From the IMG/VR virus record IMGVR_UViG_3300050156_000143, positions 213,517 to 277,516 of that record: a stretch of DNA of 64,000 bases. One strand, written 5' to 3'. The position numbers were made by a program, and so were the translations under genes. The stretch is from a virus. Its lineage: Duplodnaviria; Caudoviricetes. Every line of letters begins with the position of its first letter. Positions within the stretch are counted from its first letter, which is position 1. The notes below the pieces were generated by a model. The model searched no databases and was not told the DNA's origin. It worked only from the letters and a program-made list of their open reading frames with translations. Of this stretch, positions 1-64,000 are shown one piece after another.

Positions 1-420
1 ATTGTTTGGCAACCTGGGCGAACAATTGTCACCGGTAGTACAAATGTCACCTCGACCGTGAGTGGCGGAAATTGGGGCGTGCGCCCTGGTCAGTGGGTGA
101 AAGTGAATGCGTTGGCGAAATCTCCAAACTCGTGGGACTCCGATGAGGTTCGCTCAAATCATCACATCATGTTCATTTTACAAGGGTGCAAAGATGCGGC
201 AAATGGTGTTGGGCGAAGTTTTTTTACCGAGATGCTCAAATCTGAGTTGCACCCGATTCGTTCAACCTTGGAAGCATTTGCCAAGAACGCTGTGATCGAA
301 GACGCCGAGTCCAACAGCGCATGCGGACTAGGGTTTACTCCACAAGTTGACTGGAATTTGCGTCTAAAAGTCATGACCCGAGACTCGGTGCGGGAAATTC
401 TGATCGACCGTTTCGACTAA
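1..420 (+). CDS. C-terminal part of a conserved phage hypothetical protein (5' end lies before the window)
   Basis: Frame 1 is open from position 1 to TAA at 418-420. The motif string SPNSW..HHIMFILQGC..FFTEMLKSEL..GLGFT resembles a widespread uncharacterised phage family. Confidence 0.55.
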   Translation: MVWQPGRTIVTGSTNVTSTVSGGNWGVRPGQWVKVNALAKSPNSWDSDEVRSNHHIMFILQGCKDAANGVGRSFFTEMLKSELHPIRSTLEAFAKNAVIEDAESNSACGLGFTPQVDWNLRLKVMTRDSVREILIDRFD

Positions 421-506
421 ATCCTGACCAAAATGGTGGGCAATGGTACATGCCAATGTTTTCTGCTATAGTTCACCACATCGCAACACACCTTGAAGGA
501 CATTTT

Positions 507-692
507 ATGGAATACGTCTACATCGCATGGGGCATTGGCGCATGGTTCACCTTGGGGGCGCTATTAGAGATGTTCCCCACTGCGCCATTCCTTGGAAAAA
601 TCCTGGTCGCGCTGATTGTTTGGCCATTTGCACTGGGAAAGATTGTGGGTTACATTGGTTCGCACGTTACTGGGAAAATTGATCTGAAATGA
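507..692 (+). CDS. small membrane protein
   Basis: GAAGGA RBS precedes ATG 507; two hydrophobic segments. Confidence 0.6.
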   Translation: MEYVYIAWGIGAWFTLGALLEMFPTAPFLGKILVALIVWPFALGKIVGYIGSHVTGKIDLK

Positions 693-715
693 TGGTCAAC
701 GGTGTTTCACCACGG

Positions 716-738
716 GGGGCTTCGGCCCCTTTTTTCAT
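716..738 (+). terminator. Rho-independent terminator
   Basis: GGGGC-TTCG-GCCCC followed by T6; identical 23-mer at 47868-47890. Confidence 0.85.
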
Positions 739-788
739 TGTGGACAGCAAAATAATCCCCACAGTTGCCGTCAGGTTTTACACACGGG

Positions 789-817
789 TTGCGTTAGACA
801 TTCGTTTCGGTTAAAGT
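789..817 (+). promoter_or_regulatory. sigma70-like early promoter
   Basis: TTGCGT-N17-TAAAGT downstream of a terminator and upstream of an accessory cluster. Confidence 0.5.
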
Positions 818-866
818 TCACTACATGGACGGCGCACAATGTGCCAACAACCAAGAGGACACAATC

Positions 867-1250
867 ATGACTACTATTGACCATCTGATCCAAATTGCCA
901 CCACAAAACTGAAAAACGCTACCGAAAAAATCACAAAAACGGGCGAGCAATTTTCCGCCGATCCGTTTGAAGCATTGTTGTGGGGCGATGGTGTGGTGAA
1001 AGCTGCCGCTGACCAATTGGTGTGGAAGCGTTTTCTGAATGCTGCTAAAAACACCCATCACGATCCCCAGACATTTTGCGTGGAATATGTCTCCAACTTG
1101 ATGCGGACAACCATGCTCGCTGTGATGGATGGGAACAATAGCTCCAGCCCGATGGCGAACATCATGCGGTCTGCCGAAAGTGCTGCACGAGTTAGTTTGA
1201 TCGACGAATTGGTGAGTCGTGGGCTTGTTGACCACGTTTTGCTTCGCTGA
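867..1250 (+). CDS. hypothetical protein, paralog of 1258-1623
   Basis: GAGGA RBS before ATG 867; shares P.EA..W.D and FC..YV.NL.RT with the next ORF. Confidence 0.7.
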   Translation: MTTIDHLIQIATTKLKNATEKITKTGEQFSADPFEALLWGDGVVKAAADQLVWKRFLNAAKNTHHDPQTFCVEYVSNLMRTTMLAVMDGNNSSSPMANIMRSAESAARVSLIDELVSRGLVDHVLLR

Positions 1251-1257
1251 AGATCAA

Positions 1258-1623
1258 ATGAAACGCAAGTGCAAATTTAATCCCAAAATGGTGGCAAAAA
1301 ATGCGTTGAAACGGATTCAAGCCACCATTTTTCGATGCGAAACCTCGATGTCCGAATGCCCGAATGAGGCGATGGAGTGGCAAGATGAATTGGCATACGC
1401 AATTGCTGAAAAGAAAGTGTGGTCTGACGTCTCAGACGCCATGACATCTGCGAATGATTTTACCAGCAAATTTTGCATAAAGTATGTTGCCAACCTTGAA
1501 CGCACGGTGAACGCCAGGGTGGAATTCAATGGTGGGGTGGCAGACAATTTGGATATGGCTGCCTCACGAATGATTGATCGCATCAATTTAACCATGAACC
1601 GCAAACGTCGGAGAACACAATGA
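1258..1623 (+). CDS. hypothetical protein, paralog of 867-1250
   Basis: Tightly packed ORF with the shared motifs. Confidence 0.7.
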   Translation: MKRKCKFNPKMVAKNALKRIQATIFRCETSMSECPNEAMEWQDELAYAIAEKKVWSDVSDAMTSANDFTSKFCIKYVANLERTVNARVEFNGGVADNLDMAASRMIDRINLTMNRKRRRTQ

Positions 1624-1916
1624 GCAAAACTGTGGTAGATTCTGGTGCGTTAATGATGGCGATCAACGTTCTTCGCCGGAATGGAAAATCCGAAGTGGCG
1701 GACGAATTGTTGAGCACCGCAGTCAGAACCAATGGCGGGTGGATTGATGTTGAGCTGGCCCCAAAAGACGGGAGTGCGATCGATTTATTGGCCGAAACGT
1801 TTCGGCTACCGGATTGCGGGTGGGATGGCGACAAGTGGGTCTGTGAATGGTACACAGATGGAATTATCCCGCCGGAGTTATACGCACGTATCACACATTT
1901 CAGACATATTGAATAA
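1620..1916 (+). CDS. hypothetical protein with DUF551-like C-terminus
   Basis: ATGA overlap with the upstream stop; WDG..W and ITHF pattern near the C-terminus. Confidence 0.5.
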   Translation: MSKTVVDSGALMMAINVLRRNGKSEVADELLSTAVRTNGGWIDVELAPKDGSAIDLLAETFRLPDCGWDGDKWVCEWYTDGIIPPELYARITHFRHIE

Positions 1917-1955
1917 CTTGGAGATCATTGTGTTTAATATTTCAGGATGGGCAGA

Positions 1956-2282
1956 ATGACTGACTTCACCGTGCAAAACATGTCCGCCAGGTATCAACGC
2001 CGGGTGCAAAAAATGGAATACCCAAATTCCAGTTTACAGTGGGAGTGCATGAACGCAATCACGGATGCTGTGGATAACCGATGTGCCCGTACACTGTTCA
2101 TAAAACGTTACTACACAACATTGGAATTATCTGAACTGCACAAAATGCGCAAACTGTTGAAAGACCGTGGGTTTCATTGTGTTGAACACCCTAATGTCCA
2201 CGCTGATCGCACACTGTGGGACATTTTGCGTAGACGGACGCCGATGATCTATCAACTTGAGATAAGCGGATGGGCATCGTGA
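1956..2282 (+). CDS. hypothetical protein (ISGWA family)
   Basis: Ends LEISGWAS; paralog of the next ORF. Confidence 0.65.
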   Translation: MTDFTVQNMSARYQRRVQKMEYPNSSLQWECMNAITDAVDNRCARTLFIKRYYTTLELSELHKMRKLLKDRGFHCVEHPNVHADRTLWDILRRRTPMIYQLEISGWAS

Positions 2283-2539
2283 AATACTCTCTGAGCGACG
2301 CTATCTTAGACTTCCATCCAATTTTGGCCAAGTCCTGGCGGGACACTTTAGTCAACATCCAGACCGCAGTACACACTGGTTTGGATGTTTGTGTGCTAAC
2401 ATTCCCACCAGAGTTCGACGCTCGTCTACTCAACGACATCCGACACCGACTGATCGCCGATTGCTACATTGTGACTGCCCCGTCAAAACACAATGGCAAC
2501 TGGGCGATTGAAGTGAGTGGGTGGGCAATTTTATCGTAA
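2279..2539 (+). CDS. hypothetical protein (ISGWA family)
   Basis: GTGA start/stop overlap; ends IEVSGWAILS. Confidence 0.65.
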   Translation: MKYSLSDAILDFHPILAKSWRDTLVNIQTAVHTGLDVCVLTFPPEFDARLLNDIRHRLIADCYIVTAPSKHNGNWAIEVSGWAILS

Positions 2540-2559
2540 CCTTAGTAAAAGGACAAACC

Positions 2560-4755
2560 GTGGAAAACAAAGAATTGAAACTGGTCATTGACTATGCGAC
2601 GAAAACTGCAAAAGAAAATAAAGCAGAATATTGCACCAGCGAGCACTTTTTGCTCGCATTGTGTGCTTTTGATCCGTTTCTGAAAAAGGCGCTCGAATTT
2701 GGTGCGGATGTATCCAACATGGTGACGGAAATCTCTGAGCACCTGAAATGCCTCCCCACGGTTGAAAAGCGTAGTGAGGCCGGTATCGCCACTGCTGGTT
2801 TCACACGGGTGGCGCAACGCGCCTATGTGCAAGCAAACGCTCAAACCCGTGAAGTGGGCGTGGCTGACATGTTTATCGCCATCGTGGGCGAAAAGGATTC
2901 TCACGCTGCCTATTTCTGCAACAAATATGGGCTGACGCACGCAGAATTCTACCCGTTCTTGACTGGTGTATCGACTACAAGTTCCCCTGCCGATGTCGCA
3001 AAGGCATCCAAAGTGTTGGAGCAATATTGCGAGAATTTGACCGCAAAGGCAGCTACTGGGGGTATTGAGCCAGTGATTGGCCGAGAAACCGAGATTGACA
3101 CGATTTTCCATGTGTTGGCTAAGAAATACAAACCCAATGTGTTGTTGGTGGGCGACCCTGGCGTGGGCAAAACGAAGATCGCTGAGGGGATTGCACTCAA
3201 GATTCATGAAAAAACGGTGCCGACTTTCATTGAAAATCGTGAAGTTTGGACACTGGACATCGGTTCATTGCTCGCTGGCACCAAATACCGGGGTGAGTTT
3301 GAAGAAAAGGTGAAAGAGATTCTGACGGCATTGCAGGATAAGGGCAATGTCATTTTGTTCATCGATGAGGCGCACTCCATGCGTGGGGCGGGTAGTTCGT
3401 CCGGTGGCGGCCCTGATATGTCCAACATGTTCAAACCTGCTTTGGCCAGCGGCAAGATCATGGTGATCGCCAGCACTACCTGGGATGAGTTCTATCAGTC
3501 GTTTGAGAAAGACCATGCACTGATGCGCCGTTTCGAGCGGGTGTCGGTGGATGAACCTGGCCGAGAATCTGCTATCAAAATTGTTTCCGGCGTCGCGCCC
3601 CGTTTGGAAGAGTTTCACGGCGTTGTGATTCCCGATGAAGTGGTGGTGTCGGCAGTGGACAACGCAATTCGGTATTTGCCAACTACAAAAAACCCGGATA
3701 AGTCCATCGGATTGCTTGACGCAGTTTGCACCCGATACCGCGTAGCTGGCGAAAAGGGTACTGTCACTGTGCAAGACGTGATCGCTCAAATTGAGAAACA
3801 AACTGGTATCGCTGCTGATAAGTTGAGCGGCGACAATGTGGAGCGAATGGCCAATCTGGAAAACAACTTGAAGGGCAAACTGTTTGGACAGGATGCCGCC
3901 ATCGGGAAAATTGTTGACCGAGTTTGCCTGGCATTCAGTGGCATGGGTTCCCAGAAAAAGCCTATGGCCAGCTTTTTGTTTACCGGGCCAAGCGGTTGTG
4001 GCAAAACTGAATTGTGCAAGCAACTGAGCGAAATGTTGGCAATGCCGCTCATCCGATACGACATGAGCGAGTTCAGCGAGCGCCACACTCTGAGTGCGCT
4101 GATTGGATCACCTCCTGGGTATGTTGGTTATGGTGAAGGTGCAGCCGGGAATGGCAGGTTGATCACGGATGTTCGCAAACGGCCATATTCCATCTTGCTG
4201 TTTGATGAGTTCGAGAAAGGCCACCCAGACATTTACAACATTTTTCTGCAAATGTTGGACGAGGGAACTGTCACCTCATCCGCAGGAATGAAAGTTGATG
4301 TCAGCAATTGCATCATCGTGATGACCACCAACCTGGGCGCGGCGGACAACGAGCGTGCAGTTATCGGGTTTGCAAATCAGGCACGTAACGCTGAAGACAA
4401 GGCGCTGAAAGACTTCATGCGCCCAGAGTTGCGAAATCGATTAGATGAAATTGTGAAGTTTAATAAACTTTCCCCAGAATCGGTTAAAGAAGTAGTTCGC
4501 AAGTTTCTGGGCATCTTGCAGAAACAAGTGGTGGACACGGGCATCACTTTGTCATACACGGACAATGTGGTTGACATGATTGCGGAAAAGGGGTTTGACC
4601 CAGTGTTAGGAGCACGTCCGATTAGTCGCAAAATTGATGAACTCGTGCGGGTGCCGTTGAGCCGCAAGGTGATGTTTGAACGGTTGCGAAACGCTGAAGT
4701 GCATGTTTCTGTCAGTGACGGTAAATTTGAGTTCAACGTGACGCAAAAGGTGTAA
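2560..4755 (+). CDS. clpA: ClpA-type Hsp100 AAA+ unfoldase (Clp protease ATP-binding subunit)
   Basis: N-domain EHFLLAL; NBD1 GDPGVGKT and LFIDEAH; NBD2 GPSGCGKT and LLFDEFEK; GSPPGYVGY pore loop; IGF loop; AAGGA RBS before GTG 2560. Confidence 0.92.
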   Translation: MENKELKLVIDYATKTAKENKAEYCTSEHFLLALCAFDPFLKKALEFGADVSNMVTEISEHLKCLPTVEKRSEAGIATAGFTRVAQRAYVQANAQTREVGVADMFIAIVGEKDSHAAYFCNKYGLTHAEFYPFLTGVSTTSSPADVAKASKVLEQYCENLTAKAATGGIEPVIGRETEIDTIFHVLAKKYKPNVLLVGDPGVGKTKIAEGIALKIHEKTVPTFIENREVWTLDIGSLLAGTKYRGEFEEKVKEILTALQDKGNVILFIDEAHSMRGAGSSSGGGPDMSNMFKPALASGKIMVIASTTWDEFYQSFEKDHALMRRFERVSVDEPGRESAIKIVSGVAPRLEEFHGVVIPDEVVVSAVDNAIRYLPTTKNPDKSIGLLDAVCTRYRVAGEKGTVTVQDVIAQIEKQTGIAADKLSGDNVERMANLENNLKGKLFGQDAAIGKIVDRVCLAFSGMGSQKKPMASFLFTGPSGCGKTELCKQLSEMLAMPLIRYDMSEFSERHTLSALIGSPPGYVGYGEGAAGNGRLITDVRKRPYSILLFDEFEKGHPDIYNIFLQMLDEGTVTSSAGMKVDVSNCIIVMTTNLGAADNERAVIGFANQARNAEDKALKDFMRPELRNRLDEIVKFNKLSPESVKEVVRKFLGILQKQVVDTGITLSYTDNVVDMIAEKGFDPVLGARPISRKIDELVRVPLSRKVMFERLRNAEVHVSVSDGKFEFNVTQKV

Positions 4756-4760
4756 TCAAC

Positions 4761-5390
4761 ATGAGGGGCAAATCGCCCCTCCACTTTTATATGGACATTG
4801 TAAAAAAACAGACCCTGTATTACGGGAAATACCAATACCGTGTTGATCTGGGGGCAATCAACGGATCAAAATCAGTACGTATTTCTAAATTCCGAAAATT
4901 GTATAACGAATATACCAAAGATTTGTGCGTTTGGTACGACAGTCACAAAAATGTTGCAAGAACCATGACGTTCAGGGATTACGCACTATCACATGACACG
5001 GTGATATTATTTGTGCAAAATGATGCCACATTGAACGACCTACTAACAATATGCAATCGCCACAGTCAAACTCCTACGTCAATCACAAAATGTGAACAAT
5101 CCGGTGTCCCCAATGTGATTTATCATGTTGCCCCCACGTTCGCACACCGGATTTATCTCATTTTACCCAAGAGCGATGATGATACGTACTATGAATTGCT
5201 GAAGTGGGCGAGTATGATGGGGGCCAATATTCGATGTGATCACCAGGATTGTTGGCGTGGGCACACCGGACGGACAGTTCGCACTATGAAATGGATCGAC
5301 GTAAAAACAGATGAGGATAAGACTGCGTTTTTGCTAACATTCGGCAGTAATGTGAGCGAATCGGTGGAAATACGAAAGAGGCCGTGGTGA
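4761..5390 (+). CDS. hypothetical protein
   Basis: 209-aa ORF; C-terminal D.TAFLL motif. Confidence 0.7.
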   Translation: MRGKSPLHFYMDIVKKQTLYYGKYQYRVDLGAINGSKSVRISKFRKLYNEYTKDLCVWYDSHKNVARTMTFRDYALSHDTVILFVQNDATLNDLLTICNRHSQTPTSITKCEQSGVPNVIYHVAPTFAHRIYLILPKSDDDTYYELLKWASMMGANIRCDHQDCWRGHTGRTVRTMKWIDVKTDEDKTAFLLTFGSNVSESVEIRKRPW

Positions 5391-5391
5391 G

Positions 5392-5398
5392 CTAAATA
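5392..5398 (+). promoter_or_regulatory. late promoter (CTAAATA, T4 gp55-type -10)
   Basis: Lies 25 nt upstream of ATG 5424; the motif recurs before many virion genes. Confidence 0.65.
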
Positions 5399-5423
5399 TC
5401 GCAAAGGATATCGATCACCCCCT

Positions 5424-6014
5424 ATGAAAATCTCAGAATTATTGTCAGAAGCTCGCAATCCAAAATGGACGTATACTCCCACCAAAGTCCAAGGAGTGTT
5501 GGATCGTGTGACTATCAAGTTGAACGAATCTGAATCTCCACAATTGACCAAATTGGCGCACCGGATTGCTCAACTACGGGAAACCACCGAGCGCATGGAG
5601 CTTTTGGAACGAGAGTTGACTGCCACAGTCAAGGATGAGATGCGCGAAGTTTTTGATGCAGAAGATATTGCACTTACTCGGGTAGTGGAAACTGCAAAGT
5701 TCGTTTTGACTCTGAGTAAAGAAGAAACTGCTGCAATGAAGTCCCCAACATCAAAAACCAATTATGAATCGGTAGTAAAAGATTTGGTCAAAATGATGCC
5801 AGAGTTGCAAGAAAAGTTGGACGAACTGATTAAACTGCATACCAAGATCGAACAACCCAAGGATACGGTGGCAAAATTGTCGGTCAAGCCGGTTAAACTT
5901 GACGAGAACATTGGAGTAACTCTGATGCGGCTGATTTCCCAAACATATAAGAAAATTGTGTCATGGGCGCAAACTTATGACAATAGGTTAGAAGCATTGA
6001 AAGCACGCATTTAA
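5424..6014 (+). CDS. late protein, coiled-coil rich, possible internal head protein
   Basis: Late promoter; N-terminus MKISELLSE resembles a capsid-targeting sequence. Confidence 0.65.
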   Translation: MKISELLSEARNPKWTYTPTKVQGVLDRVTIKLNESESPQLTKLAHRIAQLRETTERMELLERELTATVKDEMREVFDAEDIALTRVVETAKFVLTLSKEETAAMKSPTSKTNYESVVKDLVKMMPELQEKLDELIKLHTKIEQPKDTVAKLSVKPVKLDENIGVTLMRLISQTYKKIVSWAQTYDNRLEALKARI

Positions 6015-6033
6015 CCTTATTTTCTCCAACCTG

Positions 6034-6059
6034 AAAAAAGTGGCCTAGGCCACTTTTTT
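6034..6059. terminator. bidirectional terminator (perfect 26-bp palindrome)
   Basis: AAAAAAGTGGCCTAGGCCACTTTTTT. Confidence 0.85.
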
Positions 6060-6075
6060 GCATTAGAATCCCATC

Positions 6076-6393
6076 ATGATATTCAAACTAGCATCGCCAA
6101 TAGAAACTACCTGGGACAATCTGCCCGATTTGCTTGAACATTCAGTCAAAGACATGGTTCCACCACTTTGGGACACAATAGTTCAAAACGGGTGGGAAAA
6201 TAGAGTAAAAATACACGACGTGTCGATGGCTCCGTCGGTGCAATTTTACACTCTCCCGCATCCCACTATTAGTGCGGCATTCATGATGCAGACCAAGTCG
6301 GTGTATATCAAGCGTGTTGTTTCCATCAAAGTCGATGGTGTTACCGAAAATGATCCAGCGGCAATTCATTTTTTACTAACGTATTGCACATAA
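6076..6393 (+). CDS. hypothetical protein
   Basis: 105-aa ORF ending AIHFLLTYCT. Confidence 0.6.
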   Translation: MIFKLASPIETTWDNLPDLLEHSVKDMVPPLWDTIVQNGWENRVKIHDVSMAPSVQFYTLPHPTISAAFMMQTKSVYIKRVVSIKVDGVTENDPAAIHFLLTYCT

Positions 6394-6659
6394 TGATCGC
6401 CAAACTGAATAAACCATGTTCTGGGCTGTTTCATCGGGAATTGTTCAATCACGAGATCGAAATATTGTTGTCGAAAATATATCAAGAATTGGTGAAATAT
6501 GATCTGGTAAATCACGTGCGTGCGTCCCATCCGTGGCTATTTTATGTTTCACATATTCCACATAAAACTCTGTATTATGAAACAACTGAAATCGACATTG
6601 ACGACTCGGTTTTGCATTTGCCTAATACCATTGCATTCTTACTGCTTCATTGCTCATGA
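6384..6659 (+). CDS. hypothetical protein
   Basis: 91-aa ORF ending TIAFLLLHCS; exact start uncertain. Confidence 0.55.
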   Translation: MHIMIAKLNKPCSGLFHRELFNHEIEILLSKIYQELVKYDLVNHVRASHPWLFYVSHIPHKTLYYETTEIDIDDSVLHLPNTIAFLLLHCS

Positions 6660-7252
6660 AAAATAGTGGCGACATCGACATTGATGTGGGAAATAGAGAC
6701 CAATTACTTGCATTAATCGACCATAATCCAGCCAAAATTTGCACACAAGATGGGGACAGGCGGCATGGATCGGGAATATACGTTACCGACATTCCATATG
6801 ATTTTGTGAATGAAATTGCGACCATCGATTACCAAAGTGCGGAAACACGCGGTTACTTCAAGTTGGATATATTGAACGTGTCTCTATACTCAGAAATAAC
6901 AAACACGGATGAGCTAGAATCGCTGATGGTTCCACCAAAATGGGAGTCACTGGGTTCACGAGAATTTGTCGAACAGTTGACACATCTTGGTCAACACTAT
7001 GATCTCTTACAAGAACTCCCCCCGATAACTTCCATAGTGGAACTGGCAATGGCTCTAGCCATCATTCGCCCCGCTAAACGCCATCTTGCTGGAAAACCTT
7101 GGGAAATCGTGAAAAAAACGATTTGGCAAACTACTCCAGGTCAATATGCCTTCAAAAAGGCGCATGCGATAGCTTACGCTCATTTGGTAGTAGTCAATAT
7201 GAATATGGCGTCAAGGAATTTTGCGAACCATTATGACCCCTTTTCTCTTTGA
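6656..7252 (+). CDS. dnaE: DNA polymerase III alpha (DnaE)-like palm fragment
   Basis: GDIDID, HGSGIYV, GYFKLDIL and AFKKAHAIAYA correspond to DnaE PDxDxD, HA.GVVI, KxDxL and FNKSHxxAYA. Confidence 0.8.
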   Translation: MKNSGDIDIDVGNRDQLLALIDHNPAKICTQDGDRRHGSGIYVTDIPYDFVNEIATIDYQSAETRGYFKLDILNVSLYSEITNTDELESLMVPPKWESLGSREFVEQLTHLGQHYDLLQELPPITSIVELAMALAIIRPAKRHLAGKPWEIVKKTIWQTTPGQYAFKKAHAIAYAHLVVVNMNMASRNFANHYDPFSL

Positions 7253-7588
7253 TTTTTTTACACCAAGAGCATGGATGCTGCATATCGGCCCGTGAAGTAT
7301 GGTCAGATTTTTGGTGACAAACGTTTTCAAAAATGGCTTGAATTCGTGCCATTCATGGCGTAAAAACAAGTGAATTGGCACAATTCGGTTACTTCCCCAC
7401 CACCACGCATCACCAAGTTCTAGAAACCGTTTCCTGGCGTCTGAGTTGGTAATGGCCGAATAATCATAAAGTGACGTGACGGATGTATCCTGGTTTTGTA
7501 CAATTCCCACATAATCAACACCAGCGTATGTGCAAATTGTGATAAAGGGGTAATGTTCAGCTAGTGTTGTTAAGTAGTTTTCTTGCAT
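7211..7588 (-). CDS. conserved phage hypothetical protein
   Basis: 125-aa ORF with WWWGSNR.VPI.LFL..EW motif. Confidence 0.7.
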   Translation of the reverse strand: MQENYLTTLAEHYPFITICTYAGVDYVGIVQNQDTSVTSLYDYSAITNSDARKRFLELGDAWWWGSNRIVPIHLFLRHEWHEFKPFLKTFVTKNLTILHGPICSIHALGVKKSKRKGVIMVRKIP

Positions 7589-7629
7589 TTGTGCGGTTAT
7601 TTAGGTGGCATCTGTCGGTTAAATACCTT

Positions 7630-8349
7630 ATGTATGCAACAACCGTCTATATTTACAAACCTCGTCAGCAGGTGATTGTATATTCTGGTAACAGTCCTAG
7701 GAAATTTCAGCAAATGTACGCAAATAATCTCAAACTGCATCGCGGCGTTGATAACAAAATTCAATTCCGATTTCTGAACCAAGAGCAAAAACCTATTGAT
7801 GTGTCAGATAGAGAAATCACTTGTCGAATATTGGATTCAACCAATTCTCAGGTCATATTGCAAAAAACGTTGTCAGGATTCTTGCCAGTCACGGGCATCA
7901 TGGAGTTGGAGGTGTTGTCCTCCGATTTGGTTGATATAAAACCACAGAATTGCTTTTATTCACTTAGTTTCGCCGATGGCGACGGTGTGTACCCAGTATT
8001 TGTGGATACGTTGGGTGGATCAAAAGGTAAGATTGAGATAATGGATGACATATTGCCCACACATGTTGAATCCAACCTTGTTGGCATACCGTCTACCTCG
8101 GGTGCGATTTATTATTCCAGTGAATTTTCACCAGACAAATTTTCTACTACGATTCAAGTCGTTTTGACTGGATATTCTGGCTACATTGTCGTAGAAGGGT
8201 CAGTTAATTCGACCACATGGTACACAGTCACGCAGGTCTCGTTGGTTGCCAGTGATGGTGCTATAATTTCAATCGATGGGTTCCACCCCAAAGTCAGAGT
8301 CAAATTTCAACCCACACAAGGCGAACCTACCCGCATTCTGTATCGATGA
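7630..8349 (+). CDS. putative virion structural protein (beta-rich)
   Basis: TTAAATA at 7619-7625 lies just before ATG 7630. Confidence 0.6.
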   Translation: MYATTVYIYKPRQQVIVYSGNSPRKFQQMYANNLKLHRGVDNKIQFRFLNQEQKPIDVSDREITCRILDSTNSQVILQKTLSGFLPVTGIMELEVLSSDLVDIKPQNCFYSLSFADGDGVYPVFVDTLGGSKGKIEIMDDILPTHVESNLVGIPSTSGAIYYSSEFSPDKFSTTIQVVLTGYSGYIVVEGSVNSTTWYTVTQVSLVASDGAIISIDGFHPKVRVKFQPTQGEPTRILYR

Positions 8350-8382
8350 ATGTTGGGGCGTCTTGGATTCTAAAATCACAAG

Positions 8383-9357
8383 ATGTACAACATTCTCACC
8401 ATTATTCCAGGGCAAGTAAAAACAACTAAAAGTGGGTGGCATTCGTTTAATGCAGTTTGCTGCCACAATCGTGGACACCGGGTTGACACGAGATTTCGAG
8501 GCGGGCTGAAAATTGATGGAAACAATTGGCTCTACCATTGCTTCAATTGTCAATACACATGTTCTTTTGAATATGGTAGGTTCATAGATGACAAAACGTC
8601 TGAAATGCTCAAATGGTGTGGAATGGAGCAATCGGATATCAATCGATGGTCTTTCGATAGTCGCAGTCATCGGCACATTTTGGATTTAATCCCAAAAGCG
8701 GTAGTTGAAGATGAGATCACGTTCCCACCAATATCACTACCAAATAACTCAGAGTTCATTGATAAAGCAAATCCCAAGCATGCCAGATACATTGAATATC
8801 TAGAATCAAGAAAGATTGATCCGTTAAAGTACCCATTTTGTGTAACGCCTTATGAGAAAGGTAGAAACAACAATAGAATCATTGTGCCCTACACGTACAA
8901 AAATGAAATAGTTGGACACACTTCCAGGTTCATGGACAACAGACTACCCAAATATCTAAATGACCAATCTCCTGGGTATGTTTTTGGATACGATTTACAA
9001 CATCCTGAGTGGCAAGTTTGTATATTGATGGAGGGCATTTTTGATGCTCTGAGCATAGATGGTTGTGCCACAATGCACGAGACCATTTCCCCATCACAGG
9101 CCAAACTGTTAGCCACACTCAAACGTAAAATCATCGTGGTTCCAGATTATGACAAATCTGGTTTGTCCATGATCTCCAAGGCGCAAGAATATGGCTATTC
9201 AATAAGTTTACCAAATTGGGGAGAAGGTGTAAAAGACGTGAACGACGCTGTTGTGAGGTACGGTAAATTGCCAACTGTTTTGGCAATTTTGGAAGCCGCT
9301 ACCACTAGTAAAATTTTAATAGAAATGAAAAGGCAACGCATTGCTGCAAGAATTTAA
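8383..9357 (+). CDS. DNA primase (T4 gp61-like)
   Basis: Zn finger (CC.HNRG...HCFNC), TOPRIM EGIFDAL, PDYD, KDVND; adjacent to the helicase. Confidence 0.88.
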   Translation: MYNILTIIPGQVKTTKSGWHSFNAVCCHNRGHRVDTRFRGGLKIDGNNWLYHCFNCQYTCSFEYGRFIDDKTSEMLKWCGMEQSDINRWSFDSRSHRHILDLIPKAVVEDEITFPPISLPNNSEFIDKANPKHARYIEYLESRKIDPLKYPFCVTPYEKGRNNNRIIVPYTYKNEIVGHTSRFMDNRLPKYLNDQSPGYVFGYDLQHPEWQVCILMEGIFDALSIDGCATMHETISPSQAKLLATLKRKIIVVPDYDKSGLSMISKAQEYGYSISLPNWGEGVKDVNDAVVRYGKLPTVLAILEAATTSKILIEMKRQRIAARI

Positions 9358-10738
9358 CCATGAAGTCCAAGAAATATTCTTGCGGCTTATGGTCACAAAC
9401 CCGGAATTGTATACTAGAACATTAAACATCTATAACCCGGAGAATTTTGATAAAAAATTCAGAGCTGCTGCACGGCTCATTCGAGAACACGCTGACAAAT
9501 ACCGGGCATTGCCATCGTCGCTTCAAATTAAGGCCACCTGTGGCGTATCAATTGATCCGGTTGAAGATTACCAAGACGCGGATGGGCAATGGTTCTTAGA
9601 CAACTTTGAAGCGTTCACCAAACGCCAAGAACTTGAACGGGCCATTTTGGAATCAGCCAAACTGCTAGAAAAGGGGGAGTTTGGGACAGTAGAAACCCTT
9701 ATTAAAAAAGCGGTGCAAATATCTTTGCAGAAGGATATGGGCACTGATTATTTTGCCGATCCTCGTGCTCGGCTTTTGGCATTGAAATCCACCAACGCAC
9801 AGTTATCAACCGGGTGGGTAGTTTTAGATGACTTGCTCAATGGTGGGTTTAACCGTGGGGAACTACAGTTATTCACGGGTGGGTCAGGTGCGGGTAAGAG
9901 TTTGTTTATGCAAAATCTTGCAGTCAATTATGTTACCACGGGGTATAACGTAATTTATATCACCTTGGAACTAAACGAAGGACTATGTGCAGCACGTATA
10001 GATTCCATGATGGCAGACGTTGGCTCAAAAGAGTTGTATCAACGTTTGGATGATGTGGTTTCACGGGTTGCAGAAATTGGAAAAACTGCTGGGTCATTTC
10101 AACTAAAATACGTACCAGCACAAAGTACCATCAACGATATTCGTGCATATTGCAAAGAGTGGCAGATTCAATCAAAGAAAAAGATAGATGTTATCTGTCT
10201 TGATTATTTGGACTTGTTGATGCCCTATGGGGCAAAAGTCAGTGCAAGTGATTTGTTTGTTAAAGACAAATATGTGGCAGAAGAGGCTCGCAATCTTGCA
10301 AAAGAATTGAACGTCATTATGATTACTGCCAGCCAATTGAATCGCAGCGCAGTAGAGGAAACCGAATTTGACCACAGTCATATCTCGGGTGGCATCTCCA
10401 AAATCATGACAGCCGACAACATGTTTGGCATTTTTACATCCAGGTCAATGAAAGAGCGTGGCAAATATCAATTGCAGATGATGAAAACTCGTAGTAGCGA
10501 CGGTGTGGGTAAAAAATGTGATTTACTTTACAACAACAAGACGCTCAGGATTTTGTCACCGGCCTCAGACAAATTTGGATCAGGTGGAAGCGGATCATTG
10601 ATCGATCAAATGGTGGGCAAGATACGCAATGGTGAAGTGCAAGGCGATAGCGGTGAGATCACAGAGGTGCCAAAAGTGAAGGGTGACATCCAAAGTGCAA
10701 AATTAAAGCAAATGCTAGCCGCACGTAAAACCACCTAA
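9341..10738 (+). CDS. replicative DNA helicase (DnaB/T4 gp41-like)
   Basis: GGSGAGKS Walker A, ITLEL, CLDYLDL, TASQLNR, MKTRSS. Confidence 0.92.
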   Translation: MLQEFNHEVQEIFLRLMVTNPELYTRTLNIYNPENFDKKFRAAARLIREHADKYRALPSSLQIKATCGVSIDPVEDYQDADGQWFLDNFEAFTKRQELERAILESAKLLEKGEFGTVETLIKKAVQISLQKDMGTDYFADPRARLLALKSTNAQLSTGWVVLDDLLNGGFNRGELQLFTGGSGAGKSLFMQNLAVNYVTTGYNVIYITLELNEGLCAARIDSMMADVGSKELYQRLDDVVSRVAEIGKTAGSFQLKYVPAQSTINDIRAYCKEWQIQSKKKIDVICLDYLDLLMPYGAKVSASDLFVKDKYVAEEARNLAKELNVIMITASQLNRSAVEETEFDHSHISGGISKIMTADNMFGIFTSRSMKERGKYQLQMMKTRSSDGVGKKCDLLYNNKTLRILSPASDKFGSGGSGSLIDQMVGKIRNGEVQGDSGEITEVPKVKGDIQSAKLKQMLAARKTT

Positions 10739-10752
10739 ATAAATCATCAAAT

Positions 10753-11007
10753 ATGTCCATGACACCCAACACCAAAAGTTTACTCCAGGAACTAACTGCA
10801 CTTGGAGACTTGCGAGATAAACGCCACATGATTGCCACTCGTGCGAACAACGTGATATCTAGTGCAGTGCATTTACTAGAAATCATCGCATCTTCATATG
10901 GGAGTGAACAAGCGGATATGTTGGAGAAAAAGTTGATGAACGCGATAAAAAACCGTGACCCAGCAAAGTTCACAAACCACATTAGGAAAATAAATGAAAG
11001 CAAATGA
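10753..11007 (+). CDS. hypothetical late protein
   Basis: CTAAATA at 10735-10741 upstream. Confidence 0.65.
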   Translation: MSMTPNTKSLLQELTALGDLRDKRHMIATRANNVISSAVHLLEIIASSYGSEQADMLEKKLMNAIKNRDPAKFTNHIRKINESK

Positions 11008-11719
11008 TATAGATGAGGCATGGAATCCAACTTCGCTCGTGGGTGCTGGGGTCAAATCGTTGTTCACGGGGCAGAATGCAACGGATATAGCAGTTAGTAA
11101 CAAGTTTATTGAAAACTTTTATTCACGGATTGTCACCGATTTGAATGCCGCGATTCGAGGTGGAATGGTTGATATTAAAAATCCAGCAATTCCAACATTG
11201 GGGCAGCCACCCCAAAGTATAGATACCGCTCCAGAATCCCCTCCATCGTTATCTGAACAGTTCCACAAGTTGATGGAATCGTCTGGGCAAAGTATCAGTC
11301 AATGGCTGTATGATTATGTCAATAATTACACCAACGGTGCGATACACGGGAGTGAGCCACGAGTAGTTAGATTGTGTGTAGCAGTGCAAACCGTGTGGGG
11401 GCAAAAGTTACAAAAAGAGGCACTCACTCGGTTAGGTAGTTTGATTTATTCAGTAGTCAGACAAACTGCTGGCAAACAACACGCTCAGGATGCTGCTCCC
11501 TCGGGTGTACCAAAGGCAGATAAACCGACTAAAGAAGATCCAGTGTTCCCAAAATCTGAATACATTTCCAGAGCTATTGTCGGATTAAAGTCAGTTGATC
11601 CAAAAGATTATCAAAAGGTGATGCTGACTGCTGCAAAACAGATGAATAAACTTGATCGACATTCGTTGGAAGTGTTTTTGAAAGAATTGCAGAAAAAGCT
11701 GACCGACAATCATGACTAA
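10994..11719 (+). CDS. hypothetical late protein
   Basis: 241-aa ORF overlapping both neighbours. Confidence 0.65.
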   Translation: MKANDIDEAWNPTSLVGAGVKSLFTGQNATDIAVSNKFIENFYSRIVTDLNAAIRGGMVDIKNPAIPTLGQPPQSIDTAPESPPSLSEQFHKLMESSGQSISQWLYDYVNNYTNGAIHGSEPRVVRLCVAVQTVWGQKLQKEALTRLGSLIYSVVRQTAGKQHAQDAAPSGVPKADKPTKEDPVFPKSEYISRAIVGLKSVDPKDYQKVMLTAAKQMNKLDRHSLEVFLKELQKKLTDNHD

Positions 11720-12752
11720 CGGGCATTTAACGCACCCAGAAGATTTGTTACTGTCAGGTGGCGCCCCTGGGGGGATTTTGGCGATTGAACTGCTGCGAAA
11801 GATGACGAAAACTCCCTCCGAGTTAACGATAAAGTATGATGGCTACCCGGCCTTGATCTTCGGGAGAAATCTTGATGGCCAGTTTGGCATCATGGACAAA
11901 CATATGTTCAACAAACGTGATGGCACGGGTAGAAAAATATTCTCCCCTAGGATGTTCGTTGAATATGACCTCCACCGTGGTGCCAATCGTCAATCATTGT
12001 GGGAAACGGTGGAAAACATTTGGGATTCACTGGAATATCAATTTGGAAACAATGTCGGGTATGTTTGGGGGGATTTACTGTTCTCAAAGCCGTTGGATGC
12101 CCAAAACGGGATATTTCGATTCCGGGCAAATCCCAATGGCATGGTGTATGAAATCAAAGAGCACTCCAGTTTGGGAAAAGCAGTGGCCAACAAACTGGCT
12201 GGTATTGTGGTGCATCAATCCATACCAGCATCGGCCGTTAGTGTGGACGAGGCCAACCCCGTTTCATCAAAATTGAAACAAGGTGACGTACTTATACTGT
12301 CGCCAAATTTGCCGATTGTTCCGAAAGTGGGAAACATTGAGCCAGTGTTGACACAATTAAAGGCACATTGTGGTAAATTGTCATCCATCACACTGTTCAA
12401 CGATGCTCCCACCGGTTTCGCACAGTTTCTCATGGGATTTGCCAACTACGTGGTGAAAACCGGGGATTTGGAAAAGTTGATGGAAAAATTGCACCAATAT
12501 GCGACAATGAAGGCAGTTACGTATATTGACATGTTGGATCAAGCCGAGCTGTCATCGGTTCTAACATTATGGGCACAGTTAATGACCGTGAAAAACATAT
12601 TGGTTAACCAAATTGATAAACAGATGGTGAACTCCCCGATTGTAGCAAAACTCGACAATGGCAAAATTGCACATGAGGGGTATGTCGGGTTTGGTGTGAA
12701 GTTTGTTAACCGGTTTGGTTTTAGTAAGCAGAATTTTGCTGGCAATAGTTGA
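11712..12752 (+). CDS. DUF6267-like protein with ligase-like (KxDG) motifs
   Basis: HLTHPEDL, TIKYDGYPALIFG, WGDLLF, HEGYV, VKFVNR. Confidence 0.65.
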   Translation: MTNGHLTHPEDLLLSGGAPGGILAIELLRKMTKTPSELTIKYDGYPALIFGRNLDGQFGIMDKHMFNKRDGTGRKIFSPRMFVEYDLHRGANRQSLWETVENIWDSLEYQFGNNVGYVWGDLLFSKPLDAQNGIFRFRANPNGMVYEIKEHSSLGKAVANKLAGIVVHQSIPASAVSVDEANPVSSKLKQGDVLILSPNLPIVPKVGNIEPVLTQLKAHCGKLSSITLFNDAPTGFAQFLMGFANYVVKTGDLEKLMEKLHQYATMKAVTYIDMLDQAELSSVLTLWAQLMTVKNILVNQIDKQMVNSPIVAKLDNGKIAHEGYVGFGVKFVNRFGFSKQNFAGNS

Positions 12753-12814
12753 ATAATATTGGCTTGGCATAAATACCTGTAGAGCGATGCTCAACAACTT
12801 TAAAGGATTATTTT

Positions 12815-13225
12815 ATGTCTATCGTGACTCGTGTAAATGGTGATGTTCAACCCGTCTTTGCATATGATGTGCAAAATGGTAAGCAAACTGGCACTATCAG
12901 TGCCGATGCCCTGGTGCAATTTGAAGGTGGTCGGCTAGATTTCTTCAAAATTATGGCCAACGATGGTTCTGCCGCCGTTGATCTGCGTGCGCAGCTTGGT
13001 GCGGGTGGTGCCGTTGAAGCTATCTTCAAAACCATCAACCAACTTGGTGGTGTGCGTATGTATCAAGTTGAGGGTGACTCCACTGGACAAATTTCGGTGG
13101 GCGTCTATCCCGCTGGCGCATGGACTGCTACCACACTGCAAGCCGCTATTCGTGCCCTGGGCACAGTGAACGGTGCTGATCTGGACACTACCGCTGTAAC
13201 GGCTCCTGGCCTGCAACTTGCCTAA
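12815..13225 (+). CDS. small virion structural protein
   Basis: ATAAATA at 12769-12775; AAGGA RBS; Ala/Gly/Thr-rich; own terminator. Confidence 0.7.
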   Translation: MSIVTRVNGDVQPVFAYDVQNGKQTGTISADALVQFEGGRLDFFKIMANDGSAAVDLRAQLGAGGAVEAIFKTINQLGGVRMYQVEGDSTGQISVGVYPAGAWTATTLQAAIRALGTVNGADLDTTAVTAPGLQLA

Positions 13226-13248
13226 CTGAACACCCAGCTAACGTGTTC

Positions 13249-13272
13249 AAGCCACCTTCGGGTGGCTTTTTT
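13249..13272 (+). terminator. Rho-independent terminator
   Basis: AAGCCACC-TTCG-GGTGGCTT followed by a T-tract. Confidence 0.9.
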
Positions 13273-13296
13273 ATTCCCGACTGTTTCACACGGGCT

Positions 13297-13350
13297 TTGT
13301 CATTGTTGGGAATATTGATGTACACTGCATTCACTGCACTGACGCAGACA
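13297..13350 (+). promoter_or_regulatory. early promoter plus 5' stem-loop cassette, copy 1
   Basis: TTGTCA-N18-TACACT GCATTCA CTGC-ACTGAC-GCAG. Confidence 0.65.
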
Positions 13351-13369
13351 TTTCGACCGGAGTTCCACC

Positions 13370-13612
13370 ATGTTGCCGCTCTCTACGATTCCCAAAAACA
13401 TTGAATATCGAATCCACAACGTGAACATCTGGGTAACACGCCCAGTTGGCGACAACGCGCCTTCAAGTGGGGAGCTTTTGAGCCGTGGTCGGGTACATGG
13501 GCGAAATTCTGAATATTTGACAAACGCCAGCACAAAACAATGTTGGATTTGTTCTCGTGATGAATTTGCCCGTCTGATAACGGACGGAACATTCATCATA
13601 GCGAAAAAATGA
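13370..13612 (+). CDS. hypothetical protein
   Basis: GGAG RBS; first gene after the promoter cassette. Confidence 0.6.
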   Translation: MLPLSTIPKNIEYRIHNVNIWVTRPVGDNAPSSGELLSRGRVHGRNSEYLTNASTKQCWICSRDEFARLITDGTFIIAKK

Positions 13613-13616
13613 TGCT

Positions 13617-13841
13617 ATGTACTACTCCAACAAAGACGTATACCTCCAACGCAATCTCAGTCGCATCACATGTGGGGTGTTGCATCTGACCCGTGAATTG
13701 AAATCATTCGAGAGAATGCGAGAACGCGGGTGCCCGGACAGAGTAAACACCATGTTTTATCAGATCGCAAAAGATAAACTATCCGATCTGTTGGCCATTC
13801 AAACCAGGTTATCCCGTGAAGCACGTCTTCCGTCTTTCTAA
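13617..13841 (+). CDS. hypothetical protein
   Basis: Packed 74-aa ORF. Confidence 0.55.
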   Translation: MYYSNKDVYLQRNLSRITCGVLHLTRELKSFERMRERGCPDRVNTMFYQIAKDKLSDLLAIQTRLSREARLPSF

Positions 13842-14289
13842 ATTTGTGGTAAACCGTGACATCCAAGGTGCTCGCCGAGGTGACCACATTGTGGTAATCA
13901 CTGATCCGGGCATGCCATATTTGCGCTATCGCGTCAACGACACTGTTGTTGTTAAAATTTCCGCAGCAGAGTTCGACCACGCTATAGCAAATGGTGACAT
14001 ATCCGAGATTCATCCACTGGCGGTGAAAATTAAGAGGCGCAAAGCGCATGAAGGATGGCAAGAATCGGGGTTGCTCAAAGTGGCCGACAAATTTGGGGAA
14101 CAGGCTGGGGAGCACGGTGCTTGGTATTTTTGGATGACGCTTCCCGACGATGAACGGGGGCAAGAAATCATAACGGACGAACTTACCCGTCGAGGCCACG
14201 AATATGAAGTAGTCTTGTTGGAAGATATGACAATTGGATATAACGCCGTACACCAAATCGTGATCTTGAAAAATCGGACAAAGTCATGA
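13816..14289 (+). CDS. hypothetical protein (start uncertain)
   Basis: Fills the gap; ATGA overlap with the next gene. Confidence 0.55.
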   Translation: MKHVFRLSKFVVNRDIQGARRGDHIVVITDPGMPYLRYRVNDTVVVKISAAEFDHAIANGDISEIHPLAVKIKRRKAHEGWQESGLLKVADKFGEQAGEHGAWYFWMTLPDDERGQEIITDELTRRGHEYEVVLLEDMTIGYNAVHQIVILKNRTKS

Positions 14290-14510
14290 AAATTGCCAAT
14301 ACCATCGCCATTTCATCCACCGATGCCTGTATTGGGCGAACCGTGGTGAAACGTTCCGGGAAACCGTTCAAAAGCGGTCAGTTTACCGCAGTAGTCAGCA
14401 CAGTGACCACCAATCCGCAACACAACCATCGTCCAGCATTCACTTTTATCGATTGTGATGGCGTGGTCGATGTTACTCAATTGTTACTTTTACCATCCAC
14501 AACGGCTTAA
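14286..14510 (+). CDS. hypothetical protein
   Basis: 74-aa ORF, R.GKPFKSG motif. Confidence 0.55.
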   Translation: MKIANTIAISSTDACIGRTVVKRSGKPFKSGQFTAVVSTVTTNPQHNHRPAFTFIDCDGVVDVTQLLLLPSTTA

Positions 14511-14526
14511 CGCCAGAAGATACACC

Positions 14527-14931
14527 ATGAACCAAACTATGAAATACATCGGTGGCGCCATTGTCGCTGGCACCGCCATCACGTTGGCCCTTCACGCTGC
14601 TGGCGTTTTTACCACTGTCGCCACTGCACCGGGACGAATCGTGAATCGCACCATGTCCACCGTCAATATCATCCAGAATTACGAATGGTTCTATGATGCC
14701 AACGGACAGATTAACGCCCGTGTTGGTCAAATTGCCGCACACGCTAAGCTCATCGCAGCCGAAACTGATAAACGAGAACGTGCTCAGTTGAACATTGAAT
14801 TGGCCGGTATGCAACAAAGTTGCCGAGAATTGGTGGAAAAGTATAACGCCAATTCTGAAAAGGCCAACCATTCCATTTTCAAATCCAACAATCTTCCCGA
14901 TTCGTTCAACCCGTCTATTTGCGGAGCCTAA
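14527..14931 (+). CDS. N-terminally membrane-anchored coiled-coil protein
   Basis: Hydrophobic N-terminus, NYEWF motif, heptad-like C-terminal half. Confidence 0.7.
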   Translation: MNQTMKYIGGAIVAGTAITLALHAAGVFTTVATAPGRIVNRTMSTVNIIQNYEWFYDANGQINARVGQIAAHAKLIAAETDKRERAQLNIELAGMQQSCRELVEKYNANSEKANHSIFKSNNLPDSFNPSICGA

Positions 14932-14934
14932 ATC

Positions 14935-15426
14935 ATGAAAACCACCATCACCACCATTGTTTGCGCATGTTTGTTTGTATTAGCTGGCTGCAAAGACGAC
15001 TCACCGCAGGCCAAGAATGTGCAGGCAAATAAAGCACGCGAAGCAGCAAATTCGATCAACTTTGCCGAAAATGCAGAAATCGACAATATCAAAAAACGTC
15101 TTGAATTAACTGCAAATCCAGGTTTGCTTGGGTTCGTGGTGCTACTCAATGAATCGGGCCAGCCTGTCATGAATTTGGCAGTCAAGGGTAAGATCACCTC
15201 TGGGGCAAAGCGGTTGACGCGCCCAGATCGTGTTACTGCTGAAGGCCCAGGCACTAACAATGTAGTGGCACAATCCCCTAGCGATGAGGGCACTTATGGT
15301 CACAGTGGTGAATATGTCTTTTTCTGGACTACTTCTGGTCAATATATCCAGTGGAACGGCAAATATCTGTATTCCGACAAACCATTTCGCTTGAACATCC
15401 AACCCATTGTTGTGTCTCAGCAGTAA
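14935..15426 (+). CDS. lipoprotein
   Basis: Signal peptide with lipobox LAG-C. Confidence 0.75.
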   Translation: MKTTITTIVCACLFVLAGCKDDSPQAKNVQANKAREAANSINFAENAEIDNIKKRLELTANPGLLGFVVLLNESGQPVMNLAVKGKITSGAKRLTRPDRVTAEGPGTNNVVAQSPSDEGTYGHSGEYVFFWTTSGQYIQWNGKYLYSDKPFRLNIQPIVVSQQ

Positions 15427-15438
15427 TTTGGAGTTTCC

Positions 15439-16545
15439 ATGACACTAGCTTCGCAAACATATACCGAATTGATGGCATTGTGTGGTTCAGATGATGCTTT
15501 CTTTTTCAAAGATTGTGAGAAAGACGGGATCAGCTATCGAATCTTCAATTACCGACTCGTTAGCTACACTCAGTTTCAAAAGCCGTCTGCCCTGAATTGT
15601 CGGGGGATTATGTATGATGTGACTGATCCAACTGCACCACGGTTAGTCAGTTTGCCAATGCAGAAGTTCTTCAATTACGAGGAAGGTGGCGTTGACCATT
15701 CTGCGCACCAAATTGGCTGTATTATGGAAAAGATGGATGGGTCACTGATTTCAACCTATATCCATCAGGGTGAGCTAGCGTTTAAGTCCAAGGGGTCGCT
15801 GACATCATCACAGGCCATTTCGGCCACAAAATACGTGAATGATCGCCCCGCCCTGAAAGATGCGATTTTGGATGGTGTTAGCAAAGGATTCACCTTAAAC
15901 TTTGAATACACTTCCCCTGAAAACCGAGTGGTGGTGCCATATCAAGACGAACGGCTGACGCTGTTGTCAGCACGGTGCAACAGCACGTTTGAAAACTATT
16001 TTGGGTCAGCGTTGACTCGGTTTCAAGGCCTAGTTCCGTACATCGTTGAACCCCAAGATGGTTGCACTATTTCCCACCGTGAGTTAGTGGAATCGGTGCG
16101 AGCACGCACCGAGGGCGAAGGTGTGGTGGTTGAAATCGGTGAACGACTGGTGAAAATCAAGTCAGATCGGTATCTGTTGCTGCACCAAACCAAAGATTCG
16201 GTCAATTCCAGCAAGCGATTATTTGAAGCCATCATCGAGGAAGCCACCGACGATTTGCGCTCATTGTTTGCCGACGATCCCTATGTATTGGCCAAAATTG
16301 CAGCGATGGAGGCAAAGGTTCAACCCATCTTTAATCACATTGTTAACACAGTGGAGACATTTTATGAAACCAATAAGTCACTGACTCGAAAAGACTTTGC
16401 GATCAAGGTACAGGCCGAGTTCCCGCAATTCATGGGGATGATTATGGGCTTGTTCACTGGCCGAACACCAGATTACAAAACATTTGCCAAAAAATACCGT
16501 GTTGAAATTTTTGGCATTTGTGACGACCAACCTGAAACTGAATAA
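15439..16545 (+). CDS. rnlA: RNA ligase 1 (T4 RnlA-like)
   Basis: RIFNY, CRGIM, KFFN, motif I EKMDGSLI, FEYTSP.NR.VV.Y, EGVVV, KIKS..Y. Confidence 0.9.
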   Translation: MTLASQTYTELMALCGSDDAFFFKDCEKDGISYRIFNYRLVSYTQFQKPSALNCRGIMYDVTDPTAPRLVSLPMQKFFNYEEGGVDHSAHQIGCIMEKMDGSLISTYIHQGELAFKSKGSLTSSQAISATKYVNDRPALKDAILDGVSKGFTLNFEYTSPENRVVVPYQDERLTLLSARCNSTFENYFGSALTRFQGLVPYIVEPQDGCTISHRELVESVRARTEGEGVVVEIGERLVKIKSDRYLLLHQTKDSVNSSKRLFEAIIEEATDDLRSLFADDPYVLAKIAAMEAKVQPIFNHIVNTVETFYETNKSLTRKDFAIKVQAEFPQFMGMIMGLFTGRTPDYKTFAKKYRVEIFGICDDQPETE

Positions 16546-16556
16546 AGGAGCATATC

Positions 16557-17552
16557 TTGCAACATTACAAATTTCCCAGTATTGAACAATTTCGCCACGC
16601 TGTGAAAACGGTGCGCGACCACTGCGCTTATTACAGCCTACCGTTGCCCAGCGTGGATTTCATTGGCACCGTCAAGTTGCACGGCACGAATGCCAGTGTG
16701 GTTTATGATGCGAAAACGGGTGACACCCAGCCCCAATCTCGTGAGCGTATCATCACCATCGGCAACGACAATGCTGGTTTCGCATTATCTGCTGCGACCC
16801 ATGCGGAAAAGTTCTCGACCATGTTTTCCACCTTGCAGCAAAGTGGTCAGCATGATGTGATCGCTATCTACGGGGAATGGTGCGGACAAGGCATTCAAAA
16901 GGGCGTTGCTGTCAGCCAAGTGCAAAAAATGTTTGTTGTCTTTGGGATCAAAATGATTACCAATGGTGACGAAACCTGGATGCCGATTGATCAAATCAAC
17001 GAGATCGTGGGAGATTACCCTGGCATTTATTCGATTGGGTCATTCAAGACATACCACCTGACCATCGACTTCTCAAATCCAGAACTGTCTCAAAATGAGT
17101 TAGTCCGCCTGACCAACGATGTGGAGCAAGAGTGCCCAGTGGGTAAACATTTTGGGGTGTCGGGTGTTGGCGAAGGGATCGTGTGGTCTTCGACCAATTT
17201 CACCAAAAAGCTGGTGTTCAAAGTCAAAGGTGAAAAACACAGTGATAGCAAGGTGAAAACTCTGGCGGAAGTCGATGTGGAGAAGATGCAATCGATACAG
17301 GCATACGCTAATACAGTGGTGACTGACCACCGTCTTGAAAAAATGCTCGCCACACTAATCGAAACGGGTGGGCAAGCCGAACAGCAGTTCACGAGCGATT
17401 TCATCAGGCTGGTATTTGCTGATGTGATCAAAGAAGAATCCGATCGTTTGATTGAAAGCGGCTTCACTTGGAAGCAAGTGTCGCCAAAAGTGGCAACCAA
17501 TGCTCGGAACTGGTGGATGAAACGATTGGATGAATTGGCTCGCGCCGCGTAA
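16557..17552 (+). CDS. RNA ligase 2-family protein
   Basis: Motif I VKLHGTNA, YGEWCG.GIQKG, GEGIVW, FKVKGEKH; AAGGAG RBS before TTG. Confidence 0.85.
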   Translation: MQHYKFPSIEQFRHAVKTVRDHCAYYSLPLPSVDFIGTVKLHGTNASVVYDAKTGDTQPQSRERIITIGNDNAGFALSAATHAEKFSTMFSTLQQSGQHDVIAIYGEWCGQGIQKGVAVSQVQKMFVVFGIKMITNGDETWMPIDQINEIVGDYPGIYSIGSFKTYHLTIDFSNPELSQNELVRLTNDVEQECPVGKHFGVSGVGEGIVWSSTNFTKKLVFKVKGEKHSDSKVKTLAEVDVEKMQSIQAYANTVVTDHRLEKMLATLIETGGQAEQQFTSDFIRLVFADVIKEESDRLIESGFTWKQVSPKVATNARNWWMKRLDELARAA

Positions 17553-17559
17553 ACCCCTT

Positions 17560-17596
17560 AGTCGCAGTATGGTATTTCACTATGCTGCGACTTTTT
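17560..17596 (+). terminator. Rho-independent terminator
   Basis: 14-bp stem with two G-U pairs (AGTCGCAGTATGGT / ACTATGCTGCGACT) followed by T's. Confidence 0.75.
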
Positions 17597-17637
17597 GCAT
17601 ATACTTGCGCCATTCGATATCCACCTTGAAAACCACC

Positions 17638-17862
17638 ATGCAAATTTACTATCTGTCATGTTCTGTTGTCAATCCACCAGATTTTGGTGGGTTTTATTTT
17701 TTTGTAAAATCTGGTGGCAATTTTGACGCACAGGAATATGCCGAAGTGTATGGGATTGATCCAGTAGATATTGATGAATCGACCATTGGGGCGGTGCGAA
17801 ACTGGGTTAAGCGCCTGGGTGAAAACGAATGGTTGGCAATTTCTCACCAGTCCCACCAATAA
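17638..17862 (+). CDS. hypothetical protein
   Basis: ORF after the terminator. Confidence 0.55.
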   Translation: MQIYYLSCSVVNPPDFGGFYFFVKSGGNFDAQEYAEVYGIDPVDIDESTIGAVRNWVKRLGENEWLAISHQSHQ

Positions 17863-17870
17863 TTGGAGAA

Positions 17871-18320
17871 ATGATGTCAAGATTCTATCGAAAAGATTGT
17901 TTGGATAACAATAAACAACACCATCTTTACAAGACTGTTCGCAAGATGGAATATCAGTTGTTGTGTGCTCGGGGTGATGTGTTACGAGCACGAAAAGACT
18001 TGCGACGACAACTGGAGGCAACATTGGAATGGCACAATCTGCTACAATCCAGCGACTTGACTGCCAACACACAGTTGCATATCACAAATAAACGCACGGA
18101 ACTTGAAAGTTCTACCCGAGCGTTGGTCGAACAATTTGGTCAACTACTGGCTATGGTTAGTGATCTGATGAACACAAATCACCCGTCCGGGGCATTGTGT
18201 TGCCAAATCCGTTCTCTCACTAGTCCCATCAAAGTGCGAGAGGCCTATGATGAAAACATGATCCCAAAACGTGGGCGAACATTTACGGACATTTTGTTTT
18301 CACCCGGTTTCACCATTTAA
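17871..18320 (+). CDS. hypothetical coiled-coil protein
   Basis: GGAG RBS; packed ORF. Confidence 0.6.
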   Translation: MMSRFYRKDCLDNNKQHHLYKTVRKMEYQLLCARGDVLRARKDLRRQLEATLEWHNLLQSSDLTANTQLHITNKRTELESSTRALVEQFGQLLAMVSDLMNTNHPSGALCCQIRSLTSPIKVREAYDENMIPKRGRTFTDILFSPGFTI

Positions 18321-18847
18321 TGAGAACCATCATGAAATTCATTGTTACTAAATCTGTGTGCGATAGTGAATCTGGCGCAGAATACGCCGATATGACGGTG
18401 GTTCACACGTTTGATACACGCGTAGAAGCAGAAGCATTTGCCACATCGATGAGAGAATTGGTAGAGCAACTAAGAAAACTGTCATGGGACTATGCGTCAC
18501 TACTGCGAACCTGGCACAGCAAGCCGCAAATCTGGCTCGTTCACCCACCTTGTCCCATTCGCAATGGAGCACTCCGGTCACATCTAACGGATATTGAACG
18601 TGCCGAACACAATGCGTGGCTAGACAAAGTAGCTGCTGCCGAAAAGTCACAACAAAACGGCGCCCATGAGTGGGTAATATCTCAGTCACCGTTCTCCACA
18701 TTGGAGCCAATTATGTTGCAGTTTTTCGGCAACAGTGGTGACGTGAAACACGCACTCGACGTAACCTTTCGTGTTACGGAACTAGACCCACCATCGACGT
18801 TAACGTTGGATGACATGTTGTATATGTTGAGGGACAATTATGCTTGA
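18320..18847 (+). CDS. hypothetical protein
   Basis: TAATG overlap. Confidence 0.6.
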   Translation: MRTIMKFIVTKSVCDSESGAEYADMTVVHTFDTRVEAEAFATSMRELVEQLRKLSWDYASLLRTWHSKPQIWLVHPPCPIRNGALRSHLTDIERAEHNAWLDKVAAAEKSQQNGAHEWVISQSPFSTLEPIMLQFFGNSGDVKHALDVTFRVTELDPPSTLTLDDMLYMLRDNYA

Positions 18848-19061
18848 AAATGAGGTGCAGTTGGTGATGCGGGTTGATTCATCCCAGACTGACAGTTGCG
18901 GATGCGATGAACGGGTAGTTAGCATCCATTCTGACTCATCCGTTGCCAACAGTTTGGTGGAATTTTATAACCACAATTGCAAAACCCGTGGAATACATTT
19001 TTATGTCAAGGTGATGACATTTGATAAACAATTGTCTATGCGGCAAGCACTGGCCACTTGA
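18840..19061 (+). CDS. hypothetical protein
   Basis: Packed ORF. Confidence 0.55.
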   Translation: MLENEVQLVMRVDSSQTDSCGCDERVVSIHSDSSVANSLVEFYNHNCKTRGIHFYVKVMTFDKQLSMRQALAT

Positions 19062-19333
19062 AAGCTGTTGATATGACAAAACAAGAATTGCTGTATCTTC
19101 GTGCAACGTTTAGTTGGGATTTTGGGCAGTTACTGTTCATAGAGACCCAGGTGGGGAATTTTGTCTGGTCTGATCCAGACTACTATGGGGACAACACTAT
19201 TCACCCCACCAGCATGTCTGCTGAACAATTTTGTCGTTATAGTGGCGTGCCATATTTGCGTCACAAGGGCAAATCCACCGTTGCTGCAAAATGTGGCAAC
19301 ACTTTTATCTACATCGATGAGGAGTTTGTATGA
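19058..19333 (+). CDS. conserved phage hypothetical protein
   Basis: FSWDFG..F.ET..GNF.WSDPDY.GDNTI motif. Confidence 0.6.
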   Translation: MKAVDMTKQELLYLRATFSWDFGQLLFIETQVGNFVWSDPDYYGDNTIHPTSMSAEQFCRYSGVPYLRHKGKSTVAAKCGNTFIYIDEEFV

Positions 19334-19857
19334 GTGTTATCCCGGCAGGTTACCGTATGTTGGTTGTGTCGTGGGAAAACGATGGCGATCATTATTTGAC
19401 TCGTACCTTGGAAGGTTTGCGCAAAGATGAAGTCCATTTTTATCTAGATTTGTGCAAACTGTTTAAGTCAGAGAATCAAGTGAATGGGACGTTTGGGAAT
19501 ATGTATTGCCCATCAACCTATGAACGCGCTGAAGCAATAAACGCGATGTTCGAGGTCATGCGACAACACAAAAGTTGCGTTCCATCCGACTTATATGGCC
19601 ACCTCATCGATCTCGGAAAAGACGACGATGAATTTGATCCGGTTGAACGAATCGCTGGTGCCTTGGATCACGATGAAGACGGCCTAGTTCATGAATACAG
19701 CATGATCACCGAATGTGATAATTATGCGAGTGACATTGTATTCAAGTTGATTGGCACCAGTGAAGACTATGCCTACCGTGTGTTTGAACGAGCAACTGTG
19801 GAATATTGTCCCGTCCAAGTTGAACTCCAGGATGTAACACACGAGTTCATCAAGTAA
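19330..19857 (+). CDS. conserved phage hypothetical protein
   Basis: IPAGY...V.SWENDGD.Y.T motif; GAGGAG RBS. Confidence 0.7.
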   Translation: MSVIPAGYRMLVVSWENDGDHYLTRTLEGLRKDEVHFYLDLCKLFKSENQVNGTFGNMYCPSTYERAEAINAMFEVMRQHKSCVPSDLYGHLIDLGKDDDEFDPVERIAGALDHDEDGLVHEYSMITECDNYASDIVFKLIGTSEDYAYRVFERATVEYCPVQVELQDVTHEFIK

Positions 19858-19875
19858 TTGCATCTTAAATAGCGG

Positions 19876-20265
19876 ATGAAATATCGCTGCTATTCACTAT
19901 ACGACATAACCGTCACGGGGGTGAATAATAGGCGGCTACCGCCTCACATCCCAGCGGATCAACTTAGTGGGTGGTATCATTTGCGCAACACTCAATGCAA
20001 TTTTGATACCATCGTTCAAGTGTTGGGGTTAAGAACCCAGGTTGAGGTGCTGGGTGATCCAATCAAACTGGATTTTTCCATATTGGGAAACCCGTGTTGG
20101 TCAGTTTTGTTTCAAACTTATCACGAAGGGGTGTACGACACCGATGCTGGAAAATTGACAGCATTGTATTCAGATTGCGAAAATGTTCCAATGTTAAAAA
20201 CTCCGGAAACGGCACATTTAAGTGGATTTCTTTCAACTTCATCCATATTCTTTGAGGAAATATGA
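19876..20265 (+). CDS. conserved late hypothetical protein
   Basis: TTAAATA at 19865-19871; YSLYDIT.TG and Q.NFDT.VQV.GLR motifs. Confidence 0.7.
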   Translation: MKYRCYSLYDITVTGVNNRRLPPHIPADQLSGWYHLRNTQCNFDTIVQVLGLRTQVEVLGDPIKLDFSILGNPCWSVLFQTYHEGVYDTDAGKLTALYSDCENVPMLKTPETAHLSGFLSTSSIFFEEI

Positions 20266-20576
20266 CTTTTCATTACACTGAGACCGAAAACGGTACTGTA
20301 CTGCGTGGGCACAATTTGGAAATTACCTTTTCCAACAAGCGGCTGGCTGACATTTGGGTCAATTTAACGAACTCTGGCAAATTTGCTGAGGCAGATTGTT
20401 TTCGCACAGTGGAACGACTGGTGACAGGGTACAAAAATGATGTGGCGATTCAGACATACTTACTAAACAAGACCAATAAGTCTATTCATGAAATAAAGTT
20501 GGCAGAGTCTGAAAGCAAATACGAAATGAATAGAACACGGTTAGATCAACTAATCGCAAAATACCACCACAACTAA
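20262..20576 (+). CDS. hypothetical protein
   Basis: ATGA overlap. Confidence 0.6.
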   Translation: MTFHYTETENGTVLRGHNLEITFSNKRLADIWVNLTNSGKFAEADCFRTVERLVTGYKNDVAIQTYLLNKTNKSIHEIKLAESESKYEMNRTRLDQLIAKYHHN

Positions 20577-20583
20577 ATACAAA

Positions 20584-21228
20584 ATGAAACTTACTGACAT
20601 GAATTTACCCGCTAAACAAGCTGGGATAAAAACCTTGAGAGAAAATTTTGGAATGGAGTTTGATCCATCGCGCTTGTCCAAGTCGCAGACAAAGCGTTAT
20701 TTGACTCAAATTGAGGGCATGATTTCAGAAGCCAAATCTACCCAATCTGTCAACCGTGAAACTAACCCGACTTATCTGAAATTGAAGGTGATGGAATCGG
20801 TGTTATTGGCTCAATTGCGTGAGAAAATTAGTGAACCATATCCAGACATTATCATCGAATCTGATTCGCGTGAATACATCGGAAAAGCACAAACGGTCAT
20901 GGCCGTTCAAGATGTATTGGACGAATTGCAGGGCATGATCGTGGATATATCAGATATTACCGTGAAAAAACTGCCGTCCATCGTTGACACCGCAAAAATG
21001 CAAATTGGTGGCACCGAGAGTAACGAGTTCAATACGCAAGCCACTGCTGCGATGCGTACATTGGCTGATGCACTAACCCAAGCAAAAAGTGATATGCAAG
21101 CTGCACTAGACGTCTTGACTGGACAATCACAGCCAGAATTTGATCTCCCCGATGAAGGCCCGGATGATGATTTTGAGGAACCAGGGCCACCGAAGATGAC
21201 CAATCCATTGGGGCGAGGCCGCCGATAA
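20584..21228 (+). CDS. putative head/scaffold-associated late protein
   Basis: CTAAATA at 20573-20579; acidic C-terminus ending LGRGRR. Confidence 0.6.
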   Translation: MKLTDMNLPAKQAGIKTLRENFGMEFDPSRLSKSQTKRYLTQIEGMISEAKSTQSVNRETNPTYLKLKVMESVLLAQLREKISEPYPDIIIESDSREYIGKAQTVMAVQDVLDELQGMIVDISDITVKKLPSIVDTAKMQIGGTESNEFNTQATAAMRTLADALTQAKSDMQAALDVLTGQSQPEFDLPDEGPDDDFEEPGPPKMTNPLGRGRR

Positions 21229-21695
21229 TGCTGCTGCGTGAATTCATCGACAACGATCCGTTGAGGGTAAAACTCATCGCAGTTGTTAGTCACATCAAGG
21301 CAAGAATCGAAGACACTGGTGCAGATGACACCATGAGCGTCGAATCTTTTTTACAACTGTTGCGCAAGCATGGAGTAGCAATCGACAAAACCGATTTACG
21401 CGATTTAGTTGAAAAGCCACCATTATCGAATATTGTTGGGTCGATTGATGACAACAATATCAGATTTTCTGAAAACGGTGAAGACACATTTGATGACTTG
21501 ACTGACAATATGATGGGCATAAACGACGACGATGAACAAAACTTGGAAGAACCGGGTGAGGACACTTTGGACGACCCGTTGAGCCAGGATTTGGACATCG
21601 ATCAATCGCAATATGACCCATCTCAAACTGTCGGTGACTTCAACACCAAAACAGTGGATCAAATGGCCAAACGAGCGGTGAATAAACGAATTTGA
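21228..21695 (+). CDS. late hypothetical protein
   Basis: MLLREF N-terminus; acidic; ends V.QMAKRA. Confidence 0.65.
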   Translation: MLLREFIDNDPLRVKLIAVVSHIKARIEDTGADDTMSVESFLQLLRKHGVAIDKTDLRDLVEKPPLSNIVGSIDDNNIRFSENGEDTFDDLTDNMMGINDDDEQNLEEPGEDTLDDPLSQDLDIDQSQYDPSQTVGDFNTKTVDQMAKRAVNKRI

Positions 21696-22363
21696 ACTAT
21701 CTGCCCAATACTTTCAAGTATGAGCCTCTAAGCCGCGAACCCATCAATGGTCAGCGGCTTTATCTTTTGCCTGATGGCTCAAAACTCCCTTCCGTGACCA
21801 CCATTTTAGACAAAACCAAATCACATGATGCCAAACGTAAATTAGAAAATTGGATTACCAAGGTGGGAACAGATCAAGCAGATTGCATCAAACGTGATGC
21901 CAGCGATCGCGGAACCTTGATGCACCGTTATTTGGAACATTATGTCGAGCACGGTGTTATGTACGGTTGCGACCTTAGCCACAAAATGGCCGAAACAATT
22001 GTTCAGAATGGATTTCACCAGATAAGCACTGTGTTTGGACAAGAAGTTCCATTATATTTTCCAGGAATATATGCGGGAACATCGGACTTGGTGTGTGAGC
22101 ATGACGGTGAAATCATCATCGGAGACTATAAACAGTCAAATAAACCAAAGAAGCGAGAATGGATTGGCGACTATTTTATGCAAATTGCTGCATACGCTGA
22201 AGCCCACAACGAAATACATGGCACGAACATATCTCGCGGGGTAATATTTATGTGTACCCCATCGTTGGAATATCAAGAATTCATCTTGGAAGGTCGCGGC
22301 TTCATCAAATTCAGGAACATGTGGTGGGATAGAGTTACCCGGTACTACCAGAATTTTGCCTAA
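21692..22363 (+). CDS. PD-(D/E)xK exonuclease (RecB/Cas4-like, MGME1-like)
   Basis: LPSVTTIL, RGT.MH, YAGTSDL, DYKQS, Y..Q..AYA. Confidence 0.85.
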   Translation: MNYLPNTFKYEPLSREPINGQRLYLLPDGSKLPSVTTILDKTKSHDAKRKLENWITKVGTDQADCIKRDASDRGTLMHRYLEHYVEHGVMYGCDLSHKMAETIVQNGFHQISTVFGQEVPLYFPGIYAGTSDLVCEHDGEIIIGDYKQSNKPKKREWIGDYFMQIAAYAEAHNEIHGTNISRGVIFMCTPSLEYQEFILEGRGFIKFRNMWWDRVTRYYQNFA

Positions 22364-22382
22364 ATAATCCACAGGAATTATT

Positions 22383-24521
22383 ATGGCCATTGTACAGATT
22401 TCAAGAATTCAGCATCGAACTGGGGAGCAAGCCTCGTTGCCACAATTGGCAGTCGGGGAAATAGGGTTTGCCACCGACACCCAGCGTGTTTTTATTGGGG
22501 ATGATTTGAGTTTGCACCCACCGGGGTCTGAGCCAGGCAACACAGAGATTTTGACAGAACATTCTGGGGTGGCTTTTAGTCAAATTGCTGGAAGTGACAA
22601 CGACCTATCAATCTCCGACCCAGAAGATGGGCAGATTTTGGCATATGACGCAGCAGACTCGCTATGGAAAAATCAAGGCGGAACTGCAACTGGAAATATA
22701 CACTTAGGCAATATCGCAAATGTGAAATTACTGGGTGGAACGGGCGGAATGATTCCGACCACTGATGGTGATGGTAATTTATCGTTTACCACAAAAGGTT
22801 ATGTCGTGAACGATATAACCAATATATCAATCGGTGCTTCCACGGTGGTCACCACGGTGAGAGACCATTTTATGTTGAATGGCTCTCCCATAACTTTTAG
22901 TAATATTGGCGGTGTGGTCGCCACTGGTGATTTGGTAGTCGGCACTGGCACTATCACTACGTCAACCTCCAGCGCGATTGTGGTTGGGTCGGGAACTTCA
23001 TTTAGCTCTGACCTGATAGCAAAAACGCTAGTCAATTCGTCGAACACCATCATCGGGATCGTGGTGGCAGTCACTGACGCAACACACTTAACGTTAGCGT
23101 CCTACGCCTCTTTGGTGGTGTCTGGGGGGGCATTCAAAACCGCACCTTCCACTTTGAATGGCAATTCATATTACGCCAAGGTGGAAACCAACAACACGTT
23201 TGCGATCTACTCTGATAGTGGGTTATCTATACCTTTTGACAGCACTGGCACGTTGAGTTATTTCAGTGGTGGCAGAGTGGTAGCAAACGTGTTACCAAAC
23301 AGTTCTGGCACCAGTGCTGGCGGAACTGATAAGCAAGTACAGTTCAATCAAAGTGGAGTTTTGGCAGGTGCGTCTGGCTTCTCGTACTCCACCTCCGCAC
23401 AAACACTTTCTGCCCCCAAATTTTCAGGAAACGGTGCTGCCATCACTGGCGTACAGGCAACCAATTTGGTTGGCACTGTTCCCGCTGCAAGATTGTCAGG
23501 TACTTATGCCATCAACATCAATGGAAACGCAACCAACGCGAATGCGGTTTCCTTGACCAACACAGATGAAGTCAATTTGGGTTATGGGTATAGTGGCGGA
23601 TCGTTGCAGGTGAATTACCGGGGTGCCAATGGAGCCATCACAGAGTACGGGTTTTTCAATGGGTTAAACAGTGGCACTTACGCTAACATCAGAGCGTTAA
23701 CTTTCACTGGGTCTGGTTCGGGGCTAACCAATCTTCCTGCCACGAGTTTAACCGGAACAATCAATTCCGCAAGACTGTCTGGCACATACACGATTAACAT
23801 ATCAGGTAGTGCAACAACTGCTGGATCATCCACCACTGCCACCACGGCTGGCACAGTGACCACCGCAGCTCAACCTAATATCACGTCTGTTGGGACATTA
23901 TCCAGTTTAACGGTTGGTGGCTCGGTAAGTGCATCATCTTTTGCTGGAAATGGAGCCAATCTGACGAATATCACTGGCGTAAATGTGGTGGGCGCAGTTC
24001 CACTAGCAAGTCAATTGGCATCAAATCGCACCATAAATGGAGTAGTGTTTAACAATACTGCCAACATAGATGTAACCGATTCCACCAAGGTGGCGAAAAC
24101 GGGTGATTCCATGAGTGGGTTTTTGACGTTGTTGTCGTCAAATCCAACCGCAAATTACCACGCCGTACCAAAAATATACAGTGACTCCACATTGGTTTCA
24201 GCAATTGCAGCAATAAAAGCAAACACCGCATTCAGTGCAACGTCGCCAGGTTACGTGAAGTTGCCATCATGGCTTGGAGGATTCATCGTACAATGGGGAA
24301 CCGTGACTGACACCTATATTGGCACTAAACAATATTTTCCGCTACCATACACGTCCGGGGTGTATTCTTTCATGACGTCAAATACCACCGCACAAGGGGG
24401 CGGGGTCGATAACGCATATGGATATTCGGATGGGCTAGATGGATTTAGAGTTGGCACTAAAGGCAACAATGGAGACATCGATTCAAACTACCCAGTGACA
24501 TGGTTAGCAATCGGTGTTTAA
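22383..24521 (+). CDS. tail fibre / receptor-binding-type virion protein
   Basis: CTAAATA at 22360; N-terminal LPQLA.GEIG.A.DT; Ser/Thr/Gly-rich repeats; C-terminal GY.KLP..GG.IVQWG fibre tip motif. Confidence 0.75.
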   Translation: MAIVQISRIQHRTGEQASLPQLAVGEIGFATDTQRVFIGDDLSLHPPGSEPGNTEILTEHSGVAFSQIAGSDNDLSISDPEDGQILAYDAADSLWKNQGGTATGNIHLGNIANVKLLGGTGGMIPTTDGDGNLSFTTKGYVVNDITNISIGASTVVTTVRDHFMLNGSPITFSNIGGVVATGDLVVGTGTITTSTSSAIVVGSGTSFSSDLIAKTLVNSSNTIIGIVVAVTDATHLTLASYASLVVSGGAFKTAPSTLNGNSYYAKVETNNTFAIYSDSGLSIPFDSTGTLSYFSGGRVVANVLPNSSGTSAGGTDKQVQFNQSGVLAGASGFSYSTSAQTLSAPKFSGNGAAITGVQATNLVGTVPAARLSGTYAININGNATNANAVSLTNTDEVNLGYGYSGGSLQVNYRGANGAITEYGFFNGLNSGTYANIRALTFTGSGSGLTNLPATSLTGTINSARLSGTYTINISGSATTAGSSTTATTAGTVTTAAQPNITSVGTLSSLTVGGSVSASSFAGNGANLTNITGVNVVGAVPLASQLASNRTINGVVFNNTANIDVTDSTKVAKTGDSMSGFLTLLSSNPTANYHAVPKIYSDSTLVSAIAAIKANTAFSATSPGYVKLPSWLGGFIVQWGTVTDTYIGTKQYFPLPYTSGVYSFMTSNTTAQGGGVDNAYGYSDGLDGFRVGTKGNNGDIDSNYPVTWLAIGV

Positions 24522-24585
24522 AGTGCGATTCCCTAAATACCCATGATCGCATTCGTTGCGTGACCTAGAACGTCAGGAGAATATT

Positions 24586-25008
24586 ATGGGTCGTCCGTTA
24601 AAAATCGCAAAAGCTGGAACCATCGATTATGGGTACAGTAACGTATATGGTGTAGTTGGTGGAGATACTGGGTTAACCTCGGCCACCATTCAATGTCGTG
24701 TCAAAATTGGAAGCAAGTCTGAAGCAAATGGGTTTATCGTGAAGCAAAAGGGTAAACGCAAATTTTTGGTCAGTGATGGCACCAACACTGGGGTGTGTTT
24801 GCTGTCAGATTTGGCAAACTCTGCATTGACCGCTGACACCATGACAGTGACCGCCACATTGGTGGACACTTCTACTGTGCGCTTGGCGCATTTCACCAAC
24901 ACGCATGGCACCGATTTCTCAAATGTGCGTTATATTCTGACTTTCGGTGTTGCAAGTGCTGCCCCAGCAGGTTCTGGCTACGCTGTTGCAACCGTGACGT
25001 CAGCATAA
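24586..25008 (+). CDS. virion structural protein
   Basis: CTAAATA at 24533; AGGAG RBS; MGRPLK start; I.KQKG.RKFLV motif. Confidence 0.65.
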   Translation: MGRPLKIAKAGTIDYGYSNVYGVVGGDTGLTSATIQCRVKIGSKSEANGFIVKQKGKRKFLVSDGTNTGVCLLSDLANSALTADTMTVTATLVDTSTVRLAHFTNTHGTDFSNVRYILTFGVASAAPAGSGYAVATVTSA

Positions 25009-25407
25009 TGAAACGAGTGCAGCCATCTTGGTCTGCACGGTTTCTAGGTTTAGCGTAGAAAACAAACCTGGATGCAATGGGGATGGATATACATCATGTT
25101 GCATCCAACAATACGCACAGTGTTCATTGTTCAATTTGGGCACAAATTCCGCGTCTACTGGGTGAAATAAGGTGTGGTACGTGAAGTCAGAATTGGTAAA
25201 TTTTTGTATGGGGATAAGTTTGCCCTCTAATTTTATCCCAAGTTCTTCGTTACATTCCCGCTTGATCGCATCCGATAGTGTTTCACCTTGTTCAAATTTG
25301 CCCCCAGGGATGCCCCAAGTGCCAGCAGTGCGAGCTTCAGTACGCATCACATAAAGTATGCGTTTAGTCTGCTTTGAAAAGATAAAAACACCCACCGAAA
25401 CTCTCAT
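25000..25407 (-). CDS. Nudix hydrolase
   Basis: Nudix box GGKFEQGETLSDAIKRECNEELG. Confidence 0.9.
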   Translation of the reverse strand: MRVSVGVFIFSKQTKRILYVMRTEARTAGTWGIPGGKFEQGETLSDAIKRECNEELGIKLEGKLIPIQKFTNSDFTYHTLFHPVDAEFVPKLNNEHCAYCWMQHDVYPSPLHPGLFSTLNLETVQTKMAALVSLC

Positions 25408-26747
25408 AGCACAATACTATAGCTCCCCTCTGGATAATATCCCTCCCACGCTTTAGTCCATTCACTGTTATAGTAACGGTATTGAACACCTGATGTAAGG
25501 TTGGTGACATATTGCGCAGACGTTGCAGCCACACTATCGAAGGCCACGCTCCAAGCTGAACCATTGTATTGAATAACATCATTCACGTTGGCTAAAATAT
25601 TTCCCCAAACCGGGTTTTCGCCCATGTCGCTCAAAATGAGATACCGCTGTCCTGTAACTGGTGCTGGAAGACCATGTCCTGGCCATTTGACCATAGGATC
25701 AATTATCATATTGATCGCCGTCAATGTGTTTTGTGGCAGAGTGTCGGTGTCTATCGTGTAAGTCAATAGTCGCTCGTCCGCATCATCAAAATCTATAGTT
25801 CCAACGATCTCACTCCCAGTGTGTGGATTTTCTATCCAAATTTGCGAAATACCGGGACGAACCACTCCATACTCGATCAATACCTGACGCCAATCCACGT
25901 TAGAATTATTTTGGGATGGCAAGTCCAACGATTCGGCAGTTGGCATCTGTTGTGGTATTAACTGTAGACTATCTCCCAATAACAATATTTTATACCCATA
26001 TGGAGTAATCTTTTGGCGAGTGCCCAACAGCAAATCATCGTCTTGCATATCAGAGAAAGTATTTCCATCGAAAATACTAGCCACGATCTTGTGAATAATT
26101 CCCAGCTTTTTCAATTTTGCTGGTGACGATATCCAAATCGGCATATAAAATTTCCATGACATGATGTCGATATTATTGCCGTTACCTTGTGGAATCGATC
26201 TGGAAGTATAGGTTATCCCGTCTTGATAAACCACAGACAATGAAGTCCAGTCAAAGTAATTATCGGAAGACTGTATTTCCAAGCTGGGGTTAAACAGGAC
26301 ACCAAGTTGTTCGATTAGTTGGAGTTTTTGCTCCGTGTTTGAAGTCCAAATATCCACTGAAATTCTCAGTGTATACGGCACAGGCATGATTCGTTCTAAC
26401 GTGAACGCATCACCCTGAGCTTGCTCATATTCTCCAGTGATGGAATTGTATTTGCGTTGACGTATTGTTTTCACATCTACGAAATACGGGTCTTGTGTGC
26501 GTTTTTGATCATATTCCAGCCCATTGATGTAATAGGTAATCATTGGGGCCGAGTTCATGGATGAGGCAGAATTGTTATTCAACGCTGCTAAACCTTGGCG
26601 AGAAACGTCGCTATATTGTACCGGAACCCTGACTAAAATGTCATTGCCAGCTTGGTCAACGCCCTTGACCACTTGCCAATTAGAAAATATTTTGGCAAAT
26701 TGAATCAAAAATCTGCGAATTTGCTTGTCGTAAAAAAATGCTGCCAT
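25404..26747 (-). CDS. tail sheath stabiliser/completion protein (T4 gp15-like)
   Basis: FFYD.QIRRF..QF..IFS, VPV.Y, PVPY.L...VDIWT.N..QKLQL.EQ...LFNP. Confidence 0.8.
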   Translation of the reverse strand: MAAFFYDKQIRRFLIQFAKIFSNWQVVKGVDQAGNDILVRVPVQYSDVSRQGLAALNNNSASSMNSAPMITYYINGLEYDQKRTQDPYFVDVKTIRQRKYNSITGEYEQAQGDAFTLERIMPVPYTLRISVDIWTSNTEQKLQLIEQLGVLFNPSLEIQSSDNYFDWTSLSVVYQDGITYTSRSIPQGNGNNIDIMSWKFYMPIWISSPAKLKKLGIIHKIVASIFDGNTFSDMQDDDLLLGTRQKITPYGYKILLLGDSLQLIPQQMPTAESLDLPSQNNSNVDWRQVLIEYGVVRPGISQIWIENPHTGSEIVGTIDFDDADERLLTYTIDTDTLPQNTLTAINMIIDPMVKWPGHGLPAPVTGQRYLILSDMGENPVWGNILANVNDVIQYNGSAWSVAFDSVAATSAQYVTNLTSGVQYRYYNSEWTKAWEGYYPEGSYSIVL

Positions 26748-26748
26748 A

Positions 26749-28278
26749 TTAGTCTGGTTGAATCTTTAACAATGTTGAAAGCGCTTGTCTTTCGGGAATA
26801 ACTCCGTTTTGTGTGGTTATGGTGGTAGTAGTGTTGATAAAAGTTGATCGCAATGAGGTATCATCCACCGTGAATCCAGTTGACGTTCTAATGTCATCCG
26901 ACTTTGCTACCCACCGTTTTCCATCAAACATGAACAATCTAGCGGGCTTATAATCAGTTCTTACAAACCAGGTGCCACGTGGTTGATTATCGGGAAATGA
27001 TGTTCCAGTATCGGCCACCACACCATTCGGGGCGTCTATTGAAGAAGTCATATAGCCATATAATTCACCAAATCCTTCTGCATTTGCTGTGCTCATTACA
27101 TACGCAAACCGTGGATCAACCGTGGGGTCAGTCGTTGTAAAATTGCTTGACGCGGTTCCAATCACGGTGGACAACACGCAACTTTCACCAGCAGTTCTGC
27201 CAGAGTTCCCTATCACTTCGGGTGGAATTTCACACAACTCTAACCGCAAAATTTGCGACGGTGATATCACTATTTGGTCGTATTGAGACAACGATGCGGC
27301 AGAAATTCTGATCACTGCACTGGGCGAATAGGTGCTACTGGTGATAATATCCAATCTGCCAGCGATCTGAACCGGAGTTGGAGTTTGATATAAAGGAGTC
27401 CCAGCAGTTTCACTTGGCACAAGGTACAATTGAGTGCGATCGTAACCCGACCTCGGAACATCATTGATGGCTTGCTCAATGAGTGCATCATTGATTTTAA
27501 TGTTGTTATTATAGGTTGAAAGGATATCAGTTAAAGACAAGGTAGTATCTAATTGCCAATAATCAGTATCAGTCACCGGAGTATTTGCTGGAACATTCTG
27601 GGTTGCAATATAGGTCTTATCACCGTAGGTCACTGTGTATCCAGGCCGATAAGTCAAGGTGCTATCCCATTGGCCCAGATAGTTATCTTGTTGAACTGGT
27701 TTATTCAAAATGGTAGAAAACTCTTGCACGTCACTGAGCGGTTCACATTTGATTCTCCATAAATGTGGATACCACGTTGACGAAAACCCTTCTGAAGCAT
27801 AGTTTCCATCAGTGACATGGTAATATCGTCTAAGTCCAATCGGGATTTCCTCATTCAATGGATGATAATCGGTCAAGTGCGGCAGTTCGATGACGTCACC
27901 GACCATCAATTTCCTACCAAGATGGTCAAGCATGTTGTTATAATGCACTGTGATGAAGATGACGTCATTGGTCAAAAACAATCCAAACTGCGACATATCA
28001 AAGTCGAGGTTTTGCACATTGTAGTGACCACGGATTACATAAACGTCGTTATCATATTTTCTATTCCTGTTTTCTAGGAAGAGAAGATCGCCAACGTTTG
28101 TTGGTTTAAGATCGTCATAGGTGGGCTGAGTGGCATCAGTTGTGGTGGAAGTCACTGGCCCAAGATACTTATGCACGAACAAATCAGTCCCGCCCACAAT
28201 GAATTGCTCTTTGACTGTACGGTCAATAAAGCGGTAATCATTGGATTTTTGTTGGCGGTATAGTGAAAGTCTTGGCAT
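26749..28278 (-). CDS. neck/head-completion protein (T4 gp14-like, extended)
   Basis: MPRLSLYR..KSNDYRF.DR start, FDMSQFGLF, GD.IELPHL; CTAAATA on the minus strand at 28283-28289. Confidence 0.72.
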   Translation of the reverse strand: MPRLSLYRQQKSNDYRFIDRTVKEQFIVGGTDLFVHKYLGPVTSTTTDATQPTYDDLKPTNVGDLLFLENRNRKYDNDVYVIRGHYNVQNLDFDMSQFGLFLTNDVIFITVHYNNMLDHLGRKLMVGDVIELPHLTDYHPLNEEIPIGLRRYYHVTDGNYASEGFSSTWYPHLWRIKCEPLSDVQEFSTILNKPVQQDNYLGQWDSTLTYRPGYTVTYGDKTYIATQNVPANTPVTDTDYWQLDTTLSLTDILSTYNNNIKINDALIEQAINDVPRSGYDRTQLYLVPSETAGTPLYQTPTPVQIAGRLDIITSSTYSPSAVIRISAASLSQYDQIVISPSQILRLELCEIPPEVIGNSGRTAGESCVLSTVIGTASSNFTTTDPTVDPRFAYVMSTANAEGFGELYGYMTSSIDAPNGVVADTGTSFPDNQPRGTWFVRTDYKPARLFMFDGKRWVAKSDDIRTSTGFTVDDTSLRSTFINTTTTITTQNGVIPERQALSTLLKIQPD

Positions 28279-28314
28279 ATCCTATTTAGGTATATGAGTT
28301 TTAAGGATTGAGTA

Positions 28315-29463
28315 ATGGCAACGCGAAAAGTTAAACCCAAAATTGAGATCACGGGAATTGTCCCGTCCCTTCGCCCTTCCCACGATGATGCAAAATATCA
28401 TGGGGAGGAACCTGATTTTTTAACCGTGACTCACGATAACCGAAAAATATCGGTCATTCGGGCATGCAATTGGTACAGTAAATTCTTTGACCGCAAAGAT
28501 GGGAAGGAATTTATCTGTGCATATTTGGAAAAACGTGACCAAACGGTGTTGGCACAGTTTATGAAGGTTTCCGACGCACATGTGGAAATGTCGATTGCCT
28601 GGTTAGCCAGAATGGCAGAACGTGGACTCAAACTAACTGAGGATGAGGAGGCAAAACTTAGTTCCCACGTTGAGTATCTTTTGGGAACAATGGTTAAAGA
28701 AAAGCCCGTCAAAACTGAGGAAACGGCCAAACCAAAAATTCAAGAAACGATGCTTGATAAGGCCAGAGAAGCTGGTGGCGAGTTAGAAGGCCTGTTTGAT
28801 GAGTTCTTGAATGATCCAAGGTTATCGCACGGTTTAAAGCCGATCGACGAATTGGCCAAAAAGAACATTCTCCCCCAGCATATTCCCATGTTGGTGAACA
28901 GTTGGAATAAAAAGTTGGCAGAATTCAACGAAGTAGCCGATGGCAAAGATCGTCAATTGACAGAAGCCTATTCCAATCTGAGTAAAGTACAAGTTCGCCA
29001 CACTATCAAATATATTGAGCAAGTGATTGCGGACTTGAACAGTTATGTCACAGTCAAAAGGACTGCAAAAGTTCGGATTAAAAAACCAGTTTCCCCTGAA
29101 AAACAAGCGGCAAATGTCAAGTTTCTGAAAGAGTTTGAACTCGGGAAACAAAAATTTGTTAGCTTACACCCAAGTAAACTTATTGTATCATGTGAAGCAT
29201 GGGTATATGACACCGATAAGAGAAAGTTACATCACTATATCGCAGACGAGTATAGTAAAACGTTTACTGTAAAAGGCACCACATTGCTTGGATTTGATGG
29301 CACAACATCTGAAATGAAAACTTTGCGCAAACCTGAAGAAAGTTTGAAGTCCGTTATGGGCGGAAAACCTGCCGCTCGGAAATTCTTTAAGGAACTTTCC
29401 ACCACCCCGTCTGCCCCATCAGGTAGATTTAATGAAAATATGATTATCTTGAAAGCGTTTTAA
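28315..29463 (+). CDS. conserved phage hypothetical protein
   Basis: 382 aa; C-terminal W.YDT..RKL..Y.A..VKGTT..FD...S..KTLRKP motif. Confidence 0.75.
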   Translation: MATRKVKPKIEITGIVPSLRPSHDDAKYHGEEPDFLTVTHDNRKISVIRACNWYSKFFDRKDGKEFICAYLEKRDQTVLAQFMKVSDAHVEMSIAWLARMAERGLKLTEDEEAKLSSHVEYLLGTMVKEKPVKTEETAKPKIQETMLDKAREAGGELEGLFDEFLNDPRLSHGLKPIDELAKKNILPQHIPMLVNSWNKKLAEFNEVADGKDRQLTEAYSNLSKVQVRHTIKYIEQVIADLNSYVTVKRTAKVRIKKPVSPEKQAANVKFLKEFELGKQKFVSLHPSKLIVSCEAWVYDTDKRKLHHYIADEYSKTFTVKGTTLLGFDGTTSEMKTLRKPEESLKSVMGGKPAARKFFKELSTTPSAPSGRFNENMIILKAF

Positions 29464-29464
29464 T

Positions 29465-30061
29465 ATGAAAAATTTCCATCTTGTACAACAGTTTCAGTCA
29501 GCATTTAACTGCAATATTGGCACCACACCATCTTTTCCCGACAACAAGGAACGCGCATTGCGGTTGCGCCTGCTGATAGAGGAATATGATGAACTTTTGG
29601 AAGCAGAAGATGCTGATGATTTTATTGAGGTGTGTGATGCGATTGGCGACCTGAAATACATCATCAACGGCACTTTGGTGTCATACGGTGCGGAATACGT
29701 TGCGATCAATAATGCGGTGCATGTTGGAGGAATCCCGGCTTTCCCAACCCATCACACTAGACGCTCGCTGGTGCAATGTGTTAAACAAATTGTTGATAAC
29801 ATTCGGGTGGCCGAGTTTGACAATCTGTATATCACAGTGGTGATCATGTTATCCACGTTGGATACCATTTTGGATAACATGAGTATTGCATATGGCATTC
29901 CGATTCAGGAGATATTTGAGGAAATCCATGCGAGCAATATGAGCAAACTTGACGATAATGGTGAGCCAATCTTTAGAGAAGACGGTAAGGTGCTAAAAAG
30001 TCATAACTTCTTTCAACCAAAGATTGAAGAAATCTTGATTAAACACGGGTGGGTCAAATGA
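29465..30061 (+). CDS. MazG-like/HisE-like nucleoside triphosphate pyrophosphohydrolase
   Basis: LIEEYDEL, DAIGDLKY, EEIHASNMSK, REDGKVLK. Confidence 0.85.
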   Translation: MKNFHLVQQFQSAFNCNIGTTPSFPDNKERALRLRLLIEEYDELLEAEDADDFIEVCDAIGDLKYIINGTLVSYGAEYVAINNAVHVGGIPAFPTHHTRRSLVQCVKQIVDNIRVAEFDNLYITVVIMLSTLDTILDNMSIAYGIPIQEIFEEIHASNMSKLDDNGEPIFREDGKVLKSHNFFQPKIEEILIKHGWVK

Positions 30062-30248
30062 GTTTATACGCCCCCACTCTCCGATCCTTGACCGAGACGG
30101 TTTTTGCAGAATGTGTGATGAGAAAATTAACCGTGATGACGCAAAAGTGGTCACGTGGTATTCACATCGTAATCGAGGGATGACCATCATTTTGTGCAAA
30201 CCGTGTATACAAAAGTTAGCAAATATGATCGAAAAGGACAATGAATGA
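30058..30248 (+). pseudogene. small Zn-finger ORF (CxxC...CxxC), apparently frameshifted near the start
   Basis: The frame containing FCRMC...LCKPC ends at TGA 30246-30248 but has no ATG/GTG/TTG before the first Cys; ATG 30058 is one base out of frame. Confidence 0.4.
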
Positions 30249-31000
30249 ATTTCATCTACAATAGCAACGGATTACCGTTTTTGTCAGAATCTGACTTAAT
30301 TCTGAAGGATTATTTTGTTCGCAGTATTGCGCACGATGTTAAACAAATCATGAAAGAGCAAAATAGGGCATGGGATTTTGTTCAACTTGAATCGCCGTGT
30401 TTGATACCACGTGAACTGATTAACCAAAATTACACCAACGATGATGTTTGGGTACAATCTGGTGACAGCAATTTAGTTCTCAAACCAGAAACAACCCCAG
30501 CAACATATGCGGCAATGGTTGAGCAAGTTCAGGCCCGTAACGTTGTGCCTCCAATTTGTTTTTGGCAGGTCTCAAAAAGTTTCCGACGAGAGCAAGATCA
30601 GCCGACCAAACACTGTCGCTTCAAAGAGTTTTATCAAATGGAGTTTCAGTGTCTGTATACGGCTGATACAAAAAACAATTATCAGGAAAACGTGGTGGAA
30701 AAGCTGGCCACCATGATTATGAAATTGTTGTCTCTACCGACTCGGCTAGTTTTGTCAGACAGGTTGCCATCATATTCAATGAAAACTATTGACATTGAAG
30801 TCAACAATTCAGACAAGTGGATGGAAGTTGCTTCTATATCAGTGCGTACTGATTTTCCAGTTATCCCGGTGGTGAGAGGGAAATCAAGCGAATGTTTGGT
30901 GTTGGAAATTGCGATCGGGGTTGATCGATTGATATACAATTATCATCAGCGTCAACGTGTTATTCCTATCATGATAGTGGAGAATTGCGTCCAGCCCTGA
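30245..31000 (+). CDS. glycyl-tRNA synthetase-like class II aaRS catalytic core (no anticodon-binding domain)
   Basis: LKPET, SKSFRRE (motif 2), EFYQMEFQ, Y...T.DIE, E.ASIS.R.D, IGVDRL (motif 3). Confidence 0.8.
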   Translation: MNFIYNSNGLPFLSESDLILKDYFVRSIAHDVKQIMKEQNRAWDFVQLESPCLIPRELINQNYTNDDVWVQSGDSNLVLKPETTPATYAAMVEQVQARNVVPPICFWQVSKSFRREQDQPTKHCRFKEFYQMEFQCLYTADTKNNYQENVVEKLATMIMKLLSLPTRLVLSDRLPSYSMKTIDIEVNNSDKWMEVASISVRTDFPVIPVVRGKSSECLVLEIAIGVDRLIYNYHQRQRVIPIMIVENCVQP

Positions 31001-31042
31001 CGTGGTGTAAAGAGGGGCGTGGTGAACATCATTAAATAATGG

Positions 31043-32089
31043 ATGCTATGTGAAAAGATCACCACCCCCAACTTACTCCAGTCGCTTTCGTATGCCATAT
31101 TACAAACATTGGCTGAGCAATACAAAACTGGAAATTGCAATATAAGGTACGCCACTAATGTCTATGACCGGATCGTCCCATCCGTCGCTATATCTGACAT
31201 TCGTCTCCCAATATCAATTCGCGAATCCAGTGACGAGGACTTCCTAACGTTTATAAAAACCAACGAGAATTTGCGAATTAAGATGCGAGCGCAAGTAGAT
31301 ACTGGATTTGTTTCAGTTGACGGGGAGTTTTTTGCAAGAACGAATCTCATCGAGTTAAGGGTGACCCCACAGTTCATGGACAAATTTGACGAAACCTTTG
31401 ACCCGCACAAGTTGGGGTCAGTGTTAACCCATGAACTAACCCACGCATATGATAATTGGATTTCAAAAGAAAAATATACACACAATAAACTGTCAATGAC
31501 CGGATTGAGAGCGCAAGGCCATGCGACCGATATGAATTTGTCCCCGGAAGATCGTGTCAAACATATAAAAGCATATCGTGGTTCACCCCATGAAATCAAT
31601 GCCAGATTTTATCAATCTATTCATACAATCCCAACCCCGAATACAGTCAGTTTGCGTGACTTTGTGTTTGATTTTGCACGCACGTTCGACGGTTTTGAGG
31701 ATTTGACCAGCGAAGACAGAAAGAGAATTCTATCCAGGGTCGGTGCATATTGGGCAAGCCAAAATCCCACACGTCGGTCAGTCAATTTGCAGCCAATTGT
31801 TGAACGATTGAATGATAAGTTAAACGGCCTGGCTACTGTTCAACTGAAATCTGCCGGGAGAGTTAGCGTAGAAGTTTCCCTATCGGCGAGCGACACGGAT
31901 ATGAGTGCTGCAATAAAACGCATTTGTAAATTTGCCGATACTTACCACCAAACTGTCGAAATAGAATCCATCCCTCAAATGATCGCGCGTGAATTTGACT
32001 TCAAGAAAAATGCCGGGAGAACCAAACGATTTGATTTGTCAGTACATACTATTGCGTATCGTGAGCCAAAGCCTAGACAATCGGTGTGA
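31043..32089 (+). CDS. late protein with HExxH zinc-metallopeptidase motif
   Basis: VLTHELTHAYD plus downstream HEINAR; TTAAATA at 31032-31038. Confidence 0.6.
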   Translation: MLCEKITTPNLLQSLSYAILQTLAEQYKTGNCNIRYATNVYDRIVPSVAISDIRLPISIRESSDEDFLTFIKTNENLRIKMRAQVDTGFVSVDGEFFARTNLIELRVTPQFMDKFDETFDPHKLGSVLTHELTHAYDNWISKEKYTHNKLSMTGLRAQGHATDMNLSPEDRVKHIKAYRGSPHEINARFYQSIHTIPTPNTVSLRDFVFDFARTFDGFEDLTSEDRKRILSRVGAYWASQNPTRRSVNLQPIVERLNDKLNGLATVQLKSAGRVSVEVSLSASDTDMSAAIKRICKFADTYHQTVEIESIPQMIAREFDFKKNAGRTKRFDLSVHTIAYREPKPRQSV

Positions 32090-32122
32090 CGGGTATACTG
32101 CGTTAACGATAACGTAACCCAC

Positions 32123-32148
32123 AAAAAAGCGGCCTAGGCCGCTTTTTT
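32123..32148. terminator. bidirectional terminator between convergent genes
   Basis: AAAAAAGCGGCCTAGGCCGCTTTTTT perfect palindrome. Confidence 0.9.
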
Positions 32149-32150
32149 CA

Positions 32151-33260
32151 TTAGTGGATGATAAGGTACGTCCCAATGACATCGTGACGGTTTGCCGAAT
32201 CGTCACCATCGCCTGGCACCACGATGACATTCCATTTTGGCGTATCACGTTCAGGCAATTCCATCATTTCGCCATAAGTTAAAATAGTTGAGTTATCGAT
32301 GTGATAGGTTGACGCCAACCGAGCTTTGAACTCATCAAATGCAGCATCATCAATGAATTGCATTTTGCCCTCAGCGTTGCGTATCAATTTTCTACCAACT
32401 TTTTGAATCAGATCGCCAAACATCTTTTCTGGCACCACTCGTGCATGTTTGGTTTTCGTGAAATTGATCTGCTTTTCCTGGGAGGCTTGCGCTCCTGAGC
32501 TAAAATTCATTCTGAAATTTGGCGGACGCTCCGACGTTGCAACTGCCGCAATTTTGGTATATGCGTAAAATCCAACCGTTGGATGACGTCTCGCAACTCT
32601 GAACGCCATTTCCAAGTATTCTGGACTAAAGAAATCCCCGGCGTCATGCCACCGTACTACAATTTTGCTCCCACGGTTTTTGTGCTTTTCAATTGCAATT
32701 TCAGATGCAATTACTTCCTCGAATCCTTCTGGGTCATTCAACAAAAAGTTCAGCATCTTGGATTGATTCAAGCTGACATTTTTAAACATGACATAACTAC
32801 TATCCATTGCGTAGCAAAACGTCTTGCACGCGCCCGCACCTGGACACGTGTCAACTACAACGAATTCGCCAGTGGATTCATTTACCGCCAAACCTTTTAA
32901 GGCCGGTAACCCCACATTGTAAAAAACCGAGGTGGAACCATCGCTGTGCTGCATTTTTTCATTTTGTTTTAAGATTGTGGTAGGCTTTGTGGTGATGGCT
33001 GCTTTCAATTTTTCCAAATCGTATTTCCTACCTTGGGAATTGACAATTGGTACGTTACTGCTGTGAATATAAGGATACTCGTATTTGTCAGTTTTTTCTT
33101 TGGATTTGCTCTGGATTCGGCCAACATAGTCATCCAGTTCATCGTGACCAAGTACACGATGTTTTGCGCCCAATAGATCGGCCTCGGTCAACCCCGAAGA
33201 ATCATGCACGAATTGTGCCAAACTCACGTAGGTCAAATTGTTTTTAATTTTGTATTTCAT
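32151..33260 (-). CDS. GP88-like protein with Cys cluster (radical-SAM-like)
   Basis: TCPGAGACKTFCYA, RWHDAGDFFS..Y, YAYTK; TTAAATA on the minus strand at 33265-33271 before ATG 33260. Confidence 0.7.
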   Translation of the reverse strand: MKYKIKNNLTYVSLAQFVHDSSGLTEADLLGAKHRVLGHDELDDYVGRIQSKSKEKTDKYEYPYIHSSNVPIVNSQGRKYDLEKLKAAITTKPTTILKQNEKMQHSDGSTSVFYNVGLPALKGLAVNESTGEFVVVDTCPGAGACKTFCYAMDSSYVMFKNVSLNQSKMLNFLLNDPEGFEEVIASEIAIEKHKNRGSKIVVRWHDAGDFFSPEYLEMAFRVARRHPTVGFYAYTKIAAVATSERPPNFRMNFSSGAQASQEKQINFTKTKHARVVPEKMFGDLIQKVGRKLIRNAEGKMQFIDDAAFDEFKARLASTYHIDNSTILTYGEMMELPERDTPKWNVIVVPGDGDDSANRHDVIGTYLIIH

Positions 33261-33317
33261 CGTGTATTTAATGTCCCCACACAATGGTCAGGTATTGACA
33301 TTCCGGTGATTCCACAG

Positions 33318-33350
33318 TGCTACACTGCATTCACTGCACTGAAGCAGACA
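33318..33350 (+). promoter_or_regulatory. early promoter plus 5' stem-loop cassette, copy 2
   Basis: TGC-TACACT (extended -10) GCATTCA CTGC-ACTGAA-GCAG ACA. Confidence 0.65.
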
Positions 33351-33369
33351 ACCACCAGGACACCAAGTA

Positions 33370-33564
33370 ATGACCACCTTCATTCTTTACCACAGCGCCA
33401 AAGAAGTTCGCAACGTGATTGGAACCGACATTGGCGATGCGGCCAAACAGTGCCCAGAACTGAGTTCTCCAACTTTTGTTGAACATGATGGTAACGTCTT
33501 TGCTTATCAATGGGTGGGCGAAAAGGCGTTTGAATTGATCGAGCGCGAATTTTCTCAATATTGA
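33370..33564 (+). CDS. hypothetical protein
   Basis: AGGA RBS; first gene after the cassette. Confidence 0.6.
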   Translation: MTTFILYHSAKEVRNVIGTDIGDAAKQCPELSSPTFVEHDGNVFAYQWVGEKAFELIEREFSQY

Positions 33565-34013
33565 TCCCCACCTTGGAGAACATCATGAACAACGCCATTT
33601 GGGCACCAAAGCCGTTCATGTCTAGCCAAATTTGCGTAAAAATTATGCACCGTGGCTATGAAATTTCCATTGCGTTGGACGATTCTGCTGGTGCTGCTGA
33701 CAGCTATGTGCGGACTATGTTGTGCATCTTTGATATCAACGATAACATCGTGACTCACGAATTTTGTGATCACCGTGAGTTATACAGTGTCACCAGTCTC
33801 GATCTGCAAAAAGTGCTGGAAGCGATTGATCGCAAAAAGGGATATGGTTGGCAAGAATGGCATGGCGTGCGTACTGGGCCAAACCTCCCAGACGACACTC
33901 AGATTGAAGTAATCATGCGCGACGGTTGGCAAGAACAAATGCGCAAAGATGAATTCTCATGGAGCCATAGTGGAGACCGGTCTGACATCATTCGCTACCG
34001 GATCGTTGAGTAA
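33561..34013 (+). CDS. hypothetical two-module protein
   Basis: C-terminal W.EW.G...P...V..RDG...W.H....DI..YR module. Confidence 0.6.
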   Translation: MIPTLENIMNNAIWAPKPFMSSQICVKIMHRGYEISIALDDSAGAADSYVRTMLCIFDINDNIVTHEFCDHRELYSVTSLDLQKVLEAIDRKKGYGWQEWHGVRTGPNLPDDTQIEVIMRDGWQEQMRKDEFSWSHSGDRSDIIRYRIVE

Positions 34014-34026
34014 GCTGGGGCGCGTC

Positions 34027-34536
34027 ATGAAAACCAAAGATGGGTATCAAATCAACGACAATGGCCACACAACGTCTAAATTGTGGCCCCATCAACCCGC
34101 CAGCATGTATGAAATCATGTACGCAAAATGGCGGGGAGCCGAAGACCGGGCTGCGCAGTATTACCACCAAATGCAAAATTTATATTCCACCCCAAAGTGT
34201 CCAAGCAGTCTCAATCACGTGTGGATCGTCCTGGTTAATATTGACGGCGATGCTACGGCCAAAGCATTTCGATCAAAACCAGACGCAATGAAATACATCA
34301 CCAAAGAAAAGGAATGGGCGCAATGCGAAACCACGCTGATTAACCAATATTGGAAAGCGTATAACAAAATTGCACTCAACACTTTCTGGGACGACACAGA
34401 TAACGATGACCAGTTCTATGACAAAGTCTGGCAACAGCTTCCGTATGTCGATGACAAAATCAAATGTATGTTGGAAAACTCATTCGATGAGCAGCCCGGC
34501 GTGTCACACACACTGATCAACACTAAGGTGTGGTGA
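34027..34536 (+). CDS. hypothetical protein
   Basis: Packed ORF. Confidence 0.6.
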   Translation: MKTKDGYQINDNGHTTSKLWPHQPASMYEIMYAKWRGAEDRAAQYYHQMQNLYSTPKCPSSLNHVWIVLVNIDGDATAKAFRSKPDAMKYITKEKEWAQCETTLINQYWKAYNKIALNTFWDDTDNDDQFYDKVWQQLPYVDDKIKCMLENSFDEQPGVSHTLINTKVW

Positions 34537-34537
34537 A

Positions 34538-35032
34538 ATGAAAACCGCGATCATCATTGATATTGACAACATCACGTTGGACGACCTGGACGTCATTCGG
34601 TCATTGCGCCATGACGGCGCCCATTTTTATGCAGTTGGATTGGCTCCCTCCAAATTCAACTACAAAAAGTGTGTTCAACAGTTGGACTCAAATCGTCCCA
34701 AATTTCACCAACTTGTCCGCATCTTTGCTGCAATACCGTCAGATTTGACACTTGTTGCGAACACTGTTGCGTCCCCGGAATCGTCAGATGTTGCAATTGC
34801 CAAGTTAGTTGGGAGCAAGATAGTCGGACATTTTGACCGAGCAGTTTTGGTCAGTAACGACAACAGTATCATGATGGTTGGCATCATGTTGAAACAAATC
34901 ATGCCAACTTGGGTCATGGTGACAAAACACATTAAAAACCATCTCCAAGACACCAACCGGAAAATGCACGGCGTCCCAATAATTCGCGCAAAACACTGGG
35001 GAATTTCAAATCTTTTGGAAAGGTATGTATGA
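34538..35032 (+). CDS. NYN/PIN-domain ribonuclease-like protein
   Basis: IIIDIDNI, SSDVAIA, LVSND acidic triad typical of NYN domains. Confidence 0.6.
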   Translation: MKTAIIIDIDNITLDDLDVIRSLRHDGAHFYAVGLAPSKFNYKKCVQQLDSNRPKFHQLVRIFAAIPSDLTLVANTVASPESSDVAIAKLVGSKIVGHFDRAVLVSNDNSIMMVGIMLKQIMPTWVMVTKHIKNHLQDTNRKMHGVPIIRAKHWGISNLLERYV

Positions 35033-35271
35033 ACGGGTCAATCATTGTGTATAGCAACCCTGCAACACAAGCATTTTGGGAATCTGGTTTACTCGGGCCA
35101 TTTAGCCTTGCAATGCTGGTGTTTATCCTGGGTCTCATGTTGGGAGAACGCTGGGTGAATGCACGGTACTCAAAATTCTCGCCCCAGCGTGACAAAATAA
35201 CTGGAATCATCTTTGGGGCCATCGTCGTGGCATCGATTGCCACCTTTTACCTAACTTCCAAATATATGTGA
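35029..35271 (+). CDS. membrane protein
   Basis: Two hydrophobic helices; IIVYSNP motif. Confidence 0.6.
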   Translation: MNGSIIVYSNPATQAFWESGLLGPFSLAMLVFILGLMLGERWVNARYSKFSPQRDKITGIIFGAIVVASIATFYLTSKYM

Positions 35272-35278
35272 GAACATC

Positions 35279-35857
35279 ATGAAATTGATCGATTTGCTGA
35301 AAAATGTGGACAAATCTGGCGAGTCTTGGAATCGCAATACGATCGACCCGGATGATATGTATCGCGCATTTCGCTTAGGAGACATCCCAGACTGGACAAA
35401 GTTGAACGCAGGATTGAGCGCATATTGGATCAAAGTGTGGATGTGTACTGATTCACACGTTGGCGTGTGTGCCATTTACCTGCATGGTGAACTGGTGGGA
35501 ATGTCGTCCCAGTCGGGTCGGAAATCATCGGTGGACTACTCGTGGATTTCACCAGAAGCGGCTCAAAAGGTGAAAAATTTTGCACTATCTTGCTGCGAAA
35601 TTTCTGAAGAACTTGGCACCATCTTGACCGAGGATGAACTCAACGAAGACGAAGGGGAACTAACGTCTGTCTCGTATGCGTGTCAGTTGTTGGACAAAAT
35701 TGAGGGGTATGTTGATGGCAAGGTTTGCTCCGTTATTGGCGTAAACGAGGGCGCAAACACAGTGTCTGTCAAATTCAGTGATGGAACCATGCGGGAATCC
35801 GTGCCAATTCGGAAATATAAATTTCCATATCGGGTGGTAAAAGGGGGATCATTGTGA
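35279..35857 (+). CDS. conserved phage hypothetical protein
   Basis: W.CTDSHVG....L.GE.V..S.QSGRKS motif. Confidence 0.7.
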   Translation: MKLIDLLKNVDKSGESWNRNTIDPDDMYRAFRLGDIPDWTKLNAGLSAYWIKVWMCTDSHVGVCAIYLHGELVGMSSQSGRKSSVDYSWISPEAAQKVKNFALSCCEISEELGTILTEDELNEDEGELTSVSYACQLLDKIEGYVDGKVCSVIGVNEGANTVSVKFSDGTMRESVPIRKYKFPYRVVKGGSL

Positions 35858-36561
35858 GTGCGATCGACAGGTTTGATCACGTACACGTCGCCAATTGGTA
35901 TGGGATCCCCGTCTATTGGCCCCAAGAAGTTTTCATGTCAAGTGACGTGACAGATGAAAAACAAGGTGAGTACCAGATTGATGAACACGTATTGGCAGTG
36001 GGTGGCGGAAGTGGGGAACATCCTGCGTTGATTTTGGATGTGGACGAATGTGTTCGCCAATGGATGCACACTCTGAAACTAGCGCTGAACTTCGAGGCTG
36101 GACGTGCCGACCTCGGCCCATTTGACCACCCGGATGTTCCATTAGCCACGTTGGACAATTACTTCAACGAGTTCTACGGTCATGGTCTCCATCGGTGGGG
36201 GATGAATTTAAACGAATGGCCACTGGAGACATTCATACGAATCCACGAGGAACGCCAACGTGTCAGACACGGTGATGAAATGTTGGGTATGCCGTTGGAA
36301 AAATACATCATGGTGCAATTTGGGATGTTCATTGCGGAGTTCATGCCACGTGCTTGCATTTCATCGCCAAAGTTGGGAGAAGCAGTTGATAAAGCGCTGG
36401 CAGAAGGTGCAATACGTGAATGCGGCCTTTTGCCACAAGATTTAGAACCACATGGGTTTGTCGGTCTGCTGCCAGGACAAGAGGGTGGACGAAAAAACAT
36501 CGGCAATAAAATTCAACACGGATACTCGCTGCACAATTGGCTCCGTGACAACCAAAGTTGA
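35854..36561 (+). CDS. hypothetical protein
   Basis: GTGA overlap; 235 aa. Confidence 0.65.
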   Translation: MSAIDRFDHVHVANWYGIPVYWPQEVFMSSDVTDEKQGEYQIDEHVLAVGGGSGEHPALILDVDECVRQWMHTLKLALNFEAGRADLGPFDHPDVPLATLDNYFNEFYGHGLHRWGMNLNEWPLETFIRIHEERQRVRHGDEMLGMPLEKYIMVQFGMFIAEFMPRACISSPKLGEAVDKALAEGAIRECGLLPQDLEPHGFVGLLPGQEGGRKNIGNKIQHGYSLHNWLRDNQS

Positions 36562-36602
36562 CTAAAACGGTGGGATTCACGGTGCAAAACACGGTTTTCG
36601 AT

Positions 36603-36630
36603 TACACTGCATTCACTGCAAACCCGCAGA
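36603..36630 (+). promoter_or_regulatory. early promoter plus 5' stem-loop cassette, copy 3
   Basis: TACACTGCATTCA CTGC-AAACCC-GCAG; GAGGA RBS follows. Confidence 0.6.
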
Positions 36631-36655
36631 GCAAACCGACACGAGGATAACAGCC

Positions 36656-36931
36656 ATGAACATCACTATTTCTGACGTATTTCACAATTCCACCCAATTT
36701 GGCGACGAGTTCACCAAAAAATGTTGTTGCGACGAAATTACTCACACTTGGGTTGTTTATGGTGAAGACCCGAACTGCGATTTCGGTGGGAGCCACGTAC
36801 AACCAATATTGGGATATATGCGGGGCACTTTTGACGCAGTCGCACGAGAAGCGTTGAAACACTCCAATTTTGTCACATGGGGTAGCGGCGGAAAACTGGT
36901 CGCCATTGAAATCAAAAAAATCAAGGCCTAA
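36656..36931 (+). CDS. hypothetical protein
   Basis: GEDPNCDFGGSH..P.LG...G.F...F..WG.GG motif. Confidence 0.65.
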   Translation: MNITISDVFHNSTQFGDEFTKKCCCDEITHTWVVYGEDPNCDFGGSHVQPILGYMRGTFDAVAREALKHSNFVTWGSGGKLVAIEIKKIKA

Positions 36932-36953
36932 TACGCTTCAAGGACTACAAACC

Positions 36954-37406
36954 ATGAATATTAACCTGACCACCAAATTGGCCATCGGCGACAACGCATT
37001 TTACGTCCAAGATGGGGGCGCATTTTGCAGCCAAGTGGAATCGATTCTCCTCACCATGAACAACGGTGAGTTGACCGTGAACTACAACCTGGCCAACGGT
37101 GCCTGCTACCGTGAAAATATGGTGTATGCCACCTTTGCGCAGTGTGAGCCAATGGTTTTGGGCACTATTGTTCAACAACCTGAAGAATACGAGATTGGTG
37201 TGTGGTATTCGTGGGATTCCGCCACTGGGGATTATTGTGGCCCGACACTGAACGGAGAATACGTGAGTGTGAGTGACACACATACCGGGGACGTCGAATT
37301 CGGTGATGGGAAAATCATAACCAACGATCTGGGCTGGGTGTGGAATGATCCGTCATCCAACGACTCTCGCATCGTCCGGTTCCGCCTCACTAGCAAGAAA
37401 TATTGA
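36954..37406 (+). CDS. hypothetical two-module protein
   Basis: AAGGA RBS; C-terminal module like that of 33561-34013. Confidence 0.65.
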   Translation: MNINLTTKLAIGDNAFYVQDGGAFCSQVESILLTMNNGELTVNYNLANGACYRENMVYATFAQCEPMVLGTIVQQPEEYEIGVWYSWDSATGDYCGPTLNGEYVSVSDTHTGDVEFGDGKIITNDLGWVWNDPSSNDSRIVRFRLTSKKY

Positions 37407-37426
37407 CCAACTGCCACCCCATCACA

Positions 37427-37452
37427 AAAAAAGCGCCCTAGGGCGCTTTTTT
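37427..37452. terminator. bidirectional terminator
   Basis: AAAAAAGCGCCCTAGGGCGCTTTTTT perfect palindrome. Confidence 0.88.
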
Positions 37453-47200: not shown

Positions 47201-47844
47201 TATTTTACCCAGCAGGCATCACGAGTGACTTGTCTGGCAACACAGTGGTAGTACCGGCCTCCCACATGATGTTGCGCACTTTCCTTCGTAACGACCAAGT
47301 GGCATATCCTTGGTTTGCTGCTGCTGGTGAGCGCCGTGGCACTATCGATAACGCCGATAATATTGGCTACATTGATGGCGCGTCTGGTGAATTTGTGGTG
47401 GTCAAAAACAGTGTGGCTGTACGGGATGTGTTGGACGGCCTGTTCATCAATGCCCTGACATATTTCACTGGTGTGGGACTGTTGAACTATGGCAATCTAT
47501 CGTCCAAAGCAACTTCCAGTGCAATGGAGAGCACCAACGTTGTTCGTCTGACTGCCTATGTTCGATACAAGTTGCAAACCGGTCTTCGCAATTTCGTGTA
47601 TGAACAAAATGATTCCATCACTCGTCGAGAAATTTCTGGCAGAGTGGAATCACTAATGTTAGACATTGCTGCAAAACGTGGTATCTACGATTTTGCAATA
47701 CTATGCGATGAGTCTAATAACACCCCAGCTCGCATTGATCGCAAAGAGATTTGGGTAGATGTGGCGATTGAGCCAACACGTTCTGGTGAGAAAATTTATG
47801 TGCCAGTCCGGTTACTCAACACTGGGGCCATTTCTGGCAAATAA
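44248..47844 (+). CDS. contractile tail sheath protein (T4 gp18-like), unusually long
   Basis: L.S.GVEV.I.DES.Y, TSQ..L...FG.P, APGYPE, YPW.A.AG..RG, NTPARID...WVD.AIEP.RS.E.IYVP. Confidence 0.92.
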   Translation: MALNSAGVEVTITDESQYISSTATSIPLVVIATASNKANSAGTDIASGTLAANANKLYQVTSQRDLVTIFGNPTFYQTSSGTSIHGHELNEYGLMAAYSALGVTNRCYLLRSDIDLSALEASVSRPSSSVPVNTVWLDAAKTKWGIRAMNEKGKFTSVTPIVITSADDVYNGVPLASIGNIGDYAVVAQYSAALPTVASSYFIKSKDNVWVPVGSKAHQGNSFTAISNLSPSSLSPGDVITFVTSSGNTILVTVPTHSGYVTSPLDALIDLAAAINAEDSPELSATVGSDGKLRIYATVNPTVAQPIPYIQISATGTVLTSLSLRVNTNGDYGVTNGQATGVTKFYTPFVGFGRSAEGDRWTSGQSLRHPAGSVWIGTEASANDNLAVVASKMSSTGEFVAATVYTATSDYDATGLIDSAGGKNIPVGTMFAQVNYHGQIRTGNVTLHQRYATGSAVYVASKPPVVTDESILKVRVSIPNSRALSSEYTVDVVGTTANAFVASWAAQNIPNTKAEIKNGVIILTHTAGGEIVLSDNTTGTSTGVISNLGFADAVLSKSGPLIEFTTTAVAQTSTTGSGTAATFNITARGTEYLINGITAGGTGHAVGDEITINGASLFGVSITNNLVLKVETVSSGAIVGVSIVSGVARAGYTTMLSNWKKVTYIADVDTPVADPVNDTYWYYSAPDEVDIMVNVNGTWTGYANAGYGADGLYSEDAVVGATDPTGPIVAASAPTEQSDGTDLVYGDLWIDSSDLENYPVIYRWAQDANLTDAWVKINTADQIGQSGILFADVRWAPDDSTDPINDVVPAIADLLVSDYVDIDAVDGDLHPSSMLLFNTRRSGYNVKKFKKNYFSMTNFPDMVLPTQKSTWVSASGLREDGVMYAGRKAQRAIIVEALKATVATNEQIREEDTFFNLIAAPGYPELHSAMVTLNNDRTNTAYILGDAPLRLANQATVLTNWGNNVNSAVSTGEDGMTTRDEYLGVFYPAGITSDLSGNTVVVPASHMMLRTFLRNDQVAYPWFAAAGERRGTIDNADNIGYIDGASGEFVVVKNSVAVRDVLDGLFINALTYFTGVGLLNYGNLSSKATSSAMESTNVVRLTAYVRYKLQTGLRNFVYEQNDSITRREISGRVESLMLDIAAKRGIYDFAILCDESNNTPARIDRKEIWVDVAIEPTRSGEKIYVPVRLLNTGAISGK

Positions 47845-47867
47845 TTTGAGTTCAACGTGTCACACAA

Positions 47868-47890
47868 GGGGCTTCGGCCCCTTTTTTCAT
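47868..47890 (+). terminator. Rho-independent terminator
   Basis: GGGGC-TTCG-GCCCC-T6, identical to 716-738. Confidence 0.85.
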
Positions 47891-47898
47891 GGGCATTG

Positions 47899-47907
47899 TG
47901 TTATAGT
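47899..47907 (+). promoter_or_regulatory. extended -10 promoter
   Basis: TG-T-TATAGT upstream of the inserted accessory cassette. Confidence 0.5.
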
Positions 47908-47938
47908 GGGACTTTACTGCTTTTGTGAGAGGAACTTT

Positions 47939-48295
47939 GTGAAAAGAACATTCGACGACGCACCAGATGTGACATTATCTTCTCCATTGTGTGGAAATGA
48001 GTGGCACTTATATAAACACCTGTCTTCCCCAAATACACAAAACCGTTCCCTCACCTTGGGGAAAACTGCAACCCAACTTCAGGGAACAGTGATGTTTGAT
48101 CACTTCGCCTCAATTTCCAACCAATATAATGTGCTCGATGATATGGTTAAACGCGGCGAACAGGTTCGGCCCGAATATGTTGCCAACTTGATCACAACGA
48201 TTGATGACGCATCGTTGATGGCCAAACTGCCCGAAACGTTGATGTTGCGAATTGTGCGACTGTGGGTTACAGATTTTCAACCAATGGAGAAATGA
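47939..48295 (+). CDS. hypothetical protein
   Basis: GAGAGGA RBS before GTG 47939. Confidence 0.55.
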   Translation: MKRTFDDAPDVTLSSPLCGNEWHLYKHLSSPNTQNRSLTLGKTATQLQGTVMFDHFASISNQYNVLDDMVKRGEQVRPEYVANLITTIDDASLMAKLPETLMLRIVRLWVTDFQPMEK

Positions 48296-48609
48296 TGGAT
48301 ACTTTTACTATATTGTTTCCTGCAAGTGGGTTTAGCGCAGACTTCTCGCTACGAGAACCAGCATTATATTGTCCCGAAACTGACATATTGACTGTGAAGA
48401 TACAACCTTCCAATTTGTCGGTTCTTTCGACAATGATTGGCGAATTGGTTCAACGACAAATTCGGTATCTGAGTGATCCTTCGGTTGAATATAAGTTCTC
48501 CGTTGTTATTGATGGGCAGGAATTCAGTGGATGTTTTATCAAATCTTGTGATTACGGTGATAACACGGTGGAATTCAAGGTTGCCCCAACGTGTAAGGAC
48601 GTGAAATGA
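48292..48609 (+). CDS. hypothetical protein
   Basis: GGAG RBS; FSGCFIKSCDYGD motif. Confidence 0.6.
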   Translation: MMDTFTILFPASGFSADFSLREPALYCPETDILTVKIQPSNLSVLSTMIGELVQRQIRYLSDPSVEYKFSVVIDGQEFSGCFIKSCDYGDNTVEFKVAPTCKDVK

Positions 48610-48836
48610 CTACTGTATTAAAACAGGGTGACCGAGTTGTGGTAACCCGGCCTTCAGATTATTTGAATTACATTTCTAAGCGGGTCACTGGACAAATCGG
48701 CGTTGTTGATCGAATTTGCCTTGGGCAAATTTTCGGGGACTACGCTTTTGTCACGTTTCCAGCAAAATCGTCACGTGGAAAACCGTTTACCCATCGTTTT
48801 AGCCCAAGTGCGTTGACGGTGGTTTCTGAGGAATAG
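48606..48836 (+). CDS. small SH3/KOW-like protein
   Basis: LKQGDRVVV...GQIGVV...FVTF. Confidence 0.6.
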   Translation: MTTVLKQGDRVVVTRPSDYLNYISKRVTGQIGVVDRICLGQIFGDYAFVTFPAKSSRGKPFTHRFSPSALTVVSEE

Positions 48837-48837
48837 C

Positions 48838-49332
48838 ATGCAGAAATACGAATTGACTGAGATAACGAAAATTGTGGATGGCACGTTAGTGCATCGAATC
48901 AGAGCATTACACAGTTTTAGAAATGGCGTTAACTGTGGAGACCTAGGTGGATGGGTCGAATCCGATGCAAATTTGTCCCAAGATGGGGTATGTTGGGTAT
49001 ACGATAATGCAATCGTGACGGGACAGGCGGTGGTGCATGGTTCAGCTAAAGTAATGAATGATGCAATCTGTTTCGGAAACGGGACGATTTCCGGCTGGTC
49101 TCGGGTGAGTGGTGCATGCTGCGTCGGCGGCAATTATCGAATCGATGATATGTCAGCGATAGTTGGAAAATGTGACATATTAGGAAACCCGGTTGTGATA
49201 ACTGGTATATCAATGTTGGCCAATACATTAACCATTCGAGGCGATGTTCGTATTGCCAACAGTCATCTTTTCGGGAATGCGAAAATAGCGGATCAGCGGT
49301 TTGATTCACGATGGGAACGGATGGATGAATGA
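48838..49332 (+). CDS. left-handed beta-helix (hexapeptide repeat) phage protein
   Basis: KYEL..RIRAL..F..V..GDLGGWVE...NLSQ.G..WVYDNA followed by hexapeptide repeats. Confidence 0.8.
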   Translation: MQKYELTEITKIVDGTLVHRIRALHSFRNGVNCGDLGGWVESDANLSQDGVCWVYDNAIVTGQAVVHGSAKVMNDAICFGNGTISGWSRVSGACCVGGNYRIDDMSAIVGKCDILGNPVVITGISMLANTLTIRGDVRIANSHLFGNAKIADQRFDSRWERMDE

Positions 49333-49681
49333 CTTATTGGGAAACATGCACTTGGGCGGGTTGGTGCAGCAAAGCAGATTGGTTCCACTTTTTGGCCCAC
49401 CGCATTTCACCGGATACAAGACGTGTCTAGCCACAGTCTCTGGGATATCACAGCCTATATCATGCGTTTACCACACTGCAACCAACACTGGATTCAAGTT
49501 GTCGGCGTTTTGGTCAACGGCGTCAACTATTAAATGGGCGACAAATCCGAAGACATCGGTGGTGATGCAGATTGCATTTATTGATGACTCGGTGTTAGTA
49601 CCACCAAACGAATGTGTTTTGGTGGATTTTATGGACGTAGCAAGTGGGATTGTCACGTTTGTTTATGAATTTGTATCATGA
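49325..49681 (+). CDS. hypothetical protein
   Basis: Packed ORF. Confidence 0.5.
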   Translation: MNDLLGNMHLGGLVQQSRLVPLFGPPHFTGYKTCLATVSGISQPISCVYHTATNTGFKLSAFWSTASTIKWATNPKTSVVMQIAFIDDSVLVPPNECVLVDFMDVASGIVTFVYEFVS

Positions 49682-49693
49682 TTGGGGGGAGTG

Positions 49694-50182
49694 ATGGAAA
49701 CGTTTTATTGGATAAAACCCGATGGGTCGAAAGTTGAACTGACGGGACAGATGGTGTCAACCAGTGCAACACGGGAAACTAGGATTGAATTGCTATTTCC
49801 AGACACTACTGTTAATCACCAGTGGTTAGTGGATATACAAAGTTTCCCAGCCAAACACGAGCATCTCTTCTCGATCCCCGATAAGTGGTTTGGAAACTGG
49901 GTCAGTTCATCAATCATTGGACACAGCGAATTGACTGGGAGTTATGTTAGTGTAATTCAAAGTTGTGACTGGCCGAAGACCATAGTATTGGAGGGGTTTG
50001 ACACAGTATTTGGCGGTATGCGCCCAAAACTTTGCGGAACAGACTGCCCAATATGTGGCACCGGGTTGCATCGAGTGAACAGTATCACATATTACACCAA
50101 CCCACCATCGTTTCACGCATCATGCGATCAATGTGGGCACTGGGGTGTTATAAACATAACATCTAAGCCGAATAACTTTTAA
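49694..50182 (+). CDS. hypothetical protein with C-terminal Zn ribbon
   Basis: CPICG...CDQCG; GGAG RBS. Confidence 0.6.
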   Translation: METFYWIKPDGSKVELTGQMVSTSATRETRIELLFPDTTVNHQWLVDIQSFPAKHEHLFSIPDKWFGNWVSSSIIGHSELTGSYVSVIQSCDWPKTIVLEGFDTVFGGMRPKLCGTDCPICGTGLHRVNSITYYTNPPSFHASCDQCGHWGVINITSKPNNF

Positions 50183-50193
50183 GGAATTTTTAT

Positions 50194-50757
50194 ATGTTAC
50201 CGTATACGTCTACCAAATTAACAAATCTCGAAGTTTATAACGAGTTCACTGTTGACACCGGGTCATACACAGTTGTGTTCCCAATTTCAACTGGATTCGG
50301 AACCGGGTTGTTGGAAGTTGAGGCAGTTGTTAGCCCGGCGTCGATAACCGGTGAAGTCGAAATGTCCGTCGAACTGAGAGCGCCATTAGTGCCGCGAAGT
50401 AGTCTTGTGTCAAACTCCGTGCTACCCGTGATACGAACAATTGCGATCAAAGATGGGTCAACCGTATTTCATTTTGACGGAGTTACAGTGACCAGCGTCC
50501 GATACCATGACGCCCACTTGCAACAATTTGACTTCACGTTTCGATCAGCGATCAAGGTGTGCGAAACGGTGATACAATCGGCTCATGAATTTGGTGTGAA
50601 CCAGCTTCCAACTGTAACTAGCGACGCATTTCCCACCCCGGAGGAACGGTTGTATTCAGAACTGATACAATACGTTTGCTCGATTTCCCCCAGCCTACCG
50701 TTGCCCGGTACATTCAACCTGTTGGCAACCTTGCAACAGACCTTACAAGGAAAGTGA
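50194..50757 (+). CDS. hypothetical protein
   Basis: AAGGA RBS; partly similar to 48292-48609. Confidence 0.6.
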   Translation: MLPYTSTKLTNLEVYNEFTVDTGSYTVVFPISTGFGTGLLEVEAVVSPASITGEVEMSVELRAPLVPRSSLVSNSVLPVIRTIAIKDGSTVFHFDGVTVTSVRYHDAHLQQFDFTFRSAIKVCETVIQSAHEFGVNQLPTVTSDAFPTPEERLYSELIQYVCSISPSLPLPGTFNLLATLQQTLQGK

Positions 50758-50758
50758 T

Positions 50759-51499
50759 ATGAAAATTGAAGAAAGTGTGTTGGCTGTATTGAGCCAATCT
50801 GAAATAACTGGCAATCAGCTCGTGTTGGTCGGCCAACTTGATCGAAAACTGTATGAGCGCACCAACAAAGTGTTAGAGGCCGCTGGCGGCAAATGGAACC
50901 GAAAGTTGAAGGCGCACGTGTTTCCAACTGACGCATCCATTCGGCTTGAACAAATTCTGGTAACGGGCGAAGTTGACATCCCAAAAGATGAATTCAATTA
51001 TTTTCCGACACCTGCTGGCTTGGTAGAAAATCTGATGTCACAACTTGACATCCACGCTGGCACCAAGGTGTTGGAACCCAGTGCTGGCAAGGGAGCAATC
51101 GCGTTAAAGTGTGCAGAATTGGGCGCGCTGGTGGATTGTTACGAATTAATGCAAGATAACTATGACACACTATGCTCGTTCAGTTCTCTATATAAAGTGA
51201 GTAAGGCCGATTTTCTCAGTGTGGAACCCAGTCCTGAGTATGATTTTGTGGTCATGAATCCGCCGTTTTTTGGGCAAGCTGACATCAAGCATGTGATGCA
51301 CGCTTTCAAGTTTTTGAAACCGGGTGGAACATTGGTTTCCATCATGTCGAATGGAGTCTCGTTCCGAACTAACCGATTGACTACACAATTCCGAGAATTT
51401 GTGTACGATCATGGTGGAGTCATTGATCCTCTCCCAGATAATTCGTTCAAGGAATCTGGAACTTTGGTCAATACCGTTGTGGTGACTATTCACAACTAA
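50759..51499 (+). CDS. SAM-dependent amino-methyltransferase (N6-adenine DNA MTase-like)
   Basis: YFPTP, VLEPSAG.G (motif I), MNPPF (motif IV), LKPGG.LV.I. Confidence 0.88.
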   Translation: MKIEESVLAVLSQSEITGNQLVLVGQLDRKLYERTNKVLEAAGGKWNRKLKAHVFPTDASIRLEQILVTGEVDIPKDEFNYFPTPAGLVENLMSQLDIHAGTKVLEPSAGKGAIALKCAELGALVDCYELMQDNYDTLCSFSSLYKVSKADFLSVEPSPEYDFVVMNPPFFGQADIKHVMHAFKFLKPGGTLVSIMSNGVSFRTNRLTTQFREFVYDHGGVIDPLPDNSFKESGTLVNTVVVTIHN

Positions 51500-51523
51500 A
51501 AAACGCAAGCACTTCATGTTAAT

Positions 51524-51545
51524 CCACCTTCGGGTGGCTTTTTTG
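51524..51545 (+). terminator. Rho-independent terminator
   Basis: CCACC-TTCG-GGTGG-C followed by T6. Confidence 0.8.
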
Positions 51546-51605
51546 TGCCCATCGTAAAGTTGCCCAGGTTCACTAAATACTATATCAAATTTAGGAGAAC
51601 TGATT

Positions 51606-52235
51606 ATGGCAACCGCATCACAATCACTGTTTAATATCACAGTGCCAGCGGATAGTACGCAATCGTCGCAAGGGCTATTGATGCCAAAATTGCAATACCG
51701 GTTTCGTGCATTGTTTTTGAATTTTGGAGTAAATGGCAACACCACTGAAATCACCAAGCAGGTGATGGACATTAAACGACCCAGCTTGTCGTTTGACGAA
51801 ATCGGCCTAGACATTTACAACAGTAAGGTTTATATCCTTGGTAAACCACAATGGCAGGAAACTTCTGTTAATGTGCGAGACGATGCTGCTGGTAATGTGG
51901 CGAAACTCGTTGGACAACAAGTGCAAAAACAATTCGACTTCGTGGAACAAGCGTCTGCTGCCACGGGTCAAGATTATAAATTCCAGTTGACATATGAAGT
52001 ATTGGATGGCGGTAATGGCAACCTGACCCCCACCGTGCTCGAATCATGGGAATTGTATGGGTGCATGGTTAAATCAGTAGATTGGGGCGCCATGAATTAC
52101 GCCACCAATGAACCAGCCACTATTGCAATGACCATTCGTTTTGACAACGCGGTTCAGTCGCCATTGACCTCTGGTGTGGGCACAAGCGTGGGTCGTGCAT
52201 TTGGTGGCTCTACGGTCACGGGCATCGGTCAATAA
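51606..52235 (+). CDS. tail tube protein (T4 gp19-like)
   Basis: CTAAATA at 51573; AGGAG RBS; LMPKLQYRFR, GKPQW, DGGNG, W.L.GC, I.FDNA. Confidence 0.88.
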   Translation: MATASQSLFNITVPADSTQSSQGLLMPKLQYRFRALFLNFGVNGNTTEITKQVMDIKRPSLSFDEIGLDIYNSKVYILGKPQWQETSVNVRDDAAGNVAKLVGQQVQKQFDFVEQASAATGQDYKFQLTYEVLDGGNGNLTPTVLESWELYGCMVKSVDWGAMNYATNEPATIAMTIRFDNAVQSPLTSGVGTSVGRAFGGSTVTGIGQ

Positions 52236-52248
52236 TAGGAGATAAAAT

Positions 52249-53361
52249 ATGGGGTTTTTTGACAAGCTAGTTTCAGACACGGTTTCGGAGTTGAAGCGCA
52301 ATGCAAAAGACGCACTCAATGCGTTTATAACCCCAGATTATTTGAGGGATTACACACATGCTAGTAAAACGTTTACTACTAACATGTATGCACATGCCCC
52401 CAAGTATAAGTTCCTGTTTCACGTGTATTTTGAAATATCACCGTTAGTCCAATCTGCTAGCAATTCTGCACCCACAAATTATGGACTCATGGTGAAATCG
52501 GTTGAACTACCGTCTTTCGCGTTTTCAACACACGAGCTAAATCAATATAACCGAAAACGTATTACTCAGTCAAAAGTAAATTACAACCCGGTAAAGATTG
52601 CATTTCATGATGATAACGCCAATGAGATAAACAAACTTTGGCATGCGTATTATTCATATTACTACAAAGACCCACTCCAACTGGTGAAAGTTGCCACACA
52701 GTCGGCCAATAGCCAGGCGGGGCGTGACACCTACACTGATGCCAACGCTGGGAGTCACGATTGGGGCTATATTGGAGACACCACTAGCCGAGCATTTTCA
52801 GCAGTTTCTAAGCCACCGTTTTTTTCTAAAATAAAAATATATGGGTTTCACCAGCATAGTTTCATTGAATACACCTTGATAAACCCGGTGATAGAAAACT
52901 TTGCGCATGATACTTACAATTATGCGGAAGCAAACGGTGTTATGGAAGCGACCATGACCCTAAAGTATGAAACCGTAACATATAGTAACGGGGCGTTAAA
53001 CGGGAAAGACCCTGGTGCAACCGTGGCACGTTTTGGGGAATCTGAAACATACGATCAAACTTTGAGTCCAATTGCGAGGCCAGGTGCAAACGCTACTATT
53101 CTAGGGCAAGGTGGGTTGGTGGATGCAACGGGTAGTGTGGTATCGGATTTGTCTTCTGGAAATTACTTACGGGCATTACAAACGGTTGGCACCACTGCAA
53201 AGACATTTATCAATCCATCTAAAACTAAATCAGCATTTTCTGCTGATGCAAAAACCACCGTTTTGAACACTGTGTCTAGCACCCCCAACCGAAGCGGCAG
53301 TTTTTCATTTCCAACCCCCGATCTTTCATCGGTGAAAAAGTCTATTGCAAAAATACTGTAA
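52249..53361 (+). CDS. tail tube-like / baseplate tube-initiator protein
   Basis: VK.V.LP.F......NQYNRK, Y.PV...FHDD, YTL.NP.I....HD..Y; follows gp19. Confidence 0.7.
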   Translation: MGFFDKLVSDTVSELKRNAKDALNAFITPDYLRDYTHASKTFTTNMYAHAPKYKFLFHVYFEISPLVQSASNSAPTNYGLMVKSVELPSFAFSTHELNQYNRKRITQSKVNYNPVKIAFHDDNANEINKLWHAYYSYYYKDPLQLVKVATQSANSQAGRDTYTDANAGSHDWGYIGDTTSRAFSAVSKPPFFSKIKIYGFHQHSFIEYTLINPVIENFAHDTYNYAEANGVMEATMTLKYETVTYSNGALNGKDPGATVARFGESETYDQTLSPIARPGANATILGQGGLVDATGSVVSDLSSGNYLRALQTVGTTAKTFINPSKTKSAFSADAKTTVLNTVSSTPNRSGSFSFPTPDLSSVKKSIAKIL

Positions 53362-53368
53362 ATAGTCA

Positions 53369-53659
53369 ATGACCGATATAGTTAATTCAAATGAGTATGA
53401 CATTGTGTTGTCACATTTCAAGAGTCTGAAAAAGTCAGATGATGTGGCCAATACTTTCACCGGGTATTTGTTCACAGTGGCAAACATGACTGAGCAAAAT
53501 GTTCTAGACATTCTGGACTCGTTTAAGAAAACTCCCACGCAAGAAGCCATGACCATGCTTGCGTATTATTTGAATAGCAATCGTTCGCCCACATCATTGT
53601 ATGGAGTGGGAAAAATCCCAGTTCCTAACCAATATGTGCAAAGGAATGTGCTCGTATAA
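53369..53659 (+). CDS. conserved late hypothetical protein
   Basis: GTAAATA upstream; LN.NR.PTS..G motif. Confidence 0.65.
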   Translation: MTDIVNSNEYDIVLSHFKSLKKSDDVANTFTGYLFTVANMTEQNVLDILDSFKKTPTQEAMTMLAYYLNSNRSPTSLYGVGKIPVPNQYVQRNVLV

Positions 53660-54093
53660 TGGCGAACAAATTTGCCAAGGGTAAATTTAGTCCAAAAAAC
53701 CCTGAAAAATATATTGGAAAAAAGACTCCAATGTTTAGATCAGGGTGGGAAATGCAGATCATGATGTTTTTTGACAATAGTCCACACATCCTGAAATGGG
53801 CGAGTGAGTCCATCATTATTCAGTATTTTCACCCGTTTAAGAAACAGATTGCGTCGTACATTCCTGATTTTTTTGTCACATACCGAGACAAGGACTCTAA
53901 CATAAAGGCGGAACTGATAGAAGTCAAGCCATCATCGCAAACTAGCATACAAGAGGCTAAAAGCAAGTATGACAAACTGCAATGTGCAATCAATCAGGCA
54001 AAATGGACGGCAGCACGGGCATGGTGTGCAAAAAATAAAATCACGTTCAGAATCTTGAACGAAACCGACATCTTCAGAAATGGCAAAAAATGA
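53659..54093 (+). CDS. head completion nuclease (T4 gp4-like, TnsA-like fold)
   Basis: F.P.NP.KY.G, RS.WE, W.SE, Y.PDF, E.KP..QT, KW.AA..WC. Confidence 0.85.
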   Translation: MANKFAKGKFSPKNPEKYIGKKTPMFRSGWEMQIMMFFDNSPHILKWASESIIIQYFHPFKKQIASYIPDFFVTYRDKDSNIKAELIEVKPSSQTSIQEAKSKYDKLQCAINQAKWTAARAWCAKNKITFRILNETDIFRNGKK

Positions 54094-54569
54094 CAGACAA
54101 ATTGCGCAACTTCTTTAACATCCCCGATGATGAAAAGGTGGTTCAAATCAGGTCGGAAGAAAGTGTGACCAAACAGGTATTCGACGATGCTCAAGCAGCA
54201 TTGTCCAATATCGAACAAGCGTTGAGTGGTGTTGTTGACTTGGACGAATCTGATCAAGATATGGATGAAATCGCAACCTTGGCCACCACTAAGTTTGAGG
54301 AGATGGCAGATTTTGCGATGCAAGTTGATAGCAGATTTGCCGCCCCGTTGTTTGAGGTTGCTCAAAAACTTTTGGGGCACGCTTTGACTGCAAAGACAGC
54401 CAAGATGAATAAGAAATTGAAAATGCTGGATTTGCAGCTAAAGCAGTTAGCCATTGAGAAAAAGATGCCCAAAGAGCCACCTGAAGACGATGAATCCACG
54501 TTGCCGCAATCTTTTAAGACGATGGATCGCAATGAATTGCTCAGAGCAATTTCACCCAGAAAATCCTAA
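54090..54569 (+). CDS. possible terminase small subunit-like protein
   Basis: Helical; R....FEVA..LL and C-terminal DRNELL resemble the gp16 layout; position among head genes. Confidence 0.4.
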   Translation: MTDKLRNFFNIPDDEKVVQIRSEESVTKQVFDDAQAALSNIEQALSGVVDLDESDQDMDEIATLATTKFEEMADFAMQVDSRFAAPLFEVAQKLLGHALTAKTAKMNKKLKMLDLQLKQLAIEKKMPKEPPEDDESTLPQSFKTMDRNELLRAISPRKS

Positions 54570-54595
54570 ATAGCTCTAATAGGAAAAAACATACA

Positions 54596-55183
54596 ATGAA
54601 ACGTTTTGAGCAATATTTGACAGAAAGTCAGCGAAATTATCGATATACGATAAAAATCGCTGGTGAAGTTGACCAAAAGAAATTACAGGCATTTAGACGA
54701 GGGTTGGATAAATTTGACCCAGTGTCAATCACTGATGTGAAAAACACTCCAATTCAAGCCAGCCCAGCAGGGTTCGATCATTTAAAAAATGAATCTATCG
54801 GGGTGTTCAAGGTGGACTTCAAGTATCCCGCCACTGAACCACAAGTGCTTGAAATCGCCCGCCTAAATGGCCTGGACACCAATCGAATCCGAGTCATTGA
54901 TACAGAATATGATGACAGTGTTTCTCATACTGCGTCGCAAGTCGCACATCAATACGACAAAGGCCCATTGCTAACATCCGATTTCAATGATGATTCCGAT
55001 GGTAAAAAGGCGAGCAAATTGTATAGTGAACAATACCGTTCGTTGTTCCCACAGAAGTCAGATATTAAACTCACCGGCCCCAAAACAGTGGAAAACACTG
55101 TGTCAGTAAAAGAAGAACCTAAACACAGTCCATTGTCATCCGTGAGACTTCCAGCTAGACCAAAGACTGGGAGAACCAAATGA
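54596..55183 (+). CDS. putative internal head protein
   Basis: CTAAATA at 54566; MKRFEQYLTE resembles the T4 capsid-targeting sequence. Confidence 0.65.
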   Translation: MKRFEQYLTESQRNYRYTIKIAGEVDQKKLQAFRRGLDKFDPVSITDVKNTPIQASPAGFDHLKNESIGVFKVDFKYPATEPQVLEIARLNGLDTNRIRVIDTEYDDSVSHTASQVAHQYDKGPLLTSDFNDDSDGKKASKLYSEQYRSLFPQKSDIKLTGPKTVENTVSVKEEPKHSPLSSVRLPARPKTGRTK

Positions 55184-55401
55184 TAGACCTAACCACCAAA
55201 CAATTGAGCTGGGTTGTGGTAGCAGTGTTACCACTTGGGGGCACTGGCTACATGAGCATCAATGATGCCAATAAAAATATGAGCAAAGACATTGCAGTCA
55301 TTTCCACCAAAGTGGAATCTACTGAACGCAGACTGGACGCCATCATCGCGCAATTGGATAAAATTGACGCCAAACTTGAACAAAATCGGACTAAAAAATG
55401 A
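55180..55401 (+). CDS. single-TM coiled-coil protein
   Basis: One hydrophobic segment followed by a heptad stretch. Confidence 0.55.
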   Translation: MIDLTTKQLSWVVVAVLPLGGTGYMSINDANKNMSKDIAVISTKVESTERRLDAIIAQLDKIDAKLEQNRTKK

Positions 55402-56732
55402 ACATTCGTGATTTACTTAAAACGTTGGACACTATTTCCAAGAAGCCACTAAACGAAGATGTGACTATCACCCCTTCGCAAACCCAAACCATTAAAAGTG
55501 GCAACAAAGTGATCGGACGTGTGTCTGATCCAAACCTGGCTAATCAAATCAAAGCTGGTATTGAAAAGGGTGATGTGGAATTGGATGATGAACTGAAAGA
55601 GCAAGATATGTTGGTTCCAAAGAGTGCCAAACTCGATGAAACCGCCCCAGAAGATCAAGAAGAATGGGTTCGTGCTAATAAGAAGAAGTTCGTTGAACAG
55701 TATGGTAAAACCAAGGGACTTGAAATTTTGTACGCCACTGCATGGAAGCGTCACAATGCCAGACAAGGTGTTTCTGAAGGTAAGAAACAACCTGGTGAAC
55801 CCTCAGACAGCCCAGTGGCAAAACAATACATGATTGTTGACCGGACTGGTAAACCAATTAGTAAACCATACAAATCAGAAAAGGTTGCAAAAAATATATT
55901 ACTCAAGGGCAAAGAGTCTGGTAAGTATAAAAAGTCTTTCAAGGTGGTGTGTGAATCCTCGAATTTGGTATTAGCCAATTCCACGTTGGATCATATTTTG
56001 AAGAAATTTGGTCACGAAATTGGTAAATTCAAGGATAGTGGCGAGCTTGATGGCCATTTGTATATTGCACTGTTTGATTACTATCAACACGCAGGTGATA
56101 TGCCATATGGCATCGCACATTCCAAAGACGGTGATCCGCATTCTTGGGTGGGTGACAAACTAACGCAAGAATTGACTTCACGCGGGGAAATGTATTCCGA
56201 TATTCACCCATACGATGGGGATGTTCAGTTCGAGGCGTGGACTAAACAATTCAACGAACTGTTGAGTGAAGGGATGTCAATTTCCTCTAATACTGTTTCC
56301 AACAGTGATCCCAACTATGGCGGAACCACACCATCAAAAACGATCACTGTGACTGCCACGGATGAAGATGCCGACACCTTGGCTGACATGATTAAACACG
56401 CTGGAATCGGCATGTTTGGTGATATTGAAGACGACTTGCCCGATGAAGTTGAAGTTGCCGTCGAAGGCGACTGTGAGCCACAAGTTGACGAGGACGTTGC
56501 GTGCGAATCTTGTGGCAAATGTGAATGTGAGTGTGAAGTCACCGAAGGCACGGAAACGGTAAACGGACATGATGAAGAAATTACTCAAGACAGTGATTAC
56601 ATGCTAAATACCATTTCTGGCGGGTTGAATAACAAAAAACTACAACATAAACATGGGTATAAACAAGGGGACAACCCGCTGGCAATGGATGAATTGGCGG
56701 AGATGAGAAAACTAAGTGGCATAAAAATCTAA
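55398..56732 (+). CDS. putative internal head / prohead core protein
   Basis: MNIRDLLKTLD start; many L.E motifs; acidic; ends LAEMRKLSGI. Confidence 0.6.
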   Translation: MNIRDLLKTLDTISKKPLNEDVTITPSQTQTIKSGNKVIGRVSDPNLANQIKAGIEKGDVELDDELKEQDMLVPKSAKLDETAPEDQEEWVRANKKKFVEQYGKTKGLEILYATAWKRHNARQGVSEGKKQPGEPSDSPVAKQYMIVDRTGKPISKPYKSEKVAKNILLKGKESGKYKKSFKVVCESSNLVLANSTLDHILKKFGHEIGKFKDSGELDGHLYIALFDYYQHAGDMPYGIAHSKDGDPHSWVGDKLTQELTSRGEMYSDIHPYDGDVQFEAWTKQFNELLSEGMSISSNTVSNSDPNYGGTTPSKTITVTATDEDADTLADMIKHAGIGMFGDIEDDLPDEVEVAVEGDCEPQVDEDVACESCGKCECECEVTEGTETVNGHDEEITQDSDYMLNTISGGLNNKKLQHKHGYKQGDNPLAMDELAEMRKLSGIKI

Positions 56733-56761
56733 AAACCACAAATTGATGGGAGTAGTTTATG

Positions 56762-56789
56762 GTGACTGGGTAAAACCAGTCACTTTTTT
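56762..56789 (+). terminator. Rho-independent terminator
   Basis: GTGACTGG-GTAAAA-CCAGTCAC followed by T6. Confidence 0.85.
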
Positions 56790-56813
56790 ATTGGTAGGGT
56801 CTAAATACCACAT

Positions 56814-57974
56814 ATGACGCAACAACACCTTTTCTTTGGAAGTTATCCAAACGATCTAAATGCCGATGCAATTAGAACTGCTTTTTCCAAAGTGGAAAAC
56901 AATTTCAACGATTTATACTCGCCGGGTGTTTCTACTGGAGTCACCAGTTTGCATTCAGGCGTTGGAACCACGGTTAGTCAAACGAGTGGAAATGTGGTGG
57001 TATCAGCCAACATCAATCAGGTAAAAATCCAAACCAGTACCTTAACAGTTGGAATCGGTGGTACAGGATTCACCAACACAACCCTCACGAATGGCACCCA
57101 AATACTACACATTGACATTGGAGATTCCGTTACTACGGAAACAATTGATGCAAATATCATTGAGAATGCCCAGTTTGCAGAAAGCGCTAGTGCCCAGCCC
57201 AACATCACCAGTGTTGGTGATTTGACTGACCTGACTGTTATCGGCCTCTCACAATGTGGGGAAATTGTGGCAGAAACGATAGTGGTAACTGATGGCAATC
57301 CGATAACCAGTGTTTTGACTACCGACCCCCCCGTTCAAATTGGCCTCACTACTGTAAAAAATCTAGTAATTGGAACATCCGAACTTCAGGCTCGGGATGA
57401 TGGTTCTGCTAGCCAACTGCGCGTAAATCCATATGGTGGAAATATAATTTTAGGAAATTCATCGTCCTCTGTGTACACATCCGGGACGTTAACCGTGGCG
57501 GAGCGTGCGATATTTGGCGCAAACTCGGATGTGGAATTCCGAAATCAGACTCCGGCCACTGATGTAAACACTGCTGCGGTGATATTGTCAGGCGGGATTT
57601 CAGTAGCAGCCAATGCTATCGTGAACGGATCAATCATGCAAGGACAGGGGTCATCGGTGTTGGTTGAACAGTCTGCGCGTACAGTATCACTGGCAACCGT
57701 TTCCACTGTGAATATTGATAATTGGGATAACGCGGTGTACCACGCTTGTAAATATACGATCACTATCGTGCAAGGCAGCAATATTCACACCGCAGACATC
57801 ATGGTGGCATATGGTGGATCGTCTGCAATAATGACTTCCACCAACCTCTCCAATACTGCAATATTGGGTACATTTTCAGTATTAACTTCGTCTAGTTTGG
57901 TTTACCTCAGACTGACAATGGCTACTGGCACTAGTGCAAAAGTAACAATGCACAAGATTTTATTCAGGAATTGA
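56814..57974 (+). CDS. tail/baseplate-associated fibre-like structural protein
   Basis: CTAAATA at 56801; PND..D..R.AF.K...NF..LY N-terminus; beta-rich. Confidence 0.7.
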   Translation: MTQQHLFFGSYPNDLNADAIRTAFSKVENNFNDLYSPGVSTGVTSLHSGVGTTVSQTSGNVVVSANINQVKIQTSTLTVGIGGTGFTNTTLTNGTQILHIDIGDSVTTETIDANIIENAQFAESASAQPNITSVGDLTDLTVIGLSQCGEIVAETIVVTDGNPITSVLTTDPPVQIGLTTVKNLVIGTSELQARDDGSASQLRVNPYGGNIILGNSSSSVYTSGTLTVAERAIFGANSDVEFRNQTPATDVNTAAVILSGGISVAANAIVNGSIMQGQGSSVLVEQSARTVSLATVSTVNIDNWDNAVYHACKYTITIVQGSNIHTADIMVAYGGSSAIMTSTNLSNTAILGTFSVLTSSSLVYLRLTMATGTSAKVTMHKILFRN

Positions 57975-57976
57975 TC

Positions 57977-58591
57977 ATGGAAATCACCAAAGAAGTGTTG
58001 AAAACGGTCGCCAAATTTGCTCCCGACGCTAGGTTAACAGAATATTCAAACTTGTTTAACGAATTGTTTCCGAAGTATGGACTAACCACTAAATTACGTG
58101 TAGCTCATTTTGTGGCACAAGTTGCGCATGAAAGTGGTGGGTTCACTGTGGTTGTTGAAAATCTAAATTATTCAGCAGAAGGCCTGACAAAAGTCTTTTC
58201 AAAATATTTCCCAAACATGATATTGGCCAATAAGTATGCCAGGCAGCCAGAAAAGATTGCCAATCTGGTGTATGCAAATCGTATGGGGAACGGTGCCGAA
58301 CAATCTGGTGACGGGTTTACGTACCGTGGTAGAGGATTGATCCAACTTACTGGGAAAAATGGATACGAGCAATTTGCCAAATATTCCGACTTGAGCATCG
58401 ACGATGCGGTAACTTTATGCTCTACGCCGCGAGGATGTGTGTTAAGTGCGTTGTGGTTTTGGGATGCAAATAAGCTGAATGATATCGCTGATCAACACGA
58501 TATTTTAAAGATAACCAAACGTATCAACGGTGGCACCAACGGCCTCGACGAGCGTCAATCAAACTACATAGCGATTTCCAAGGTATTATGA
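57977..58591 (+). CDS. glycoside hydrolase family 19 lysin
   Basis: AHF.AQ.AHES.GF...ENLNYS, YRGRGLIQLTG, TKRINGG.NGL..R. Confidence 0.92.
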   Translation: MEITKEVLKTVAKFAPDARLTEYSNLFNELFPKYGLTTKLRVAHFVAQVAHESGGFTVVVENLNYSAEGLTKVFSKYFPNMILANKYARQPEKIANLVYANRMGNGAEQSGDGFTYRGRGLIQLTGKNGYEQFAKYSDLSIDDAVTLCSTPRGCVLSALWFWDANKLNDIADQHDILKITKRINGGTNGLDERQSNYIAISKVL

Positions 58592-60555
58592 CCCAGCCAA
58601 CGTGGAACGAGCTTAATATTGGTGAATTCACGATTGGCGACAGTGTGGACATCACGTTGTCGGTGATTGTTTATCCACCTGCCACAGAAGCGACATTCTC
58701 AATATTGAACGGACAGTTGCCGCCAGGTTTGAGTTTAGTAAATTCTCATATTATTGGCACAGTTAGTCAAGGTGGCACGTTTACCTGTACCATACGGGCA
58801 ACTGACACATATTCGCAAATCCGTGACAAAACGTTGACTATCACCGTGGACTCAGCTATTGCACCAGAATGGGGTGTGTCGGGTTTGTTGTTCACAGTGA
58901 ATGACGCCACATGGGTGGATTTTGATCTAACCTATACCACATATTCCACCCCATTAGTGGAATTGGTCAGTGGTGAACTACCAGATGGGCTTGAGTTGTC
59001 TTCTACTGGAAAAATCCGTGGCTGGGTAAATGTCAATAAATTGGCCAATGGCAATCAGGTGAGCAAAACGAGTGAATTCACATTGAGCCTAGCAGATGAG
59101 TTTGGCGCTGTGGATCGAGTGTTCACTGCCCAAGTTAATGTCCAAAGTGCTGGAACACGGGTGCCAGTCATTTTAACTGATCATCCAGAGCATTTGGAAA
59201 TTCCAATAGATGACCCCTACCGACAATTTTATACTGACGGGTATATCGGTACATACCAGAGCGGTGATCCTATCGTGTTTAAGGTGATTGCCAGGGATTT
59301 TGACAATGATGACCTAACTTATGAGTTTACCGGCTTGCCATCCGGGTTAATCGGGAATGATACCGGATGGATTACCGGAAACATCACCTTGACAACTGAT
59401 GGTATTACACAGTTTGAGTTTGACGTTACGGTTAAGAAAACTGACGCTCCTTTGATAGTATCAGACACAAAAACGTTCACGTTAAATGTGCAGAAAAACA
59501 TAAACGACACTATCACTTGGGTAACCGATACCTCGTTAATATCTTTGTATAATGGTGAAATCTCTTCGCTATCGGTGTATGCTGATTCTGACACTGAGTT
59601 GAATTATGAAGTCACTTCTGGGCAATTGCCTGAAAACCTTGAACTAAACAGTGATGGTCAAATTGTTGGGCAAGTTTCACTACAATTAACAGAAATAACT
59701 GACCAAAGAACATACATATTCACTGTTACAGCCACGTCGTCAGAGTATTCTTTTATATCGGCCTCAAAACAGTTTTCACTAACTGTGATACAAGCTCACG
59801 CGCCATATGATTATTTGTATTTTAAGGCCACGCCCGATGTGGAATCGCGGGAACTGTTGGATTCGGTTTTATCATCTTCCGTCTTGTTCCCAGATTCTGA
59901 AATTTTTAGACCCTATGATGAGCATTTTGGGGTCAGTCGTCTGCCAATATTTCCATTCGTGTATGGGGTAAAACCAACCATATTGTCTGCCATTTCTGAT
60001 GGAATGAGCCAATCCCACTATAACAAACGAGTGGTGTTCGGGGAATTACAAACCGCAGTGGCGCAGAATTATGAAGTAGTGTATTTGCCCATAATCGACC
60101 AACTTGACGGTGCAAATTACACCAGGGCGATAGACCCTCCTATAACCCACTGTGGCAACACAATATATGCACTTTACCCAAACACTTATGCCAATATGCT
60201 AGCCACATTGTCGAAAACCGTGAATATCACTCCCGAAGATACAATGTTGCCACAGTGGATGAGATTTCAACAACCATCGGGAGAAACTCTTGGATTTACA
60301 CGGGCGTGGGTGTTGTGTTACACAAAGGTGGGAAAGTCAGCCACAATAAAACAACGGTTACTAGACGATGGTATCAATTTTAATGAAATCGACTTCACTA
60401 TAGATCGTTATTATGTGGATAAAAGCTCCACCTTCAATTACAACGAACAATGGGAAACGCCAGTTTGGAGTGAAATTCCTGGTGGAGTACCCACCCCCTC
60501 ACCATTGAACTCAAAAGATCACATGGTATCGTTTCCAAGACTGGATATAATTTAA
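58588..60555 (+). CDS. baseplate wedge-like protein with Ig-like repeats
   Basis: Repeated G.LP.GL.L...G.I.G motifs; C-terminal LP.WM...Q..G..LGF..A..LCY.K.G. Confidence 0.75.
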   Translation: MTQPTWNELNIGEFTIGDSVDITLSVIVYPPATEATFSILNGQLPPGLSLVNSHIIGTVSQGGTFTCTIRATDTYSQIRDKTLTITVDSAIAPEWGVSGLLFTVNDATWVDFDLTYTTYSTPLVELVSGELPDGLELSSTGKIRGWVNVNKLANGNQVSKTSEFTLSLADEFGAVDRVFTAQVNVQSAGTRVPVILTDHPEHLEIPIDDPYRQFYTDGYIGTYQSGDPIVFKVIARDFDNDDLTYEFTGLPSGLIGNDTGWITGNITLTTDGITQFEFDVTVKKTDAPLIVSDTKTFTLNVQKNINDTITWVTDTSLISLYNGEISSLSVYADSDTELNYEVTSGQLPENLELNSDGQIVGQVSLQLTEITDQRTYIFTVTATSSEYSFISASKQFSLTVIQAHAPYDYLYFKATPDVESRELLDSVLSSSVLFPDSEIFRPYDEHFGVSRLPIFPFVYGVKPTILSAISDGMSQSHYNKRVVFGELQTAVAQNYEVVYLPIIDQLDGANYTRAIDPPITHCGNTIYALYPNTYANMLATLSKTVNITPEDTMLPQWMRFQQPSGETLGFTRAWVLCYTKVGKSATIKQRLLDDGINFNEIDFTIDRYYVDKSSTFNYNEQWETPVWSEIPGGVPTPSPLNSKDHMVSFPRLDII

Positions 60556-60557
60556 TC

Positions 60558-61292
60558 ATGAGTAAAATAAGCACAAACAATTTGGATACCTCGTATCCAG
60601 TCCCTGGGGTAAACAATACGTCACAGGGGTTTCGGACAAATTTTCAGGTCATTAAAACTGCACTGGATCAAGCAGCCACTGAACTTTCAGAATTGCAATC
60701 AAACGTGGTGTTAAAAAGTGGGTTATCTGGGGCACCCCTCGATAATGACATGGAAGGCACCATGCTGTCCAACGTGTTAACCACGGGTTTTAGGCAGCAG
60801 ACCTACAATTTGGGGTCAGGATTGTCTGGCACCGCGGTAATTGACATGGCCAACGCCAACGTGCAACATGGCACCATAGACGGCGATGTTTTGCTGGAGT
60901 TTGCGTCATGGACACCTTCTGGGACATTGTGTGAGCTAGAGTTGTTGCTGTCTTTTTCTGACACAACAGCAACCGTGGAATTTCCCAGTTCTGTGGTAAA
61001 TGTTTCAACACTCGTGAATTCAAGCGGACAAACCGTGTCTCTTAAAAATGGACAGACAAAATTGCACTTCAAGTTGTATACCATAGATTGTGGAACAACC
61101 GTGTATGTTTTGCCACTGTCAAATACACCCAAAGTATCACATATTCAAACTAGAACACCCGTGAGAATCGGTGCCCAAGGCGATCTTAAAGGTGCAGTTT
61201 GTGTTGATACTAATTATTTGTATATTTGTTATGCGGATTATAACGGAACTAATAACATTTGGTCTAGAATTGCGGTGAATAATGTTTGGTGA
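60558..61292 (+). CDS. virion structural protein
   Basis: ID..YPV.G..N.SQGFR.NF..IK motif. Confidence 0.7.
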   Translation: MSKISTNNLDTSYPVPGVNNTSQGFRTNFQVIKTALDQAATELSELQSNVVLKSGLSGAPLDNDMEGTMLSNVLTTGFRQQTYNLGSGLSGTAVIDMANANVQHGTIDGDVLLEFASWTPSGTLCELELLLSFSDTTATVEFPSSVVNVSTLVNSSGQTVSLKNGQTKLHFKLYTIDCGTTVYVLPLSNTPKVSHIQTRTPVRIGAQGDLKGAVCVDTNYLYICYADYNGTNNIWSRIAVNNVW

Positions 61293-61545
61293 GTCTCATC
61301 CGTTTTCTGGAGATTTGACGAATCTATCAATGGCGGAATTGATGGAAAAAACCGCGGAGTTGTACAAGAAACGAGCAATTGCTGCTAGACTTGGTAATCC
61401 AGTCTTACTACAACAGCTCGACATGTTGATCTACAGTTACAACCTACGGTCTCAAGAGCTTGCCTCTCAAGAAATGGCACGCATCGCTGAACAGCACATG
61501 AGTAAAAAAGAGATCAGAGCAATGCGAGCAAAGACACAGCCCTGA
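61282..61545 (+). CDS. hypothetical protein
   Basis: HPF..DL..LS..EL motif. Confidence 0.6.
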   Translation: MFGESHPFSGDLTNLSMAELMEKTAELYKKRAIAARLGNPVLLQQLDMLIYSYNLRSQELASQEMARIAEQHMSKKEIRAMRAKTQP

Positions 61546-61573
61546 CCCCTACCGTTGTGGTACAGTGTCTCCC

Positions 61574-62080
61574 ATGTTCACAGACACGTACTCCAACATA
61601 GTTGCCACCGAGGATGACATCCTGCATCTTCTCTTAACGAATCCACAAAAGCCAATAAACCGCGCACTTGTGGAGTTTGACGTTAATATCCCTGAAGAAC
61701 TGGAATTGGATAAGTTTCCAATACTGACAACATATATTCCACCAACGGGATCAGTGGAGGAATATGACGCAAAATGTCAAGAAAACTGGCATATGCCGGT
61801 GGAATACAAAACGTTGGACATTGTGGATTACGTTGTCACTAAGTGTAAGTCGGACGTTGAGCTTCAACGTGTTGCCACCGAGCTAGAAATGTTTGAAGAA
61901 CGTGGTATGATGATGCTCCTACGCTACTTGGTCTACCTTGTTGACACCATGAAGAAAAACAATGTGGTATGGGGGGTTGGACGCGGCAGCAGCGTTGCAA
62001 GTTATGTATTATATCTAATTGGCATGCACCGTATTAATTCAATTTTGTATGAATTGGATATATCAGAGTTTTTGAAATAA
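61574..62080 (+). CDS. dnaE: DNA polymerase III alpha (DnaE)-like fragment carrying the GRGS motif
   Basis: RV..EL..F..RG...L..LVD......WGVGRGSS.AS.VLYLIG.H.INS...L...EFLK. Confidence 0.8.
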   Translation: MFTDTYSNIVATEDDILHLLLTNPQKPINRALVEFDVNIPEELELDKFPILTTYIPPTGSVEEYDAKCQENWHMPVEYKTLDIVDYVVTKCKSDVELQRVATELEMFEERGMMMLLRYLVYLVDTMKKNNVVWGVGRGSSVASYVLYLIGMHRINSILYELDISEFLK

Positions 62081-62093
62081 TTTTGGAGAAAAT

Positions 62094-62345
62094 ATGTCAA
62101 TAGTAAGAAGTGGTCGTGGTAAACCCATTGATATGGGGCAATTGGCGGCTCAACATGAAAATGTTCGTGCAGTTGGGAATATGAGCATAAATGCACGTGG
62201 GGATCGCATCGATTCAACGAATCAGGTGGTGAAAACAAAGTCAGCCACGGTGCAAGAACAATATAAGGAAACGGTGACTGAAGTAAAACCTGTTGCTAAG
62301 GTTGAACAAAAAATTGAAGCACCTGTTGTGCGTAAGCGTAAATGA
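62094..62345 (+). CDS. conserved hypothetical protein
   Basis: S.RG...DM..L...E...AVGNM..NARGD motif; GGAG RBS. Confidence 0.7.
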   Translation: MSIVRSGRGKPIDMGQLAAQHENVRAVGNMSINARGDRIDSTNQVVKTKSATVQEQYKETVTEVKPVAKVEQKIEAPVVRKRK

Positions 62346-62365
62346 CCATCTGAGGGAAATTTGAT

Positions 62366-62722
62366 ATGATGCTTGAAGCATGGGAATTGGAAAAGTTAGA
62401 AGCACTTGGACAAAACATCTTAGTGTGTGATATGGTGTTTAACGAGCGGATGAATTCTGGTGGCATCATTTTGTTGAACGATGACGGCAAGTTATCTGGA
62501 ATTAGGCCACGATGGGCAAAAATATACGCCATTGGCCCAGATCAACGTGATCCAAACCTTGTGCCAGGAAAATGGGTATTCATTGAACATGGTCGTTGGA
62601 GTCGTGGCATCAAAATCAAAGACTCAACTGGAGAAAAGGTCATCCGCAAAGCTGACCCAACTGCACTATTATTGATCAGCGATACTGAACAATTTGATGA
62701 CACGATGGGAGACAAGGTTTGA
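62366..62722 (+). CDS. GroES-like co-chaperonin
   Basis: L...ILV..M, T/S.GGIIL..D, V..IGP, V.PG.WV. Confidence 0.8.
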   Translation: MMLEAWELEKLEALGQNILVCDMVFNERMNSGGIILLNDDGKLSGIRPRWAKIYAIGPDQRDPNLVPGKWVFIEHGRWSRGIKIKDSTGEKVIRKADPTALLLISDTEQFDDTMGDKV

Positions 62723-63003
62723 GAAAGTTACTAAAACGGATGATCGAATGGGTGATGAAGCCAACCCCAAACGAAGTCAAATTTGTTCATCCAAGTTACA
62801 TTCCCCAAGACGACTTTTATGCCGCGCTCGGTAGAACCGGGATGAATCTGATCGTGACAAAATGTGTTGGAGGCTGGGCGATCACTACATGCACTATAGA
62901 CCAACACGGCAACCCAACACGAACCGTGTATGTATTTTCGGAGGACACTGATTTATCCAAAGAAATTGGTGGCATTTTGTATACACTCATGCTTACGAGG
63001 TGA
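62719..63003 (+). CDS. hypothetical protein
   Basis: TTGA overlap; packed ORF. Confidence 0.6.
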   Translation: MRKLLKRMIEWVMKPTPNEVKFVHPSYIPQDDFYAALGRTGMNLIVTKCVGGWAITTCTIDQHGNPTRTVYVFSEDTDLSKEIGGILYTLMLTR

Positions 63004-63938
63004 TTTTGAGTTTTACTCATTTGTGGTATGAAAAATACCGTCCGACTAAATTGGATGATTATGTATTTGTTGACGAATCGTTGAAGGTCGAAGTGACACA
63101 ATGGGTTTGTGACAAATCTATTCCAAATTTGTTGTTATCTGGCAATCCTGGTGTGGGGAAATCGGCCTTGGCAAACGTGTTGATCAACGAGTTGGGAGTG
63201 CATGAATACGACGTGTTGACGATCAATGCTTCCCGTGAAAACGGGGTAGATGTTATGCGTACCAAGATCGCATCGTTCATTTGCACCTCATCGTTTGGGG
63301 ACACGTGTAAAATCGTGTTTTTGGATGAGGCGGATTATTGCTCAGAAGAGTTTCAGGCCGCATTGCGTAGCGATATTGAAACGTATCATTCAGACGTTCG
63401 GTTCATTTTGACCTGCAACTATGTGAATAAAATCATGCCAGCGTTGCGGCAATCTAGGTTGACCCATATTGCAATCGGGGAATTGGACAAGGTTGAATTC
63501 CTTTGTCGTGCTGCTACTGTGTTGGCGATGGAGAATGTCCAGTTTGATGACAGTGTGCTAGAAACTTTTGTCTCAGCGTCGTTCCCGGATATGAGACACT
63601 GTTTGAATCAATTGCAGCGCAATAGTCGATCAGGCGTGCTATGTGTGCCAGCCACTGTTGGCATGAATGATTCGTCGTTAGTGTTGGTGGCCACATTGTT
63701 CAAGCAACGTAAGGTATATGATGCGCGAGTGCAGTTGCTGCGTTATTTGGCAATAAACCCGTCCAGATTGGAGGACATTTACAAATGGATGTATAACAAT
63801 TTGGATTTATGGGGCAAAACATCAGACGACAAAGATTCAGCAATTTTAATCATCGCTAGTGGGCTGGAATCAATGGCTAGAGTCGGTATCCCCGAAATCT
63901 GCTTATCCAGCTCCCTTATTCAACTTAGTAGGATTTAA
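63000..63938 (+). CDS. sliding-clamp loader subunit (RFC/T4 gp44-like)
   Basis: W.EKYRP, G.PGVGKS, INAS, LDEAD, FILTCN, SR, PD.R. Confidence 0.92.
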   Translation: MILSFTHLWYEKYRPTKLDDYVFVDESLKVEVTQWVCDKSIPNLLLSGNPGVGKSALANVLINELGVHEYDVLTINASRENGVDVMRTKIASFICTSSFGDTCKIVFLDEADYCSEEFQAALRSDIETYHSDVRFILTCNYVNKIMPALRQSRLTHIAIGELDKVEFLCRAATVLAMENVQFDDSVLETFVSASFPDMRHCLNQLQRNSRSGVLCVPATVGMNDSSLVLVATLFKQRKVYDARVQLLRYLAINPSRLEDIYKWMYNNLDLWGKTSDDKDSAILIIASGLESMARVGIPEICLSSSLIQLSRI

Positions 63939-64000
63939 TATGTCACGGCGAATATCAATTTAACACTGGCGCCATTAATGGCACACATTTAACATCAACG

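Follow-up and report, generated by a model that had tools for sequence, protein, structure and literature searches.

Two distant genes of an uncultured phage as probable halves of a minimal Pol III alpha-type DNA polymerase core

The 277.5-kb genome of an uncultured phage (IMGVR_UViG_3300050156_000143) carries a pair of genes referred to here as a split mini Pol III. Both lie in the window that was analysed, a stretch of 64,000 nucleotides (positions 213,517 to 277,516 of the record) whose own numbering is used throughout. The N-piece of this split mini Pol III alpha (61574..62080, plus strand, 168 aa) was recognized from its open reading frame (ORF), homology and fold, and the C-piece (6656..7252, plus strand, 198 aa) from its ORF, sequence motifs and fold. 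The two products total 366 aa, and their genes are found on the same strand with a separation of 54.3 kb. Both ORFs are present where the original prediction had placed them, and their ATG starts at 61574 and 6656 match the genes called in the metagenomes for close relatives, whose products have 168 aa and 198 aa. The pair is assigned to phrog_11127 (E 2e-44) and phrog_11778 (E 3e-51).

The surroundings of the two genes are distinct and highly constant among relatives. The 3′ end of the C-piece gene is overlapped by 42 bp by the 3′ end of a small convergent gene of phrog_11637 (7211..7588, minus strand), which adjoins the C-piece in 77 of 80 relatives and also in phage CBB (gp288). Downstream of the C-piece lie a DNA primase (8383..9357, plus strand) and a DnaB-like replicative helicase (9341..10738, plus strand), an arrangement that recurs in 67/67 and 55/57, respectively, of the related loci with enough flanking sequence. 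The N-piece is followed directly by a gene for a small basic protein of phrog_14844 (62094..62345, plus strand; directly 3′ of the N-piece in 78/80 relatives), and further downstream by an RFC/gp44-like clamp loader (63000..63938, plus strand; found there in 65/66 related loci whose flank is long enough, and in phage CBB as well). No Pfam family was matched by the small conserved neighbour genes. The fixed synteny of C-piece with primase-helicase and of N-piece with clamp loader reaches as far as phage CBB, at about 37 to 46% identity, and each gene holds a fixed place within replication gene modules. The two pieces are 40 to 44 kb apart in three related contigs, and at none of 160 loci (80 for each piece) do they occur within 6 kb of each other.

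The N-piece can be related to Pol III alpha at the level of both sequence and predicted fold. It matches the Pfam family PF07733 (Pol III alpha) with an E value of 1e-9 over profile positions 20-94 of 260; with phmmer, residues 101-170 of the 171-aa frame align with residues 323-392 of Escherichia coli alpha, and with hhalign the alignment covers E. coli 239-393. As originally predicted, the protein contains the GRGS motif and terminates in FLK, the equivalent of the E. coli FLN that ends at residue 393. When the predicted structure was searched against 48,161 chains (VIA-align), the top seven were all C-family polymerases (Z 7.9 to 5.0, the next chain scoring 3.7), and model residues 66-168 correspond to E. 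coli 276-393. This part forms the first portion of the pol-beta-like palm, with the nucleotide-binding motif WGVGRGSS, and its end corresponds to N393. Residues 1-65 are a family-specific N-terminal region for which no structural match was found. With Foldseek, no PDB chain matched the N-piece model significantly, though Pol III alpha chains headed the list.

The C-piece has no Pfam match and no DnaE match in the PDB, either as a single sequence or as a 33-sequence profile, and its model gave no significant Foldseek match against the PDB. Its homology is therefore argued from the fold, from motif-level hhalign alignments and from naturally fused forms described below. In the fold search (VIA-align) seven C-family polymerases again rank first (Z 8.0 to 4.7, next 3.9), and model residues 6-192 correspond to E. 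coli 403-807; the first 70 residues of the model are weakly predicted (pLDDT 40-55). For these predicted models the Z values of 7-8 reached by both halves are only middling in absolute terms, which, like the weak start of the C-piece model and the empty Foldseek searches, counts against the explanation preferred here.

The motifs named in the original prediction (DIDID, KLDIL and FKKAHAIAYA) are all present in the C-piece. Aspartates D6, D8 and D10 of DIDID are equivalent to E. coli D401, D403 and D405, and only five residues precede the DxDxD sequence. H37-x-x-G40 corresponds to H511/G514, K69-x-D71 to K553/D555, and R138-P139 to R639-P640. FKKAHAIAYA was aligned by hhalign to E. coli F756-A765, so that F166, H170 and Y174 correspond to F756, H760 and Y764, and H170 falls on H760 in the steric-gate histidine helix of the fingers. 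In the E. coli enzyme D401, D403 and D555 are active-site residues and H760 is the presumptive steric gate (PMC8485763).

Taken together, sequence and predicted fold map the N-piece to about E. coli 276-393 and the C-piece to about 396-807. Since the N-piece ends at N393 and M1 of the C-piece lies at about R396, the two halves abut within about two residues in DnaE order, in agreement with the original prediction. Neither the C-terminal end of the N-piece nor the N-terminal end of the C-piece shows intein parts, and because the former stops right at FLK and the latter has five residues before the DxD motif, there is no room for them; the split is intein-less, as had been proposed. Independent support for the junction comes from natural single-chain versions of mini Pol III, three metagenomic proteins of 375-376 aa (P0290, P0391 and P0392) in which both modules occur in DnaE order, joined by a linker of about 10 residues and bearing the same conserved residues. 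Their identity is 36% with the N-piece and 41% with the C-piece, and they align continuously with cellular DnaE through the junction. Such fusions are rare (three clusters versus thousands of split ones) and are nested among the split forms in a quick IQ-TREE tree; they appear to be derived from split forms. No relatives of the fused forms were found among the viral contigs searched, and a metagenome scan for fused-form loci yielded just one locus with a split C-piece, besides two bacterial dnaE genes of the usual kind.

Much of a normal Pol III alpha is missing from the pair. Judged from motif spacing, the thumb is absent (about 80 residues are lacking between the equivalents of D405 and H511) and the fingers are shortened (about 90 residues are lacking between those of R639 and H760). 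The C-piece ends about 28 residues beyond H170; everything after E. coli residue ~807 is absent, and the clamp-binding, OB and tau-binding domains are not part of mini Pol III. Throughout the 277.5-kb genome there is no match to the PHP domain (PF02811) or to the Pol III fingers domain of Pfam (PF17657), no family A polymerase, and no further DnaE segment in tblastn searches with E. coli DnaE or with PHP-containing relatives. Further genes that would rebuild a normal Pol III were considered and rejected on these empty searches. The original description of about 370 aa without PHP, most of the fingers, clamp-binding and OB domains is thereby borne out genome-wide, and the same genome, which was also to be searched for a family-B polymerase, contains a 981-aa frame for one (PolB). 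No proofreading exonuclease of the DnaQ/RNase T type was found in it.

What has been retained is under strong purifying selection. Among 92 sequences taken from 50%-identity clusters, conservation is 97-100% for GRGS, the catalytic aspartate triad and the histidine of the steric gate (D6/D8/D71 at 99-100%, H170 at 98%), and in alignments of closer relatives the active-site residues, GRGS included, are invariant; the catalytic aspartates have thus been kept, as first suggested. Computed at dS<1, dN/dS lies between 0.065 and 0.069 for the C-piece and between 0.087 and 0.095 for the N-piece. Neither of the outcomes named beforehand as refuting the original prediction was seen. The pair is also widespread. 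Each half is found at no fewer than 596-597 loci in IMG/VR, and tblastn recovers the two pieces from 95 and 96 records of cultured jumbo phages, among them RaK2-like, PA5oct-like, Atu_ph07 and Phosso phages, with 36-56% identity to cultured members; the guess that the distribution would not be unique was correct. The nearest metagenomic relatives are about 50-58% identical to the pieces of this phage, and no cultured phage was matched by either region in megablast, relatives existing at the protein level only.

It is highly probable that the products of the two genes pair as a heterodimer to form a single minimal polymerase core of the C family (Pol III alpha/DnaE type). From the N-piece comes the helical opening part of a pol-beta-like palm, including the nucleotide-binding motif G-R-G-S, and the C-piece contributes the strands with three metal-binding aspartates, the lysine of K-x-D, and shortened fingers with the steric-gate histidine. 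The halves would associate non-covalently, no intein being present, and rebuild a single active site that would add dNTPs to a primed template. As the thumb, clamp-binding, OB and PHP modules are missing, the enzyme is probably distributive. It would act as an accessory polymerase beside the family-B replicase, possibly in primer extension, gap filling or repair. Several points count against this explanation. With the thumb and most modules for DNA binding gone, processive templated synthesis is uncertain; the genes never lie side by side and are never co-transcribed, an unusual arrangement for proteins that depend on each other; and this genome lacks a DnaQ-type proofreader. The new role envisaged earlier (priming, DNA modification or repair) is speculation, and no biochemical or genetic test of a split mini Pol III was found in the published literature.

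A more specific role, though an unlikely one, is that mini Pol III serves as a dedicated second polymerase of the replisome that takes over from the primase and extends primers with short DNA before a hand-off to PolB, by analogy with Bacillus subtilis DnaE or eukaryotic Pol alpha. Were this so, the fixed position of the C-piece, the catalytic half, directly upstream of primase and helicase would reflect its link to priming, and these jumbo phages would have a two-polymerase fork that combines a bacterial-type with an archaeo-eukaryotic-type enzyme.

Less likely still is a heterodimer that acts not as a templated polymerase but as a non-replicative nucleotidyltransferase, as other pol-beta-fold enzymes do (for instance in nucleotide signalling, DNA modification, the synthesis of primers or the addition of untemplated tails). 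This type of fold accommodates a wide range of reactions, every module for processivity and DNA binding is gone along with the thumb, and the phage already possesses a complete family-B replicase, a primase and a clamp loader. However, the finger motifs that contact template and dNTP (R-P and F-x-K-x-H-x-x-x-Y-A) have been kept, with the steric-gate histidine at 98%, and these would be needless for untemplated or ribonucleotide chemistry; moreover, by sequence as well as by fold, the nearest relatives are all replicative polymerases of the C family. Conservation of that histidine and of the motifs by which the fingers bind template speaks for templated polymerization of dNTPs rather than untemplated transfer.

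The scattered location of the genes, the extreme shrinkage to a third of the length of DnaE and the C-piece's lack of a Pfam match could also be read as signs of a captured dnaE whose non-catalytic remnants are structural or regulatory replisome parts such as adaptors. This is very improbable, as catalytic residues are all conserved at 97-100% across very deep divergence, where pseudo-enzymes normally lose them, and dN/dS is 0.07-0.09. It is just as improbable that the proteins act separately with different partners and are complementary only through common origin: the pieces adjoin each other at none of the loci (0/80 and 0/80) and belong to different gene modules, but neither half has a complete active site, essentially the same phages carry both, and the natural fusions restore a single chain joined exactly at the DnaE junction.

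A heterodimeric polymerase core, the preferred reading, can be set beside several known systems. With bacterial DnaE and PolC (PDB 2HNH, 5FKU, 2HPI, 5LEW, 3F2B) the pair shares the pol-beta-like palm, the GS motif, the three aspartates, the K553 equivalent, the RP motif and the steric-gate histidine helix, with all motifs in the same order. It differs in its length (366 versus about 1,160 aa), in its division into two chains, cut between N393 and R396, and in the absence of PHP, thumb, full fingers, clamp-binding, OB and tau-binding domains. The 366-residue two-chain replicase core is the smallest known candidate for a C-family polymerase; if active, it would define the minimal catalytic unit of the family and would show that a virus can bring polymerases of the B and C families together at one fork. 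Cyanobacterial DnaE is likewise encoded by two distant genes, the intein-bearing halves of which are spliced into one full-length chain; here intein parts are absent, and the cyanobacterial split lies at another site. Phage polymerases in pieces are also represented by the split family-B polymerases of T4-related and PA5oct-like phages, which may be intein-less or intein-containing (as in MIJ3, where a split PolB has an intein; PMC6892783), though these belong to a different family and their pieces are adjacent genes with full domain content. The natural single-chain mini Pol III, in contrast to the split pair, is one polypeptide and rare, with the same modules and residues, and could be taken directly into biochemical work as a single-chain construct.

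The closest counterpart, and one that means the pair is already known, is the split minimal Pol III alpha that Iyer, Anantharaman, Krishnan, Burroughs and Aravind reported and interpreted from comparative genomics in 2021 for jumbo phages of group 2.2 (Viruses 13:63; PMC7824862). There, the enzyme consists of two separate proteins, the N-terminal one binding NTP and the C-terminal one Mg2+ and template, which are encoded by distant genes in phages with PolB and T4-like replisome genes and no other Pol III domains; examples include RaK2/121Q/CBB-like phages, PA5oct-like phages and Atu_ph07 (PHROGs 11127 and 11778). The present phage likewise has two pieces, with GRGS in the N-piece and DxD, KxD and the H760 helix in the C-piece, distant genes (54.3 kb), no other Pol III alpha domains, and PolB, primase, DnaB-like helicase and clamp loader; nothing essential differs. 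CBB/RaK2 and Atu_ph07 carry a gene for a DnaQ-type exonuclease whereas this phage does not, and the absence of this partner is an addition to the published description. The quantified synteny and selection add modestly to it, the split form extends to thousands of metagenomic protein clusters, and the three rare natural single-chain fusions are new relative to that account.

The N-piece (61574-62080, + strand, 168 aa) and the C-piece (6656-7252, + strand, 198 aa), the two halves of a reduced C-family (Pol III alpha/DnaE) polymerase core, complement each other within a single pol-beta-like active site. They are encoded 54.3 kb apart on a common strand of an IMG/VR viral contig that measures 277,516 bp and carries direct terminal repeats; the window is the final 64 kb of this contig. 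Both open reading frames were found where the original prediction had placed them, and its ATG starts at 61574 and 6656, as opposed to longer GTG/TTG frames, fit the gene calls of close metagenomic relatives, which are likewise 168 and 198 aa.

The N-piece matches the Pfam model DNA_pol3_alpha (PF07733; E 1e-9) over profile positions 20-94 of 260 only, and is aligned by phmmer with residues 323-392 of E. coli alpha; with a 30-sequence profile the alignment covers 239-393, where the terminal FLK of the N-piece falls on FLN393. An exhaustive structural comparison of its AlphaFold model (pLDDT 80.6) with 48,161 chains placed C-family polymerases at all of ranks 1-7 (Z 7.9-5.0, rmsd ~3 Å) and the next-best chain at Z 3.7, and residues 66-168 superpose on E. 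coli alpha 276-393. Residues 1-65 (61574-61768) lie outside the superposing part and matched no solved structure; they are conserved in the family, and their predicted secondary structure consists of short strands plus a helix. The C-piece has no match in Pfam, nor in the PDB by sequence or by profile. Confidence in its model (pLDDT 71) is good over residues 80-195 and low over 1-70, as is expected of half a sheet without its partner. The seven best-ranking structures are once more C-family polymerases without exception (Z 8.0-4.7; next 3.9), with residues 6-192 superposing on E. coli alpha 403-807. For both pieces, Z-scores of 7-8 convince only in view of the ranking, in which the top places go to C-family polymerases alone and are set off by a clear gap.

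Conservation extends to every catalytic or dNTP-contacting residue that could be mapped. In the C-piece, D6/D8/D10 correspond to E. coli DnaE D401/D403/D405, H37/G40 to H511/G514, K69/D71 to K553/D555 and R138-P139 to R639-P640, and hhalign places F166-K-K-A-H170-A-I-A-Y174 on F756...H760...Y764. [quoted passage not shown] The active-site motifs are invariant in 33 C-piece and 30 N-piece relatives (~50-58% identity). Among 92 C-piece sequences drawn from 50%-identity clusters, the aspartates are retained as predicted (D6 99%, D8 99%, D10 97%, D71 100%); in the same 92 sequences H37 and G40 reach 98% and K69 100%, and the finger residues R138, P139 and H170 stand at 98%, 99% and 98%. Untemplated or some other nucleotidyl transfer by the halves is thus less likely, since the finger and steric-gate motifs are kept, and conservation of the catalytic residues likewise makes it less likely that the pieces are non-catalytic remnants.

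Natural single-chain fusions, which are metagenomic and lie outside the window, provide the strongest evidence that the pieces are halves of one enzyme. An exhaustive profile search found P0290 (375 aa), residues 190-370 of which match the C-piece; its first half is 36% identical to the N-piece (E 3e-21) and its second half 41% identical to the C-piece (E 1e-44). Two more fused sequences, P0391 and P0392, come from other assemblies and are 78-81% identical to P0290; all three are 375-376 aa with a common junction, which shows the fusion to be no artefact. The Pfam Pol III alpha model spans this junction (profile positions 12-121). Residues 106-205 of P0290 align with 329-427 of L169, a bona fide bacterial DnaE whose gene is flanked by guaA and accA, with one single-residue gap (E 4e-13), and with E. 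coli alpha 319-418 at an hhalign probability of 93%. On transfer to the window proteins, the last N-piece residue corresponds to N393 and M1 of the C-piece lies at ~R396, so that the exact abutment proposed earlier holds to ~2 residues; neither end has room for intein parts, in keeping with the proposed lack of an intein. That the halves function independently is less likely in view of these fusions. In a quick maximum-likelihood tree, unrooted and midpoint-rooted for drawing only, the fused forms make up a clade (support 100) within a clade of SH-aLRT 95 that otherwise consists of nine stand-alone C-pieces. Given this nesting the fusion looks secondary and the split ancestral, which on an unrooted tree is a parsimony argument.

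The predicted loss of the PHP, of fingers segments, and of the clamp-binding and OB domains was confirmed, and the thumb is lost as well. As motif spacing shows, the stretch from D405 to H511 is short by ~80 residues, which are those of the thumb, and the stretch from R639 to H760 by ~90; the C-piece also lacks everything past residue ~807 of E. coli DnaE. No PHP, Pol III fingers domain or family-A polymerase was found in the whole genome, and tblastn queries with E. coli DnaE, with the fused protein and with two relatives that contain a PHP domain matched only the two pieces; a family-B polymerase frame of 981 aa is present.

Both genes are strongly constrained, co-occur and are placed in replication modules. 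Among IMG/VR relatives (dS<1) the C-piece has a pairwise Nei-Gojobori dN/dS of 0.065-0.069, and the N-piece one of 0.087-0.095. The distribution, as anticipated, is not unique: the N-piece occurs in 95 and the C-piece in 96 cultured-phage records (including RaK2/121Q/CBB-like and PA5oct-like phages, Atu_ph07, Phosso, SCTP-2, Xoo-sp13, RAS14 and Slicko01), the two have at least 597 and 596 IMG/VR loci, and in metagenomes >2,300 protein clusters represent the C-piece and ~8,000 the N-piece. In every cultured phage with both, kilobases separate the pieces (11 kb to >200 kb); three contigs with both have the C-piece 40-44 kb upstream on the same strand. The N-piece lies within 6 kb at 0/80 C-piece loci, and the C-piece is near at 0/80 N-piece loci. 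The gene orders around the two pieces at these loci, given below, recur in the window and in phage CBB (identity ~37-46%).

Where flanks sufficed, the C-piece is followed by a primase (67/67 loci) and a DnaB-like helicase (55/57). A small convergent gene (7211-7588, - strand; phrog_11637, no Pfam family) overlaps its 3′ end tail-to-tail by 42 bp and holds this position in 77 of 80 uncultured relatives and in CBB (gp288), a tight linkage that might reflect a functional tie to the mini-polymerase. Upstream, a 91-aa ORF (6384-6659, + strand) overlaps the start of the C-piece gene by ATGA, which would suggest translational coupling, but none of 80 related loci has an equivalent of this ORF or of the two preceding it; a Lon-like ATP-dependent protease of 744 aa (2521-4755, + strand; phrog_4871, E 5e-223) lies ~2 kb upstream. 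Directly 3′ of the N-piece, in 78 of 80 relatives, is an 83-aa basic protein (62094-62345, + strand; phrog_14844, no Pfam family), possibly its partner or a DNA-binding accessory. A clamp loader is downstream in 65/66 loci with enough flank, and between it and the N-piece lies a gp31/Cpn10-like co-chaperonin gene (62366-62722, + strand; phrog_931 'head morphogenesis', weak Pfam Cpn10 match), kept in 78/80 relatives and CBB. A structural gene block with an endolysin-like gene (57971-58591, + strand; phrog_181, E 1e-72) precedes the N-piece.

Most likely, the halves would associate non-covalently as a heterodimer carrying out templated, dNTP-specific DNA synthesis, which the loss of the thumb, clamp-binding and OB modules probably makes distributive. 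Such a heterodimer would be accessory to the family-B replicase, with primer extension, gap filling and repair as candidate tasks.

The original prediction of a split mini Pol III is correct, and the arrangement is already known. Iyer et al. 2021 (PMC7824862) described the split minimal Pol III alpha of group 2.2 jumbo phages and suggested that it cooperates in synthesising strands or in repair; the CBB and Atu_ph07 genome papers had noticed the truncated alpha-like N-piece, and in PHROGs each half has its own family, labelled 'DNA polymerase'. On testing, this genome shows all five features that define the family; literature searches found no bench work on it. What is added are rare, apparently derived single-chain fusions, figures for synteny and selection, a mapping onto E. 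coli alpha by residue and by structure that shows the thumb to be lost, and the absence of a DnaQ partner. No RNase T/DnaQ-type exonuclease was found in the whole 277.5-kb genome, which in this respect differs from CBB and Atu_ph07, both of which have such an exonuclease, and from RaK2-like phages, in which, as in Atu_ph07, a Pol III epsilon-like protein is encoded.
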